Positions 1 through 64,000 of a stretch of DNA of 64,000 nucleotides are shown here, in pieces (position 1 is the stretch's first letter; each line of letters begins with the position of its first letter). The DNA is from an uncultured Alistipes sp. (GTDB lineage: Bacteria > Bacteroidota > Bacteroidia > Bacteroidales > UBA932). The position numbers and the translations under genes are program-made. The notes beneath the pieces were generated by a model. It saw only the letters and a program-made list of their open reading frames with translations. It had not been told where the DNA came from and did no database searches. The stretch is from contig CALZHC010000001.1 in the NCBI GenBank assembly GCA_945787505.1, forward strand, positions 4,971 to 68,970, given 5' to 3'.

Positions 1-9426: not shown

Positions 9427-11133
9427 CTAACGATTTTTAAAGAAGAGTGACTTCTGACGCCGTTTTTCCTCCGGATTCTTCTCCACAAAGATCTTTTTTC
9501 TATCCTTTATACTCATTCGGGCATAGTACATGACTGAGGATGCTGTCATGGGAGTCGGTGTAAAATCTTGTACCTGATCCAGAGCTATCCCTTTCAGATA
9601 GGGGTGGCGGGAGAGGGCCTCCATATCTTTCATCGTACATCCCGGATGAGACGAAATAAAGTAGGGTACAATCTTGAAATTGAGATTCTCCTTGGCCATG
9701 AGTTTGTCAAACTCCCTCCTGAGCACTCCGAAAAGTTCGAATGAGGGTTTTGACATATATTTGAGTACACTCTCCTGTGTGTGTTCAGGAGCGACTTTGA
9801 ACCATCCCGAGGTATGCTTTGTCACCACCTCCTTGAAATACTCATATCCGCTTTTATCTATAAAGCCATCCTTGTCGAGAAAAAGGTCATACCTGATACC
9901 GCTGCCTACAAAACTTCTTTTAACCTGAGGTATCTTTGAAATCTCTTTGTAAAGATTCAGTATATTCTCGTGCGAACACTCCATGTTAGGACATCGTGAG
10001 GGAAAGAGACACGATTTCCTGCTGCAGCGACTGCACAGTTTTCTGTCCCTTCCGGCCATCATATACATATTGGCAGTAGGTGCTCCGATATCAGAGAGTA
10101 CCCCTTTGAATTCAGGATTAGTGGTATGCTTCTTTATCTCACCTACAATGGAAGAAACAGAACGACTCTGGATAAATTTTCCCTGATGTGCAGCTATAGT
10201 ACAGAAACTGCATCCACCGAAACACCCCCTGTGGATGGTTATTGAATTCTTTATCATATCGAATGCCGGAATCCTCTTGTTCTTGTACCTTGGATGGGGA
10301 AGTCTGGTATAAGGGAGGTCATACCATGAGTCCATCTCTTCGGTGGTAGCGGGAGGATATGGGGGATTGAGTACGACACATCCGTCACTGTAGGGCTCTA
10401 CCATTCTCGGGGGAGAGAGTTTGTTGGCCTGCGTCTCGAAGACATCGAAATTCTCCACGAACTTTTCCTTGTCCCTGACTGCCTCTTCATAAGAATGGAA
10501 GACCACATCTCCATCCGTTACAATCTCCTTCAGAGGAACTTTTGCGAAATAGGCTGTCTGCGGTATATCGTACGGGTTCTCTCCAGCCTCCAATGCGTGC
10601 GCAAGTGCAGTTATAGGTCTTTCTCCCATGCCGTAGATAAGGAAATCTGCCCCGCTGTCGACCAGTACAGAGGGCTTGAGCCTATCCTGCCAGTAGTCAT
10701 AATGACAGATGCGCCTGAGGGATGCCTCGATTCCGCCAATCACAACAGGAATCTCCGGGTAGAGTCTCTTGAGTATTTTTGTATAGACGGTGACAGCGTA
10801 ATCGGGACGCATTCCAGCCTTTGCGTCAGGGGTATAGGCGTCATCACTCCTAAGCCTTCTGGCTGCAGTGTAATGGTTAACCATTGAATCCATTGCACCG
10901 GCATTTACGCCAAAGAAGAGATTCGGGCGACCCAATTTCCTGAAATCTCTCAAGTCATCCCGCCAGTTAGGCTGTGGGACTACAGCCACACGATAGCCGC
11001 ATGATGTAAGTACTCTTGCAATTACCGCAGTACCGAAAGCGGGATGGTCTATGAAGGCATCACCACTGAATATGATAATGTCTACAGAGTCCCATCCCAG
11101 CTTTTCGACCTCTTTTACAGAAGTGGGAATCAT
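9427..11133 (-). CDS. ygiQ: YgiQ-family radical SAM protein (UPF0313)
   Basis: 568 aa. N-terminal YgiQ-type domain (DIIIFSGDAFIDHPAFG), radical-SAM cluster motif CFGGCSFC, and a basic C-terminal tail. Confidence 0.85.
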   Translation of the reverse strand: MIPTSVKEVEKLGWDSVDIIIFSGDAFIDHPAFGTAVIARVLTSCGYRVAVVPQPNWRDDLRDFRKLGRPNLFFGVNAGAMDSMVNHYTAARRLRSDDAYTPDAKAGMRPDYAVTVYTKILKRLYPEIPVVIGGIEASLRRICHYDYWQDRLKPSVLVDSGADFLIYGMGERPITALAHALEAGENPYDIPQTAYFAKVPLKEIVTDGDVVFHSYEEAVRDKEKFVENFDVFETQANKLSPPRMVEPYSDGCVVLNPPYPPATTEEMDSWYDLPYTRLPHPRYKNKRIPAFDMIKNSITIHRGCFGGCSFCTIAAHQGKFIQSRSVSSIVGEIKKHTTNPEFKGVLSDIGAPTANMYMMAGRDRKLCSRCSRKSCLFPSRCPNMECSHENILNLYKEISKIPQVKRSFVGSGIRYDLFLDKDGFIDKSGYEYFKEVVTKHTSGWFKVAPEHTQESVLKYMSKPSFELFGVLRREFDKLMAKENLNFKIVPYFISSHPGCTMKDMEALSRHPYLKGIALDQVQDFTPTPMTASSVMYYARMSIKDRKKIFVEKNPEEKRRQKSLFFKNR

Positions 11134-11134
11134 A

Positions 11135-12916
11135 TTACATCTTTTCAGGTAGACGTATTCCGAGGATATCCATTGCCTTAGTGAGTGTATCAGCTATCAT
11201 GGAGGCAAGGGCAAGACGGGTTTCGCGCACCGCATTGTTTTCCTCCTTGAGAATGGTCACATCGTGATAATACTGATTAAACTCCTTTGCCAGATCGTAT
11301 GCGTAATTGGCAATCAAAGCGGGTGAATATGCCTTTCCGGCTTCAGCCACTTTCACCGGATACATATTGACAGCTTTGATGATTGAAATCTCTCTATCAT
11401 TTAGAGGTGCTGAATCATCAATGTGTGCAGTCCATCCGGCCTGAGCGGCCTTTCTTAGAATTGACTTGATACGTGCATGAGTATACTGTATGAAAGGACC
11501 GGTATTTCCGTTGAAATCTATAGATTCCTTCGGGTTGAAGAGCATTCCCTTCTTGGGGTCAACCTTGATAATAAAGTATTTAAGTGCACCGAGACTTATC
11601 ATTCTGAAGAGCTCATCCTGTTCCTCTTCTGACATTCCCTCTATTTTGCCGAGCTCCATTGATGTCTCTTTTGCAGTATTGTACATACTTTCAAGCAGGT
11701 CATCTGCGTCCACCACTGTTCCCTCTCTCGACTTCATCTTGCCTTCAGGTAATTCGACCATACCATAAGAGAGGTGGTAGATATTGTCTGCCCAGTCGAA
11801 TCCGAGTTTTTTGAGGATAAGCTTGAGAACCTGAAAATGGTAGTTCTGTTCGTTACCCACTACATATACATGTTCGTCCAGATTATATTCCGAAAAACGC
11901 TGCTGCGCTGTTCCCAAATCCTGTGTCATATAAACAGATGTTCCGTCGCCACGTAGGAGAAGTTTGCTGTCAAGACCATCTCCGGTAAGGTCACACCACA
12001 CAGAGCCATCCTCCCGGCGTTCGAAAACGCCCATCTGCAAACCCTTTTCGACAAGCGACTTGCCAAATAGATAGGTCTGTGATTCATAATACACCCTATC
12101 AAAAGAGACACCGAGTGTTTCATAGGTCTTGTCGAATCCATCATAGACCCAGCTGTTCATCTTTTTCCACAGAGCCACTGTCTCTTCATCACCTTTCTCC
12201 CAGTCCACAAGCATCTGCTGTGTCTGCTTCATGATAGGCGCCTCCCTCTTTGCCTCTTCTTCAGAGAGTCCATTGGCAATCATCTCCTTCACCTGTGCGG
12301 TGTATAGATCATTGAATTTTACATAGAAATCTCCTACCAGATGATCTCCCTTCTTTCCAGCCATTTCAGGAGTGATTCCGTTTCCCTCTCTCTTCCATGC
12401 CATCATGGACTTGCAGATATGAATTCCCCTGTCGTTGACCAGATTCACCTTCATAACATTATGACCGTTGGCCTCCAACAGCTTGGAAACTGACCATCCT
12501 AAAAGGATATTTCTTATGTGACCTAAATGGAGTGGTTTATTGGTATTGGGTGATGAGAACTCTACCATTACGTTCCTTCCGGTAGAGGGAAGGAATCCGA
12601 AGCGCTCATCAGCACATATATTCTTGAATATGGTCCTCCAGAAATCTTCAGAGAACTTGATATTGAGAAATCCCTTTACCACATTATAGGATTCTATCTC
12701 CGGTGTTGTCTGAAGGAGATACTCCCCTATCTTTTTTCCGGTCTCCTCCGGAGAGAGTTTGGAGATTTTCAGTACCGGAAAGAGGACCGCAGTCACATCT
12801 CCTGTAAACTCTTTGCGTGTAGCCTGTATCTGTATAGGCAAATTAGCGGCAGAAGCCCCGAAAAGGGCTTCCATCGCACTACTTACCTTTGCCGCAATAA
12901 ATATATCCTGATTCAT
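11135..12916 (-). CDS. argS: Arginine--tRNA ligase
   Basis: 593 aa. Class I HIGH-type motif SSPNTNKPLHLGHIRN, a KMSK-like MKSREG, an anticodon-binding (DALR) C-terminus, and the terminal Met typical of ArgRS. Confidence 0.95.
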   Translation of the reverse strand: MNQDIFIAAKVSSAMEALFGASAANLPIQIQATRKEFTGDVTAVLFPVLKISKLSPEETGKKIGEYLLQTTPEIESYNVVKGFLNIKFSEDFWRTIFKNICADERFGFLPSTGRNVMVEFSSPNTNKPLHLGHIRNILLGWSVSKLLEANGHNVMKVNLVNDRGIHICKSMMAWKREGNGITPEMAGKKGDHLVGDFYVKFNDLYTAQVKEMIANGLSEEEAKREAPIMKQTQQMLVDWEKGDEETVALWKKMNSWVYDGFDKTYETLGVSFDRVYYESQTYLFGKSLVEKGLQMGVFERREDGSVWCDLTGDGLDSKLLLRGDGTSVYMTQDLGTAQQRFSEYNLDEHVYVVGNEQNYHFQVLKLILKKLGFDWADNIYHLSYGMVELPEGKMKSREGTVVDADDLLESMYNTAKETSMELGKIEGMSEEEQDELFRMISLGALKYFIIKVDPKKGMLFNPKESIDFNGNTGPFIQYTHARIKSILRKAAQAGWTAHIDDSAPLNDREISIIKAVNMYPVKVAEAGKAYSPALIANYAYDLAKEFNQYYHDVTILKEENNAVRETRLALASMIADTLTKAMDILGIRLPEKM

Positions 12917-12938
12917 TATCGGTTTGGTTGATTAATTG

Positions 12939-15041
12939 TTATTTCAATCCTCTATTCTTAAGTAGAGGTTCGATTCCGGGCTTTTTGCCCCTGAAGTTTA
13001 CATACAGTGTCATTGCATCATCTTCACCGCCTCTTTCAAGGACATTCTTTCTGAATCTTCCTGCAACATCCTGATTGAAGATATCACCTGTCTCCTTGAA
13101 TGCCTCGTACGCATCTGCATCAAGCACTTCTGCCCAGATATAGCTATAATATCCTACTGTGTAGCCACCGGCAAAGACATGACGGAAGTAAGTGCTTCTG
13201 TACCTGGGAGGAATCTGTGAAAGTATCTTTCTGTCTGAGAGTACTTTGGACTCGAATTTTTCCACATCCAGATCTTCGGGAATCTTGTCCATTGTATGGT
13301 AATCCATATCAAGAAGTGAAGCCGCCAGATATTCTACAGTCGCGAATCCCTGTCCATATTTGCCCACTCTGTCGAGCTTTTCGATCAGATAAGCAGGAAT
13401 CACTTCACCGGTACTCCAATGTGTAGCATATTCCTTGAGTACCTGAGGTTCAAATGCCCAATGTTCCATAATCTGTGAAGGAAGTTCGACAAAGTCACGT
13501 GTAATCGATGCATTTCCATTATATTTCACATCCTGAAGAAGGCCCTGCAGCGCATGTCCGAACTCGTGGAAGAACGTAGAAGTCTCATCAGGTGTAAGAA
13601 GGGCGGGTTCGTCACCGGTTCCGCGGGTGAAGTTTCCTACGATGGTAACCACAGGAGCAACCCTTTCACCATTTGAATAGTGCTGTTCACGGTATCCTGT
13701 ACACCATGCTCCGCCTCTCTTGAGACCGGGACGGGCGAACATATCCATGTAGATTACTCCAAGGTGTCTTCCGTCTGCCTCACGACATTCGAATGCTATA
13801 GCTTCGGGATTAGGTACTGGAATATTTTCTATCTGTGTGAAGGTAATACCATAGAGCTTGTTGGCAACATAGAATATACCTTTACGTACATTTTCAAAAC
13901 TCAGATATGGTCTGAGTTCCTCATCAGAGTAGTCGAACTTGGCTGCCTTCACCTTTTCGAAGTAATATCTCCAGTCAGAGTATCCGAAATCAGTGATACC
14001 ATCCTTAGATGCGAGAGGCTTCATATCGGCAAGTTCAGCAGAGGCAGACCTAAGAGCCGGTTTCCAAAGCTGGTCGAGAAGTCCGTAGACAGCGTCGGAG
14101 GTCTTTGCCATCCTATCCTCGAGAACATAATCAGCGTAGGTCTTGTAACCGAGAATTTCAGCCTTGCGGTCTCTCAGTTTCACGAGCTCGATGACTATAG
14201 CTTTGTTATCGTATTCGTTGTTGTTGTTTCCTCTGTTCAAGTATGCTTCAGCGATTTCTTTCCTAAGCGCTGCGTTGTCGGCATACTGGAGGAAAGGCAT
14301 CACTGAAGGGTTGTCAAGACCGAAAGCCCATCTGTTTTCGAGTCCCATTCCTTCAGCGCGCTTTGCAGCAGCTGCTATCTGAGCCTGACTTAATCCTGCC
14401 AGATTCTTCTGGTCATCTATTACGAGGGCATACTCTCCTGTCTCCTTGAGAAGGTGCTGTTCGAAGAGCATTTCAAGTTCGCTGATCCTCGAATTGATCT
14501 CCTTGAGCTCATCTTTGCTCTGCTGTGGAAGTGTCGCTCCTGATCTCTCATAACTCTTGTAAGTATCTGTGAGAAGCTTCATCTGAGCAGGGTCAAGATT
14601 CATCGATTCTCTGTTCTCATAGACGAACCTTACTCTTTCAAAGAGTTTTTCATTCATCGATATTTCATCGAAATGCTTGCTTACAAGGGGGACAAGTTCC
14701 ATTTCGACCTCCATCACCTGAGGTGTTGCATTGATTGATGATTCGCTTTCGAATACTGCATAGATTCTGTTGAAGAGATCTCCTGAGGCATCCAAAGCTG
14801 CGATAGTATTATCGAAATCCGGTTCCGCAGGGTTATTGATAATGGCATCAATCTCTGCTGTGTGCTGTTTCAGCGCTTCGATAATGGCCGGTTTATAATG
14901 TTCCACCTTAATTTTATCGAAGGGGGCTACTCCGAAAGGGGTATTCCACTCTTCCAAAAGGGGATTGTTACTGTTTGAATTACAAGATGTCAGCATAGCT
15001 GCACTGAAAGCCAAAGCGGCAATTATGTTTTTTGTTTTCAT
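12939..15041 (-). CDS. dcp: M3-family zinc metallopeptidase, peptidyl-dipeptidase Dcp / oligopeptidase A-like, lipoprotein
   Basis: 700 aa. Signal peptide and lipobox (AAMLTSC), HEXXH zinc site FFHEFGHALQG, and downstream EL/EHW motifs of the M3 family. Confidence 0.88.
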   Translation of the reverse strand: MKTKNIIAALAFSAAMLTSCNSNSNNPLLEEWNTPFGVAPFDKIKVEHYKPAIIEALKQHTAEIDAIINNPAEPDFDNTIAALDASGDLFNRIYAVFESESSINATPQVMEVEMELVPLVSKHFDEISMNEKLFERVRFVYENRESMNLDPAQMKLLTDTYKSYERSGATLPQQSKDELKEINSRISELEMLFEQHLLKETGEYALVIDDQKNLAGLSQAQIAAAAKRAEGMGLENRWAFGLDNPSVMPFLQYADNAALRKEIAEAYLNRGNNNNEYDNKAIVIELVKLRDRKAEILGYKTYADYVLEDRMAKTSDAVYGLLDQLWKPALRSASAELADMKPLASKDGITDFGYSDWRYYFEKVKAAKFDYSDEELRPYLSFENVRKGIFYVANKLYGITFTQIENIPVPNPEAIAFECREADGRHLGVIYMDMFARPGLKRGGAWCTGYREQHYSNGERVAPVVTIVGNFTRGTGDEPALLTPDETSTFFHEFGHALQGLLQDVKYNGNASITRDFVELPSQIMEHWAFEPQVLKEYATHWSTGEVIPAYLIEKLDRVGKYGQGFATVEYLAASLLDMDYHTMDKIPEDLDVEKFESKVLSDRKILSQIPPRYRSTYFRHVFAGGYTVGYYSYIWAEVLDADAYEAFKETGDIFNQDVAGRFRKNVLERGGEDDAMTLYVNFRGKKPGIEPLLKNRGLK

Positions 15042-15044
15042 TAC

Positions 15045-15908
15045 TTATCCTAAATAACTCTTGAGAAGTTTACTTCTGTTGCTGTGTCTGAGACGGCGGA
15101 TTGCCTTTTCCTTAATCTGTCTGACACGCTCACGGGTAAGACCGAATTTTTCACCGATCTCTTCGAGTGTCATCTCAGGTGTTCCAATGCCGAAGAAATC
15201 CTTCACAATATCCCTCTCCCGCTCTGTAAGTGTAGAGAGTGCCCTTTCAATCTCCTTATTAAGAGATTCGTTCACCAGGCCTCTGTCAGCATTGGGGGAG
15301 TCGCTGTTCACCAGCACATCCAGCAGGCTGTTGTCCTCACCCTCCACGAAAGGTGCATCTACTGAGACGTGTCTTCCGGATACTCTGAGGGTATCTGAAA
15401 TCTTGTCACGTGGAATATCAAGCATATCAGAGAGTTCGTCAGGCGAAGGAAGCCTTTCGAAATCCTGTTCGAATTTGGCAAGCGCCTTGTTGATCTTGTT
15501 AAGAGATCCCACCTGGTTCAGAGGAAGCCTCACGATTCTGGACTGCTCTGCCAATGCCTGAAGAATGGACTGTCTGATCCACCACACGGCATAACTGATG
15601 AATTTGAAGCCTCGTGTCTCGTCGAACTTCTCAGCCGCCTTGATCAGACCGAGGTTTCCTTCATTGATAAGGTCAGGAAGGCTGAGGCCTTGATTCTGGT
15701 ACTGCTTTGCGACTGATACCACGAACCTCAGGTTGGCTTTTGTCAATTTTTCCAAAGCCTCCTGATCACCTTTACGTATCCTTTGAGCCAGTTCCACCTC
15801 TTCTTCTACACTGATAAGCTCCTCTCGGCCTATTTCCTGAAGATACTTGTCAAGCGAGGCACTCTCACGATTCGTAATGGATTTTGTAATTTTAAGTTGT
15901 CTCATCAA
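15045..15908 (-). CDS. rpoD: Primary RNA polymerase sigma factor (Bacteroidetes sigma-A)
   Basis: 287 aa. Regions 2-4 are obvious ([53 protein letters not shown]). The short N-terminus is typical of Bacteroidetes RpoD. Confidence 0.95.
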
Positions 15909-15923
15909 AAATAATTTTGGTTA

Positions 15924-17372
15924 TTATAATCCTACAGCATAATAGTAAAGACGACCGTCAGGATAAAAACCCTCAATCAGAATTGATCTGCGAGACTTCT
16001 TAACCTGGGCAGCTACGTCCTGAGGCGAGGTGACAGGATTATTGTTTACATAGGTAATGATGAAACCCTCCTTGATGCCGGCATCCCTGACTTTTCCTCT
16101 TTCCAATTTGATGATCTTTACACCATACTTCAAATCGAGATTTTCAAGTTCTTCCTTGGGAGCAGTAGCAAGTGTAGCACCTAACAGATTAACGGTTCCG
16201 TTAATATTATAGGCATTCATCTCCTGGGTCTCTTTGGCAATAAGGGTAGCTTTGAGTTTCAGGCTCTTTTCACCCCTTATGATACCCAACTCAATAACAT
16301 CACCGGGACGGTATCTGTTGACCATTTCCTGAACCGAAGCAGAGTTTTTAACCTTCTCAGAATTAATTGATTCCAAAATGTCTCCCTCCTTGACTCCGGC
16401 AGTTGCAGCAGCACCGCCCTTTGCAACCTCGGTAATATATACGCCCTTTGAGGAAGAAAGTTTCATTTGTTCTTTTAAATCTTCAGAATTATTCGTCATT
16501 GTGATGCCCAAGACAGCTCTCTTTACACTGCCGAAAGACTTGAGATCTTCGACTACCCTTGAAACAATATTTACAGGTACTGCAAATGAATAACCGGAAT
16601 AAGCCCCTGTCTGAGAAATAATTGCAGTATTGATTCCGACCAGTTCACCCTTAACATTGACCAAAGCTCCTCCACTGTTTCCAGGATTGACGGCAGCATC
16701 TGTCTGTATGAATGATTCGATTTTGAATTCTCTCTGATTGCTCTGCATCGTACGCCCCTTTGCACTGACGATACCCGCGGTAATGGTGGATGTCAGACCG
16801 TAAGGACTTCCGATAGCAAGCACCCACTCGCCCAGGCGAAGATTGTCAGAGTTACCCATAGGGATTGTTGGCAGCCCCTTGGCATCGATTTTCAGAAGTG
16901 CAATATCAGTTGCGGGGTCAGTACCTACCAACTCTGCCTTGAATGTCTTCTGATCGGCAACCGTGACATCTATCTCTGTAGCTCCGCTGATAACATGGTT
17001 ATTGGTAACTATATAGCCATCTTCAGTAATGATGACACCCGAACCGGTACCAATCATCTCGCGTGGAACGCCATCCCCATAACCGAAGAAATAGTCAAAA
17101 ATAGAGGGAGGGGTCTGGGATTTTTCAGCTCTCTTGACCACCTTTACGTAGACAACTGCATTGACCGAATTTTCTGCAGCATATACGAAATCGGGATTCT
17201 CTCCCGAAATGGTTACATTCTGTACCACCGGACGCACACTTCCAGATTCATCAGAATAGACATAAGTATCGGACACACGGTCCTTCGAGCCGGAATTCAG
17301 TTTTACAATTCCGAGCACGACTACACTGTTGATTAAAACAGTCAGTACAATCAATAATATATTCCTTTTCAT
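15924..17372 (-). CDS. HtrA/DegP/DegQ-family periplasmic serine protease with two PDZ domains
   Basis: 482 aa. N-terminal TM anchor, catalytic His (TNNHV), Asp (DIALLKI) and Ser (GNSGGAL), and two PDZ-like C-terminal modules. Confidence 0.92.
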   Translation of the reverse strand: MKRNILLIVLTVLINSVVVLGIVKLNSGSKDRVSDTYVYSDESGSVRPVVQNVTISGENPDFVYAAENSVNAVVYVKVVKRAEKSQTPPSIFDYFFGYGDGVPREMIGTGSGVIITEDGYIVTNNHVISGATEIDVTVADQKTFKAELVGTDPATDIALLKIDAKGLPTIPMGNSDNLRLGEWVLAIGSPYGLTSTITAGIVSAKGRTMQSNQREFKIESFIQTDAAVNPGNSGGALVNVKGELVGINTAIISQTGAYSGYSFAVPVNIVSRVVEDLKSFGSVKRAVLGITMTNNSEDLKEQMKLSSSKGVYITEVAKGGAAATAGVKEGDILESINSEKVKNSASVQEMVNRYRPGDVIELGIIRGEKSLKLKATLIAKETQEMNAYNINGTVNLLGATLATAPKEELENLDLKYGVKIIKLERGKVRDAGIKEGFIITYVNNNPVTSPQDVAAQVKKSRRSILIEGFYPDGRLYYYAVGL

Positions 17373-17446
17373 ATCTCAAATTATTTTCTGTTTGTTTACC
17401 CCTTGACTCAAAATATATGCCATATACCACTCTGTAAGCTTTTGAC

Positions 17447-17454
17447 TATATTTG
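17447..17454 (+). promoter_or_regulatory. Candidate -7 box TATATTTG
   Basis: Matches TAnnTTTG and ends 25 nt upstream of ATG 17479. Confidence 0.4.
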
Positions 17455-17478
17455 CAGCACTAACAACCTCAACAAAGA

Positions 17479-18738
17479 ATGACAACACATAAAGACATCG
17501 TAATAATAGGCGGAGGAGCAGCTGGCCTAATGGCTGCAGCGCAGGCATCTTTATTATTGGAAAAAGCTAGTTCAGAGCGCATTCCAAGCGTAGCACTGAT
17601 TGAACGCAATAATATTTTGGGGAGGAAGCTGCTTCTCACCGGCAAGGGAAGATGCAACATCACCAACGCCCGAGTATGGGAAGACTTTCTGTGTCACATC
17701 CATCCAGATTCATCGTTTCTGAAGAATTCATTCTTCTCATTCGACAACATGGCTGTAATCAAATTCTTTGAACAAGAGGGACTTAAGACAATAAAAGAAC
17801 GCGGTGAAAGATATTTTCCTGAAAGTGGAAAAAGTTCCGATGTCAGGGATACACTTCAGGCAAGAGCCGCAGCATCGCGACACATTGACATAATAAAAGG
17901 AAAAAGAGTCACAAAAGTGGCTCCCAGCGGCTTCCATTTTGAAATCCGCACCGAATCCCAAGAGGGAACTGGTGAGACCATCTACGCAAGGAAGGTAATC
18001 ATAGCGACAGGAGGTCTCTCCTACCCCGTAACAGGCTCTACGGGTGACGGGTATAAGTTTGCTTTGAATACAGGTCACAAGATAACTCCTACCAGAGCTT
18101 CGCTCACAGCTCTCAAGCCCGCCTCCTACGACACCACTCTTGTGGGCACCACATTGAAGAATGTCTCCCTTACGCTTGTCATAGATGGGGACAAGGTCAT
18201 GAAAGAGGAGGGTGAGCTCTCATTCACAGATGGAGGAATCGAGGGCGCATTGGGATTCAGAGTTAGCAGACGCGCTGTCAAGGCAATCGACAACGGTCAG
18301 AAAACAGCCCTGATAATAGATCTTAAACCAGGAGTTACACTGCAGCAGCTCAGAGCGCGAATTGAGAGGGAACGCGGCAATACCCCCATCAGAAAATACC
18401 TCTCATCACTGATGCCGTCAAACATCATTAACGGATTCATTGCAAGCAATCCTCGCCTGAACTACGAAAACCTCCCTGAAGCCTTGAAAGAATGGACATT
18501 TGCAATAAACGGATATGTAGGATATGAAAGATGCGTGATCACCAACGGAGGCGTCTCGCTCAAGGATATTTCACGCAAGAGCATGGAGTCAAAAAAGATC
18601 AAAGGACTCTACTTTGCAGGCGAAGTAATGGATTTGGACGGAGATACCGGTGGTTATAACCTTCAGATTGCATTTTCAACAGCCTACACAGCCATAAGCA
18701 GTGCCATAGAGGCAATCCTTAAAGAGGATTCTATCTGA
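17479..18738 (+). CDS. HI0933/BaiN-like NAD(P)/FAD-dependent oxidoreductase
   Basis: 419 aa. N-terminal Rossmann GGGAAGLMAA, the family-typical TGKGRCNITN, and a C-terminal GEVMDLDGDTGGYNLQ. Confidence 0.85.
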   Translation: MTTHKDIVIIGGGAAGLMAAAQASLLLEKASSERIPSVALIERNNILGRKLLLTGKGRCNITNARVWEDFLCHIHPDSSFLKNSFFSFDNMAVIKFFEQEGLKTIKERGERYFPESGKSSDVRDTLQARAAASRHIDIIKGKRVTKVAPSGFHFEIRTESQEGTGETIYARKVIIATGGLSYPVTGSTGDGYKFALNTGHKITPTRASLTALKPASYDTTLVGTTLKNVSLTLVIDGDKVMKEEGELSFTDGGIEGALGFRVSRRAVKAIDNGQKTALIIDLKPGVTLQQLRARIERERGNTPIRKYLSSLMPSNIINGFIASNPRLNYENLPEALKEWTFAINGYVGYERCVITNGGVSLKDISRKSMESKKIKGLYFAGEVMDLDGDTGGYNLQIAFSTAYTAISSAIEAILKEDSI

Positions 18739-19306
18739 TAATCACATCAGTATGTATAAGCCCACCTTGAGAGAGTTTGAGCCTGCGCTCCCTCTCTATA
18801 GTAACGGGGTCTGAAAGTTCCACGGCAAAAATATCACCTGTTCTTACTGATGCAAAGCTGGATATATTGCAGAACAATGTTGCCACACTCTCCATGGGCG
18901 GGAGCTGCCGAGTGCTGAAAACGACTTTACCGTTCACACTCATTAGCAGTTCGTCTTGTTGTGAACAGAGAAGATTCAGATATTTTTCCTTCTCATAAAG
19001 GTAATTTGGAATTAAAGATGTATAATCAAGCATATTCCTAAGTGATTCTGCATCACCTCGGTTCTCGATTTCATCTGTAAAGCGACAATTCAGCAACACC
19101 CCGAAACCGAATTTGCCGAGATATCTCCCGGCAAATTCTTCGGATATCATTCTTCCCGGACGGTCTACTCTGAATGTCAGCACAGGTACTGCCTCTACAG
19201 AACTTACAAAGTCAGGGATATAAAAATCAGACAGAGCTCTTATGAGGGTATTATCCCCCCTCATGTAAAAGTGAGGGGCTCTCTTCTTCGCGACTATTAT
19301 ATTCAC
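18731..19306 (-). CDS. Hypothetical protein, possibly a degenerate fumarylacetoacetate-hydrolase (FAH)-fold protein
   Basis: 191 aa. Last gene of the dnaN-exonuclease operon (4-nt overlap with the upstream gene). The layout LLMSVNGKVVFSTRQ...SSFASVRTGDIFAVE resembles the FAH-family C-terminal half, but the ExE metal motif is not intact (VEAVPVL). Confidence 0.35.
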   Translation of the reverse strand: MNIIVAKKRAPHFYMRGDNTLIRALSDFYIPDFVSSVEAVPVLTFRVDRPGRMISEEFAGRYLGKFGFGVLLNCRFTDEIENRGDAESLRNMLDYTSLIPNYLYEKEKYLNLLCSQQDELLMSVNGKVVFSTRQLPPMESVATLFCNISSFASVRTGDIFAVELSDPVTIERERRLKLSQGGLIHTDVIIR

Positions 19307-20067
19307 CTCATCGATAGTTTAATCTCAGTGAGCACCTTTTTGGTATCGAGAGTGAAATCCCCATTCATCATCCAAGCATAGTAACTGGGCTCCTTTCTAA
19401 GAACCTCAGTGACAGGAAGTCCCTTATGCTTTCCGAAATTGAAAATGGCCACCCCATTGTCATCATACACGATCCTTCCTGCATAATCAGCAAATTTGGA
19501 TCTGGTCGAGAAATCTGCAAGGAACTTGACATCATTCTGAAGATCTTCCGGATATCTGTCAAGCTGAGCCTTGAGAACCTCGTATGTGGCCATGGTATCA
19601 GCCTCAGCTGAGTGGGCATTATTGAGATCTTTCTGGCAATAGAACTTGTAGGCTGCCACGAGTGTGCGCTGTTCCATCTTGTGGAAGATATTCTGCACAT
19701 CTATGGTTTTTCTCTTTCTGAAGTCGAAATCGACTCCGGCCCTTAGAAACTCTTCACTCAGAAGCGGAATATCGAATTTCGTAGAGTTATAGCCTGCAAT
19801 GTCACATCCTTCCAGCCATTTGGCCAGGGATTTGGCTATCTGAGCAAACGTAGGTTCTCCTGCCACATCTTCATTAGAGATTCCGTGAACTTTGTATGCC
19901 TCCTCACTGATGGGAATCGTGGGATTGAGGCGGCGAGTCTTCACTTCGCACGAACCGTCAACATTGACTTTGACCATTGAAATTTCGACTATCCTGTCTG
20001 TAGCGACATTCAGTCCGGTACTTTCTATATCGAAAAAAACCAGAGGGTTCTTAAGATTCAGTTCCAT
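19303..20067 (-). CDS. DnaQ-like 3'-5' exonuclease (DEDDh family, DNA polymerase III epsilon-like)
   Basis: 254 aa. ExoI FFDIESTGL, ExoII GYNSTKFDIPLL, ExoIII HSAEADTMAT. Confidence 0.88.
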   Translation of the reverse strand: MELNLKNPLVFFDIESTGLNVATDRIVEISMVKVNVDGSCEVKTRRLNPTIPISEEAYKVHGISNEDVAGEPTFAQIAKSLAKWLEGCDIAGYNSTKFDIPLLSEEFLRAGVDFDFRKRKTIDVQNIFHKMEQRTLVAAYKFYCQKDLNNAHSAEADTMATYEVLKAQLDRYPEDLQNDVKFLADFSTRSKFADYAGRIVYDDNGVAIFNFGKHKGLPVTEVLRKEPSYYAWMMNGDFTLDTKKVLTEIKLSMR

Positions 20068-20078
20068 TGTCTATACTT

Positions 20079-21206
20079 TTAATATGTAATTCTTACAGGC
20101 ATCAACAGCGTACAGATATCCTCCTTGTCATCTGGCGATGGAGCAGCATTGACAATGAGAGCTGCAAGCGCATTGTTCGCGAGTTCGAAGCAGATATCAT
20201 CGTAAGGGAGGTTTGTCAATATATCTATAAGGAAAGGTGACTTGAAGCCGATTTCCAAGGGATCACCATCGTACTGACATGGCACATTCTCATTCGCCGA
20301 TATCGAAGAGTTCAGATCCTGTGCAGAGATATTGAGTTCATTGTACGAGATACTGAACTTGAGGCTTGATGTAGCTGGATTAGAACATATGGAGACACGC
20401 TTTGCTGCATTGAGAAGATCCTGTCTGTGGAGAATCAGCTTGTTAGGATTATTCTTGGGAATCACACTTCTGTAAGCGGGATATGTTCCTTCCACGAGTC
20501 TTCCTATAAGGATGATATTCTGGAATGAAAAATGGGCATTCTTTCCGTCAAAGCTGATATTCACAGGCTCATCACTTCTAGAGAGAAGCCCCTTGAGGAT
20601 GGATGCAGGTTTCTTAGGAAGAATGAACGAACTCTTCTCCTTTGCATTGATCCCTGAATGTGTATAGCAGACCAGTTTATGTGAATCTGATGCCACCAGC
20701 GAAGTTCCTTCGGGTGCCAAGTCGAAAAGAATACCGTTCATTACAGGGCGAAGAACCTCATCTGCAGTGGCATAGAGGGTATATCCTATACCGTTGAGCA
20801 GATCTTCGGAGGTAATTTCAGCTGTAGAAAACTCCTGACCCATTTTGGGATCTGCAGGGTAATACTCAGGATCAAAAAATGGGATGCTCTGCACTCCGTT
20901 TGCCCACTTGAGTTCTATGGTAGTACCGTCTTCAAGTGTAGTAAATTCAAGAGGAACATCGGGAAACTCCTTCAGAAGGTCTGTCAAGATTTTGGCAGGA
21001 ACTGCTACCGCACCCTCTTCCCCTACATTCTCTATATCAATGGTGGTCTTCAGTATCGTTTCAGAGTCTGAAGCCGTAATTTCAAGTCTATTATCTTTCA
21101 GATTGAAAAGGAAGTTTTCAAGGATGGGAGATGTGGTCTTTGTAATAACCTTCAGACCTGATGACAAGGCACGAAGAAGCTCGGAACTGGAAACTGTAAA
21201 ATTCAT
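20079..21206 (-). CDS. dnaN: DNA polymerase III beta sliding clamp
   Basis: 375 aa with three-domain clamp length. Begins MNFTVSSSELLRALS and ends with the LMPVRI motif typical of DnaN. Confidence 0.93.
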   Translation of the reverse strand: MNFTVSSSELLRALSSGLKVITKTTSPILENFLFNLKDNRLEITASDSETILKTTIDIENVGEEGAVAVPAKILTDLLKEFPDVPLEFTTLEDGTTIELKWANGVQSIPFFDPEYYPADPKMGQEFSTAEITSEDLLNGIGYTLYATADEVLRPVMNGILFDLAPEGTSLVASDSHKLVCYTHSGINAKEKSSFILPKKPASILKGLLSRSDEPVNISFDGKNAHFSFQNIILIGRLVEGTYPAYRSVIPKNNPNKLILHRQDLLNAAKRVSICSNPATSSLKFSISYNELNISAQDLNSSISANENVPCQYDGDPLEIGFKSPFLIDILTNLPYDDICFELANNALAALIVNAAPSPDDKEDICTLLMPVRITY

Positions 21207-21288
21207 ATAATAACTATTTTTGTTTTCCTTTATGTTACAAATACTGTCACAAAGATAGTAAAATATTTCGCGAATCGTTTTGTTTTTC

Positions 21289-21296
21289 TATTTTTG
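21289..21296 (+). promoter_or_regulatory. Candidate -7 box TATTTTTG for the tRNA-Thr gene
   Basis: Matches TAnnTTTG and ends 14 nt upstream of tRNA position 1. Confidence 0.4.
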
Positions 21297-21309
21297 CAGT
21301 TCCAAACAA

Positions 21310-21382
21310 GCCTCGTTAGCTCAGTTGGTAGAGCAGCTCATTCGTAATGAGCAGGTCGTGGGTTCGAGTCCCATATGAGGCT
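21310..21382 (+). tRNA. tRNA-Thr (anticodon CGT)
   Basis: Folded by hand. Acceptor GCCTCGT/ATGAGGC (one G-U), D-arm GCTC-AGTTGGTA-GAGC, anticodon arm GCTCA-TTCGTAA-TGAGC (anticodon CGT), variable loop AGGTC, T-arm GTGGG-TTCGAGT-CCCAT, discriminator T. CCA is not encoded. Confidence 0.9.
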
Positions 21383-21406
21383 CCTGCTGACAAATAGTCA
21401 GATACG

Positions 21407-21438
21407 AAACCGTACTACTTTATATGGTACGGTTTTTT
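21407..21438 (+). terminator. Intrinsic terminator after tRNA-Thr
   Basis: 9-bp stem AAACCGTAC / GTACGGTTT running into a T6 tract. Confidence 0.6.
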
Positions 21439-21469
21439 CATTCCGCTTCGCAAACAAACAATAATAATT

Positions 21470-22144
21470 ATGAGCTTGGAAATTCTACTTATCATCATTA
21501 TCGCAGTCGCCGGATTTATCGTTCAGGCCAAACTTGACGCAGTATTCAACAAATACTCCAAAGTGCTTTCACCCGGAGGAATGACCGGAAGAGAGATAGC
21601 GGAAAAGATGCTCAGGGATCACGGAATCCGTGATGTAAGGGTGGTCTCTGTCAGAGGAAGACTCACAGACCACTACAATCCCGCAGACAAGACCCTGAAT
21701 CTCTCCGAATCGGTCTACAACCATAACAGCGTTTCAGCTGCAGCTGTTGCCGCACACGAATGCGGACACGCCATCCAGCATGCCCAAGGATACGCACCTC
21801 TGAAACTCAGGTCTGCACTGGTTCCCGTAGTTCAGGTTTCATCTACGCTCTCGCAGCTGGTAATCATTGCAGGGATACTGCTTATAAACGTAATTCCCGG
21901 ACTCTATTGGCTGGGTATTGCAATGTTTGCAATGATTTTCATCTTCAGCTTAGTGACACTTCCTGTTGAATACAATGCATCCAACAGGGCATTGAGCTGG
22001 CTCGAGAGATCAAACACCCTCTCCGCATCCGAGGTGAACGGTGCCTCCATAACATTAAAATGGGCAGCAAGGACCTATCTGGTTTCTGCACTCAGTGCCC
22101 TCGCTACCCTAATCTATTATCTTGGATTCTCCAGAAGAGACTAA
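21470..22144 (+). CDS. Membrane zinc metallopeptidase (YugP / Zn_peptidase_2 family)
   Basis: 224 aa. N-terminal TM helix, HECGHAIQH (HExxH) and C-terminal TM helices. The layout is typical of the putative neutral zinc metallopeptidase family. Confidence 0.8.
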   Translation: MSLEILLIIIIAVAGFIVQAKLDAVFNKYSKVLSPGGMTGREIAEKMLRDHGIRDVRVVSVRGRLTDHYNPADKTLNLSESVYNHNSVSAAAVAAHECGHAIQHAQGYAPLKLRSALVPVVQVSSTLSQLVIIAGILLINVIPGLYWLGIAMFAMIFIFSLVTLPVEYNASNRALSWLERSNTLSASEVNGASITLKWAARTYLVSALSALATLIYYLGFSRRD

Positions 22145-22145
22145 T

Positions 22146-25073
22146 CTACTCAGGACGTTCCTGTTCCACAACAGTCTCCTTCAGAGATGAGTTGATCATC
22201 TCCATCAGTTTGAGAGTCCTCTCCTGAATATCATTCCTGCGCTCGGGCTTGAAGAGGTTCTTGTACCTTGTCGGAGTCAAAGCGAACTTCAGATCACCCA
22301 ATGAGCCCTTGACATCGAGTCCGAGCCGCACAGGGGAGAGACAGTCGAGATGATAATTGAATGACATATCCAGATTATGTCTACCTGATAGAATAACTTG
22401 ATAGTTATCCATACCTATCAGGAAAGGATAGATATCCACTTCATCTCTAAAAAGTGTGACATCCACCTCCAGCGAATCAATCTTGTTGACTGTCTTCTTG
22501 CTGAAAAGAAGCATCGAGGCTATCGTATCGAAAGTCTCACTGTCGAGAACCACCAGATCCTTGCCTTCAATCGAAGCTGCACCCAACAGAGTAGACTTCT
22601 TCGGCTGATACTTTGAATCAAGATTGGTCTGAAGGGCCAGATGAAACTCAGCCTCTCCTGAGAAAGATTTAAGCATCGGGACTACGGAATCAATAGCCGG
22701 GATCATATCTATCAGCTTGTCGATTTGAATCTCCATAAGATGAAAATCGAGACCTACAAAAAGGTGGTTCTTGCGAGGAGACTTGTACATCGCTGTCATC
22801 TGCATCCTGGCGGCATCCGAAGTGAAACCCAGCTGACGGACTACTGCTACTCCATCCTTCACAGTAATTTCCCCACGTACATTCTCTATATCCTGACCTA
22901 AAGCGTGAGCCCTTTTGATATCAGTATGTAAATTTACATCGACACCCATCGGCACGATAAAAGGCTCAGAATCATTCTCTTCAATATCACCACTCACCTC
23001 ACTCTCCTCACTTATCTCACCGCTTGCCATCTGAGCTGCCACTTCATTTTCTCCATTGCCTGCTTCGTTGCCTATTCCCTCATCAGCTCCATCATTTGTA
23101 CCAAAACCGCTCACAAGCTCAAGCAGTTCGTCGACATCAGCATTATCTGAGACAAAAGAGAGATCTGCAGTAAGAAGTCCCTTATCATCCAGATAATCAG
23201 ATATTGCAGTCACCACTCCCCTCAACGCAAAATCAGATTGTCCTATAACCACTCTGCTCTCATCCAGATAAAGAGAGTCATTCAAATAGGTAAAACGTAT
23301 ATCCGGAATACTCACTCTTTCGTCCATCGAAGAGAAAAAGAGGTTTCCTTCCTTAAAGTCTACATCCACTTCAGGATTCCACTCAGCAAGAAGAGTGGTT
23401 GCACTTGTATCCCTGCGCGAAAAGAGTCCGATAGAGATATTGCCCGTCTCGACCACCATAGAAGTATCCTGTGAGAAATAGAGTTCATTTGATTTATAGT
23501 CACATCTTATGGTGGGACATCCATCCTTCTGTTCCTTGTACGCAAGGGCCCCGGAGGGTCTGTGAACAGCAGCAGAGATATCGTTATACTGAGCGTCCAG
23601 TCCACCGAAAGAGAACCTGCACTTCAAATCGGCCGGAGATCCGGACAAAGGATTAGCCATATCCACAGCCACATCCGCATCAGTCAGAACAGCATAGAGC
23701 CCTGTGCCCACAGTAACATCCAGATCCGGAAAATCGACAGACAAAGCAAGTCTCTCATTGAGATCAAAATCAAGTGAAAGCGCCTTGGTATCAAAGAAGA
23801 GAGTATCACAATAAACAGCCTTGCAATCACTGAGTGCGACTCTTCCCTTGGCACGGATGCCATCGGCATCAAAATGCTCCAAAGAGCCCAGCGAACCGCA
23901 AGATGCGATATCACAACTCATTCTGCTTCTTTCGGAAATGGAAATATTATCAGGTAGAAACTCTCTAAACTTAGCAAGAGAAAGATCTGCAGACAAAGAA
24001 AGATCATAATTAATCTTATTAAGGTCTGGCGAATCGGCTTTAATAGCAAGAGAGACCGGTTCTGACTTCCAGAGATTACCGTCATAAGAGAGTTCACATG
24101 CAACAGAGGGAAGCATCTCATCTGCAAGATCTCCTTTCAATTCAAGAGTCACATTAAGAAGACCCTCCGGCGAATACTCATCAAAAAGGGGTAAAAGCGA
24201 AGGGGGCAAAATTCTCCGCACGTCTGCGATATTGCAATCTGAAACAGATAAAGAGAGATCGGTATCAAACCGTAAAGCATTATCCACCTTGACAGAGCCA
24301 TCAACATTAAGAGTACACTCACCCGCGGAAATATATGCCCTGTCCAGTCCCAGTTCCATACAGTCAAAAGCGAACCTGAAGGGAAGCATGACGGCAACAG
24401 GGAGAGATTCGTACCACACCTCGCTATCCATCACCACACGAGACGACTCACTTTTAAAGTCTAAATGACCATCTGCATCCTCTCCATCCATCTTCAGACC
24501 AAGATCCAGAGAGACACCATCGAGCTCAGCCCTCATTGAAGAATCCACTCCGTACAATATAGTGAGGTTGGAAGCCTTGACCTTCCTGATATCCACTATA
24601 TCAAAAGGAACCATATCCTTTAGTTCACCAATTCCGGAACCTGTTTCCAGCTCTTCTTTCACCTCTTCTTTCACTTCCTCTCCTTCACTCATCAGTGCAA
24701 GAAGGGCATCGACATCCACCTTGCCGTCAGAAATACTCAGTTCCTCTAAAACTATTTCATTCCTTCTGAGAAACGCCATTAAATCTATATCGACAAATAC
24801 CTCTGAGAGTCCGACTGAACAATCCTGGAGATCTGTCCCCCCGACACGAATATCACTGATCCTAACAGAAAAATTGGGAAAGCTCCTGAAAAAAACAAGG
24901 TCAGCCCTTGAAAAATCCACCTTGAAGGGAAGATTCTTGTCAAGCTGACCCTTAACTATCGGAGTTATATATTCAGGAGTGAAGATGACAGTACATACAA
25001 CGACCAATGCCAGAACCACTATAGTGAGGAGAGATCCGGCAATGGCAAGAGTTACCTTGACCCACTTCTTCAT
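22146..25073 (-). CDS. Large AsmA/TamB-like envelope protein (N-terminal membrane anchor, long beta-rich region)
   Basis: 975 aa. Single N-terminal TM (LAIAGSLLTIVVLALVVVCTVIF), a long repetitive beta-strand-like sequence, an acidic low-complexity insert, and a C-terminal region resembling the AsmA-like C-terminus. Assigned by architecture only. Confidence 0.5.
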   Translation of the reverse strand: MKKWVKVTLAIAGSLLTIVVLALVVVCTVIFTPEYITPIVKGQLDKNLPFKVDFSRADLVFFRSFPNFSVRISDIRVGGTDLQDCSVGLSEVFVDIDLMAFLRRNEIVLEELSISDGKVDVDALLALMSEGEEVKEEVKEELETGSGIGELKDMVPFDIVDIRKVKASNLTILYGVDSSMRAELDGVSLDLGLKMDGEDADGHLDFKSESSRVVMDSEVWYESLPVAVMLPFRFAFDCMELGLDRAYISAGECTLNVDGSVKVDNALRFDTDLSLSVSDCNIADVRRILPPSLLPLFDEYSPEGLLNVTLELKGDLADEMLPSVACELSYDGNLWKSEPVSLAIKADSPDLNKINYDLSLSADLSLAKFREFLPDNISISERSRMSCDIASCGSLGSLEHFDADGIRAKGRVALSDCKAVYCDTLFFDTKALSLDFDLNERLALSVDFPDLDVTVGTGLYAVLTDADVAVDMANPLSGSPADLKCRFSFGGLDAQYNDISAAVHRPSGALAYKEQKDGCPTIRCDYKSNELYFSQDTSMVVETGNISIGLFSRRDTSATTLLAEWNPEVDVDFKEGNLFFSSMDERVSIPDIRFTYLNDSLYLDESRVVIGQSDFALRGVVTAISDYLDDKGLLTADLSFVSDNADVDELLELVSGFGTNDGADEGIGNEAGNGENEVAAQMASGEISEESEVSGDIEENDSEPFIVPMGVDVNLHTDIKRAHALGQDIENVRGEITVKDGVAVVRQLGFTSDAARMQMTAMYKSPRKNHLFVGLDFHLMEIQIDKLIDMIPAIDSVVPMLKSFSGEAEFHLALQTNLDSKYQPKKSTLLGAASIEGKDLVVLDSETFDTIASMLLFSKKTVNKIDSLEVDVTLFRDEVDIYPFLIGMDNYQVILSGRHNLDMSFNYHLDCLSPVRLGLDVKGSLGDLKFALTPTRYKNLFKPERRNDIQERTLKLMEMINSSLKETVVEQERPE

Positions 25074-25088
25074 AAAACTTCATCCCGA

Positions 25089-25475
25089 TTATTTTACCTT
25101 TGAGAAAGAGAAGACCTTGCCGAAGTCATCCTCATAGACAAGGGTGTCCTGTGTAAGAGTGGTGACAGTATAGACCTTGGGAACTGAAGCCTTCGTTCCG
25201 GATGCACTGATCTCTGTAACATAGATATGGGTAAATTCGGCATTTACAAGACTCCATTCAAAACTCATAGCCTCATCTTCCGTAACATCATCAGCCTCAT
25301 CCCATGTCTTGCCCGTATGGTTCGACGCATACGAGTAGAAAAGAGATCCTGACTGCCATTTTCCGTAGAGAAAAGTCTCGTCAAATTTAGGCTCATCTTT
25401 CTTACCGCCTGTAAGACAAGACGATACACATAGAAGTGCAAGACTCAGAGCCATCAAAACTGAAATTTTCTTCAT
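25089..25475 (-). CDS. Small lipoprotein, lipocalin-like
   Basis: 128 aa. Signal peptide and lipobox (CVSSC), and a GKWQ motif common in lipocalin-like Bacteroidetes lipoproteins. Confidence 0.5.
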   Translation of the reverse strand: MKKISVLMALSLALLCVSSCLTGGKKDEPKFDETFLYGKWQSGSLFYSYASNHTGKTWDEADDVTEDEAMSFEWSLVNAEFTHIYVTEISASGTKASVPKVYTVTTLTQDTLVYEDDFGKVFSFSKVK

Positions 25476-25505
25476 AACTGTAAGACTTTTATAGATACAA
25501 CATAA

Positions 25506-26600
25506 CTATTCACCTGCAGCAGCTTTGAGACGCTCAGCATTTTCAGCAATCTGAAGCTGGTCGAGAACCTCCTGAATGTCACCATCCATAAATACCGGAA
25601 GATTATACATGGTGTAGTTGATACGGTGATCCGTCACACGGGACTGGGGATAATTGTAGGTCCTGATCTTTGCAGAACGGTCACCTGTTGAGACCATTGT
25701 CTTTCTCTTGGTTGAAATTTCGTTGAGATATTTCTCATATTCCAGATTATAAAGACGGGTTCTCAATTCAGCAAGAGCCTTGTCAAAGTTCTTGAGCTGA
25801 GACTTTTCATCCTGACACTGAACTACCAGTCCTGTAGGAATGTGAGTAAGACGGATGGCCGAATATGTCGTATTTACAGACTGTCCGCCAGGACCTGAAG
25901 AGCAGAAGGTATCCTTGCGGATATCATTCATATTCAGTTCAACGTCAAATTCATCCGCCTCCGGAAGTACTACCACTGAAGATGCCGATGTATGCACACG
26001 TCCCTGAGTTTCAGTCTGTGGCACGCGCTGCACGCGATGGACACCACTTTCGTATTTGAGGATACCATAGACACCCTGTCCGCTGACCTTGAAGATAATC
26101 TCCTTGTAACCACCTGAAGCGCCCTCACTCTGGCTGCTGATCTCAAGTTTCCATCCCTTCCTTTCGCAGAATTTGGCATACATCCTGAAAAGGTCTCCGG
26201 CAAAGATGGCAGCTTCGTCACCGCCTGTACCGCCGCGAATTTCCACCATCGCATTCTTTTCATCCTGTGGATCTTTGGGGATAAGGAGCAACTTGATCTC
26301 CTCCTCCATCTGCGGAATCATGGATTCGAGAGTAGCCACCTCTTCCTTTGCAAGCTCTCTCAGATCCTCATCCTTCTCGACAGAAAGGATTTCCTTCGCT
26401 GCTTCAAAATCAGTAATAATCTTGATATACTTATCCGCTGCCGCAACTATAGGCTCAAGCTCCTTATACTCGCGGTTGAGCTGGATATATTTCTTCATGT
26501 CAGCCATCGCCTCTGAAGAAGAGAGCATATCAGAGAGCGTGGCATATTTCTTTTTGAGCTCCTCCAGCTTCTCCACCAGAGGATAGTCGTTCCTATTCAT
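25506..26600 (-). CDS. prfA: Peptide chain release factor 1
   Basis: 364 aa. GGQ motif (SGPGGQSVNTT), RF1-type PxT codon-recognition tripeptide (RVPQTETQGRVHTS), and no internal frameshift site. Confidence 0.95.
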   Translation of the reverse strand: MNRNDYPLVEKLEELKKKYATLSDMLSSSEAMADMKKYIQLNREYKELEPIVAAADKYIKIITDFEAAKEILSVEKDEDLRELAKEEVATLESMIPQMEEEIKLLLIPKDPQDEKNAMVEIRGGTGGDEAAIFAGDLFRMYAKFCERKGWKLEISSQSEGASGGYKEIIFKVSGQGVYGILKYESGVHRVQRVPQTETQGRVHTSASSVVVLPEADEFDVELNMNDIRKDTFCSSGPGGQSVNTTYSAIRLTHIPTGLVVQCQDEKSQLKNFDKALAELRTRLYNLEYEKYLNEISTKRKTMVSTGDRSAKIRTYNYPQSRVTDHRINYTMYNLPVFMDGDIQEVLDQLQIAENAERLKAAAGE

Positions 26601-26625
26601 TATATATATATTGCGTTATTTTATA

Positions 26626-28302
26626 TTATTCCATCAGTTTCTTGTATTTGAACCTCTTTGGCTCTTCATTACCCAGACGGCGCTTTCGGTTCTCTTCGTA
26701 CTCACTGTAAGTTCCTTCAAAGAAATAGACCTGCGAATCGCCTTCGAAAGCTAAAATATGAGTTGCAATCCTGTCGAGGAACCATCTGTCATGTGAGATC
26801 ACGACAGCACATCCCGCAAAGTTCTCAAGTCCCTCTTCCAGAGCACGTATGGTGTTTACATCCACATCATTGGTAGGTTCGTCCAAAAGGAGCACGTTGC
26901 CCTCATCCTTGAGTGTCAACGCCAGATGCAATCTGTTTCTCTCACCACCGGAAAGAATGCCGCATAACTTTTCCTGGTCAGCTCCGGAGAAGTTGAAACG
27001 GGAGACATACGCACGTGCATTAACATCTCTCTTGCCTAACTTTACGAAATCAAGTCCGTCCGAGATAGTCTCAAAGACAGTCTTGTCAGGGTCGATACTC
27101 TTGTGCTGCTGGTCGACATAAGCAAGTTTCACAGTCTCTCCTATCGAAATGGTTCCCGTATCGGGTTTTTCAAGTCCCATTATGAGTCTGAAGAGTGTTG
27201 TCTTTCCGGCACCATTCGGTCCAATCACACCTACGATACCGGCCGGAGGAAGTACAAAGTTAAGATTCTCGAAGAGAAGCTTATCTCCATACGATTTGGA
27301 TACATTATTGAACTCGATGACTCTGTTACCGAGCCTGGGACCATTGGGGATGTAGAGTTCGAGAGCGGCCTCCTTTTCGCGTGCATCTGCACCGGCAAGC
27401 TTTTCATATGCTCCAAGACGGGCTTTCGATTTGGCCTGACGGGCCTTTGGAGCCATTCTGACCCACTCAAGCTCCCTTTCAAGAGTCTTGCGACGCTTGC
27501 TCTCCTGCTTCTCCTCCATCTCAAGTCTTTTGCTCTTCTGGTCAAGCCACGAAGAGTAGTTACCTTTCCATGGAATACCCTCTCCCCTGTCAAGTTCCAA
27601 AATCCACCCTGCCACATTGTCAAGGAAATATCTGTCATGGGTGACAGCAATGACAGTTCCCTTATACTTTCTAAGGTGTTCTTCGAGCCAAAGGATACTT
27701 TCAGTATCCAGATGGTTGGTCGGTTCGTCAAGCAGGAGTACATCGGGCTGCTGGAGCAACAAGCGGCAAAGCGCCACACGACGGCGTTCCCCTCCGCTCA
27801 GATTTGCAACAAGTGCATCTGAGGGGGGACATTGCAGGGCATCCATGGCCCTCTCGAGTTTGGAATCAATCTCCCATCCCTGACAATGGTCTATCTTCTC
27901 TGTCAATTCACCCTGGCGCACGATGAGTTCATTCATCTCTTCGTCACTCATGGGCTCCATGAACTTGTTATTTACCTCCTCATATTCAGCGAGCAGATCC
28001 ATCACATCCTTGACTCCTTCTCTGACAACATCTATGACCCTCTTGTCTGAATCCATCTGAGGTTCCTGTTCAAGGTAACCCACAGAGTAGCCTGGCGCCC
28101 AGACCACTTCCCCTTTATATGACTTCTCCACCCCTGCGATAATCTTCATCAAAGTGGACTTTCCGGATCCGTTAAGACCTATGATACCTATTTTCGCACC
28201 ATAAAAAAATGAAAGATAGATATCCTTGAGTATCGTTTTGTTGTTGTGCGGTAGAGTCTTACCGACACCGTTCATTGAAAAAATAATCTTTTCGTCTGCC
28301 AT
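26626..28302 (-). CDS. ettA: ABC-F translational throttle ATPase EttA
   Basis: 558 aa. Two ABC cassettes (GLNGSGKST / LSGGERRR..LLLDEPTNHLD; GPNGAGKTT / LSGGERNR..LLLDEPTNDVD), no TM domain, and an N-terminal IFSMNGVGK typical of EttA. Confidence 0.93.
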   Translation of the reverse strand: MADEKIIFSMNGVGKTLPHNNKTILKDIYLSFFYGAKIGIIGLNGSGKSTLMKIIAGVEKSYKGEVVWAPGYSVGYLEQEPQMDSDKRVIDVVREGVKDVMDLLAEYEEVNNKFMEPMSDEEMNELIVRQGELTEKIDHCQGWEIDSKLERAMDALQCPPSDALVANLSGGERRRVALCRLLLQQPDVLLLDEPTNHLDTESILWLEEHLRKYKGTVIAVTHDRYFLDNVAGWILELDRGEGIPWKGNYSSWLDQKSKRLEMEEKQESKRRKTLERELEWVRMAPKARQAKSKARLGAYEKLAGADAREKEAALELYIPNGPRLGNRVIEFNNVSKSYGDKLLFENLNFVLPPAGIVGVIGPNGAGKTTLFRLIMGLEKPDTGTISIGETVKLAYVDQQHKSIDPDKTVFETISDGLDFVKLGKRDVNARAYVSRFNFSGADQEKLCGILSGGERNRLHLALTLKDEGNVLLLDEPTNDVDVNTIRALEEGLENFAGCAVVISHDRWFLDRIATHILAFEGDSQVYFFEGTYSEYEENRKRRLGNEEPKRFKYKKLME

Positions 28303-28364
28303 ATATTCAAAAATTGAGTCTCAAAGGTAATTGTTTTTTTTGAATTATGGAGAAAGATAGTATC

Positions 28365-28385
28365 TTTGGCAAAATTTTTGAATAA
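28365..28385 (+). promoter_or_regulatory. Conserved 21-nt upstream block TTTGGCAAAATTTTTGAATAA (copy 1)
   Basis: Identical at 20 of 21 positions to 29960-29980 upstream of the second paralogue. Contains the small palindrome TTTG-G-CAAA. Confidence 0.35.
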
Positions 28386-28390
28386 ATTTG
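28383..28390 (+). promoter_or_regulatory. Candidate -7 box TAAATTTG for lipoprotein paralogue 1
   Basis: Matches TAnnTTTG and ends 32 nt upstream of ATG 28422. Confidence 0.4.
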
Positions 28391-28421
28391 CAATTCGAAC
28401 ATCGTTTTAACTATTTATTTT

Positions 28422-29756
28422 ATGAAAAAAGTAATTTTTGCAATTGTGGGAGCTCTCGCCCTCACATCTGTGGTTTCTTCTTGTAACAAGGAACAGAAAG
28501 AAGACCCTAAGGGAGACAAGCTTGCTACTCCCAAGAACATCTCAGTAAAGGATATTACTCCTGAATCAGTTACCCTCACATGGGATGCTGTAAGCGGTGC
28601 TGAACGCTATGCTTACATCGTTGATGCAGCTGAAGCCGGCGAATTCAAAGGCGAAGCTACCACCAATGAAGCTACCATCAGTGTTGCTACCAACGTTGCC
28701 CACACATTCGCTGTAAAGGCTACCGCTGCCGGCAAGACAGATTCTGACTTCGCTCAGTTCACCATCCCTGCACAGAAAGGTTCATTCACAGCTACTATCA
28801 AGGTTAGCGACATCACCAGCAGCTCAGCAGTGGTAACAGTAACCCCCGATAGCAATGACGGTTATACATGTGTTTATATCGATGATGAGACTTACAACCA
28901 GCTCTCTGAAGAAGATATCCTCAGCACTATCGTATCTAATGTAACTGCAGGTCAGTTTCAACTTTATCAGGGTGAACAGTCTATTGAAATTACCGGCCTT
29001 GCACACTCAACCAAATACTATGCATTGGTTGTAGGTTTTGACAGCAATAATGAAGCTATCAGCGACCTCCTCAAAGAAGGTTTCACCACTGAAGCTTGGG
29101 CAGGTCCCTCAGATGAAATCAAGGAATGGCTTGGTTCATACACCTTCACATTCGAAAAGACCCTCAGATGGTATATCGGAGAGAAATATGTTGAAAGCGA
29201 AATTCTGGATACCCCTGTAACCAAAGAGGTAGAAATCGTAGCTTATGAAGGTCAGGATGCAGCTCTCATCTACGGTATTTCTAACCTTGATGAACTTTTC
29301 GGAGAATCACTTCCAGCTATTGCAGTTCTTGGTGAAAACAACGAACTTCTTCCTTTAACCGGAGTTCAGGTAGCTGACGCTCAAGAAGGATATGCTCCTA
29401 CTTGGCTTGCATATTGCTACTGCGATGGACATAACGATTACTACTTCGTAACAGGAGAATATGGTGCATACTCAATGGCTAATGGTGAAGGTACACCTTA
29501 TACCGGAACACTCAGCGACCAGAGCACTTTCACTGTTACTTCATTCGCAATCTATGCATACGGTGATCAGATTTCATTCTACGATTTCTCAGATGAAAGC
29601 GTTACTGAAGTATTCCATCCCGCAGGAAAATTCACCTACACCAAGAAGAACGATGCTCCTGCAGCTTACAGAACCAGAGAATTCTTCCAGATGGGCGAAA
29701 ACTTCAAACCCCTCAACATCAAGAATCTTTCAGGAATCAAAGCTATAGAAAAGTAA
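28422..29756 (+). CDS. Fn3-containing surface lipoprotein of unknown function, paralogue 1 of 3
   Basis: 444 aa. Signal peptide and lipobox (SVVSSC), an Fn3-like module (ITPESVTLTWDAVSGAERYAYIVD), a second Ig-like module (TGLAHSTKYYALVVGF), and a roughly 220-aa C-terminal domain I cannot assign (WLGSYTFTFEK...LPAIAVLGENNELLP...EGYAPTW...GEGTPYTG...FHPAGKFTYTK). Confidence 0.75.
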   Translation: MKKVIFAIVGALALTSVVSSCNKEQKEDPKGDKLATPKNISVKDITPESVTLTWDAVSGAERYAYIVDAAEAGEFKGEATTNEATISVATNVAHTFAVKATAAGKTDSDFAQFTIPAQKGSFTATIKVSDITSSSAVVTVTPDSNDGYTCVYIDDETYNQLSEEDILSTIVSNVTAGQFQLYQGEQSIEITGLAHSTKYYALVVGFDSNNEAISDLLKEGFTTEAWAGPSDEIKEWLGSYTFTFEKTLRWYIGEKYVESEILDTPVTKEVEIVAYEGQDAALIYGISNLDELFGESLPAIAVLGENNELLPLTGVQVADAQEGYAPTWLAYCYCDGHNDYYFVTGEYGAYSMANGEGTPYTGTLSDQSTFTVTSFAIYAYGDQISFYDFSDESVTEVFHPAGKFTYTKKNDAPAAYRTREFFQMGENFKPLNIKNLSGIKAIEK

Positions 29757-29776
29757 TTTTTGTGTTTCTATATTTT

Positions 29777-29819
29777 GAGGGTAACCCAATTGCGAAAGCA
29801 GAGGGTTACCCTCTTTTTT
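29777..29819 (+). terminator. Intrinsic terminator after paralogue 1
   Basis: Perfect 11-bp GC-rich stem GAGGGTAACCC / GGGTTACCCTC followed by T6. Confidence 0.8.
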
Positions 29820-29959
29820 ATGTCCAATCGGAAATTATTTTCGATGGAACTATATAACTATATATTCATTTGACTCTTAATAATTTAAAATCAGATTTCA
29901 TTGTTGTTTACACATATTCTTATACAGATTCTAAAATAGAAAATACTGTAATTTAATTA

Positions 29960-29980
29960 GTTTGGCAAAATCTTTGAATA
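29960..29980 (+). promoter_or_regulatory. Conserved 21-nt upstream block TTTGGCAAAATCTTTGAATAA (copy 2)
   Basis: 20 of 21 positions identical to 28365-28385. Confidence 0.35.
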
Positions 29981-29987
29981 ATACTTC

Positions 29988-29995
29988 TTATGTTT
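29988..29995 (+). promoter_or_regulatory. Candidate -7 box TATGTTTG for lipoprotein paralogue 2
   Basis: Matches TAnnTTTG and ends 25 nt upstream of ATG 30020. Confidence 0.4.
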
Positions 29996-30019
29996 GAAAA
30001 ATTTTGTTAAATTAATTTT

Positions 30020-31372
30020 ATGAAAAAAGCATTAGTTTCAGTGATGAGCATACTGGCTCTCACTATCGGAATCTCCTCTTGTAAGAAAAACAAGGAGGTA
30101 CCGCCCGCAGACAAATTGTCAACTCCTCAGAACATCAAGGTGAAGGAGATCACCCCTGAATCAGTTGTCCTTACATGGGACGCAGTGGCAGGTGCACAGA
30201 AGTACCTCTACATCGTTGATCCCAAGGATACAAACGAAATCAAGGGTGAAAGTACTACCAATGAGGCTACCATCAAACTCGACACCAAGGTGGAACACCT
30301 CTTCTCTATCAAGGCGACAGCAGAAGGAAAGACCGACTCCGACAATGCTGTATTTACAATCCCCGCACAGGGCGGCCCTGTAGGTGATTTTACAGCTACC
30401 ATCAAGGTAGACAGTATTACCAACAACTCTGCACTCGTAACCGTTACCCCTGCATCAGAAGATACCTACTCCGTGAACTGCATCGAGTCTGAAGTTTTCG
30501 CATCTATGTCTGAAAACGACATCCTTGCAAAGATCAAAGAGGGCGTGGCAGCAGGACAGATCCATCTCCAGAACGGAGAAAAAGAGGTTCCCGTTACCGG
30601 ACTTAAGCACTCTACCAAATATGTGGTGACAGTAGTCGGATTCAACGCGAGCAAAGAGCCCATCAGCGGTATCATTAAGGAAGAGTTCACAACTACCAAG
30701 TGGGAAGGTCCCTCTGATGCTGTGAAGGCATGGTTGGGAACATACGAATTCAAATACGAGAAGATGGTAAAATGGTACATTGATAATAAGGATATCAAGT
30801 ACGAAGTTATCGACTCTGCTTCGACAAGGAAAGTCGAGATCCAGCCTTACGAAGGAGAAGAAGCAGTTCTCATCTACGGTCTCTCGAATATCGATGAACT
30901 CTCTGAAAAGCCACTTCCCGCAATCGGAGTAATCGGAGAGAACGGTGAACTTCTCCCGATGGCAGGTATCGAAATAGGAACCGCTCAGGAGGGTTATATC
31001 CCTACATGGATGTGTTTCTGCAACACCGGAGATGACTCTAAATCCTACTCATTCGTTTCAGGAGAGTATCCCGCATACAGCCTCAAGGACGGCGAAGGAA
31101 CTCCCTACACCGGAGAGTTGACAGACAAATCAAAATTCACCGTAGAATCATTTGCAATCCTGGCATGCAACCCTGCACAGGGACAGGTGGCATTCTATGA
31201 ACTGACAGAATCAAAACCTGAATCATTCCATCCCGCTGGAAAGATAACATACACAAAGAGCGGAGACGAGCCTTCTACTGAAGACCCTGAAAAAACTTTC
31301 ATACGTATGGGCGATAAGATAAAAATGAGTCATCTTCTGCCCGTGAGAGGTATCAAATGCCTTGAACTCTAA
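30020..31372 (+). CDS. Fn3-containing surface lipoprotein of unknown function, paralogue 2 of 3
   Basis: 450 aa. Collinear with paralogue 1 along its full length, roughly half or more of positions identical by eye (for example KLSTPQNIKVKEITPESVVLTWDAV, FTATIKV, GEGTPYTGEL, FHPAGKITYTK). Lipobox GISSC. Confidence 0.75.
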   Translation: MKKALVSVMSILALTIGISSCKKNKEVPPADKLSTPQNIKVKEITPESVVLTWDAVAGAQKYLYIVDPKDTNEIKGESTTNEATIKLDTKVEHLFSIKATAEGKTDSDNAVFTIPAQGGPVGDFTATIKVDSITNNSALVTVTPASEDTYSVNCIESEVFASMSENDILAKIKEGVAAGQIHLQNGEKEVPVTGLKHSTKYVVTVVGFNASKEPISGIIKEEFTTTKWEGPSDAVKAWLGTYEFKYEKMVKWYIDNKDIKYEVIDSASTRKVEIQPYEGEEAVLIYGLSNIDELSEKPLPAIGVIGENGELLPMAGIEIGTAQEGYIPTWMCFCNTGDDSKSYSFVSGEYPAYSLKDGEGTPYTGELTDKSKFTVESFAILACNPAQGQVAFYELTESKPESFHPAGKITYTKSGDEPSTEDPEKTFIRMGDKIKMSHLLPVRGIKCLEL

Positions 31373-31404
31373 AGTCCTGAACTCTGACAAACCAAGAAAA
31401 ACAG

Positions 31405-31437
31405 GAGGTCTGTAGTCACAGACCTCTCTTTTTTTTT
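31405..31437 (+). terminator. Intrinsic terminator after paralogue 2
   Basis: 9-bp stem GAGGTCTGT / ACAGACCTC with a 4-nt loop, followed by TCTTTTTTTTT. Confidence 0.8.
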
Positions 31438-31455
31438 ATTTATCCGTAAAAAAAG

Positions 31456-31463
31456 TATATTTG
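31456..31463 (+). promoter_or_regulatory. Candidate -7 box TATATTTG for lipoprotein paralogue 3
   Basis: Matches TAnnTTTG and ends 28 nt upstream of ATG 31491. Shares the extended ATTTGCAAT with the paralogue 1 box. Confidence 0.4.
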
Positions 31464-31490
31464 CAATCTTAAAATCAAAAGAATCTATTT

Positions 31491-32816
31491 ATGAAGAAAG
31501 TACTTATTACATTGATGGGTGCAATTGCTCTTTTGGGAGCATTGTCATCATGTCAGAAAACATCAAAAAGCGACAAACTCTCTACTCCTTCTGGATTTAA
31601 GGTTGTCGATTTTACATCCAACAGTATCACCATTTCATGGGATGCAGTTGAAAATGCCACCTCATACGAATATGCGGTAGATGCGGGTACAATTGACCAG
31701 TTCACCGGAAACGTATCTGAAAACACTGTGAAACTTGAAATCAAGACAGATGTTTCACACACTCTTATGGTTAAAGCCGTAAATGGAGACAATCTCTACA
31801 AGGATTCTGAATACGGTCACTATACCATCGAATCAAAGAAGATTCCTTTCGATGCCACTATCGAAATCACTGCTGTCACATCCTCTACAATGGCTCCTAC
31901 AGTGACAGTATCTGACGAAAATCACTACTATTACATGTCAATTTATCCTGCAGAGTACTTCGATCAGTACACTGAAAAAACCATGATCGAAGAGATCGAG
32001 TACATCATCAGATATTATGGCGGCGTACAGCAGTGCTGCCAGAAAGGAAGCAAGGAATACGAACCTGCAACCGGACTCGCTCCCTCTACCGAGTATGTAG
32101 TTTATCTCGCAGGAGTCGATGTGGCTGGTAAGGTAGACAGCGAAATATTCTCTGCAAGAGCTACTACAGACGCATACGAAGGACCTACTCCGGAAGCTCA
32201 GTCATGGTTTGGCTACTACTCTGTAACATTCGAAAAGACCCTCAGATGGTTCTCTGACGGACAGTCTCTCAAGTACGAAGTGCTCGACACTCCTTTCGAT
32301 TGTGAGATCTATGTAGAAGACTACAACATGGCTCCCGAACAGGTATGCGTATTCGGTCTTTCACACATTGACGAAGATGGTTTTGCACTTCCTGCAGTAG
32401 GTGTGGTAGAAGACGGCAAACTCAACCTCATGTCAGGTGTTACAGTTATGGATGACCCCAGCGGATACCTTCCCACATGGGCATGTTTTGTAAGCACAAA
32501 CGGACAGTACACAATGATGAAAGACTATATGCCTGCATATACACTGAATAAGGAAACCGGTATTGCAACTCCTGCAGAAGGTACAGTTCAGGGAGGCAAC
32601 TCATTCAAGGTTATCAACTTCGGTATATATGGCATCAACGGTAACAGCGTATCTGTATACTATGATACAGAAGCGGGTGAATCATTCCTCCCTGCAGGAA
32701 ATGCCACATTCACTACAAGCTCTGCACAGTCTGTCAATTACAAAGGCCTGTGGAACAAGAATTACAAATTCTCAGCAAAATCAATGAAAGCTGATTTTTC
32801 TTTAATAATTAAATAA
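31491..32816 (+). CDS. Fn3-containing surface lipoprotein of unknown function, paralogue 3 of 3 (most divergent)
   Basis: 441 aa with the same three-module layout (lipobox LSSC; SITISWDAVENATSYEYAVD; TGLAPSTEYVVYLAGV; FEKTLRWF, LPAVGVVEDGKLNL, GYLPTWACF, LPAGNATFT), but clearly more diverged than the 1/2 pair. Confidence 0.7.
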   Translation: MKKVLITLMGAIALLGALSSCQKTSKSDKLSTPSGFKVVDFTSNSITISWDAVENATSYEYAVDAGTIDQFTGNVSENTVKLEIKTDVSHTLMVKAVNGDNLYKDSEYGHYTIESKKIPFDATIEITAVTSSTMAPTVTVSDENHYYYMSIYPAEYFDQYTEKTMIEEIEYIIRYYGGVQQCCQKGSKEYEPATGLAPSTEYVVYLAGVDVAGKVDSEIFSARATTDAYEGPTPEAQSWFGYYSVTFEKTLRWFSDGQSLKYEVLDTPFDCEIYVEDYNMAPEQVCVFGLSHIDEDGFALPAVGVVEDGKLNLMSGVTVMDDPSGYLPTWACFVSTNGQYTMMKDYMPAYTLNKETGIATPAEGTVQGGNSFKVINFGIYGINGNSVSVYYDTEAGESFLPAGNATFTTSSAQSVNYKGLWNKNYKFSAKSMKADFSLIIK

Positions 32817-32833
32817 ATACACCTATCACAAGC

Positions 32834-32871
32834 AGAGCCGGCCGACGAAAGTTTGCGCCGGCTCTTTTTTT
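32834..32871 (+). terminator. Intrinsic terminator after paralogue 3
   Basis: 9-bp GC-rich stem AGAGCCGGC / GCCGGCTCT followed by T7. Confidence 0.8.
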
Positions 32872-32887
32872 GGTATATCTTCGCGCT

Positions 32888-34306
32888 ATGGAAAGATTAA
32901 AGGAACTCGCTGCACAGCACTTCGGTACGGACAAAAGTCTGGAAATTATACCGCTTCCAATATCAGGAAGCAACAGAAAATATTATAGACTTATCTGCAA
33001 GGAAGACAAGAGCAGTGCCATTGGTGTCATTGGCACAGTTCTTCATGAGAACAGAGCCTTCATCAGGATGACAGAGCATTTCCTCAAGGCTGGGTTTTCT
33101 GTCCCTGAAATATATGCAGTTGACAGCAATGAGAGCCATTATCTTCAACAGGACCTCGGGGATACATCCCTCTTTTCTCTCATAGATTCAGGAGAGTGTG
33201 ATTTAGCACTTCTCGAAAGATGCGTTAGGAATCTGGCCGCTATCCAATGTATAGGTTCAAAAGGATTCGACTTTGACCACTGGTGTTATCCTATCAGTGA
33301 TTTCGACAGAAGATCCATCATGTTCGACCTGAACTATTTCAAGTATTCCTTCTTGAAGCTCGTACTTGCCGATTTTGACGAATGCCATCTGGAGGATGAA
33401 TTCGCCAAACTGGCCGAAAAACTTCTTGCATATAACAGCAATACCTTCATGTACAGGGATTTCCAGTCCAGAAACATAATGATTTACAATGGTAACCCTT
33501 ACTTTATTGATTATCAAGGTGGAAGAAGGGGGCCTCTCCAATACGATATCGTATCTTTCCTTTGGCAGGCAAGGGCCGGTTTCTCTTCCGAATTGAGAAA
33601 AGCTCTTTTGGGTACCTACATCGACTCGCTCTCTGAATTCAGGAAGACAGACCGCACGGCATTTGAAGAATCCGTAAATTTGTTTGTCTTGTTCAGAACA
33701 TTGCAGGTGTTAGGGGCATACGGCTTCAGAGGCCTCATCGAGAGGAAGAGCCACTTCATCCTCAGTATCGGGCCGGCTCTGGAAAATATAAAAGATATCA
33801 CCAGAATGGATATAATGAACGAGTTTCCCTATCTCCGTACTCTTTTAGAAGCACTGCCTGGGGCCTATCAGGAAAAGTACATACTTTTCCCAGAGCATAG
33901 GAGGTGTTCCTTAGGAGTTAGAGTTTGCAGTTTCTCATACAGAAAAGGCATTCCACTCGACGATACAGGGAACGGTGGCGGATATGTATTTGACTGCCGC
34001 GGAATCCCGAACCCTGGCAGAGAGCCTCAGTACAAAAGCCTTACCGGGCTTGACGCACCGGTAATAGAATACCTTGAAAAGAGTGAACTCGCCATGAAGT
34101 TCCTTGAACAGGTGAAAAGCCTCACCGGAAGACACATCGACAGATACATTGAAAGGGGATTTACAGATCTTTCCATCGCATTCGGTTGTACAGGAGGACA
34201 GCACAGATCAGTGTTCTGCGCCCAAAGGGTATATGAATGGATAAAGGAGAACTACCCTGATATCCAGGTCAGCCTTTGTCATAGGGAACAGTCTATTCGA
34301 CTCTGA
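32888..34306 (+). CDS. Fusion protein: AmgK/aminoglycoside-phosphotransferase-like kinase domain fused to a RapZ C-terminal-like domain
   Basis: The ATG at 32888 (MERLKEL) is preferred over the track's TTG 32870, which lies inside the upstream terminator T-tract. The N-terminal roughly 330 aa has the APH-fold catalytic loop YRDFQSRNIMI and FIDYQGG (compare AmgK HRDFHSRN...IDFQD as I recall). The C-terminal roughly 130 aa (FDCRGIPNPGREPQYKSLTGLDAPVIEYL...IAFGCTGGQHRSVFCAQRV) matches the RapZ C-terminal domain (LPNP...LTGLD.PV..FL...AIGCTGGKHRSV). Confidence 0.7.
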   Translation: MERLKELAAQHFGTDKSLEIIPLPISGSNRKYYRLICKEDKSSAIGVIGTVLHENRAFIRMTEHFLKAGFSVPEIYAVDSNESHYLQQDLGDTSLFSLIDSGECDLALLERCVRNLAAIQCIGSKGFDFDHWCYPISDFDRRSIMFDLNYFKYSFLKLVLADFDECHLEDEFAKLAEKLLAYNSNTFMYRDFQSRNIMIYNGNPYFIDYQGGRRGPLQYDIVSFLWQARAGFSSELRKALLGTYIDSLSEFRKTDRTAFEESVNLFVLFRTLQVLGAYGFRGLIERKSHFILSIGPALENIKDITRMDIMNEFPYLRTLLEALPGAYQEKYILFPEHRRCSLGVRVCSFSYRKGIPLDDTGNGGGYVFDCRGIPNPGREPQYKSLTGLDAPVIEYLEKSELAMKFLEQVKSLTGRHIDRYIERGFTDLSIAFGCTGGQHRSVFCAQRVYEWIKENYPDIQVSLCHREQSIRL

Positions 34307-35522
34307 GACTTTTGTCTGGTGAAATAGTTGATATTACAAGGGATGGTATCACCATAACTGCAGATATCAGCAGGAATGCTCCGACATTGATAATGGCAAT
34401 ATTTGCCAAATTAAAATCAACAGGTATATAATCCACATAGTAGTTCATGGGATCGAGCTTGAACATGTGTGTGTACTTCTGTATCAGAAGAACTGCAGCG
34501 GCTATGCAATTTCCCCATACCATTCCCCTGAGCACTATTTGTGCGCCACGATAGAGGAAGAGAAGGCAGACATCCCTGTTCTTCATTCCCATCGACTTGA
34601 GCAGCCCTATCATAGAGGTCTTTTCGAAAAGAATAATCAGCAGGCCGGTTATCATGTTTACTCCCGCTACGATAATCATCAGGACTATCACTACCAATAC
34701 ATTGAGATCCAGCAAAGAGAGCCAGTCAAAAAGGACCGGAAATAGTTCGTCGACTGTACATACCGCCACTGGAGAGTCCTGCATCGTTATGTCCCTCTCC
34801 ATAATGATCTCTCCAATCTGACTTGCCACTTCATCCCTTTTTCCTCCGGATAATTTCACTTCAATAGATGATGAGCCATTCTCAGACCATCCGTTAAGAC
34901 GCCGGATATGACGGATATCAGCCAGCACGAACTGCTCGTCCAGATCCTCGAATCGGATATCGAAAAGTCCGGATATGACAAAACGTCTTGCCTTGACATC
35001 ATCCCCTATAAAGTAGGCGGTAACTTTGTCTCCGACTTTATACCCCATCAGAGCAGCCATCCTCTCTGAAATCAGAATCTCATTGGAAGGCTTCTTGCCG
35101 GAAAAATCAGGCATCCTGCCCTGAGAGAGCGACTCCTCAAAGAATGACAAATCATAGAGGGAGTCCACCCCCTTGAAAAAAGCACCGCGCAGTCTGTCGT
35201 CATTCTTTATCATGCCGGGCTTATATGCCACTGCTTCAACAGAAGAGACCGACTCCAATGAGGAGATCTCATCAATATACGAAAGGTTCGCCTCAATGGG
35301 ATACCTGTCATTCGAAAAGCCCTGTCCGGGAGGGATCAGCAGAATCTCTCCATTGAATCCCACTGAGCGCTTAGCAATCTCTTTCTTGAAACCCTCGGAG
35401 AGTGAAATAGCCAATACCATTGCGAATATGCTGACTGCTACTGATATGAGCGCAATAGTATTGCTGGCGGAACTGACTCCGCCACCTTTCATCTTACGGG
35501 CAAGAAACAGAGGAAGGTTCAT
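34293..35522 (-). CDS. FtsX-like ABC transporter permease (LolC/E / MacB-type)
   Basis: 409 aa. TM1, a large periplasmic domain, and three C-terminal TMs with the FtsX-family GLLKSMGMK motif. Confidence 0.8.
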   Translation of the reverse strand: MNLPLFLARKMKGGGVSSASNTIALISVAVSIFAMVLAISLSEGFKKEIAKRSVGFNGEILLIPPGQGFSNDRYPIEANLSYIDEISSLESVSSVEAVAYKPGMIKNDDRLRGAFFKGVDSLYDLSFFEESLSQGRMPDFSGKKPSNEILISERMAALMGYKVGDKVTAYFIGDDVKARRFVISGLFDIRFEDLDEQFVLADIRHIRRLNGWSENGSSSIEVKLSGGKRDEVASQIGEIIMERDITMQDSPVAVCTVDELFPVLFDWLSLLDLNVLVVIVLMIIVAGVNMITGLLIILFEKTSMIGLLKSMGMKNRDVCLLFLYRGAQIVLRGMVWGNCIAAAVLLIQKYTHMFKLDPMNYYVDYIPVDFNLANIAIINVGAFLLISAVMVIPSLVISTISPDKSLRVE

Positions 35523-35941
35523 CTTCTCTTTTTGCGATTATAATCCCTCAGACTCGATGAGGCCCTCACCATGGCTTCATCCCTTGCCACATATCTCATG
35601 CCGATAAATGTCAGAATAGCTGCAACTGCAGGAAAGACTGCGGTAACGGAAAATCTCATTTCCGTACGTGTAAAGACCAGTACTGCTATGTAAATCTGGA
35701 AACCCAACAGGATTATGGAGTTGAGGTTACATGTGCGGATCTGACGAAGTCTGTTCTTATATGAGAATATATTGATAATCGAAAGTATTGCCGATACCAT
35801 CAGCAGGGAAAACAGCGGCATATATTCGTGATAAAAAATTTTGCTTCCTTCGGAATCCACATAACACATAGGAACAAAAAACATGGCGACAAGCAATCCT
35901 GTCGCTGCAAGCAGGAATAAAGTCTGAATACGTTGTATCAT
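35519..35941 (-). CDS. DUF4293-like small integral membrane protein
   Basis: 140 aa with four predicted TM helices and the N-terminal MIQRIQTLFLL typical of this Bacteroidetes family. 4-nt overlap with the downstream permease gene. Confidence 0.6.
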   Translation of the reverse strand: MIQRIQTLFLLAATGLLVAMFFVPMCYVDSEGSKIFYHEYMPLFSLLMVSAILSIINIFSYKNRLRQIRTCNLNSIILLGFQIYIAVLVFTRTEMRFSVTAVFPAVAAILTFIGMRYVARDEAMVRASSSLRDYNRKKRR

Positions 35942-36005
35942 AGTATCTATTTTTGTGCAAATTTATCTATCTTTGAGGAATATTACCAATAAAAAGAGAA
36001 AAATT

Positions 36006-36884
36006 ATGGCACGTATAGGAGACTCTGAATTAATTATCAATAGCGATGGAACCATATTCCATCTGCATCTCAGACCTGAAGATCTGGCTGACAATGTTAT
36101 TTTAGTAGGAGACCCAGGCAGAGTAGACCTTGTGAAGTCATTCTTTACGAGCATTGAGAATGAAAGCTCATCCAGAGAATTCAGAAGTGCGACCGGTATC
36201 TATAACGGTACCCGTTTCACGGTTCTCTCCACAGGTATCGGCTGCGATAACCTCGACATAGTCATGACAGAACTTGACGCCCTCGCAAATATAGATTTCC
36301 AAACCAGAGAGGTAAAGAGCGAGCATAGGAGGCTTACCATCCTCAGAATCGGTTCATCCGGAGCAATTCAGCCCGATATTCCGCTTGGAGGCTACCTATT
36401 TTCAGAAATATCCGTCGGTTTCGATGGCCTTATAAACTGGTACGCCGGCAGGGAGAACATTGCACTTGAAGATTTCGAGGAATCATTCCTCAAGCAGGTT
36501 ACATGGAACAAGTACCTTCCCATTCCCTACTTCGTGAAGGCCTCTGAAAGGCTTACAGAACTCTTCAGGGGTTCCACCATACCCGGCATGACTATCGCTG
36601 CCGGTGGATTTTACGGTCCACAATGCAGAGTGGTAAGACTCCCCTTGGTAAATCCTGACCTTATGGAAGAGCTCGAAAAGTTTGAATTCCAGGGCAGGAA
36701 GATCACCAATTTCGAAATGGAGGGATCCGCATTGGCTGCCATGGCAGCACATCTGGGCCACGATGGTGCGACCATCTGTCTGATTATCGCCCACAGATAT
36801 GCTAAACAGGCAAATCCCGACTACAAACCCCTGATGAAAGACCTTGTAAAACTCGCACTTGACAAGCTATCAGGAAAATGCTAA
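36006..36884 (+). CDS. Nucleoside phosphorylase (PNP/UDP family 1)
   Basis: Start at ATG 36006 (MARIGDSELIINSDG); the track ORF begins earlier at an alternative codon. Motifs VGDPGRV, RIGSSGA and FEMEGSAL are those of uridine/purine nucleoside phosphorylase family 1. Confidence 0.8.
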   Translation: MARIGDSELIINSDGTIFHLHLRPEDLADNVILVGDPGRVDLVKSFFTSIENESSSREFRSATGIYNGTRFTVLSTGIGCDNLDIVMTELDALANIDFQTREVKSEHRRLTILRIGSSGAIQPDIPLGGYLFSEISVGFDGLINWYAGRENIALEDFEESFLKQVTWNKYLPIPYFVKASERLTELFRGSTIPGMTIAAGGFYGPQCRVVRLPLVNPDLMEELEKFEFQGRKITNFEMEGSALAAMAAHLGHDGATICLIIAHRYAKQANPDYKPLMKDLVKLALDKLSGKC

Positions 36885-36885
36885 G

Positions 36886-38910
36886 TTACCTGTTCGTCGA
36901 GCAGTACTTCTTTATCACGCTGTAGGCATCCTTGATTCCAAGCTCACCTGCCTTGCTCAAGTCTATGCAACCTTTTTCGCGCTCTTGTATGTAAATATGT
37001 ATAAGAGCGCGATTATAATATGCCTCTTGGAACTCCGGGTAGAGTCGCAGAGCTTCTGTATATTCAGCCACTGCTGCAGGCAGATCTTTGTTTTTACACA
37101 GAAGGTTGGCAATATTGTAATGAAAATAGGGCATCTGAGGCAGAAGCTCCACTGCTTTTCTCATATCCGCGATAGCATCGGAATAATCGTATTCACTCAC
37201 GACGTTGTCCCTGACTCTGGCTCTTGCAGTTCCGGCATTATCCAACGAGAGGGTTCTGACATTGGACTCGATTGAAGAGATGAAATCGATAATTCCAGCC
37301 TTCAATGCTCCTCTATTCATAAGAATGAATGCCGAATCAGATGCAGAGGTACTCTCGGCAAGGGCCATGTCATAACTCTCAAGAGCCTTGTTGAACTGTC
37401 TTGACTCCGATTCAAGCACTGCTATGGCAAAATAAGTCTTTGCTTTCTGCTCACCGGAAAGTTCCTCTTCTAAAATCGACTTTTCAAGCATTTTTATCAT
37501 ACCGGAGTTGTCGGTCACCACACTCTCTTTGTCATAATTATATGAGACCTGTGCCGGTATGGATGCCAGAAAGTCAGACAGGAGCGCACTTGAGAATCTG
37601 CCGGCAAGGTTTTCGGGAAGTCTGTCGCTATCCGCAAGGTTCTCCCCTGCAGCATTGACTGTGAAGAATGGTATAGATGCTATCTCTACATCCCTGTTCT
37701 GCAGCAGATTTTCGTTGAAATCCCTCTTGGCAAAGTCAGAGTCTAAAGCAAGCAGTGATTCGAACCTTCCTGATGTATCTGCCATTGCAGATTCGAACGA
37801 ACCATTTTCATTTATCGAACGGTATTTTTCTATTTTGTTTTTAGCAGTCTGATAGTCAGTATAGGCCTCTTTCTCTTTCCCTAAATTACCGTAAAGATAT
37901 GACCTGTCCAGGTATGCCTTGGCAAAATCGGGATAGAGATCAATTGCCTGTGATAGGTCTTCCACAGCCTCTTCGTAACGCTCCATTCGGGTAAGAAGCA
38001 TAGCCCTGTTATAGTAAGCAAGTACATTGCCAGGGTTAATGGAGATGACTGCATCATAGTCAGAGAGAGCTCTGTTCCAATCACCTGTCTGACTGCACAT
38101 AATGGCTCTGTTATAGAGTGCAAGGGCATTTTTCGGATCTGCATCGATAACCTTGCCTATATCAGCCATTGCCCCTTCAATATCCTTCGTCTCGAAACGG
38201 ATTATAGATCTGTTGAAATATGCAAAAGAGTTGGTGCTGTCGAGTTCCACTGCATGGTCCAGATCGGAAAGAGCTTCATCGTATCTCTTCATCAGCGAAT
38301 AGACCCTACTTCTTCTGATATACCCCTCAGGCTCAAAGCTATTGAGCGTTATTGCCTTGTCATAATCCTTCAATGAAGCGAGAGTATCTCCGGAATATAG
38401 ATATGAGGCGCCTCTGTTCAGATATGCATCGACCTCCTTGGGTTCACATTTTATGAACATGTTGAAATCTTCAATCGCCTTGTCAAATTGCTGTGAAAGA
38501 AGATGGGTGACACCTCTGCTGAAGTAGAGCCCGTAGTAGTCGGGTCTGATCTCGACAGCTCTCTCCAGGTCAGAAAGAGCACTTTCATACTTGCCGGACA
38601 TGCTTCTTGCTATGGCTCTGTAATGGTATGCAGGAGTATAGATAGGATTTATCAGGAGCGCCTGATCGAAATCCCTTTCAGCACCGGTGTAGTCACCCAA
38701 ATTATATTTTGCGATACCTCTGAAGAAATATGCATTATATTGTCTGGTATTGAGTCTAAGAAGGATATTGAAGTTATCGATAGCGGTAGCATACTTGCCG
38801 TCTATCAGAGCCTGCCTTCCAAGATTCATGAAACGGTTCGTATCATACTGTGACCGTACCGGTGTCAATGTGCACATGAGGATGGCTGCTATAAGAAAAA
38901 GCCTTTTCAT
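36886..38910 (-). CDS. Tetratricopeptide-repeat (TPR) protein with signal peptide
   Basis: 674 aa. Many recognisable 34-aa TPR units (A..YNRA......G....A..D...A..L.P) in the N-terminal 330 aa and again at the C-terminus. Confidence 0.8.
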   Translation of the reverse strand: MKRLFLIAAILMCTLTPVRSQYDTNRFMNLGRQALIDGKYATAIDNFNILLRLNTRQYNAYFFRGIAKYNLGDYTGAERDFDQALLINPIYTPAYHYRAIARSMSGKYESALSDLERAVEIRPDYYGLYFSRGVTHLLSQQFDKAIEDFNMFIKCEPKEVDAYLNRGASYLYSGDTLASLKDYDKAITLNSFEPEGYIRRSRVYSLMKRYDEALSDLDHAVELDSTNSFAYFNRSIIRFETKDIEGAMADIGKVIDADPKNALALYNRAIMCSQTGDWNRALSDYDAVISINPGNVLAYYNRAMLLTRMERYEEAVEDLSQAIDLYPDFAKAYLDRSYLYGNLGKEKEAYTDYQTAKNKIEKYRSINENGSFESAMADTSGRFESLLALDSDFAKRDFNENLLQNRDVEIASIPFFTVNAAGENLADSDRLPENLAGRFSSALLSDFLASIPAQVSYNYDKESVVTDNSGMIKMLEKSILEEELSGEQKAKTYFAIAVLESESRQFNKALESYDMALAESTSASDSAFILMNRGALKAGIIDFISSIESNVRTLSLDNAGTARARVRDNVVSEYDYSDAIADMRKAVELLPQMPYFHYNIANLLCKNKDLPAAVAEYTEALRLYPEFQEAYYNRALIHIYIQEREKGCIDLSKAGELGIKDAYSVIKKYCSTNR

Positions 38911-41714
38911 AGCAGATACCCTCCTTCATCTCCTCCTTCAGGTCCCAGTTCTATGATATGGTCTGCTGCCTTGATTACATATCGGTTATGTTCTACCACG
39001 ATTATCGAGTGTCCTTTGGCTATCAGGGAGTCAAAGGATTGGAGCAACTTGGAGATGTCCTCGAAATGAAGACCTGTGGTAGGCTCATCGAAGATGAACA
39101 GCACAGGTGAGGAGGTACGTCTGCAGTCAGATTCCTTGCCAAGGAAATAGGCAAGTTTGACTCGTTGACTCTCGCCACCGCTAAGGGTAGAGCTGTTCTG
39201 ACCCAAAGCGACATAACCCAATCCTACATCATGCAAAGGCTTGAGTTTGGATGCAATTCTCAATGCAGCGGGGTCACCCTGTGAAGAGAAGAACTCTATT
39301 GCCTGGTCGACACTCATATCCAGCACATCCGAGATTGACTTGTCTCTGTACCTGACCTGAAGTATTTCAGGTTTGAAACGTTTCCCTCCACATGACTCGC
39401 AGGTCATTGTGATGTCAGCCATGAACTGCATGGATATCTTGATGACACCCTCTCCCAGACACTCCGGACATCTCCCTCCGTCGATATTGAAAGAGAAATG
39501 GGAGTGCCCGAATCCGTTCATCTTTGCGTAAGGCTGTTCCGAGAAGAGCTTGCGGATTTCATCGTATGCCTTGATATATGTTACAGGATTTGATCTGGAA
39601 CTCTTGCCTATGGGATTTTGGTCCACAAATTCTACTGCGGAAATCTTGTCAAGTGCACCTGTCAGAGCCATATAGGATCCCGGATTGGGTCCTGTCTGCT
39701 TAAAGTGCCTGTTCAAGGCAGGATAGAGAATATCCCCTACGAGGGTAGACTTTCCCGAACCGCTCACTCCTGTTACCACAGTGAGAACATTAAGCGGAAA
39801 CTTCACATCTATGTGTTTGAGGTTGTTTTCACATGCCTCTTTGATTTCAATATAATCCCTCCACTCTCTTTTGGAAGCAGGGGAAAGAAGCTGTTTTTCA
39901 CCAAGCAGATACTTAAGAGTCAATGACTTGGGATACTTTTCCAGCAGACGATTCCTCTCTGTGTCGGAAATATTATCTGCAGGCGGCGCACCGCAATAGA
40001 CCACCTCTCCGCCATGGCTCCCGGCCAGTGGACCGATATCCACCAGATAGTCGGCAGATCTGATAATCTCTTCATCGTGTTCTACGACAATGACACTGTT
40101 GCCCAGATCCCGCAGACCCTTTATCACACCTATAAGCCGCTTGGTATCCCTGTCGTGAAGTCCGATACTTGGTTCGTCGAGAATGTACATCGATCCGGTA
40201 AGCGAATTTCCCAAGGAATTGACAAGGTTTATTCTCTGGCTTTCTCCTCCACTAAGTGTGTTGGATGCCCGCTTGAGGGTAAGATACGAAAGGCCTACAT
40301 TGTCTATGTAGGAAAGTCTCTGCCTAATTTCTCCGAGACACCTTCTGCAGATTTGCTCCTCGTGAGCGGAGAGCTTGAGATTATCGAAAAACGAAATGAG
40401 ATCCTTGATACTCATGGACATCAGTTCATCAATATTCTTTCCACCCACCTTGACATAGAGGGATTCTTTTCTCAGTCTGCTTCCGTTACATTCAAAACAG
40501 TGAGCACGTCCTGTGTAGCGGGAAATCATATATCTGTTCTGGATCTTGTACCTCTTCTTTTCAAGTTCCTTGAAAAAGGGAATAATGCCTGTAATATACG
40601 AGTTGCCTTGCCAAAGCTCGCTTTTCTGCTCATCGGTCAGCTCTTTATAAGGAGTGTGTATAGGAAAATCGAAATGTTCTGCATTCAATATAACCTCCTC
40701 CTTGAAGTGTTTCATCACCTCCCCTTTCCAGCATGCTATGGCATCCTGATAGACTGAGAGAGCCTGATTGGGAATTACTAAAGATTCGTCTATGCCCTCG
40801 GTCTTACCGAAACCGCCACAGACCGGACAAGCACCCAAAGGGCTGTTGTAATTGAATAGCCACTCCTGTGGTTCTTCGAAAAATAATCCGTCGGCCTCGA
40901 AGAATGAAGAGTATCTGTCATCCCTTTTAACCTCCATATCTTCATTGACAAAGAGTATTCTGACATAACCTCTTCCCTTATCGAATGCCGTGGTGAGAGA
41001 GTCTCGGGCTGATGATAGTGTAGCAGTATCATTTTGAGTAAATTCTCCGGATGAATAACGGTCAACAAGAAGCAAAATGTCACTATCTACATAAGTGTCA
41101 AGCCCCTGCATGACCCTGTCGATGCGAAGCACACTCATGCGGCCATCAGGGGTGACCATGGCCAGACGCGAGAAGCCCTCCTCCTTGAGCTTTAGGAGAA
41201 GTTCCACTTTTGATTCACATTTTTGCCAGCCGATATCACTGAGAATGACCATAACATCACCGGCAAACTCTTCAGATGAAGCATACCTGATGCTTTCGGC
41301 AATGACACTTTCGTGATCGTCACACTTGACCTGTTTGCCCGATAGAGGCGAATAGGTCTTGCCTGCCTTGGCGAAGAGCAGTCTCAGATAATCGTAAATC
41401 TGAGTTACCGAGCCCACTGTCGAGCGTGGATTCCTCGTGGATACCTTTTGTTCTACGGCAATGGCTGGAGGAATACCCGTGATACTCTCCACATCAGGCT
41501 TTGTCATCCTGCCTAAAAACTGCCTTGCAAAGGATGAGAGACTCTGTGCAAATCGCCTCTGCCCCTCGGCAAAAAGAGTATCAAAGGCAAGCGATGACTT
41601 TCCTGAGCCTGATATACCGGTTATAACCACAAACTTGTTCCTCGGTATGTCGATATCCACCCCCTTGAGGTTATTCACACGAGCATTCTTTATATGTATA
41701 AAGCCATTATCCAT
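38907..41714 (-). CDS. uvrA: Excinuclease ABC subunit A
   Basis: 935 aa. N-terminal [47 protein letters not shown], zinc-finger Cys clusters, two ABC signature motifs (LSGGESQR twice), and a second Walker [10 protein letters not shown]. Confidence 0.96.
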
Positions 41715-41727
41715 AGCATCTTAACTC

Positions 41728-43890
41728 TTATCTGTTAACTGTTCTCCTTACTGTAACCACACCTCTGACCTTCTTCATCTGTGAAAGAATCTTGTCCAGG
41801 ACACTGTTACCAGCTACGAATACCTGTATGAGGATGTTGAACATTCCGGCATTCCTTCCGGTAAGAGCCTCGACAGAGCTGGATCGGACAGAACCACCGA
41901 ACTTGGCAACACATTCGGTAAGGGCCGGAAAGGCCGAACTGTCGTACGCCGTAACCTTGATACATGTCTGGAAACTTCCCTCCTTTGCATCTTCCCTCCA
42001 CTTGACTTTTTGGATACGGTAAGGGTATTCCTCTATAAGTCTGCGAGCATTGGGGCAGCTCATCCTGTGAATCCTGATTCCATTCTTGACTGAGACGAAA
42101 CCAAATACCTCGTCCCCGAAAATGGGATTACAGCACTTTGCCATCTGATAACTTACACTGCCCAGTTTTTCATCTATGACAATATAGTCATCCCCTGACC
42201 TGGCTCCTGAAGAGTTCCCGCTCTGCTGTGCGGATGCACAAGCATCCGTCTTTATGGCATCATTGTTTTCCTCCTTTGATGCGAGGAATGACTTGACCTC
42301 CATCACATCAATAGTACCATCTTCAATGGCGACAAAGAAATCACTGATATTCTTCAGTTTATATTTTTTGCTCAGTATCTGTATATCTTCATCCTCCAGA
42401 GTCAGCTTCCAATTCTTGAGCCTCCTTTCAAGCATCTCGCGTCCCTGGGCAGCCACCTTAAGCTGCTCCTCGCGCAGCTTCAGACGAATCTTGTTGCGAG
42501 CCTTGCTCGTCACCACGAAATTCAGCCAGTCCGCAGAGGGTTTTTGATTTTTGGAAGATTTGATCTCAATGACCTCACCAGTCTTGAGGAGTTGCTTAAT
42601 AGATGCCGGCTTTCCATCCACCAGCGCACCTGAGCACCTGAGTCCCAGATTGGTATGAATTCCAAAAGCAAAATCGAGTATTGTGGCCCCCTTTGGGAAT
42701 CTTCTCAATGTGCCGTCAGGAGTAAAGACAAAGACCTCATCCGAGAGCGTTCCTGCGAAACTGTTATATGATGTGGTAGAACCGTTTTCCAAAATATTTC
42801 TTACACCTGAAAGCCAGTTCATCACCTCTCCCTGCTCCTTTATTCCCTTATAGGACCAGTGGCTCGCATTTCCCTTTTCAGCCACCCTGTCCATTCTCTC
42901 AGTCCTGATTTGCACCTCGACGAAGTGGTCCGAGCTATCCGACACCGTGGTGTGGAGAGATTCGTATCCATTCTCCTTCGGAACCGTAATCCAGTCCCTA
43001 AGACGATTTACATCAGGTTTGTACTCTTCTGTGACAATGGAATATACCTTCCAGCACAAGTCATGTTCCGCCCAGATGTCATCCGGTGCATCAATAATTA
43101 TGCGGATTGCTAAAAGATCTTTCACCCCCTCGAATGTGACTCCCTGCTTCTGCATCTTCTTCCAAATCGAGTATGCGCTCTTTGTCCTCTGTTTGATGAC
43201 TGCCTTAATTCCTTCAGCAGCAATTCTTGACTTGAGCGGTTCAATAAACGAAGTGATCATCTTGCGGCGGTCAGCCTCCGTTGCTGCAAGCTTGTTGGTA
43301 ATCTCCCTGTACTTTTCAGGTTCGGTGAATTTAAAGAAGATATTCTCCAGCTCCTGCTTGATGTTGTAGAGTCCAAGCTGGTGTGCTATCGGGATATAGA
43401 GGAACATGGTCTCCATGACCTTCCTCTCCTGTGATGATTTAGGAAGAAGATCTATGTTTCGCATCACCTCCAGCCTGTCTGCCAGTTTGATAAGGGTGAC
43501 CCGTGGATCTTTCGAATATGATAGAATAAGATGCTTGTAGTTGTCAGCCTCCAGTTTGGTCTCCTTAGGCTTGATAGCAGCGATTTTGTTGAGTCCCCAT
43601 GCCATTTCGGTAATCTCCGCTGAGAACCTCTTCACCTTTGGTGAATCTGCAAGTTCCGGATTGAAACGCAAGGCCTCGTGGAGAAAAAGAGCTGCTACCG
43701 ACTCGGGGCCCAGCGCAAGGTCCTTTGCGACGATCCTCGCCACGCCTAACGGATGCTCTATAAACGGGTGTCTGTTCTCCCTTGTCTTTCCTTCCAGAGA
43801 CTCCTTTGCCAAAGAGAAAGCATACTCTACCTCTTCCCTTCCCTTTTCATCATATTCTGAGACTATCTCATTCAACACATTTTCTATCAT
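41728..43890 (-). CDS. RelA/SpoT homologue (long RSH): intact synthetase, TGS and ACT-like domains, with a divergent hydrolase motif
   Basis: 720 aa. Synthetase motifs RTKSAYSIWKKM, LLAIRIII, YESLHTTV and EVQIRT, then a TGS domain (VFVFTPDGTLRRFPKGATILDFA). The HD-domain signature reads LFLHEALRFN instead of the canonical LLHDvvEDT. Confidence 0.88.
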   Translation of the reverse strand: MIENVLNEIVSEYDEKGREEVEYAFSLAKESLEGKTRENRHPFIEHPLGVARIVAKDLALGPESVAALFLHEALRFNPELADSPKVKRFSAEITEMAWGLNKIAAIKPKETKLEADNYKHLILSYSKDPRVTLIKLADRLEVMRNIDLLPKSSQERKVMETMFLYIPIAHQLGLYNIKQELENIFFKFTEPEKYREITNKLAATEADRRKMITSFIEPLKSRIAAEGIKAVIKQRTKSAYSIWKKMQKQGVTFEGVKDLLAIRIIIDAPDDIWAEHDLCWKVYSIVTEEYKPDVNRLRDWITVPKENGYESLHTTVSDSSDHFVEVQIRTERMDRVAEKGNASHWSYKGIKEQGEVMNWLSGVRNILENGSTTSYNSFAGTLSDEVFVFTPDGTLRRFPKGATILDFAFGIHTNLGLRCSGALVDGKPASIKQLLKTGEVIEIKSSKNQKPSADWLNFVVTSKARNKIRLKLREEQLKVAAQGREMLERRLKNWKLTLEDEDIQILSKKYKLKNISDFFVAIEDGTIDVMEVKSFLASKEENNDAIKTDACASAQQSGNSSGARSGDDYIVIDEKLGSVSYQMAKCCNPIFGDEVFGFVSVKNGIRIHRMSCPNARRLIEEYPYRIQKVKWREDAKEGSFQTCIKVTAYDSSAFPALTECVAKFGGSVRSSSVEALTGRNAGMFNILIQVFVAGNSVLDKILSQMKKVRGVVTVRRTVNR

Positions 43891-45902
43891 TTGTCAAGAT
43901 TCATTAATTGATACATTTCATCACGATATCTGGCAGCACTCAGATAATCAAGTTCCTTTGCCGCTGCCTCCATTTTAGCCCTTGCAGCCTCGATGGCAGC
44001 TGTCAGTTCCTTGTGGCTCATCTTCATGACGACGGGGTCATCATTAAGAAGTGAGACACTGCCCTCCGGTACACCTTCCCGGTAGCCGACACCTTCTGAA
44101 CGACCCTGCTGCGGGGCGAGCGTATTCTTCCTGTCATTCCTAATCTGCGTGGGTGTGATATTATGGATCCGGTTATACTCCTGCTGCTTTTTCCTTCTGC
44201 GCTCAGTCTCCTCTATCGTCCTGCGCATCGAACCGGTAATGGTATCAGCGTACATGATTACAAGTCCGTGCAGATTTCGTGCCGCCCTGCCGGCTGTCTG
44301 TGTCAATGCCCTGTCAGAACGAAGGAATCCCTCCTTGTCGGCATCGAGAATCGCCACAAGCGAAACATCCGGAATATCCAGTCCCTCCCTAAGAAGATTG
44401 ACTCCTACCAACACGTCAAACCGACCTGCCTTGAAGTCTTCAATTATCTCCACCCTTTCAAGCGTATCGACATCAGAATGGATATACCTTACACGTACTC
44501 CCCTGTGACTCAAGAATTTCTCAAGCTCCTCTGCCATCCTCTTGGTCAGAGTGGTAACCAGTACCCTTTCGTCCACCTCACTGCGTTTTTCAATCTCCTC
44601 AAGCAGATCATCCACCTGATTTCGTGTAGGACGCACCTCAATCGGTGGATCCGTGATACCTGTAGGACGGATAACCTGTTCCACGACAAGACCATCCGAA
44701 TACTGCAATTCGTAATCCCCAGGGGTCGCACTGACAAAGATTCTTTGACCTATAAGCCTCTCGAACTCATCAAATTTCAAAGGTCTGTTATCCGCTGCGG
44801 CAGGCAGCCTGAATCCATACTCCACAAGGATATCCTTTCTCGACCTGTCACCTCCGAACATTGCCTTGACCTGTGGAAGAGTCACGTGACTCTCGTCAAT
44901 GAAGGTAACAAAATCCGATGGGAAATAGTCAAGCAGACAGAATGGTCTCTCCCCTGCCGACCTACCGTCAAAATAACGCGAATAGTTCTCTATGCCTGGA
45001 CAATACCCAAGCTCCTTTATCATCTCAATATCGTACTCCACCCTCTTTTTCAGGCGGTTTGCCTCATAAGACTTTCCAATCTCCTGAAAATAGTCATACT
45101 GTTTTACCAGATCGTCCTGAATCATCCTGATTCCCTGAAGAGTTCTCTCTCTGGTAGTGACAAAGATATTGGCAGGATAGATATTCACTTCGTCCGGGAA
45201 TTCATATTCAGCACCGGTAAGAGGATCTGTTATGGAAATCTCCTCAACGGTATCTCCGAAAAAGACGATTCTGCACGCACTGTCGGTATATGCAAGATAA
45301 ATATCCACCGTATCACCTTTTACACGAAAGGTACCTCTCTTGAATTCAATATCATTGCGAGAATAGAGTGCATCCACAAGCCTATAAAAGAGCTTGTTTC
45401 TGGAGATCTTCATCCCTACTGAAATCTTTATCGTATTCTCATGAAAATCAGAAGGATTTCCAATTCCATAGAGACAAGAGACACTAGATATAACAATCAC
45501 GTCCCTGCGTCCCGAAAGAAGTGCAGAGGTAGCACTGAGCCTGAGTTTCTCGATTTCATCGTTGATACTCAGATCCTTTTCAATATATGTATCCGTAACA
45601 GGCAGGTATGCCTCCGGCTGATAATAATCATAGTAAGAGACAAAATACTCTACGGCATTATCCGGGAAAAAAGCCTTGAACTCCCCGTAAAGCTGAGCAG
45701 CAAGTGTCTTGTTATGACTCAGAATAAGAGCAGGACGCTGAAGTCTCTCTATTACATTTGCCATTGTGAAAGTCTTGCCGGAGCCGGTCACACCCATAAG
45801 CGTAACAGAGGGTGCACCTGCTTCAATCGAAGAGGCGATCTCCTTAATCGCTTCGGGCTGGTCGCCCGTAGGCCTGAATGGTGAAACAAGTTTAAATGGC
45901 AT
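43887..45902 (-). CDS. uvrB: Excinuclease ABC subunit B
   Basis: 671 aa. FKLVSPFRPTGDQPEAI, Walker A GVTGSGKT, DESH box (IDESHVTLPQ), helicase motif VI (QTAGRAARN), and a C-terminal UVR domain. Confidence 0.96.
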   Translation of the reverse strand: MPFKLVSPFRPTGDQPEAIKEIASSIEAGAPSVTLMGVTGSGKTFTMANVIERLQRPALILSHNKTLAAQLYGEFKAFFPDNAVEYFVSYYDYYQPEAYLPVTDTYIEKDLSINDEIEKLRLSATSALLSGRRDVIVISSVSCLYGIGNPSDFHENTIKISVGMKISRNKLFYRLVDALYSRNDIEFKRGTFRVKGDTVDIYLAYTDSACRIVFFGDTVEEISITDPLTGAEYEFPDEVNIYPANIFVTTRERTLQGIRMIQDDLVKQYDYFQEIGKSYEANRLKKRVEYDIEMIKELGYCPGIENYSRYFDGRSAGERPFCLLDYFPSDFVTFIDESHVTLPQVKAMFGGDRSRKDILVEYGFRLPAAADNRPLKFDEFERLIGQRIFVSATPGDYELQYSDGLVVEQVIRPTGITDPPIEVRPTRNQVDDLLEEIEKRSEVDERVLVTTLTKRMAEELEKFLSHRGVRVRYIHSDVDTLERVEIIEDFKAGRFDVLVGVNLLREGLDIPDVSLVAILDADKEGFLRSDRALTQTAGRAARNLHGLVIMYADTITGSMRRTIEETERRRKKQQEYNRIHNITPTQIRNDRKNTLAPQQGRSEGVGYREGVPEGSVSLLNDDPVVMKMSHKELTAAIEAARAKMEAAAKELDYLSAARYRDEMYQLMNLDK

Positions 45903-45912
45903 CTATATCAAA

Positions 45913-47100
45913 CTATTTAATTATGTCCTTCAGGTCTATGCTTTTGAAAGCCATATGTGTATGAAGTCCCTCATACAGTACCCCTACCAAATCCCTATCC
46001 ACCAATGTCAGTGAAGAGTAGCCCCACGACAGAAGGGAATCTACCCTGTAAGTGTACTCGTCCGGCCACGTTTGACCCATATCCATAGATACTCTTATCG
46101 TGAGGTTCTCGCGTCGGGTCCAGCTGTCAGGATTACAGAAAAGAAGCAGATCCTTTCCCGTAAAGTTGTCTTCAGCCTTAACTTTAATCAGCGAAGCCAT
46201 GCATACAGGCTCCTTAAGTGTTCCCCTGGACGTAGGGTGTTCCCTCCAAGTAGCACCATAATCGGATGTGGTGTAGATCGCCCTTCCCTGACGCAGGTCA
46301 TTCCTCATATTGAGCATAAGCACTCCATCTTCAAGTTCTACGACAGCCGATTCAGTCGTATTGGGCGAAGGTGCCGATTCCGAACTGCGCCAGTTTTCAC
46401 CTCCATCAGTACTGTACATTATCAGAGAATGGGGAACATCGTTCTCATCCTTGTACTGTAACGGGAAAACCAGCGTTCCATTCTTCATTGTGATTCCGGT
46501 TCCAGGCCCCTGCAGAGTGAATCTCCACTGAGGATTCTTCACCTGCGAGGTAATATTGCGAGGCTCTGACCAAGTCACTCCGTCATCTTCACTACATACT
46601 ATCATTATCTGTGCAGTCTCCAATGGAGACATTCCGCTGCCCACATGTCCCCACGCACGCGTATCCACAGAGAGTCCGTGAGTCCACACTGCAACTACGA
46701 AAACCTTTCCGGTATTATCATCAACTAAAATTGAAGGATCACCTATACCATTGAGTTCATCGGGCAGTCCACCCCACTCACCCATGTCCATAATGACCTT
46801 CATCTTCTCCCATGTAGCTCCACCGTCGGTGCTCCTGCTCATACCTATGTCTATATCCCCCTGAAGATCATACGAATCCCTATATCTCATATCATAAACG
46901 GCAATAAGGGTTCCCTTCGGTGTCCTGACGATTCCGGGAATCCTGTATGCGGCCACTCCATCATCGCCGGCATTTCTGACCTGGGATTCCAAAGGTTCGA
47001 AGTCCCTCTCTCTTGCACACCCCACCGCAGCTAACAGAGCAGATGCAACCAGCAGGGTTCTAACAAAATTGTTCAAAACATTCATTTTCCTCATAATCAC
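45913..47100 (-). CDS. Exo-alpha-sialidase (GH33) lipoprotein
   Basis: 395 aa. Signal peptide and lipobox (LAAVGC), RIP motif (AAYRIPGIV), and four Asp-boxes (SRSTDGGATW, SEDDGVTW, STDGGENW, TSDYGATW). A catalytic beta-propeller only, with no obvious CBM. Confidence 0.88.
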   Translation of the reverse strand: MIMRKMNVLNNFVRTLLVASALLAAVGCARERDFEPLESQVRNAGDDGVAAYRIPGIVRTPKGTLIAVYDMRYRDSYDLQGDIDIGMSRSTDGGATWEKMKVIMDMGEWGGLPDELNGIGDPSILVDDNTGKVFVVAVWTHGLSVDTRAWGHVGSGMSPLETAQIMIVCSEDDGVTWSEPRNITSQVKNPQWRFTLQGPGTGITMKNGTLVFPLQYKDENDVPHSLIMYSTDGGENWRSSESAPSPNTTESAVVELEDGVLMLNMRNDLRQGRAIYTTSDYGATWREHPTSRGTLKEPVCMASLIKVKAEDNFTGKDLLLFCNPDSWTRRENLTIRVSMDMGQTWPDEYTYRVDSLLSWGYSSLTLVDRDLVGVLYEGLHTHMAFKSIDLKDIIK

Positions 47101-47118
47101 AGATATTACGAATAATTA

Positions 47119-47126
47119 CAAAAATA
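47119..47126 (-). promoter_or_regulatory. Candidate -7 box (TATTTTTG on the minus strand) for the sialidase gene
   Basis: The reverse complement of 47119-47126 is TATTTTTG (TAnnTTTG), about 19 nt upstream of the start codon at 47100. Confidence 0.35.
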
Positions 47127-47155
47127 GAGAAAATATCTGTAAAATCCTCGGAACA

Positions 47156-49423
47156 CTAACTTCTCTTGAATACCATTTCAAGTCGGATACCCCCTGAGGG
47201 GCCCATCTTTCCGACTGATACACTACATCCCATCGATTCGACCATTCGGCGGCAGTTGGTAATATCAGGATCACAGTTCTCTATAAAGACGACCACATCC
47301 CCCTCTATCTCAAGCCATCCGACATAAATATCCCCCTTACAGCAATTCAGTCCGTTGGAAATAAGAATATTCACGACCTGAATGAAGACATACCTGTTAA
47401 CGACAATCTGGCTTCCAGAAGGTCCCGGAATCAGCTGTACAGAGACAGGAGTGCTGATGGCAAAGTTCATAAGAACCTCATCCAAAAGTTCCGAAACAAG
47501 ATTTGGCGCAAGAGAGCGTGGATCATCATCCGACTTGCCTTTGGTACTGTCAAAGACCTCATTGAGCAAGCCAAGAAGCTGCGTATTGTTCCTCATGAGA
47601 GACTCCCCGCAATTGACCTTCTCCTGGTCAGAGAGCACATTGAACTTATGAGCTAACAATCTGGAATAGCCTATTATATTCTTGATAGGTTCTATCAGTT
47701 CAGGGGAAACTGAAGCGAGAAAGTTCTCCTTCTCGGAAATCTCTTCACTGCGGGAATAGACCTTGTGAAGTTCTTCATTACGATAGTGGGTCTTTTCATC
47801 GAAATAGAAGAAACCAGCCTTAAGAGCAACACCGTTCTCTTCAGCCGGCAGACATATCATATGGATTCGGACAGCTTTCACAGAATCAGTTCCGGGCAGA
47901 TCAAGCAGAGCCTCCAGGTCAGCACCTCCATCGAAGTTGCCCTTCATAAGCATTGCCTTTAAGGAGCTTCGCCCGGGTTCATGTGTTCTCTCCAAAACAG
48001 TATCCAGCGGAAACGCCTTAATCGGAATATTGAAATCCTTATAAAATGTATCAGAAAATTCTATAGTCCCGTCTTTATATAGTTGCCACAAGTATGAATC
48101 CAACTCAGAAAGAATAGAAGCCACCTGTTGTTCGTACCTCTTTGCTTCCTTTGCCTTGTTCAACAGCCCCTTATGCATTCTTTTCTGCTTGACAAAAACA
48201 ACAGCAGGGAGAATAATGGCATAAATGACAAATAGAATCACGATAAATGGAACGGAGAGACGTATAATCCAATAAAGCGTCTTAGATTTTTTTGACAAAG
48301 GAAGGTTTACAAAGTTGACACCCTCTGGAAATTCGCTCGCATAATTGTGCACCCTTTTGCATATTCTCCAGTCAAGCCAATACTCCTTTTTCAATACCAC
48401 CCATGGAATATTTTTAGGCGCAGTACCCGAGAGTATTTTATCCACAATGGGATGTGTCTGCTCCCACATAGATGGGAAAGGGGTAAAATAGCCCCCCATA
48501 CATGAATTCATCGGATTTAAAAGCGGAAGATTGAAATACTCGGGAGTCATCGCAAAATATGGACCGATATTATAATTCATCGCCATATTTGAATAGACAT
48601 CATTCTTGATATGAAGAAAGGAGGTACTCTGCTGCTGGGTGTAGAAAATCCAGTTAAGTTCAAAACCGCCGGGTTTCTCAGGATGGCGGTCATTCTTCTG
48701 AGGATTCATGATACTTATGGGGAAAAGCGTAATCCTTTTATCTCTCTTGCGGGGAGATGAAATTCTGTCCAGCTGCTCAAGATAGAGATTGGGTCTGTAA
48801 TGAAGAGTATCATTGCCCACCTGAGCGAGAAAACTCCTTCTGATACAATCATCCACGTATGTACTGTCCATCACAGTTAACACATAGCTTGGATAACCTA
48901 AAGCACAGATAAAATCAAGATTTTCCTTTACGGCAGGACGCGACTCCATGACCACCACATTAGGCCGTTTGGCCAGCAGATCGCCATAGTTGGGATCTAC
49001 CACACCGGTGCAGATGGTAGGTGTATTTCTAAGAATCGGTTCATCAAGACGGGCTGCAGAGTGAGATAGATGATCACCATGAATTATCAGCATGTCCGGA
49101 TTGATTTCCATCTCCTTTATCTCCTCGAGTGCATTCAAAATAATCTGCCTCTCATCACGGGCATACTCATTGAGATGAACATAGTTATTAATGTTGGTCA
49201 CCACATAATAGAAATGGAGAGAGTAGCGGGTAGAGTCCTTAAACTCCTTCTTTGCAGATTCGGTGAAACTCTGCCATATCTGAGTCTTGTTGTGATAAGG
49301 GACCAGAAACAAGATATCCTTTTTCTGTCCCTTTGCGGCCATATTTTGGCTAAGAGCCAGAAAAAGAATGATAATAATCAACACTACCCTGTTACCGAAT
49401 TTATTCATCTTGCTCATCATCAT
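47156..49423 (-). CDS. Membrane sensor protein, histidine-kinase paralogue with degenerate catalytic core (pseudokinase)
   Basis: 755 aa with the same architecture as the upstream kinase: signal/TM, a roughly 370-aa extracytoplasmic domain, a TM helix, a PAS-like linker, a DHp-like region and a CA-like region. The H-box reads FLASVSPELIEPIKNIIGYSRLL, so Pro (codon 47704-47702) sits where the paralogue has His. The G1 (ENCDPDI) and G2 (ESMGCSV) boxes are lost. 4-nt start/stop overlap with the upstream kinase gene. Confidence 0.7.
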   Translation of the reverse strand: MMMSKMNKFGNRVVLIIIILFLALSQNMAAKGQKKDILFLVPYHNKTQIWQSFTESAKKEFKDSTRYSLHFYYVVTNINNYVHLNEYARDERQIILNALEEIKEMEINPDMLIIHGDHLSHSAARLDEPILRNTPTICTGVVDPNYGDLLAKRPNVVVMESRPAVKENLDFICALGYPSYVLTVMDSTYVDDCIRRSFLAQVGNDTLHYRPNLYLEQLDRISSPRKRDKRITLFPISIMNPQKNDRHPEKPGGFELNWIFYTQQQSTSFLHIKNDVYSNMAMNYNIGPYFAMTPEYFNLPLLNPMNSCMGGYFTPFPSMWEQTHPIVDKILSGTAPKNIPWVVLKKEYWLDWRICKRVHNYASEFPEGVNFVNLPLSKKSKTLYWIIRLSVPFIVILFVIYAIILPAVVFVKQKRMHKGLLNKAKEAKRYEQQVASILSELDSYLWQLYKDGTIEFSDTFYKDFNIPIKAFPLDTVLERTHEPGRSSLKAMLMKGNFDGGADLEALLDLPGTDSVKAVRIHMICLPAEENGVALKAGFFYFDEKTHYRNEELHKVYSRSEEISEKENFLASVSPELIEPIKNIIGYSRLLAHKFNVLSDQEKVNCGESLMRNNTQLLGLLNEVFDSTKGKSDDDPRSLAPNLVSELLDEVLMNFAISTPVSVQLIPGPSGSQIVVNRYVFIQVVNILISNGLNCCKGDIYVGWLEIEGDVVVFIENCDPDITNCRRMVESMGCSVSVGKMGPSGGIRLEMVFKRS

Positions 49424-51783
49424 TTCCCCAATTTAATCTTGAAAACAGAGCCCTCGCCCTTGAAACTTTCAACAGAGATACTGCCACCAATCAGCTCTAT
49501 AAATGTCTTGCATATAAAAAGTCCCAGTCCACATCCTGTGGTAAAACTATCCACCTTGAAGAACCTTTCATAAATGAGTTTCTGATATTGTGGTTCTATC
49601 CCGGTACCATAGTCCCTTACCCAAATCTCGGCAGCCCAGCCCTTTTCGAAAGACCTGTTCCATCCCACGACAATATCCGAAGAGGATTCCGAGAACTTGA
49701 CTGCATTCGAAATAAGATTCTCTACCACAATAGTCAGCATGCCAGAATCGGTTGTCACCAGCAGATCTGCCGGACCCTCGATCAGCTTTAGCCTTCCCTT
49801 GGAAAAATAACCCACATCCAGCACCGGCTCAGAACAGATAGTTTTCAGTAAATCACCAATATTGACTTTGTTATAAATAGGAACGACTGCCGACTTGCTG
49901 ATTTTCAAAGTGGTGAGGATATTGTCAAGAGTGTGCTGAAGAATTGCTGAATTGGCATCTATAGCCTCAGTATACTCTGCCAATTCATCCTCGTCAATAG
50001 GCATCTGTGGCATAGAAAGCAGCTGCGCATAACCAACTATCGAATTCAATGGAGTTCTAATTTCGTGGTTCATTGAGGCAATAAAGCCCTCGCGAGTCTT
50101 GACAGAGGTCTTAAGGCGGTTAATCTCAGCCTCCTTCGTTTCATATTCTAAAATAGAGTCTATATTTACAATAAAACCGCTCCTCTTTATAGTCCCGTCA
50201 TTTTCATTCTTGCTCACTGTCATCATCAAAGAGTACCAGTGATATGGCTTGCCATCTATAGAACAGTTCAGACGGAGCGAGTGGTTACCGGGTGTGGTAA
50301 TGGAAATGAAGTCCCTGAGCTTCTCAATAAAGAAATTATTGGTTTTCAGACGAGACCAGTCTTCCTTTCCCCAGAAGCCATAATCATCCCACGTATGGAA
50401 GTCTGTAATATCCATAATACGCTTGAGAATAGCGTTCAAGCGGAAAATATCTTCAGAAAACCTCCTGATTTTCAAATTGTCCCTGCGTGACTTTATTACA
50501 TAATAGGTGAGATAGGCAGTACTGGAAATCAGAACAGTTGCAATCAAGACAATCAATATCCACCTATAAACATTGGCCTTATGTGGCTGACGGTCACGGA
50601 AAGTGACATTGTGAAGCTTGACTTCGCACGGAACATTGTTGACATCCAGACCCAAAGGTCTCACCACATCCCAATTAATATTATAGGAGGCCTCATGCAT
50701 GCAAGTTCCTATACTGTCAGGATCCTCACCCTCAAGAATGCGTACCGCAACAGAGACAGCATCCCTGATCTGAGTCTGGGAATCGGGGAAAAACCCTCCG
50801 ATACACTCTTGATTTACAAGAAAATCCTCCGCCACCATGGTATAATAGGGCAGAAGAGTGGAAGAGTTTACTATATTTTCTGACTTTTGGTCATGCTTCG
50901 ACTGAATAAAAAGATTAGGGGATTTCTGAGGATAGAATGCCCATGTAGTAGCTATCTGGCTTGCTTTTTTCGAGATACTCCATTTCGGAGCCATGATGGA
51001 GCGGCAAGAGAAGACCGTCCTTTTTTGAATAGCCGCTATATCTTTCAGATTATACTCATCCACCTTCGGGACAAGGTTATTGTAGAAACGGGCAGTATCC
51101 ATCTCATCTGCCTGGCGGCAAAGCATATTATATTTTATACTGTCACACCACAGATTGGGTACATCCAGCATGGTGATGAACCTGTTATTGGCCAACAGAT
51201 AGTATTCAGGCTTTCGTATATAGTCGATAAGAATCGGAGAGAGGGAGTCTGCAAACATAATATTCTCCTTCAGATGAAGAGGAGAGAGTATATTTACCAC
51301 ATCGTTGAAACGTCCGCCATTGTATTTGTTCTCCAGTAGGTCATACATGTATGGTAGGAACTTATCATCAGAGAGGCCAAAACAGACCACTGGAATGGAG
51401 GATATGACAGAATTTTGGTTGGTGGTAATGAGCCAGCGGTTTACATCCCCGTAAGAGATAATGATATCGGGCATCTTCCCCTGAGAGCGCAACGAGACGA
51501 CCAGGTCATTCATCATAGACCTCTCCAGGCTCTCCCACCTCTCGTGGACATGTGCAAAATGTAGAGTAACATCACCCCTGACACCATGCCTTCGCAACTC
51601 CTGCTTCAGAAAAGAGGTCCATTCGTGGTAGACATGGTCACTTTCGTCAGTAGGCCAATAGACAAGCACATTTGCATCAATGACACTACGTTCCCCCCTT
51701 CCAACGCATGAAACCGCGATGAAAAGAGAAAAGTAAATCAATAGATAAAAGAAATGCCTGTTATATTTAGAAGTCAAGGTCAA
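49420..51783 (-). CDS. Membrane sensor histidine kinase with large extracytoplasmic domain
   Basis: 787 aa. H-box FIASMNHEIRTPLNSIVGYAQLL (His codon 50067-50065), N-box ENLISNAVKFS, G1 VRDYGTGI, F-box ERFFKVD, G2 GCGLGL. No in-frame ATG precedes the signal/TM segment, so the start is apparently TTG (51783-51781). Confidence 0.85.
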   Translation of the reverse strand: MTLTSKYNRHFFYLLIYFSLFIAVSCVGRGERSVIDANVLVYWPTDESDHVYHEWTSFLKQELRRHGVRGDVTLHFAHVHERWESLERSMMNDLVVSLRSQGKMPDIIISYGDVNRWLITTNQNSVISSIPVVCFGLSDDKFLPYMYDLLENKYNGGRFNDVVNILSPLHLKENIMFADSLSPILIDYIRKPEYYLLANNRFITMLDVPNLWCDSIKYNMLCRQADEMDTARFYNNLVPKVDEYNLKDIAAIQKRTVFSCRSIMAPKWSISKKASQIATTWAFYPQKSPNLFIQSKHDQKSENIVNSSTLLPYYTMVAEDFLVNQECIGGFFPDSQTQIRDAVSVAVRILEGEDPDSIGTCMHEASYNINWDVVRPLGLDVNNVPCEVKLHNVTFRDRQPHKANVYRWILIVLIATVLISSTAYLTYYVIKSRRDNLKIRRFSEDIFRLNAILKRIMDITDFHTWDDYGFWGKEDWSRLKTNNFFIEKLRDFISITTPGNHSLRLNCSIDGKPYHWYSLMMTVSKNENDGTIKRSGFIVNIDSILEYETKEAEINRLKTSVKTREGFIASMNHEIRTPLNSIVGYAQLLSMPQMPIDEDELAEYTEAIDANSAILQHTLDNILTTLKISKSAVVPIYNKVNIGDLLKTICSEPVLDVGYFSKGRLKLIEGPADLLVTTDSGMLTIVVENLISNAVKFSESSSDIVVGWNRSFEKGWAAEIWVRDYGTGIEPQYQKLIYERFFKVDSFTTGCGLGLFICKTFIELIGGSISVESFKGEGSVFKIKLGK

Positions 51784-51888
51784 AATAAAGGTAGTTTACA
51801 AAGCAGCGCAAATATACAAAAATGGGCTGCAAATGCCAAAAAAAGGCGTTTCTAAGTCATTTGCTAAACAAACTTTTGATTTTTTTCT

Positions 51889-51896
51889 TAATTTTG
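51889..51896 (+). promoter_or_regulatory. Candidate -7 box TAATTTTG for the receiver/polysaccharide operon
   Basis: Matches TAnnTTTG and ends 29 nt upstream of ATG 51925, in the 141-nt divergent intergenic region shared with the kinase operon. Confidence 0.4.
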
Positions 51897-51924
51897 CACG
51901 ATTAATCCACGTAAACTAATTAAA

Positions 51925-52383
51925 ATGGACATAGGAGCTTTGAAAGATATCGATTGTAGCGATATCTCGGTAGTTATTGTTGATGACATACCCATCAACA
52001 CGAAATTGATAGGGAAGCTACTTGAGCCGGTAGGATTCAAGAAGGTAATACAATACAACAACAGCCAGTTGGCTTTGGACAGCATAAAGACAGACAACCC
52101 CGATATTCTTCTGCTTGATGTAATGATGCCAGGTATAGACGGCTTCTCCTTCCTGTCATCAGTCAGAGAAGAACGAAGCATGGACAATATAAAAATCATA
52201 ATGGTATCGGCTGTGAGCGAACTCGAAGAGGTCAAAAGAGCCTCGGCAATGGGAGCCGATGACTACCTTACCAAACCAATTAACGCCAAACTTTTATACT
52301 CACGCATCGCAAGTCAGGTCTCACAGATCAAGGGGGGGGGAGAAATAACCAATGACACAGAAAAGTACCATATTAATTGCTGA
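51925..52383 (+). CDS. Stand-alone response-regulator receiver protein (CheY-like, no output domain)
   Basis: 152 aa. VVIVDD (acidic pair), PDILLLDVMMPGIDG (phospho-acceptor Asp), IIMVSA (Ser/Thr), DDYLTKP (Lys-Pro). Nothing follows the receiver fold except a short tail encoded across the G9 tract. Confidence 0.85.
   Translation: MDIGALKDIDCSDISVVIVDDIPINTKLIGKLLEPVGFKKVIQYNNSQLALDSIKTDNPDILLLDVMMPGIDGFSFLSSVREERSMDNIKIIMVSAVSELEEVKRASAMGADDYLTKPINAKLLYSRIASQVSQIKGGGEITNDTEKYHINC
52332..52340 (+). repeat. Homopolymeric G9 tract at the junction of the two receiver genes
   Basis: Direct count in ...ATCAAGGGGGGGGGAGAAATAACCAATGAC.... It lies in the last 52 nt of receiver 1 and 12 nt upstream of the ATG of receiver 2. 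Confidence 0.95.
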
Positions 52384-52726
52384 CAAGAAACAATTTCTGG
52401 TAGACGTAATAAAGGAGAGTTTTCATAAGGAGTTCAATTGCGTATGTGTGACGACGGAAGAGGAACTGTTTGAGAAGTTGCCCTACACAGATGCTATAGT
52501 GGTCGGACTTGATGTATGCCTGAGCAACCTGGATAACCGCATCGAAATGATAGCCCGCATCAGGTCCCGCTTCAAAGGCCCCATCGTGGCACTTACAAGC
52601 ATACTCTACTCATCTACCCGTATATCGCTGCTTCAGAAGGGAGCTGATGATGTCCTCACAAAACCGTTCAATCCTGATGAGCTGGTTGTAAGAACAAAAA
52701 AACTAATCACATTATACAGCCGATGA
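52352..52726 (+). CDS. Second stand-alone receiver-like protein with atypical acidic pocket (DD to DK)
   Basis: 124 aa. ILIADKK replaces the canonical DD pair. A candidate acceptor Asp is retained in IVVGLDVCL, with ALTS (Thr) and DDVLTKPFNPDEL (Lys-Pro). No output domain. Overlaps receiver 1 by 32 nt in the +1 frame. Confidence 0.7.
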   Translation: MTQKSTILIADKKQFLVDVIKESFHKEFNCVCVTTEEELFEKLPYTDAIVVGLDVCLSNLDNRIEMIARIRSRFKGPIVALTSILYSSTRISLLQKGADDVLTKPFNPDELVVRTKKLITLYSR

Positions 52727-53433
52727 AGCGCTTTCTGAGTTCATCCATAGCTTTGGTGGCGTTCATTGTTCTCCTGCCCGTAATGCTTGCGGTCTCTGTT
52801 GCAATTTTCATTGAATTGAGACAGATGCCTGTGTACACATCGGTCAGAGTAGGCAAGAACTGGAAAAAATTCAAAATCTACAAGTTCCGCACAATGAAAA
52901 AAGGGGCTGACAGGCTTCTTGCCAATCTCCACTCGATGAATACCTACCTGCGACTGGAAGGCCACACCATAGAAGATAAGGTTACATTCCACAGCAATGA
53001 TTACCTCTATGCTGACAATTACAAAGTCAGAGAAGACGTCTACCTGTCGGAACGGCACAAATGTTTCGAAGGCTGCTTCATCAAGATCGAAAATGACCCC
53101 AGAATCACCAAATTGGGAAAATTCTTGAGAAAGACCAGCCTTGACGAGCTTCCGCAGCTCATCAACATCATCAAGGGAGATATGTGTATAGTAGGCAACC
53201 GTCCCCTCTCCACTGATGAGGCGGAACTGCTCACCACAGATGATGACGGACTCAGATTCAAGGCAAGTGCAGGCCTTACCGGACTGTGGCAGACCGATCC
53301 CCGCAAGGACGACATGCCTCCCTCTGAACGCATAAGACTTGACAATCTATACGCTGAGAAGGAGTCGCTGTCATACGACATTAAACTTATTTTTGCCACT
53401 GTAAAAAAAGTAATTCAAGGAAGTAATGGATAG
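52723..53433 (+). CDS. Small monotopic phosphoglycosyl transferase (bacterial sugar transferase, WbaP/PglC C-terminal type): initiating enzyme
   Basis: 236 aa. N-terminal re-entrant helix, KIYKFRTM, DPRITKLGKFLRKTSLDELPQLINIIKGDMCIVGNRP, GLTGLWQ. An insertion of about 25-30 aa sits between KFRTM and DPRIT. ATGA overlap with receiver 2. Confidence 0.85.
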   Translation: MKRFLSSSIALVAFIVLLPVMLAVSVAIFIELRQMPVYTSVRVGKNWKKFKIYKFRTMKKGADRLLANLHSMNTYLRLEGHTIEDKVTFHSNDYLYADNYKVREDVYLSERHKCFEGCFIKIENDPRITKLGKFLRKTSLDELPQLINIIKGDMCIVGNRPLSTDEAELLTTDDDGLRFKASAGLTGLWQTDPRKDDMPPSERIRLDNLYAEKESLSYDIKLIFATVKKVIQGSNG

Positions 53434-54334
53434 AAAGAGGTTTTTAGTATTGATAGTGGGACTTTTCACCGCTGCTCTTCTAAGTGCTCAAGAAGCACTT
53501 CAGGTAAAGAAGGTCAGGGTGGATAGTACCGTGATGATACTGAACTCAATGACAGTCGAGGACTACATGACACTCGAACTTCCTCCCCTTGATACCCTCT
53601 ACTACAACGCATTCTGCATGTCCAATGCCGTCAAGTACTATGACAACGAGGTAGAGTACTACAGATGTGCCATAACTACTGAACAGCTCAAACCTCTTGA
53701 ATGGATAAGGCTCGTTACATCTGCAAGCTATGGAAACACTAACATGGTAGGAGCTCTGCAGAATGAATCGAGTTACCCCATCTGGATAGGAAGCAGCTCC
53801 AAACAGAAAAGCCTCTACTTCAATGCCGGAGTCACACTGAACATTCCCATCTCTGATGTGTTCAACACCGCCAACAAGGTGCGTCAGGCAAGGGCAAAGC
53901 TCAGTCAGACAGAGGCCAGACGCGATTCGGAACTTGACAACATCAAGAAGGAAATAATCAACCTCTACTGCGAAATCATCTCGGGCATCAATACACTCAA
54001 AAGCGCCTCGGAGAGACTTGTACTTGCACAGGCACAATACGACTTTGCAGAAAAGGATTTTGTAAACAACAAGATAACTGCTGAAGTCCTCTACAGAAGC
54101 AAGAGTTACGAAACTGCCGCAGTTCAGGACTACGAAAGGGTGAAAAAAGAGGTAAATCAGGCATTACTAAGCCTCGAAGTCATATCTTGTACCAAGATTA
54201 TTAAGATCGCCACACCATCTGCTTCCCAACCTCAGGATGAAGAGGAGAGTGTTTCTGAAGATGGAAAGAAGGAGATGAAGGAGAAAGAGAAGAATGAAAA
54301 GAAAGTGAAAAAGGTGAAGAAAGAAGAGGAATAG
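53426..54334 (+). CDS. Secreted protein with one TolC-like (outer-membrane-factor) repeat and a Lys/Glu-rich tail; function unknown
   Basis: 302 aa. Signal peptide (LFTAALLSAQE), a beta-rich segment, then coiled-coil-like ARAKLSQTEARRDSELDNIKKEIINLY...LVLAQAQYDFAEKDF...AAVQDYERVKKEVNQALLSLE reminiscent of OEP/TolC repeats. The tail is KKEMKEKEKNEKKVKKVKKEEE. About half the length of a TolC protomer. Confidence 0.4.
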   Translation: MDRKRFLVLIVGLFTAALLSAQEALQVKKVRVDSTVMILNSMTVEDYMTLELPPLDTLYYNAFCMSNAVKYYDNEVEYYRCAITTEQLKPLEWIRLVTSASYGNTNMVGALQNESSYPIWIGSSSKQKSLYFNAGVTLNIPISDVFNTANKVRQARAKLSQTEARRDSELDNIKKEIINLYCEIISGINTLKSASERLVLAQAQYDFAEKDFVNNKITAEVLYRSKSYETAAVQDYERVKKEVNQALLSLEVISCTKIIKIATPSASQPQDEEESVSEDGKKEMKEKEKNEKKVKKVKKEEE

Positions 54335-54337
54335 AGT

Positions 54338-56479
54338 ATGAAGACACTGCAGAACATCATAAAGGTATTGGCCAAAAAATGGATAATACTGACAATATTG
54401 CCATTAATCACAGCAATTCTTGTCTACGTTGTAGTTTCAAGGCAGCCCAAGATCTACAAATCAAGCAGTACAATCTACACAGGTATTGTTTCCGGATATG
54501 ATGTGCTCGCCTCCGAGAACAGAACCAACGACTGGATGTCAGTGAACAACGCCATTGACAACCTCATGAGTGTGATAATGGCTGAATCCACCCTCAAGAA
54601 TGTCTCTCTGCGTCTTCTTGCCCGCAACATCTCACATCTGGAGAGCGATAACATTGGCGAGTACATGACACCCCAGACGGCAGAAGAGCTGCGCAGAATC
54701 CTTACGAAAGAGGTTATAGATCTGACAGTACAGGATGATGAAGAGGCAACATATCAAAACTACCTGAACAGCTTCGATTCGACCAGAGACAACTGGTTCA
54801 AACAGATGTTCCATTGGAATCACAAGCACTACAGTTTCAAAGCCCTCTCCAACATCGAAGTAAACCGAGTGGGAAACTCCGACATGCTCAGGCTCTCTTA
54901 CAGCTGCGACGACAAGTTCGTGGCATACAACACCATAACCATTCTCGAGACAGAGTTTGTAAAACAATATCTTGCAATAAGGTACCAGCAGACAAGCGAA
55001 GTGGTGAAATATTTCGAAAAGGAGCTCGAGACCATCCACAAGAATCTCACTTACAAAGAGAACTACTTGACAAAATACTATATCGACAACGGTGTCATAA
55101 ACTACCAGGAGCAGACCAAAATGGTAGCCGAACGCCAGAAAGATCTCGACGGAATCATAGAGAGAGTCATGATGGAGAGAGACGGAGCCGAAGAAGAACT
55201 CAAATTGCTGGAAGACAAAATGGGACACATGACAACCATTTTTACCCACAATGCCTCCTTCATCGAACAGCTTCACACCATCAACGGACTCTACACCCAA
55301 CTCTCTGCAGACAGCACAGGTACACGGAATGAAGAGCTCAATAAAAAGATCAAAGAGGAGAGCGATAAACTCAAGACCATCGGAAGCAATATCAGTTCCA
55401 GCCAATATACCAAAGAGGGACTCTCTAACGATCTGATGATTACCCAATGGGTCAATGCACTGCTGATCAGGTCCAAAGCTGATGCCGAACTGGCAATCCT
55501 GCACTACAACAAGAAAGAGCTTGAGAAGGAGGTTAAACGCTTCTCCCCCGTGGGCTCATCCATCAAGAGACAAGAGAGAGAGATTCAGTTCATCGAGCAG
55601 AATTACCTCTCCAACCTGCGTTCACTCAACGATGCCAAACTCAGGGAGAAGAACCTGCAGCTCACATCTGCCACATTCAAAGTCCTCACCCCTCCGACAG
55701 TTGCAATGAATCCCGAAAAGACCAAGAAAAAAGTATACATGATGCTTGCCTTCGTACTGACCTTTATCCTCATTTGCGGAATAGTCATACTGTTGGACGA
55801 GCTCAACAGAAAGCCCTATGATTCCCCCACGGCTCAGAAACTGCTCCACCTGCCTGTAATCGGTGCATTCCCTACCATAAAGGGAGAGTCGAAGAACATG
55901 ACCATCTGCAGAAATCTCTCCATGAGACAGCTGGGCAACTCGATTACCAACTTCTTCAACCGAGACAAGACAGTGAACATAATCAATGTCTTCAGTGTCT
56001 GCAAGGGCGAAGGAAAATCCACAATCAGCCGGGCTATTTTCGAGTATTTCGAAACCCTTGACACCAAACCTGTACTGGTAAACTGGGAAAAGGACTTCGA
56101 CAGCTACTCGAAACATTACCTTTTAGCAAATTCAATATACGATTTCAGTGTGAATGAAGATAATATGGATGCAATGCCGGAGACCAACGTCATAATCGTA
56201 GAATACCCTCCGCTCAAGGATGCCTCATTCCCCACCAAGGTTCTGAACACCTCGGCAATCAATATCCTCATAGTCGATTCACAAAGGGACTGGACAGGTA
56301 TGAACTCCCTGATGATAGGCGAACTCAAACGCTTCAACAAGCTCAACAATATCTGCGTAATACTCAATAACAGCGATATCGACACAGTAGGGTCATTTAC
56401 AGGAATGCTGCCACCTTTCAACAGAATTCACAAGATGAGATTCTCATTGTGGAATCTTGGAAATGACACCAAAGTATAG
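54338..56479 (+). CDS. Polysaccharide co-polymerase (Wzz/GumC/Wzc-like, PCP-2 architecture) with degenerate C-terminal P-loop domain
   Basis: 713 aa. TM1 (ILTILPLITAILVYVVV) with a Wzz-type YKSSSTIY motif, a roughly 400-aa coiled-coil periplasmic region, TM2 (VYMMLAFVLTFILICGIVILL), and a cytoplasmic domain with Walker A CKGEGKST. Walker A' is degenerate (VLVNWEKD), Walker B is IIVEYPP, and there is no C-terminal Tyr cluster. Confidence 0.7.
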   Translation: MKTLQNIIKVLAKKWIILTILPLITAILVYVVVSRQPKIYKSSSTIYTGIVSGYDVLASENRTNDWMSVNNAIDNLMSVIMAESTLKNVSLRLLARNISHLESDNIGEYMTPQTAEELRRILTKEVIDLTVQDDEEATYQNYLNSFDSTRDNWFKQMFHWNHKHYSFKALSNIEVNRVGNSDMLRLSYSCDDKFVAYNTITILETEFVKQYLAIRYQQTSEVVKYFEKELETIHKNLTYKENYLTKYYIDNGVINYQEQTKMVAERQKDLDGIIERVMMERDGAEEELKLLEDKMGHMTTIFTHNASFIEQLHTINGLYTQLSADSTGTRNEELNKKIKEESDKLKTIGSNISSSQYTKEGLSNDLMITQWVNALLIRSKADAELAILHYNKKELEKEVKRFSPVGSSIKRQEREIQFIEQNYLSNLRSLNDAKLREKNLQLTSATFKVLTPPTVAMNPEKTKKKVYMMLAFVLTFILICGIVILLDELNRKPYDSPTAQKLLHLPVIGAFPTIKGESKNMTICRNLSMRQLGNSITNFFNRDKTVNIINVFSVCKGEGKSTISRAIFEYFETLDTKPVLVNWEKDFDSYSKHYLLANSIYDFSVNEDNMDAMPETNVIIVEYPPLKDASFPTKVLNTSAINILIVDSQRDWTGMNSLMIGELKRFNKLNNICVILNNSDIDTVGSFTGMLPPFNRIHKMRFSLWNLGNDTKV

Positions 56480-56485
56480 TAGAGA

Positions 56486-57922
56486 ATGTCTCAGAAGTGG
56501 AAAACAGCTCTCTTGTGGATTGTCGCCTCCATTCTGGCATTGGTGACAGGCATTCTCGTATCATCAGGCAACATACCTGTGGCAGCGGTCATCTGTGTGG
56601 CACCCATACTCGCACTTATCATCACCAAAGCTTTTGACAACAGATTCCTCTCACTCTCATTCATCCTTATTGCAGACTTCTCAATTCCGGTTCTCGAACA
56701 CTATATAGTCGGGCAGTCAATGGGTCTGATGATGGATTTCGCGATTGCATTCAACATCGCCATAATAATACTGACACACTTTTATGGAGAGAGGCAGGAG
56801 TGCACCAACAAAATCACGCCTGACTTGCTGGTAGCTGTAGGGGTCTGGCTATTCTACTGTCTTGTCGAAGTGATAAACCCGAATATGAGGAGTATAGGTG
56901 TATGGCTGTCAGCCGTGCGCAGCATGGCCCTCTATTTCTTTATCGTCGTCATAATAACCCAGCTGGCAATCACTAACTTCAAAAGGGTTAAACTCTTTTT
57001 AGGAATATGGTCTGTCTTCGTGCTGATTACATTTATAAAAGTCCTCTATCAGAAGTACATAGGATGGACCCCTGGAGATATCTACTTTCTCAATGTCATG
57101 GACGGCAAGAGAACCCACATCATCTACTACGGGACCAGGTACTTCTCGACCTTCTCGGATGCTGCAAACTACGGAGGCTGCATGGGTATGTCGACTGTAG
57201 TCTTTGCTATTGCCGGAATGCATGGCAGTAATTTAAAGGAGAAAATCTACTATTTCGCAGTGGCAGGATGTGCATGTATCGGCATGTTTTTATCGGGAAC
57301 AAGGAGTGCCCTACCAGTGCCTGTGGCAGGCGTAATGGCATATCTGGTACTAATTAAGGATTTCAAGAAGATGATTCCAATCTCAATAGTATGTGCCGCT
57401 GCCATAGGGATTCTTGCCTTTACCGATATAGGACAGAGCAACACCCAGATAAGGAGGGCACGCACTATCTTCAACAGAACTGAAGACCTCTCATATCAGG
57501 TCAGGAAAGATAATCAGAGAGCTCTCAGGATGCACATGAAAAAGCTGCCTTTCGGGAACGGACTGGGAATGAGCGCAGGCAGGGCACAGCGTAATGGGGA
57601 CTATTCACCCGTAACCAACTACCCCACAGATTCATGGCTCGTACAGCTATGGGTCGAAACCGGAATAATCGGGCTGATTGTTTACATCTGCGTAATGTGC
57701 TTCATATTCGCCAAAGGGGCATACATTGTCTTTTTCAAGTTGAAGAACAAGCACCTTGCCGGAATATGTGCCGGCCTGCTTTCCGGTGTCATGGGTCTTT
57801 TCGTTATGTCCACCAATAACGAAGTCTTCACACAGTTCCCGAACAGCATTCTTGTTTACATGTCACTTTCAATACTATTTATAAGCCCACAAATAGAAGG
57901 GAAAATGGAGGAAAACGAATAA
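56486..57922 (+). CDS. O-antigen ligase/polymerase-family (Wzy-like) integral membrane protein
   Basis: 478 aa with at least 10 predicted TM helices and a large loop carrying Arg/His-rich RRARTIFNRTED...RALRMHMKKLPFGNGLG, typical of the Wzy_C/O-antigen ligase family. Confidence 0.7.
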   Translation: MSQKWKTALLWIVASILALVTGILVSSGNIPVAAVICVAPILALIITKAFDNRFLSLSFILIADFSIPVLEHYIVGQSMGLMMDFAIAFNIAIIILTHFYGERQECTNKITPDLLVAVGVWLFYCLVEVINPNMRSIGVWLSAVRSMALYFFIVVIITQLAITNFKRVKLFLGIWSVFVLITFIKVLYQKYIGWTPGDIYFLNVMDGKRTHIIYYGTRYFSTFSDAANYGGCMGMSTVVFAIAGMHGSNLKEKIYYFAVAGCACIGMFLSGTRSALPVPVAGVMAYLVLIKDFKKMIPISIVCAAAIGILAFTDIGQSNTQIRRARTIFNRTEDLSYQVRKDNQRALRMHMKKLPFGNGLGMSAGRAQRNGDYSPVTNYPTDSWLVQLWVETGIIGLIVYICVMCFIFAKGAYIVFFKLKNKHLAGICAGLLSGVMGLFVMSTNNEVFTQFPNSILVYMSLSILFISPQIEGKMEENE

Positions 57923-57923
57923 C

Positions 57924-58814
57924 ATGGTATCTTTTATTTCTGTAAACTACAATGGTCTGGAGTTGACCAAAAAAATGATAAGTTCCATTATCACCAATGT
58001 TCGATCGTGTGATTTTGAGATAATCGTTGTCGACAACGGCTCTGCCACGAACGAAGCCGAAGTGCTTCAAAAGGAATTTCCGCAGATAATCTCAATCCGA
58101 AGTGAGCAGAATTTAGGATTTGCCGGCGGAAACAATTTGGCTCTGGATAAAGCCAACGGAGACCTGCTCTTTTTCATCAATAACGATACGGAGATCCTCG
58201 AAGACAACATCGACAAGCTGTGCAAGGTGATGGAAAAAGAACCGGCTGTAGGCATTATCTCCCCTAAAATCTGCTTCTATTCAGACAAATCCGTCATTCA
58301 GTATGCCGGTTACACTCCTATGCATGGCTTCAGGATGAAGAACGAGATGACAGGTTATGGAAAGAGGGACGACGGCTCATTCGACAAGCCAGGCCTGACA
58401 GCATTCCCTCACGGTGCTGCAATGATGGTACGCAGAGAGGCTCTTGAAGAGGTAGGACCGATGCCAGAACTCTATTTCCTCTATTACGAAGAGCTCGACT
58501 GGGCAATGATGTTTCTCCACAAGGGGTGGCTCATCTACTTCGAACCCGCCTGTACCATCTACCACAAGGATAGCATGACTACCAAGAGACACGGTCCTGT
58601 CTTCACCTACTACATGACACGCAGCCGTCTGATCTTTGCATCCAGAAACCTCAAGGGAAGTCAAAGAAGAAAGGCAATTCTCTTCACAAGATATATCTCA
58701 TCTTCCAAATCTTGGGTAATCAACATGCTCCACGGACGTTTCAAATCTGCCGGGGCAGTTATCAGAGCTAACGCCGATTTCATCAGAATGAAAAGGAGGG
58801 GTGAAGTGTCATGA
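57924..58814 (+). CDS. Glycosyltransferase family 2 (soluble, rhamnosyltransferase-like)
   Basis: 296 aa. SFISVNYNG...IIVVDNGS...NLGFAGGNN...FINNDTE (DxD-type). Confidence 0.85.
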   Translation: MVSFISVNYNGLELTKKMISSIITNVRSCDFEIIVVDNGSATNEAEVLQKEFPQIISIRSEQNLGFAGGNNLALDKANGDLLFFINNDTEILEDNIDKLCKVMEKEPAVGIISPKICFYSDKSVIQYAGYTPMHGFRMKNEMTGYGKRDDGSFDKPGLTAFPHGAAMMVRREALEEVGPMPELYFLYYEELDWAMMFLHKGWLIYFEPACTIYHKDSMTTKRHGPVFTYYMTRSRLIFASRNLKGSQRRKAILFTRYISSSKSWVINMLHGRFKSAGAVIRANADFIRMKRRGEVS

Positions 58815-59950
58815 TCATAGTCCATATCATACTCATTCTGCTGCTTGTCTTTCCTGCTGCATATTACTTCTTTTTCGCAGTGGCCGCGCTCATGTACCGA
58901 AGCACAAGAGAGTCTTCTACAGAGAAAAGTTCCTTCTGCATAATGATTCCTGCGTACAAGAGCGATGCCTTTATCTTAGATACCGTGAAGGCTGCCATGA
59001 ATCAGGATTATCCTACGGAGAAGTTTCGCATATTGGTAATATCTGACAACATGTCCCTACACACTGACGAGCTGCTCCGTTCTGAAGGGGCGATGGTCCT
59101 TAAAGTCAGTTTTACCAACAGCACCAAGGCAGCATCACTTTGCGCCGCTGCGAAATATCTCGGTCCTCAAGCAGTCGATTATACAGTCATACTGGACTCT
59201 GACAATATTGTAAGCCCCACCTTTCTGAGCGATATGAACGATATGCTCCGCGGCAGGAATACCGTAGTTCAGGGACACAGGTGCGCCAAAAACATCGACA
59301 CGCCCATTGCTGTGGCAGACGCCATATTCGAAGAGGTGAACAACAAAATCTTCAGGGCCGGACATTGTTCCGTAGGGCTCTCATCAGCTCTCATTGGTTC
59401 AGGAACCGCCATACCCTATGCGTGGTTTTATGAAAATGTCTCCAGACTGGCCACCTGTGGCGAAGACAAGGAGATGGAGCTGATGCTCCTGAAGGATGGT
59501 CTGTTCGTCGAATATGCCGATCACATAGATATCCTCGACGAGAAGACCCGTTGCATAGAGAACCTGCGCCGACAGAGACTGCGCTGGATGACATCCCAAT
59601 ACTACCTGATAGGCAAGGCTCTTAGAGAGCTTCCCGATGCAAAGTTCAAAATCGGTTATGCGGACAAGCTCATCCAATGGACATTTCCTCCGAGGATTTT
59701 GCTTCTTACCATGCTGCCGTTGATTGCAATTATCTATGCAGTGGCAGGCTCCCCTCTTATGTCTCTCTTTATCGGGGGAACAGTAATTCTCTATACTGCG
59801 ATTTTGCTCGAATTACCTAAATGGGTAACACTAAAACATATAGCATCTATAACCACCTATGTGCCCCGAATGCTCTGCGCCACCCTTAGGAACATCTTCG
59901 GCAAGAAAGGGAATAAGGACACTTTCATTCATACAGACCATCAACAATGA
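58811..59950 (+). CDS. Membrane-embedded GT2 with the processive-synthase signature Q(R/Q)xRW (PgaC/IcaA/cellulose-synthase-like)
   Basis: 379 aa. An N-terminal TM helix, a GT-A core (IMIPAYKSD, ILDSDN as DxD, CGEDKE as a TED-like base motif, RRQRLRWMTSQ as QxxRW), then 2-3 C-terminal TM helices. ATGA overlap with the upstream gene. Confidence 0.7.
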   Translation: MIIVHIILILLLVFPAAYYFFFAVAALMYRSTRESSTEKSSFCIMIPAYKSDAFILDTVKAAMNQDYPTEKFRILVISDNMSLHTDELLRSEGAMVLKVSFTNSTKAASLCAAAKYLGPQAVDYTVILDSDNIVSPTFLSDMNDMLRGRNTVVQGHRCAKNIDTPIAVADAIFEEVNNKIFRAGHCSVGLSSALIGSGTAIPYAWFYENVSRLATCGEDKEMELMLLKDGLFVEYADHIDILDEKTRCIENLRRQRLRWMTSQYYLIGKALRELPDAKFKIGYADKLIQWTFPPRILLLTMLPLIAIIYAVAGSPLMSLFIGGTVILYTAILLELPKWVTLKHIASITTYVPRMLCATLRNIFGKKGNKDTFIHTDHQQ

Positions 59951-61047
59951 GAATAGCAATAGAAGCACAGCGCATTTTCAGACGCAGCAAACACGGAATG
60001 GATTTCGTGGCTCTGGAGATAATACGCTCTCTCCAGAGAATTGACAAGACTAACGAGTATTGGATATTTGTGGCTCCCGGGGAGGATGTCTGCCTTAGCG
60101 AAAGTGAAAATTTTCATATCGAGGTACTTGGAAGCGGGTTCTATCCCCTTTGGGAACAGATTCTCCTTCCTGCAGCTGTAAAGAGGGTGAAGGCAGATCT
60201 GTTGCACTGTACCAGCAACACAGCCCCGCTCTTTGCAGGCGTTCCTCTGGTCCTGACACTCCATGATGTGATTTGTTTGGAAAAACAGAAAAACGGTTCC
60301 AGCAAATCACTCTATCAGAGGATGGGACGCATCTACAGTCGTTTTGTCATTCCAAAGATTGTCAATAAATGCAAGAAGATAATCACTGTCTCACAATACG
60401 AAAAGGGGATTATTGACTCAAGATTGAAACTTCCTCAAGAGAGAGTCACCGTAGTATACAACGGTTTTGGCAAGGAGTTCAACCTGAGTGCTGCCTCCCC
60501 TGAGAGGAACTACCTGCTGTTTCTGGGTGCTACAGCCCCTAAGAAAAATACCGCAGGGACACTTCTGGCATACTCGCTCTATCTGGAGAGGTCTTCGAGA
60601 AAACTTCCTCTCAAGGTAGCAGACCTGAGCCGCGAAAATATGCTTGAATACCTCAACGAAATCGGTAAACCGGAGATTGCAGACAAAATCGAGTGTACGG
60701 GATATGTGCCCCACTCAGCGCTTCCAGCCCTCTACGGTGGTGCATCTATATTCTTATACACCTCTTTCAGAGAGAGCTTTGGCATTCCACAACTCGAAGC
60801 GATGGGCTGTATGACCCCGGTCATCGTTTCTGACAAGTCGGCTCTTCCTGAAATCGCAGGACCCGGTGCCGTTTACGCAGACCCTTACAAGCCTGAAACC
60901 ATCGCCTCCGCAATGCTCAGGCTGGAGAATGACAACGACTACAGAGATGCAGCTGTCAAGTACGGGGAAGAAAGAATAAAGATGTTCTCTTGGGAAAAAG
61001 CTGCAAATGAAGTACTCTCCATATATGAATCACTGAAAAACAATTAA
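59947..61047 (+). CDS. Glycosyltransferase family 4 (GT-B, group 1)
   Basis: 366 aa. The C-terminal ESFGIPQLEAMGCMTPVIVSDKSALPEI carries the E-x7-E motif of GT4 enzymes. ATGA overlap with the upstream gene. Confidence 0.85.
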   Translation: MRIAIEAQRIFRRSKHGMDFVALEIIRSLQRIDKTNEYWIFVAPGEDVCLSESENFHIEVLGSGFYPLWEQILLPAAVKRVKADLLHCTSNTAPLFAGVPLVLTLHDVICLEKQKNGSSKSLYQRMGRIYSRFVIPKIVNKCKKIITVSQYEKGIIDSRLKLPQERVTVVYNGFGKEFNLSAASPERNYLLFLGATAPKKNTAGTLLAYSLYLERSSRKLPLKVADLSRENMLEYLNEIGKPEIADKIECTGYVPHSALPALYGGASIFLYTSFRESFGIPQLEAMGCMTPVIVSDKSALPEIAGPGAVYADPYKPETIASAMLRLENDNDYRDAAVKYGEERIKMFSWEKAANEVLSIYESLKNN

Positions 61048-61049
61048 TT

Positions 61050-61667
61050 ATGGCAGATCTTAAAAACCTCAAGTATACACACCCACGTCTGAAGAAGTTC
61101 ATTGTCTTTACACTCTCTTCCATGAAACACCCCAGACCGCGTCTTTGGACCAGACTCTTTGTAAATCCTCTTGTCCATAAAAGGGGCAGAGGCTCCAAGG
61201 TGTGCTGCAAGGCAAGGCTGGATCTCTTTCCATGGAGAAAGTTTGTACTTGGCAAATGGGCTATTATCGAGGACTTTGCAGTAGTTAACAACGGTGCAGG
61301 TGACCTTATTATCGGAGAAAAATCGCGCATTGGTATCGGCAGTGTAGTGGTAGGACCTGTGGAAATAGGCAGGAGTACCTCGCTGGGACCTCATGTCCAC
61401 ATTACCGGTTTCAACCACACATTCGAAGATGGAGAGAGAGACTGGAACGAACAGGGACTTACATTGAGACCTGTAAAGATCGGAGACGAGTGCCTCATCG
61501 GTGCCAACTCGTGTGTCTGTGCAGGTGTGACAATTGGCAACAGAGTTCAGGTGGGTGCAGGAAGTGTCGTGACCAAGGACCTGCCGGATGCATGTGTGGC
61601 AGTGGGCAACCCTGCAAGGGTAATAAAGCTATACAACCCCGAAACCAAAAAATGGGAACGCGTATGA
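61050..61667 (+). CDS. Left-handed beta-helix (hexapeptide-repeat) O-acetyltransferase
   Basis: 205 aa. Hexapeptide repeats IGEKSRIGIGSVVVGPVEIG...IGDECLIGANSCVCAGVTIGNRVQVGAGSVV, and a C-terminal GNPARVIK typical of WcaF/Maa-like acetyltransferases. Confidence 0.85.
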   Translation: MADLKNLKYTHPRLKKFIVFTLSSMKHPRPRLWTRLFVNPLVHKRGRGSKVCCKARLDLFPWRKFVLGKWAIIEDFAVVNNGAGDLIIGEKSRIGIGSVVVGPVEIGRSTSLGPHVHITGFNHTFEDGERDWNEQGLTLRPVKIGDECLIGANSCVCAGVTIGNRVQVGAGSVVTKDLPDACVAVGNPARVIKLYNPETKKWERV

Positions 61668-62770
61668 AACTTCTATTTCTGGTTTTCCATAGCCTTGTTG
61701 CTCACAGCGGTATCTCTAAAAAGATCTATGCTCAGTGCTCAGCTCTAAAAGAGAACGGAGTGGATGTATCGCTATGCACTCTCGAAATTGCCCCTGACGG
61801 CACCAAATACAGAACCGTAGATTCCATCCCAATCTGCAGTTTCGGCAGCGGCTTGAAGGCCAAACTGCGCAAGAGAATCGACTACTCGGATATCGTAAAG
61901 CATGCAGTTGAAGGCAGATATGATGCAGTTTACATACGTTACGACTTCAACTCAGACCCCTTTACTATCAGAATGATGGATAGTCTGAAGAGAAACGGGA
62001 TAAAGAGTGTCGTAGAGATTCCGACATATCCGTACGATGCCGAGTTCAAGGGACAAGGAGTGATGATGAACACTACCCTGCTGGTAGACAAGATCTTCAG
62101 AAAGAGATTCTTCAGCTTATGTGACCACATCGTACTCTACAGCGGTCCTGACAAGCTTTACGGCAGGCCGGTTATCCACATCAGCAACGGTATAGATTTC
62201 AGCTGCGTGCCCCTCTCCTGCCCTCAAACAGATTTTACAGGCAAGCTCAGGATGGTCTCAGTAGCCAATATCCATAACTGGCACGGACTCGACAGGCTTA
62301 TCAAGGGCATGGCGCTGCATAGCGATGTACCCTGCGAACTTCATATCATAGGGGACGGAATACCACAAATCATTGACAGCTACCGTGAAATGGCAAGAGA
62401 ATACGGAATAGGCGACCGTGTGAAGATTCTCGGGCCTATGTATGGTGAATCACTCGACAAGGAGTTCGAATGGGCAAATATCGCAGTAGGAAGTCTGGCA
62501 CGCCACCGCAGCGGCATCACATCTATCAAGACACTCAAGAACCGCGAATACGCTGCACGCGGACTTTCGTTCTTCTACTCCGAGCAGGACGACGATTTCG
62601 ACAGTGCACCATACGTTTTCAAGGTACCTGCTGACGAATCTGCAATAGATGTTGGTAAAGTGGCGGAATTTCTCTCCGGAATGAATCTTCCGGGCAGCAG
62701 CATCAGAGAATCCATTATGCACCTGAGCTGGAACGCCCAGATGGCAAAAGTGATTGAACAGACCTCTTGA
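61664..62770 (+). CDS. Glycosyltransferase (GT-B fold, GT4-like), last gene of the plus-strand operon
   Basis: 368 aa from ATG 61664 (MKLLFLVFHSL), which forms an ATGA overlap with the acetyltransferase stop. The track's longer ORF from 61490 is only an upstream extension inside the acetyltransferase gene. The GT-B call rests on layout (N-terminal MKLLFLV..., central HIIGDG...) and is weaker than for the other GTs. Confidence 0.6.
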   Translation: MKLLFLVFHSLVAHSGISKKIYAQCSALKENGVDVSLCTLEIAPDGTKYRTVDSIPICSFGSGLKAKLRKRIDYSDIVKHAVEGRYDAVYIRYDFNSDPFTIRMMDSLKRNGIKSVVEIPTYPYDAEFKGQGVMMNTTLLVDKIFRKRFFSLCDHIVLYSGPDKLYGRPVIHISNGIDFSCVPLSCPQTDFTGKLRMVSVANIHNWHGLDRLIKGMALHSDVPCELHIIGDGIPQIIDSYREMAREYGIGDRVKILGPMYGESLDKEFEWANIAVGSLARHRSGITSIKTLKNREYAARGLSFFYSEQDDDFDSAPYVFKVPADESAIDVGKVAEFLSGMNLPGSSIRESIMHLSWNAQMAKVIEQTS

Positions 62771-63671
62771 ATAGCATCGAAACAAAAGGTCTTAGCTTGA
62801 GAGCATACGGGTATCGCGCTACAATCCTTCGCGCAGCCCTGATTCTGGACGCCAAAGGGAGGTTCCAGGAGTTGTACATGACAGAATGTACAAACGCCTT
62901 AGAAAGTTCTCTGACCAGTTTCTCTCTTTGTCCTGTAGTAGAGAGAGGCTCTATTAGCTCAAGTGTCTTCAGATAACCCTCCAGATTTCTTTCGGAAAAA
63001 GAGAGAGTCATTACTGAATTTTCCCTTACCCTTCTGCGGTAGAACTCTTCCGGTATCCCGGAAACTCTAGTTGCATTGGCATATGCTATTGCCGAAAAAA
63101 ATTCATCCTCATGAAGTATTCCAACGGGGAAGTTTATCCCGTTCTCTCTCAAAAAATCGCGACGGAAAAGCGACATGCAAACAGAGCAGCGGTATATTCC
63201 CCTTCCAAGCATATCCAGAGCGACACTGCAGCCGTCACTCACATCTTCATAAAGTGCAGCCCTATGATAATCGAACCATGTGTGGGAGGAAGCGACTTCC
63301 ACACCGTCCCCGAACGATAGTGCATCGAAAAATACAAAATCCAGACTGTCCCTTCTACACCTGTCGACACACTTCTTCAAGGTATCCCTCTCAATCAGAT
63401 CGTCACTGTCCATAAAATAGACAAACTCACCGTTGGCAATCCTAAGGGCATCATTACGTGCCGCTCCCTGTCCTTCATTCTTCTTGGAGATGAGCCTTAT
63501 CTTATTTCCGAACCCTTTGAGAACCTGCAGACTGCCATCTGTCGAGCCGTCATCCACCACGATAACCTCCACACTATCGAGACTTTGGTCCAGAACACTG
63601 TTAATTGCATCCGCCACATACTTTTCAGTATTGTAGACAGGTATTATTACAGAGACATCATACTTAAACAT
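62715..63671 (-). CDS. Glycosyltransferase family 2
   Basis: 318 aa. VSVIIPVYNTEKY...VEVIVVDDGSTDGS...YFMDSDD (DxD). Convergent with the plus-strand operon, overlapping its last gene by 56 nt. Confidence 0.88.
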   Translation of the reverse strand: MFKYDVSVIIPVYNTEKYVADAINSVLDQSLDSVEVIVVDDGSTDGSLQVLKGFGNKIRLISKKNEGQGAARNDALRIANGEFVYFMDSDDLIERDTLKKCVDRCRRDSLDFVFFDALSFGDGVEVASSHTWFDYHRAALYEDVSDGCSVALDMLGRGIYRCSVCMSLFRRDFLRENGINFPVGILHEDEFFSAIAYANATRVSGIPEEFYRRRVRENSVMTLSFSERNLEGYLKTLELIEPLSTTGQREKLVRELSKAFVHSVMYNSWNLPLASRIRAARRIVARYPYALKLRPFVSMLFKRSVQSLLPSGRSSSGA

Positions 63672-63678
63672 CGTGCTC

Positions 63679-64000
63679 TTATATATTTTTAATTACAAAT
63701 GACGAAACCACCATCTTGTGGTCACTGATTTCATCATCAACGATATGGCTGCTAATACACTCAAGATCATCGTTATAAAAAATATAGTCTATCCGGAACA
63801 GATCATACAGGTAGCGGTATGTGGAGCCATTTCCCTTACCCTTGCTGAGGAAACTATCTTTCAGCGAGGCGGATAACATCTTCCTGTACGGGAAACTGCC
63901 TGGAACGCTATTGAAGTCACCCATAACGAGCAACGGAGTCCTTACATAGCCTATCTTTTCTGATAGCGATACCGCCTGGTTCCTCCTGATTTCACTATTT
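63679..64000 (-). CDS. Endonuclease/exonuclease/phosphatase (EEP)-family protein, C-terminal part (5' end outside the window)
   Basis: The reading frame stays open upstream of the track's TTG start all the way to base 64000 (my translation: ...NSEIRRNQAVSLSEKIGYVRTPLLVMGDFNSVP...). GDFN and the C-terminal SDH are EEP-family motifs. Confidence 0.7.
   Translation of the reverse strand, partial: NSEIRRNQAVSLSEKIGYVRTPLLVMGDFNSVPGSFPYRKMLSASLKDSFLSKGKGNGSTYRYLYDLFRIDYIFYNDDLECISSHIVDDEISDHKMVVSSFVIKNI

Follow-up and report, generated by a model that had tools for sequence, protein, structure and literature searches.

A Bacteroidales exopolysaccharide cassette linked to output-less receivers and a kinase/pseudokinase pair: candidate post-translational control of initiation

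The locus described here, from a gut Bacteroidales bacterium, lies in the window, a stretch of DNA of 64,000 nucleotides, and on balance it is probably an exopolysaccharide cassette of the Wzy type in which a two-component pathway ending in receiver-only proteins gates initiation post-translationally. Polymer synthesis is most likely switched on at the enzyme level. Such enzyme-level receiver control of polymer synthesis is shown so far only in Myxococcus; in the Dif pathway of Myxococcus xanthus, EpsW~P binds and activates the phosphoglycosyl transferase (PGT) EpsZ post-translationally (PMC12802240, mBio 2025), and the authors predicted that the mechanism reaches beyond myxobacteria (PMC12802240). 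The original remark that no described system with this architecture was known needs revision, since a receiver-gated PGT is not unprecedented; the window locus differs from EpsW/EpsZ in its kinase pair and in having two receivers.

When rechecked, the ORF coordinates and junctions matched exactly, and the domain calls held in Pfam with minor corrections. The features are as follows.

47156..49423, minus strand: pseudo-histidine kinase (pHK), 755 aa, paralogue of the kinase (profile and model matches)
49420..51783, minus strand: canonical sensor histidine kinase (HK), 787 aa, TTG start (HisKA, HATPase_c)
51784..51924, no strand: divergent intergenic region, 141 nt, HK to RR1
51816-51809, minus strand: -7 box, 25 nt before the HK start
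51889-51896, plus strand: -7 box, 28 nt before the RR1 ATG
51925..52383, plus strand: RR1, canonical stand-alone receiver, 152 aa (Response_reg, 92 bits)
52352..52726, plus strand: RR2, divergent stand-alone receiver, 124 aa (Response_reg, 44 bits)
52723..53433, plus strand: small monotopic PGT, 236 aa (Bac_transf, 174 bits)
53426..54334, plus strand: short OEP/TolC-like secreted protein, 302 aa (OEP, 49 bits)
54338..56479, plus strand: GumC/Wzc-like co-polymerase, 713 aa, with a cytoplasmic BY-kinase-like P-loop domain (pepcterm_ChnLen, AF2/Foldseek)
56486..57922, plus strand: Wzy-like polymerase, 478 aa, at least 10 TM segments (Wzy_C, 44.7 bits; hydropathy)
57924-58814, plus strand: GT2 (Pfam, NCBIfam)
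58811-59950, plus strand: membrane GT2, 'synthase-like', 3 TM (Glyco_tranf_2_3; Pfam, hydropathy)
59947-61047, plus strand: GT4 (Pfam, NCBIfam)
61050-61667, plus strand: hexapeptide acetyltransferase (Pfam, NCBIfam)
61664-62770, plus strand: weak GT1-like protein (Pfam, NCBIfam)
62715..64000, minus strand: convergent cluster end, GT2 (62715-63671) and Exo_endo_phos (Pfam)

The plus-strand operon is as tight as had been claimed, every junction being 6 nt or less or overlapping (-32, ATGA, -8, +3, +6, +1, ATGA, ATGA, +2, ATGA), and the HK and pHK genes likewise share an ATGA overlap. The Exo_endo_phos gene is cut by the window end, and the locus runs on past it; in L022 and L023 the same convergent end comes after the operon as a GT2/Exo_endo_phos/GT2_3 trio. 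Pfam found no HTH, NusG/UpxY, Poly_export or Polysacc_synt protein in 47.1-64.0 kb, confirming the reported absence of a transcription factor, UpxY/NusG, Wza and Wzx there. The locus resembles Bacteroides capsule loci as a Bacteroidales surface-polysaccharide cluster, but those loci use invertible promoters and UpxY/UpxZ. Here neither a UpxY/NusG-like gene nor convincing repeats of an invertible promoter were found, Wzx and Wza are missing from the locus too, and the regulators are receiver-only proteins.

The intergenic region carries the two Bacteroidetes-type -7 boxes (TAnnTTTG) listed above, and its sequence contains no convincing invertible-promoter repeats. Scanning for the motif gave 47 matches against 34.9±6.3 expected, many of them 25-35 nt upstream of ORF starts, and none on the plus strand from 54.8 to 64 kb. 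The single box before RR1, together with the short or overlapping junctions, fits co-transcription, which in turn suggests that regulation is not through separate promoters, although a possible internal box 30 nt before the OEP-like gene counts against co-transcription as the only reading.

The cassette was surveyed as the gene set OEP-like/GumC-like/Wzy/GT2/GT2/GT4, which gave nine lineages at 70% GumC-like identity, from Cryptobacteroides, rumen Bacteroidales, a Bacteroidaceae MAG and Alistipes (37-99% identity). Gene order kept across nine lineages down to 37% identity is far beyond chance, and the arrangement can be followed out to Alistipes of the human gut. The proposed linkage of sensor, receiver and polysaccharide genes proved to be conserved, with at least one stand-alone output-less receiver inside or just upstream of the cassette in 9/9 lineages. 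Wherever enough sequence is available, a kinase is encoded no more than 10 kb upstream of the cassette, the one exception being L025, which has no nearby kinase, only an RR2 remnant, and a NusG-like gene nearby. These kinases are unrelated between lineages, and those of Alistipes, L023 and L029 differ entirely; because an RR1-type receiver and a kinase nevertheless accompany the cassette, the signalling input appears to belong to the cassette. In L023 a stand-alone Hpt gene adjoins the kinase, and in L029 the cassette has a hybrid HK beside it; both hint at multi-step relays that possibly end elsewhere.

Both small ORFs at the head of the operon are output-less receivers, as predicted: no domain besides Response_reg was found by Pfam in RR1 or in RR2, no cryptic DNA-binding domain is present, and neither protein has room for an output domain. 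Each signalling tier had been described as one canonical and one degenerate paralogue, which is correct for the kinases and incorrect for the receivers. Rather than close paralogues, RR1 and RR2 represent separate receiver families, each with its own partner. RR1, which keeps the DD pair, phospho-Asp, Ser and Lys and is canonical in 33/33 unique family members, is likely the cognate partner of the kinase. Its Alistipes counterpart is co-operonic with its HK, and paralogous RR1 genes stay beside paralogous HK/pHK pairs that have no polysaccharide genes. In L023 and L029 RR1 is kept though RR2 and the PGT are absent, and it must therefore act on one or more further targets.

RR2, on the other hand, is likely the partner of the PGT. 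The two genes are ATGA-coupled, an RR2-type ORF directly precedes the PGT gene in 7/7 lineages having the PGT, and RR2 is absent from 2/2 lineages without it (L023, L029). In the window RR2, D-K replaces D-D, the phospho-Asp is kept, the beta3-alpha3 loop has a 2-aa deletion, and a conserved GADDVLTKPFNPDEL is present. The DK variant noted earlier is specific to this species, the corresponding residues being ES, EN or ED in other Cryptobacteroides and DD in Alistipes; a Mg2+ ligand of RR2 is lost in most Cryptobacteroides. Degeneracy of RR2 thus ranges from none in Alistipes, where it is fully canonical, to replacement of the phospho-Asp by N or E in four rumen lineages, where RR2 is still beside the PGT. 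Invariant columns are concentrated in beta4-alpha5 (11/47) as against the phosphorylation pocket (4/77), and the pseudo-receiver RR2 of several lineages retains the alpha4-beta5-alpha5 face.

The PGT has one re-entrant helix (a single hydrophobic segment), a DE dyad and an internal insertion of ~45 aa, and it matches large-PGT models in the catalytic part only. Among its 120 closest homologues, 64 have an N-terminal receiver-like extension (340-420 aa in total). Thirteen of these 64 were already annotated as Response_reg+Bac_transf, a Pfam rerun on the extended homologues gave Response_reg at 35-44 bits, and the extension family aligned with the RR2 profile at an HHalign probability of 98.8% (E 1.3e-16). 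These natural fusions support a physical receiver-PGT partnership. The fusions occur in the nearest non-orthologous relatives of the PGT, the fused domains are mostly degenerate, and the nearest relatives of RR2 are stand-alone receivers; Alistipes has an RR2 gene of its own in addition to a fused pseudo-receiver. Receiver domains fused to small monoPGTs are attributed to O'Toole, Imperiali & Allen 2021, as cited in PMC12802240. The fusions P0207-P0212, P0287 and others fall in the window PGT clade (44-50% identity, internal insertion shared), but in these the receiver is attached, whereas in the window it is a separate, translationally coupled gene. Together with the adjacency and joint absence of RR2 and the PGT, the fusions give strong indirect support to the proposal of post-translational control by direct contact.

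We therefore favor a pathway in which a membrane heteromer of the kinase and its translationally coupled dead paralogue would sense a periplasmic signal, perhaps a glycan or a product of glycan breakdown, via their two paralogous ~340-aa periplasmic domains, and the kinase would phosphorylate RR1. The signal would reach the PGT through RR2, a dedicated PGT-associated receiver or pseudo-receiver that would be made in stoichiometry with the PGT by ATGA coupling and may bind it through the conserved alpha4-beta5-alpha5 face. RR1~P may act by receiver-receiver contact, or by direct phosphorylation of RR2 where the Asp is retained. The first sugar-phosphate transfer to undecaprenyl phosphate would thereby be switched on or off, and the polymer would then be assembled and exported by the OEP-like, Wzc-like, Wzy and GT proteins. 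As in this scheme, EpsW is a receiver-only regulator, encoded with a Wzx/Wzy-type EPS locus, that acts on the initiating PGT. However, RR1 is not an EpsW orthologue, reaching 67 bits with the EpsW model, whose cut-off is 200; the EpsW kinase is the CheA-like DifE, not a membrane HK/pHK pair, and Myxococcus has one receiver where the window has two distinct ones, one decaying to a pseudo-receiver. EpsZ is a large monoPGT proposed to be dimerised by EpsW~P, and small monoPGTs such as the window PGT are reported to act as monomers (PMC12802240), so the dimer-promoting mechanism is not simply transferable.

The receivers could instead be phosphorelay intermediates or phosphate sinks, with an unlinked DNA-binding regulator as the true output and the cassette, perhaps with glycan-uptake genes, controlled transcriptionally. 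Expression of polysaccharide-utilisation genes is normally under transcriptional control, and in Flavobacterium an unorthodox kinase with a single-domain receiver drives a biofilm-linked transcriptional programme. The Hpt and hybrid kinase of L023 and L029 agree with this idea, as does a third family of single-domain receivers, which several loci carry between SusC and the sensor pair. Nevertheless we regard it as unlikely: neither an Hpt gene nor a hybrid kinase was found within the window, the pseudokinase lacks the His that a Spo0B-like phosphotransferase would need, and an intermediate hardly explains the fixed coupling of RR2 before the PGT, its loss wherever the PGT is missing, the receiver-PGT fusions, or the survival of RR2 without its phospho-Asp.

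The HK/pHK pair itself is not dedicated to the polysaccharide operon. Its most conserved neighbour is a SusC/SusD/fucosidase set, to which it is tied more faithfully than to that operon, an unexpected linkage. The same genomes have paralogous pairs at other sites (L003 vs L022, L011 vs L014), and HK/pHK-RR1 forms a self-contained three-gene module, some copies of which are away from polysaccharide genes. The cassette, for its part, is wired to unrelated kinases in other lineages. Alternatively, RR2 might be a constitutive, signal-independent PGT subunit, and HK/pHK-RR1 a glycan sensor for other targets that is adjacent by ancestry, in which case synthesis would not be kinase-gated. The losses of phospho-Asp and Mg2+ ligand and the degeneracy of most fused receivers point in that direction, as do the modules away from polysaccharide genes and the frequent SusC/SusD neighbourhood of the pair, and the window RR2 carries Lys at the CheY D13 position. 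CheY D13K is active without phosphorylation. We consider this quite improbable, given that RR1-type receivers and kinases accompany the cassette even where the kinases are unrelated, that Alistipes RR2 is fully canonical, and that the RR1 and RR2 genes overlap or adjoin each other within a single operon.

The kinase/pseudokinase pair is real. HK matches HisKA (47.7 bits) and HATPase_c (64 bits), and the H, N, G1, F and G2 boxes are complete throughout its family (18/18 orthologues and paralogues). The sensor encoded downstream is a genuine pseudokinase: it has no Pfam match, its DHp lacks the His (SVSPELIEP), its CA lacks G1/F/G2, and neither the His nor the ATP lid survives in any of the 16 family members. 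It is a full-length HK paralogue (21% identity) built of a signal/anchor helix, a ~340-aa periplasmic alpha/beta domain common to both proteins, a TM segment, a PAS-like domain, DHp and a reduced CA. Its profile matches HK853, RetS and DivL, and its AF2 model (pLDDT 80) gives PAS-DHp-CA fold matches, DivL among them.

DivL-DivK-CckA of Caulobacter and RetS-GacS of Pseudomonas are alike in that an inert HK homologue works with an active kinase; RetS modulates GacS and hence exopolysaccharide production, and DivL is a pseudokinase reading DivK~P, a single-domain receiver, to control CckA (PMC4211667). The window protein differs as a tandem coupled paralogue with a sensor domain shared with its partner and with His and ATP lid lost; it is confined to one Bacteroidales clade, and its homology to DivL/RetS is of the generic kinase fold only. 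A feedback of this kind, in which the pseudokinase is the receptor of RR1~P that tunes the kinase and the receivers are signalling logic, not effectors, would suit the retained DHp-like helix and CA-like fold and the self-contained module. As the main role of the receivers it is a doubtful reading, because it leaves the RR2-PGT coupling unexplained and because DHp alpha1 is variable while the strongly conserved periplasmic domain shows roughly twofold higher conservation (76 vs 37 invariant columns), which favors a co-sensor role. It is compatible with the PGT-gating pathway, not exclusive of it.

Two assembly calls needed qualification. The TolC-like assignment agrees with the OEP match, but the protein has only about one OEP repeat, weakly matching the second half of TolC, and no PDB sequence match; its gene is directly upstream of the GumC-like gene in all lineages, in the place of a Wza/OPX partner. 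The Wzc-like assignment is borne out by structure, the AF2 model (pLDDT 80.6) matching full-length Wzc (Foldseek E 6e-15) and the kinase domains of CapAB/Etk/BceF (E 1e-5 to 1e-4), but by sequence there is only pepcterm_ChnLen (55 bits), a sub-threshold Wzz and no kinase-domain match. The architecture is therefore PCP-2a-like, as in Wzc/CapAB BY-kinases, with Walker A kept, but unlike those it has EYPP instead of DTPP at Walker B and lacks a C-terminal Tyr cluster, its tail having 0-2 Tyr. The order of the five-gene run at 57924..62770 is common to Cryptobacteroides, the Bacteroidaceae MAG and Alistipes.

The ORF map reproduced all start and stop codons of the original prediction, and the locus is laid out as follows.

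47156-49423, minus strand: pseudokinase partner, a paralogue of the kinase
49420-51783, minus strand: sensor kinase
51925-52383, plus strand: receiver RR1
52352-52726, plus strand: receiver RR2
52723-53433, plus strand: phosphoglycosyl transferase (PGT)
53426-54334, plus strand: OEP-like protein
54338-56479, plus strand: GumC-like (Wzc-like) protein
56486-57922, plus strand: Wzy-like protein
57924-62770, plus strand: glycosyltransferase region
62715-64000, minus strand: convergent GT2, then an Exo_endo_phos gene truncated at the window end

The two sensor genes share an ATGA overlap, the gap from the kinase start to RR1 is 141 nt, and the ten operon junctions (a 32-nt overlap, ATGA, an 8-nt overlap, gaps of 3, 6 and 1 nt, ATGA, ATGA, a 2-nt gap and ATGA) are likewise as predicted. 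Pfam searches agreed with the proposed domains: HisKA and HATPase_c in the upstream sensor, Response_reg twice, Bac_transf, OEP, Wzy_C and, in the glycosyltransferase region, two GT2s, a GT4, a hexapeptide acetyltransferase and a weak GT1. Also as claimed, Pfam gives no HTH, NusG/UpxY, Poly_export or Polysacc_synt domain from 47.1 to 64.0 kb. Because the convergent GT2 and Exo_endo_phos genes also follow the operon in two homologous loci from other genomes (L022 and L023), the polysaccharide cluster reaches past the window end; in both loci GT2_3 comes next, and in L022 it is followed by another PAS-containing kinase. The rest of the window consists of ordinary chromosomal housekeeping genes, and its closest relatives are uncultured 'Candidatus Cryptobacteroides'/Bacteroidales MAGs. 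A 975-aa ORF (22146-25073, minus strand) has no Pfam match at E <= 1e-5, and three tandem paralogues of 444, 450 and 441 aa (28422-32816, plus strand) each carry an N-terminal fn3 domain as their sole Pfam match.

RR1 and the kinase gene are each preceded by a Bacteroidetes-type -7 box (TAnnTTTG), 28 nt ahead of the RR1 start and 25 nt ahead of the kinase start. A further candidate box, at 53388, is 30 nt upstream of the OEP-like gene start; on the plus strand the same scan gave none beyond 54.8 kb, as far as the window end. Scans for sigma-70 promoters and terminators did not rise above shuffles, such scans being uninformative for Bacteroidetes. An invertible promoter was rejected, as the best inverted repeat reached 78% across 23 nt and had one arm within the kinase coding region, and Bacteroides-type capsule regulation is not apparent, the locus ORFs giving no NusG-family match.

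The phospho-acceptor His of the kinase lies in the H-box SMNHEIRTP and is kept in 18/18 sequences (HisKA, 47.7 bits); the N, G1, F and G2 boxes are intact (HATPase_c, 64 bits), as in its 17 orthologues and paralogues. The partner (755 aa) has no Pfam match and is paralogous to the kinase over its full length (21% identity, E 7e-24). In a tree of 18 kinases and 20 partners, taken from separate species-level loci, the two groups were reciprocally monophyletic, indicating one tandem duplication. In the outgroup pairs (31% identity) both members keep the His and the ATP-binding boxes; in all 16 partners of the Cryptobacteroides clade the His is replaced by P, A, D, E, N, T or S and the G1-F-G2 region is deleted; the window partner retains the fold. 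The predicted pseudokinase is real and old.

The AlphaFold model of the partner (pLDDT 80) comprises an anchor helix, an alternating alpha/beta periplasmic domain (~35-375), a TM/stalk helix and, on the cytoplasmic side, a PAS-like domain, DHp helices and a reduced CA domain. It resembles PAS-DHp-CA kinases, DivL among them, and the sequence profile matches HK853, RetS and DivL; among known systems, an inert kinase homologue partnering an active kinase has its nearest counterparts in DivL/DivK/CckA (PMC4211667) and RetS/GacS. The Foldseek ranking for the sensor model is dominated by the cytoplasmic part rather than the periplasmic domain, which matched no Pfam family in any of 45 members scanned singly and no PDB sequence. 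Invariant columns of the partner are about twofold more frequent in the periplasmic domain (76) than in the cytoplasmic part (37), and this conservation points to a co-sensor role.

Of the three initial contexts, one had the pair with the full operon (L005), one had only a receiver, followed by mreBCD-PBP2-rodA (L001) and one had neither (L003). The pair survey, with one genome per species, gave 16 loci; all distinct pair-containing loci from the pair- and GumC-anchored retrievals amounted to 17 at the species level. The polysaccharide operon adjoins the sensor pair in 6 of these 17, and an RR1 orthologue in 9, including those 6. On the first three contexts alone, the linkage would seem not to be conserved; this was rejected after a reciprocal search that started from the GumC/Wzc-like protein and gave 323 homologues, which exposed the unlinked pairs as paralogues, since the same MAGs carry both kinds of pair. 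MAG GCA_029099025.1 has the unlinked pair L003 and a second pair (L022) divergent from an RR1-RR2-PGT operon, MAG CALZOR likewise has both (L011 and L014), and in some genomes with at least two paralogous pairs one alone adjoins the polysaccharide operon. The NJ tree is star-like and speaks neither for nor against monophyly of the polysaccharide-linked pairs. RR1 at the head of a mreBCD-PBP2-rodA operon was rejected as a general arrangement, as it occurs in L001 alone. In L008 and L010, a paralogous pair and a monocistronic RR1 make up a self-contained three-gene module.

The polysaccharide cassette (OEP-like, GumC-like, Wzy, GT2, GT2 and GT4 genes) occurs in a Bacteroidaceae MAG (L023), rumen lineages (L028-L032), L025 and human-gut Alistipes (L024 and ~70 metagenome contigs), and dereplication at 70% identity of the GumC-like protein gave 9 lineages. 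At least one stand-alone receiver lies within or just upstream of the cassette in all nine. An RR2-type ORF directly precedes the PGT gene in 7/7 PGT-bearing lineages, as an 86-aa remnant only in L025, and the two lineages lacking the PGT lack RR2 and keep RR1. A kinase is encoded within 10 kb upstream of the cassette in every lineage with enough sequence except L025, and these kinases are unrelated between lineages.

Cryptobacteroides: the kinase/pseudokinase pair
Alistipes: a 655-aa histidine kinase, co-operonic with an RR1-like gene
Bacteroidaceae MAG L023, 2448-5233, minus strand: facing the cassette, an 805-aa protein with two HisKA-HATPase_c (DHp-CA) modules, then a stand-alone Hpt gene
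L029: a hybrid histidine kinase and two further histidine kinases

These results indicate that the receivers belong to the cassette and that the sensors are interchangeable; the proposed linkage of sensor, receiver and polysaccharide genes is conserved across Bacteroidales in this form. A large DUF4842/DUF4114/Big_2 protein, absent from the window locus, is encoded in the cassettes of other lineages, where its gene stands between RR1 and either RR2 or the OEP-like gene (L023 6737-9205, L028 796-3438, L029 6735-9209, L030 950-3379 and L024 17181-18431).

The most conserved neighbours of the pair are SusC (59-71% identity) and SusD (71-84%) orthologues, located within 10 kb in 12 of the 17 loci (L001, L003, L007, L008, L012, L013, L015-L019 and L021), often with an alpha-L-fucosidase. 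Outgroup pairs with two intact kinases are among these loci; in a 13th, L010, only the fucosidase is present. Both the polysaccharide operon and the SusC/SusD/fucosidase set flank the pair in three loci, and in the window a BNR/sialidase-like gene (45913-47100) occupies the side where SusC/SusD sits elsewhere. From these conserved neighbours we infer that the input of the sensor pair may be a periplasmic glycan signal, and the association suggests that nutrient glycan sensing is linked to matrix production.

RR1 (152 aa) and RR2 (124 aa) have Response_reg as their sole Pfam family, as expected of receivers without output, and a cryptic output domain was rejected because no further domain matched and the proteins are 118-152 aa long in all lineages. 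Judged by their conservation, the two receivers differ in role. The phosphorylation pocket of RR1 (two acidic residues, phospho-Asp, Ser/Thr and Lys) is complete in 33/33 unique sequences, and RR1 also accompanies, as a monocistronic gene, paralogous pairs devoid of polysaccharide genes. RR2 tracks the PGT across lineages, and its pocket is not uniformly complete, decaying progressively between lineages with the gene retained all the same. With the phospho-Asp column assigned by reading the sequences directly, the pocket is fully canonical in Alistipes; in Cryptobacteroides the phospho-Asp is kept and K, S, N or D occupies the position of the second acidic ligand, and the phospho-Asp is replaced by Asn in L028, L031 and L032 and by Glu in L030. 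Invariant columns number 11/47 in the beta4-alpha4-beta5-alpha5 part of RR2 (GADDVxTKPFNPxEL) versus 4/77 in the N-terminal part. In a library of 1.8 billion proteins its nearest relatives were stand-alone receivers of 117-124 aa, among which no DNA-binding regulator family stood out. Residue 12 of the window RR2, equivalent in position to CheY Asp13, is Lys (D-K), a residue confined to this species and its 95%-identity relative; CheY with the D13K substitution is active without phosphorylation. In several loci (L001 14243-14617, L007 12223-12600, L008 10888-11283, L019 15614-16003 and L021 11015-11392) the stretch from the sensor pair to SusC contains a single-domain receiver of a third family (124-131 aa, canonical), which the window lacks.

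The PGT is a small monotopic enzyme of the PglC type, with a single re-entrant helix and the Asp-Glu dyad in its catalytic core: Bac_transf matches across the whole protein (174 bits), the motifs DELPQL and KFRTM are visible and an extra insertion of ~45 aa is present. At 236 aa with a single hydrophobic segment (12-30) it does not belong to the large monotopic class (WbaP/EpsZ type), in which an N-terminal TM bundle and a cytoplasmic DUF come ahead of the catalytic domain; of the 445 positions in the EPS_sugtrans model it matches 257-443 alone. Among its best 120 homologues, 64 are 340-420 aa long with an N-terminal extension of ~140 aa; 13 of the 64 were already annotated as Response_reg+Bac_transf, and a Pfam rerun on three gave 35-44 bits. 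The extension family aligned to the RR2 family with an HHalign probability of 98.8% and to the RR1 family with 98.2%. Key residues of these fused receiver-like domains are mostly degenerate, and the Alistipes PGT (392 aa) bears one (E 1.5e-15) in addition to a separate RR2. L025 (8301-9169) is the only lineage whose PGT lacks the ~45-aa insertion (conserved LY.D.Y.V.E), and it has a NusG-like gene nearby and no kinase within 10 kb; the coincidence of insertion loss with the RR2 remnant is a single case and only suggestive. Extra loops in PGTs are described in a paper on the Prevotella intermedia enzyme, which does not report a receiver linkage.

The original prediction knew of no described system of this kind, and in this respect it has to be corrected. 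In M. xanthus, the phosphorylated single-domain receiver EpsW activates EPS synthesis post-translationally via the large monoPGT EpsZ, a principle that its authors proposed to be widespread (Schwabe et al., mBio 2025, PMC12802240); receiver-domain fusions of small monoPGTs are mentioned in the same paper, which cites O'Toole et al. 2021 for them. The pseudokinase, the receiver-only proteins and the conserved linkage stand, and the original interpretation is supported in part, its mechanism having a published precedent. RR1 scored 67.3 bits against the EpsW family NF041866, whose cut-off is 200, so that it is an analogue of EpsW rather than an orthologue; RR2 was not among the best matches listed. 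Unlike EpsW/EpsZ, the window locus has a small PGT, for which promotion of dimers is unlikely, as well as two receivers with apparently divided roles, a trend toward pseudo-receivers and a putative kinase/pseudokinase co-sensor, and it belongs to a different phylum. The adjacency of RR2 and PGT, their joint absence and the natural fusions give only indirect support to a receiver-only protein that would bind and modulate the PGT in an EpsW/EpsZ-like manner.

Enzyme-level regulation of Wzx/Wzy-type pathways is poorly understood, and the Myxococcus system (2025) is the only demonstrated case of a receiver acting on an initiating transferase. We lean slightly toward a scheme in which the kinase/pseudokinase co-sensor would pass its signal to RR1, and RR1~P would act on RR2-PGT, gating initiation at the enzyme level. 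A more elaborate proposal, a Bacteroidales-specific two-receiver relay, is tentative and rather doubtful. Here RR2 would be a dedicated receiver or pseudo-receiver subunit of the small monotopic PGT, the split form of the receiver-PGT fusions, and canonical RR1~P would activate the PGT through receiver-receiver contact with RR2 or, in Alistipes, would contact the PGT's own fused pseudo-receiver. The input would come from a heteromeric co-sensor whose previously unannotated periplasmic domain recognizes the glycans that the neighboring SusC/SusD/fucosidase (or sialidase-like) genes handle, and, if this were true, glycan foraging would be directly coupled to exopolysaccharide initiation without transcription. 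As to the receiver-on-PGT principle itself, our results suggest that it may extend to gut Bacteroidales in a form differing in PGT size, in the division of labor between receivers and in the interchangeable kinases. Such control would be unlike the classical invertible-promoter/UpxY scheme for Bacteroidales surface polysaccharides. The natural fused and pseudo-receiver versions would chart the evolution of the putative receiver-PGT partnership, and the presence of the cassette in human-gut Alistipes makes the hypothesis testable in culturable organisms.

The GumC-like protein has the PCP-2a topology, with TM segments at 17-35 and 468-486 and a cytoplasmic P-loop domain. The predicted likeness to Wzc was borne out by its structural model (pLDDT 80.6), which matched full-length Wzc (Foldseek E 6e-15) and, in the C-terminal domain, the kinase domains of CapAB, Etk, Wzc and BceF (Foldseek E 1e-5 to 1e-4), but not at the sequence level, where searches gave no kinase match and the last 25 residues contain 0-2 Tyr (61 homologues) instead of a tyrosine cluster. 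Walker A, G(E/D)GK(S/T), is retained, and Walker B, (I/V)VEYPP, is not canonical. The TolC-like assignment also held in part: OEP matches once, at 119-251 and over about one repeat, but the two tandem OEP repeats of TolC (about 420-480 aa) are not present. At 302 aa in the window and 260-280 aa in other lineages, the protein has roughly half the size of TolC, which it matches weakly and in the second half only, and it has no PDB sequence match. The window copy ends in a Lys/Glu-rich tail, for which the shorter copies apparently have no room. The OEP-like gene precedes the GumC-like gene in all lineages, no Wza/OPX gene is present, and the half-size protein may be an unusual outer-membrane export partner. 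Wzx is missing from the window locus along with Wza, and a Wzx gene was found in L023 and L024.
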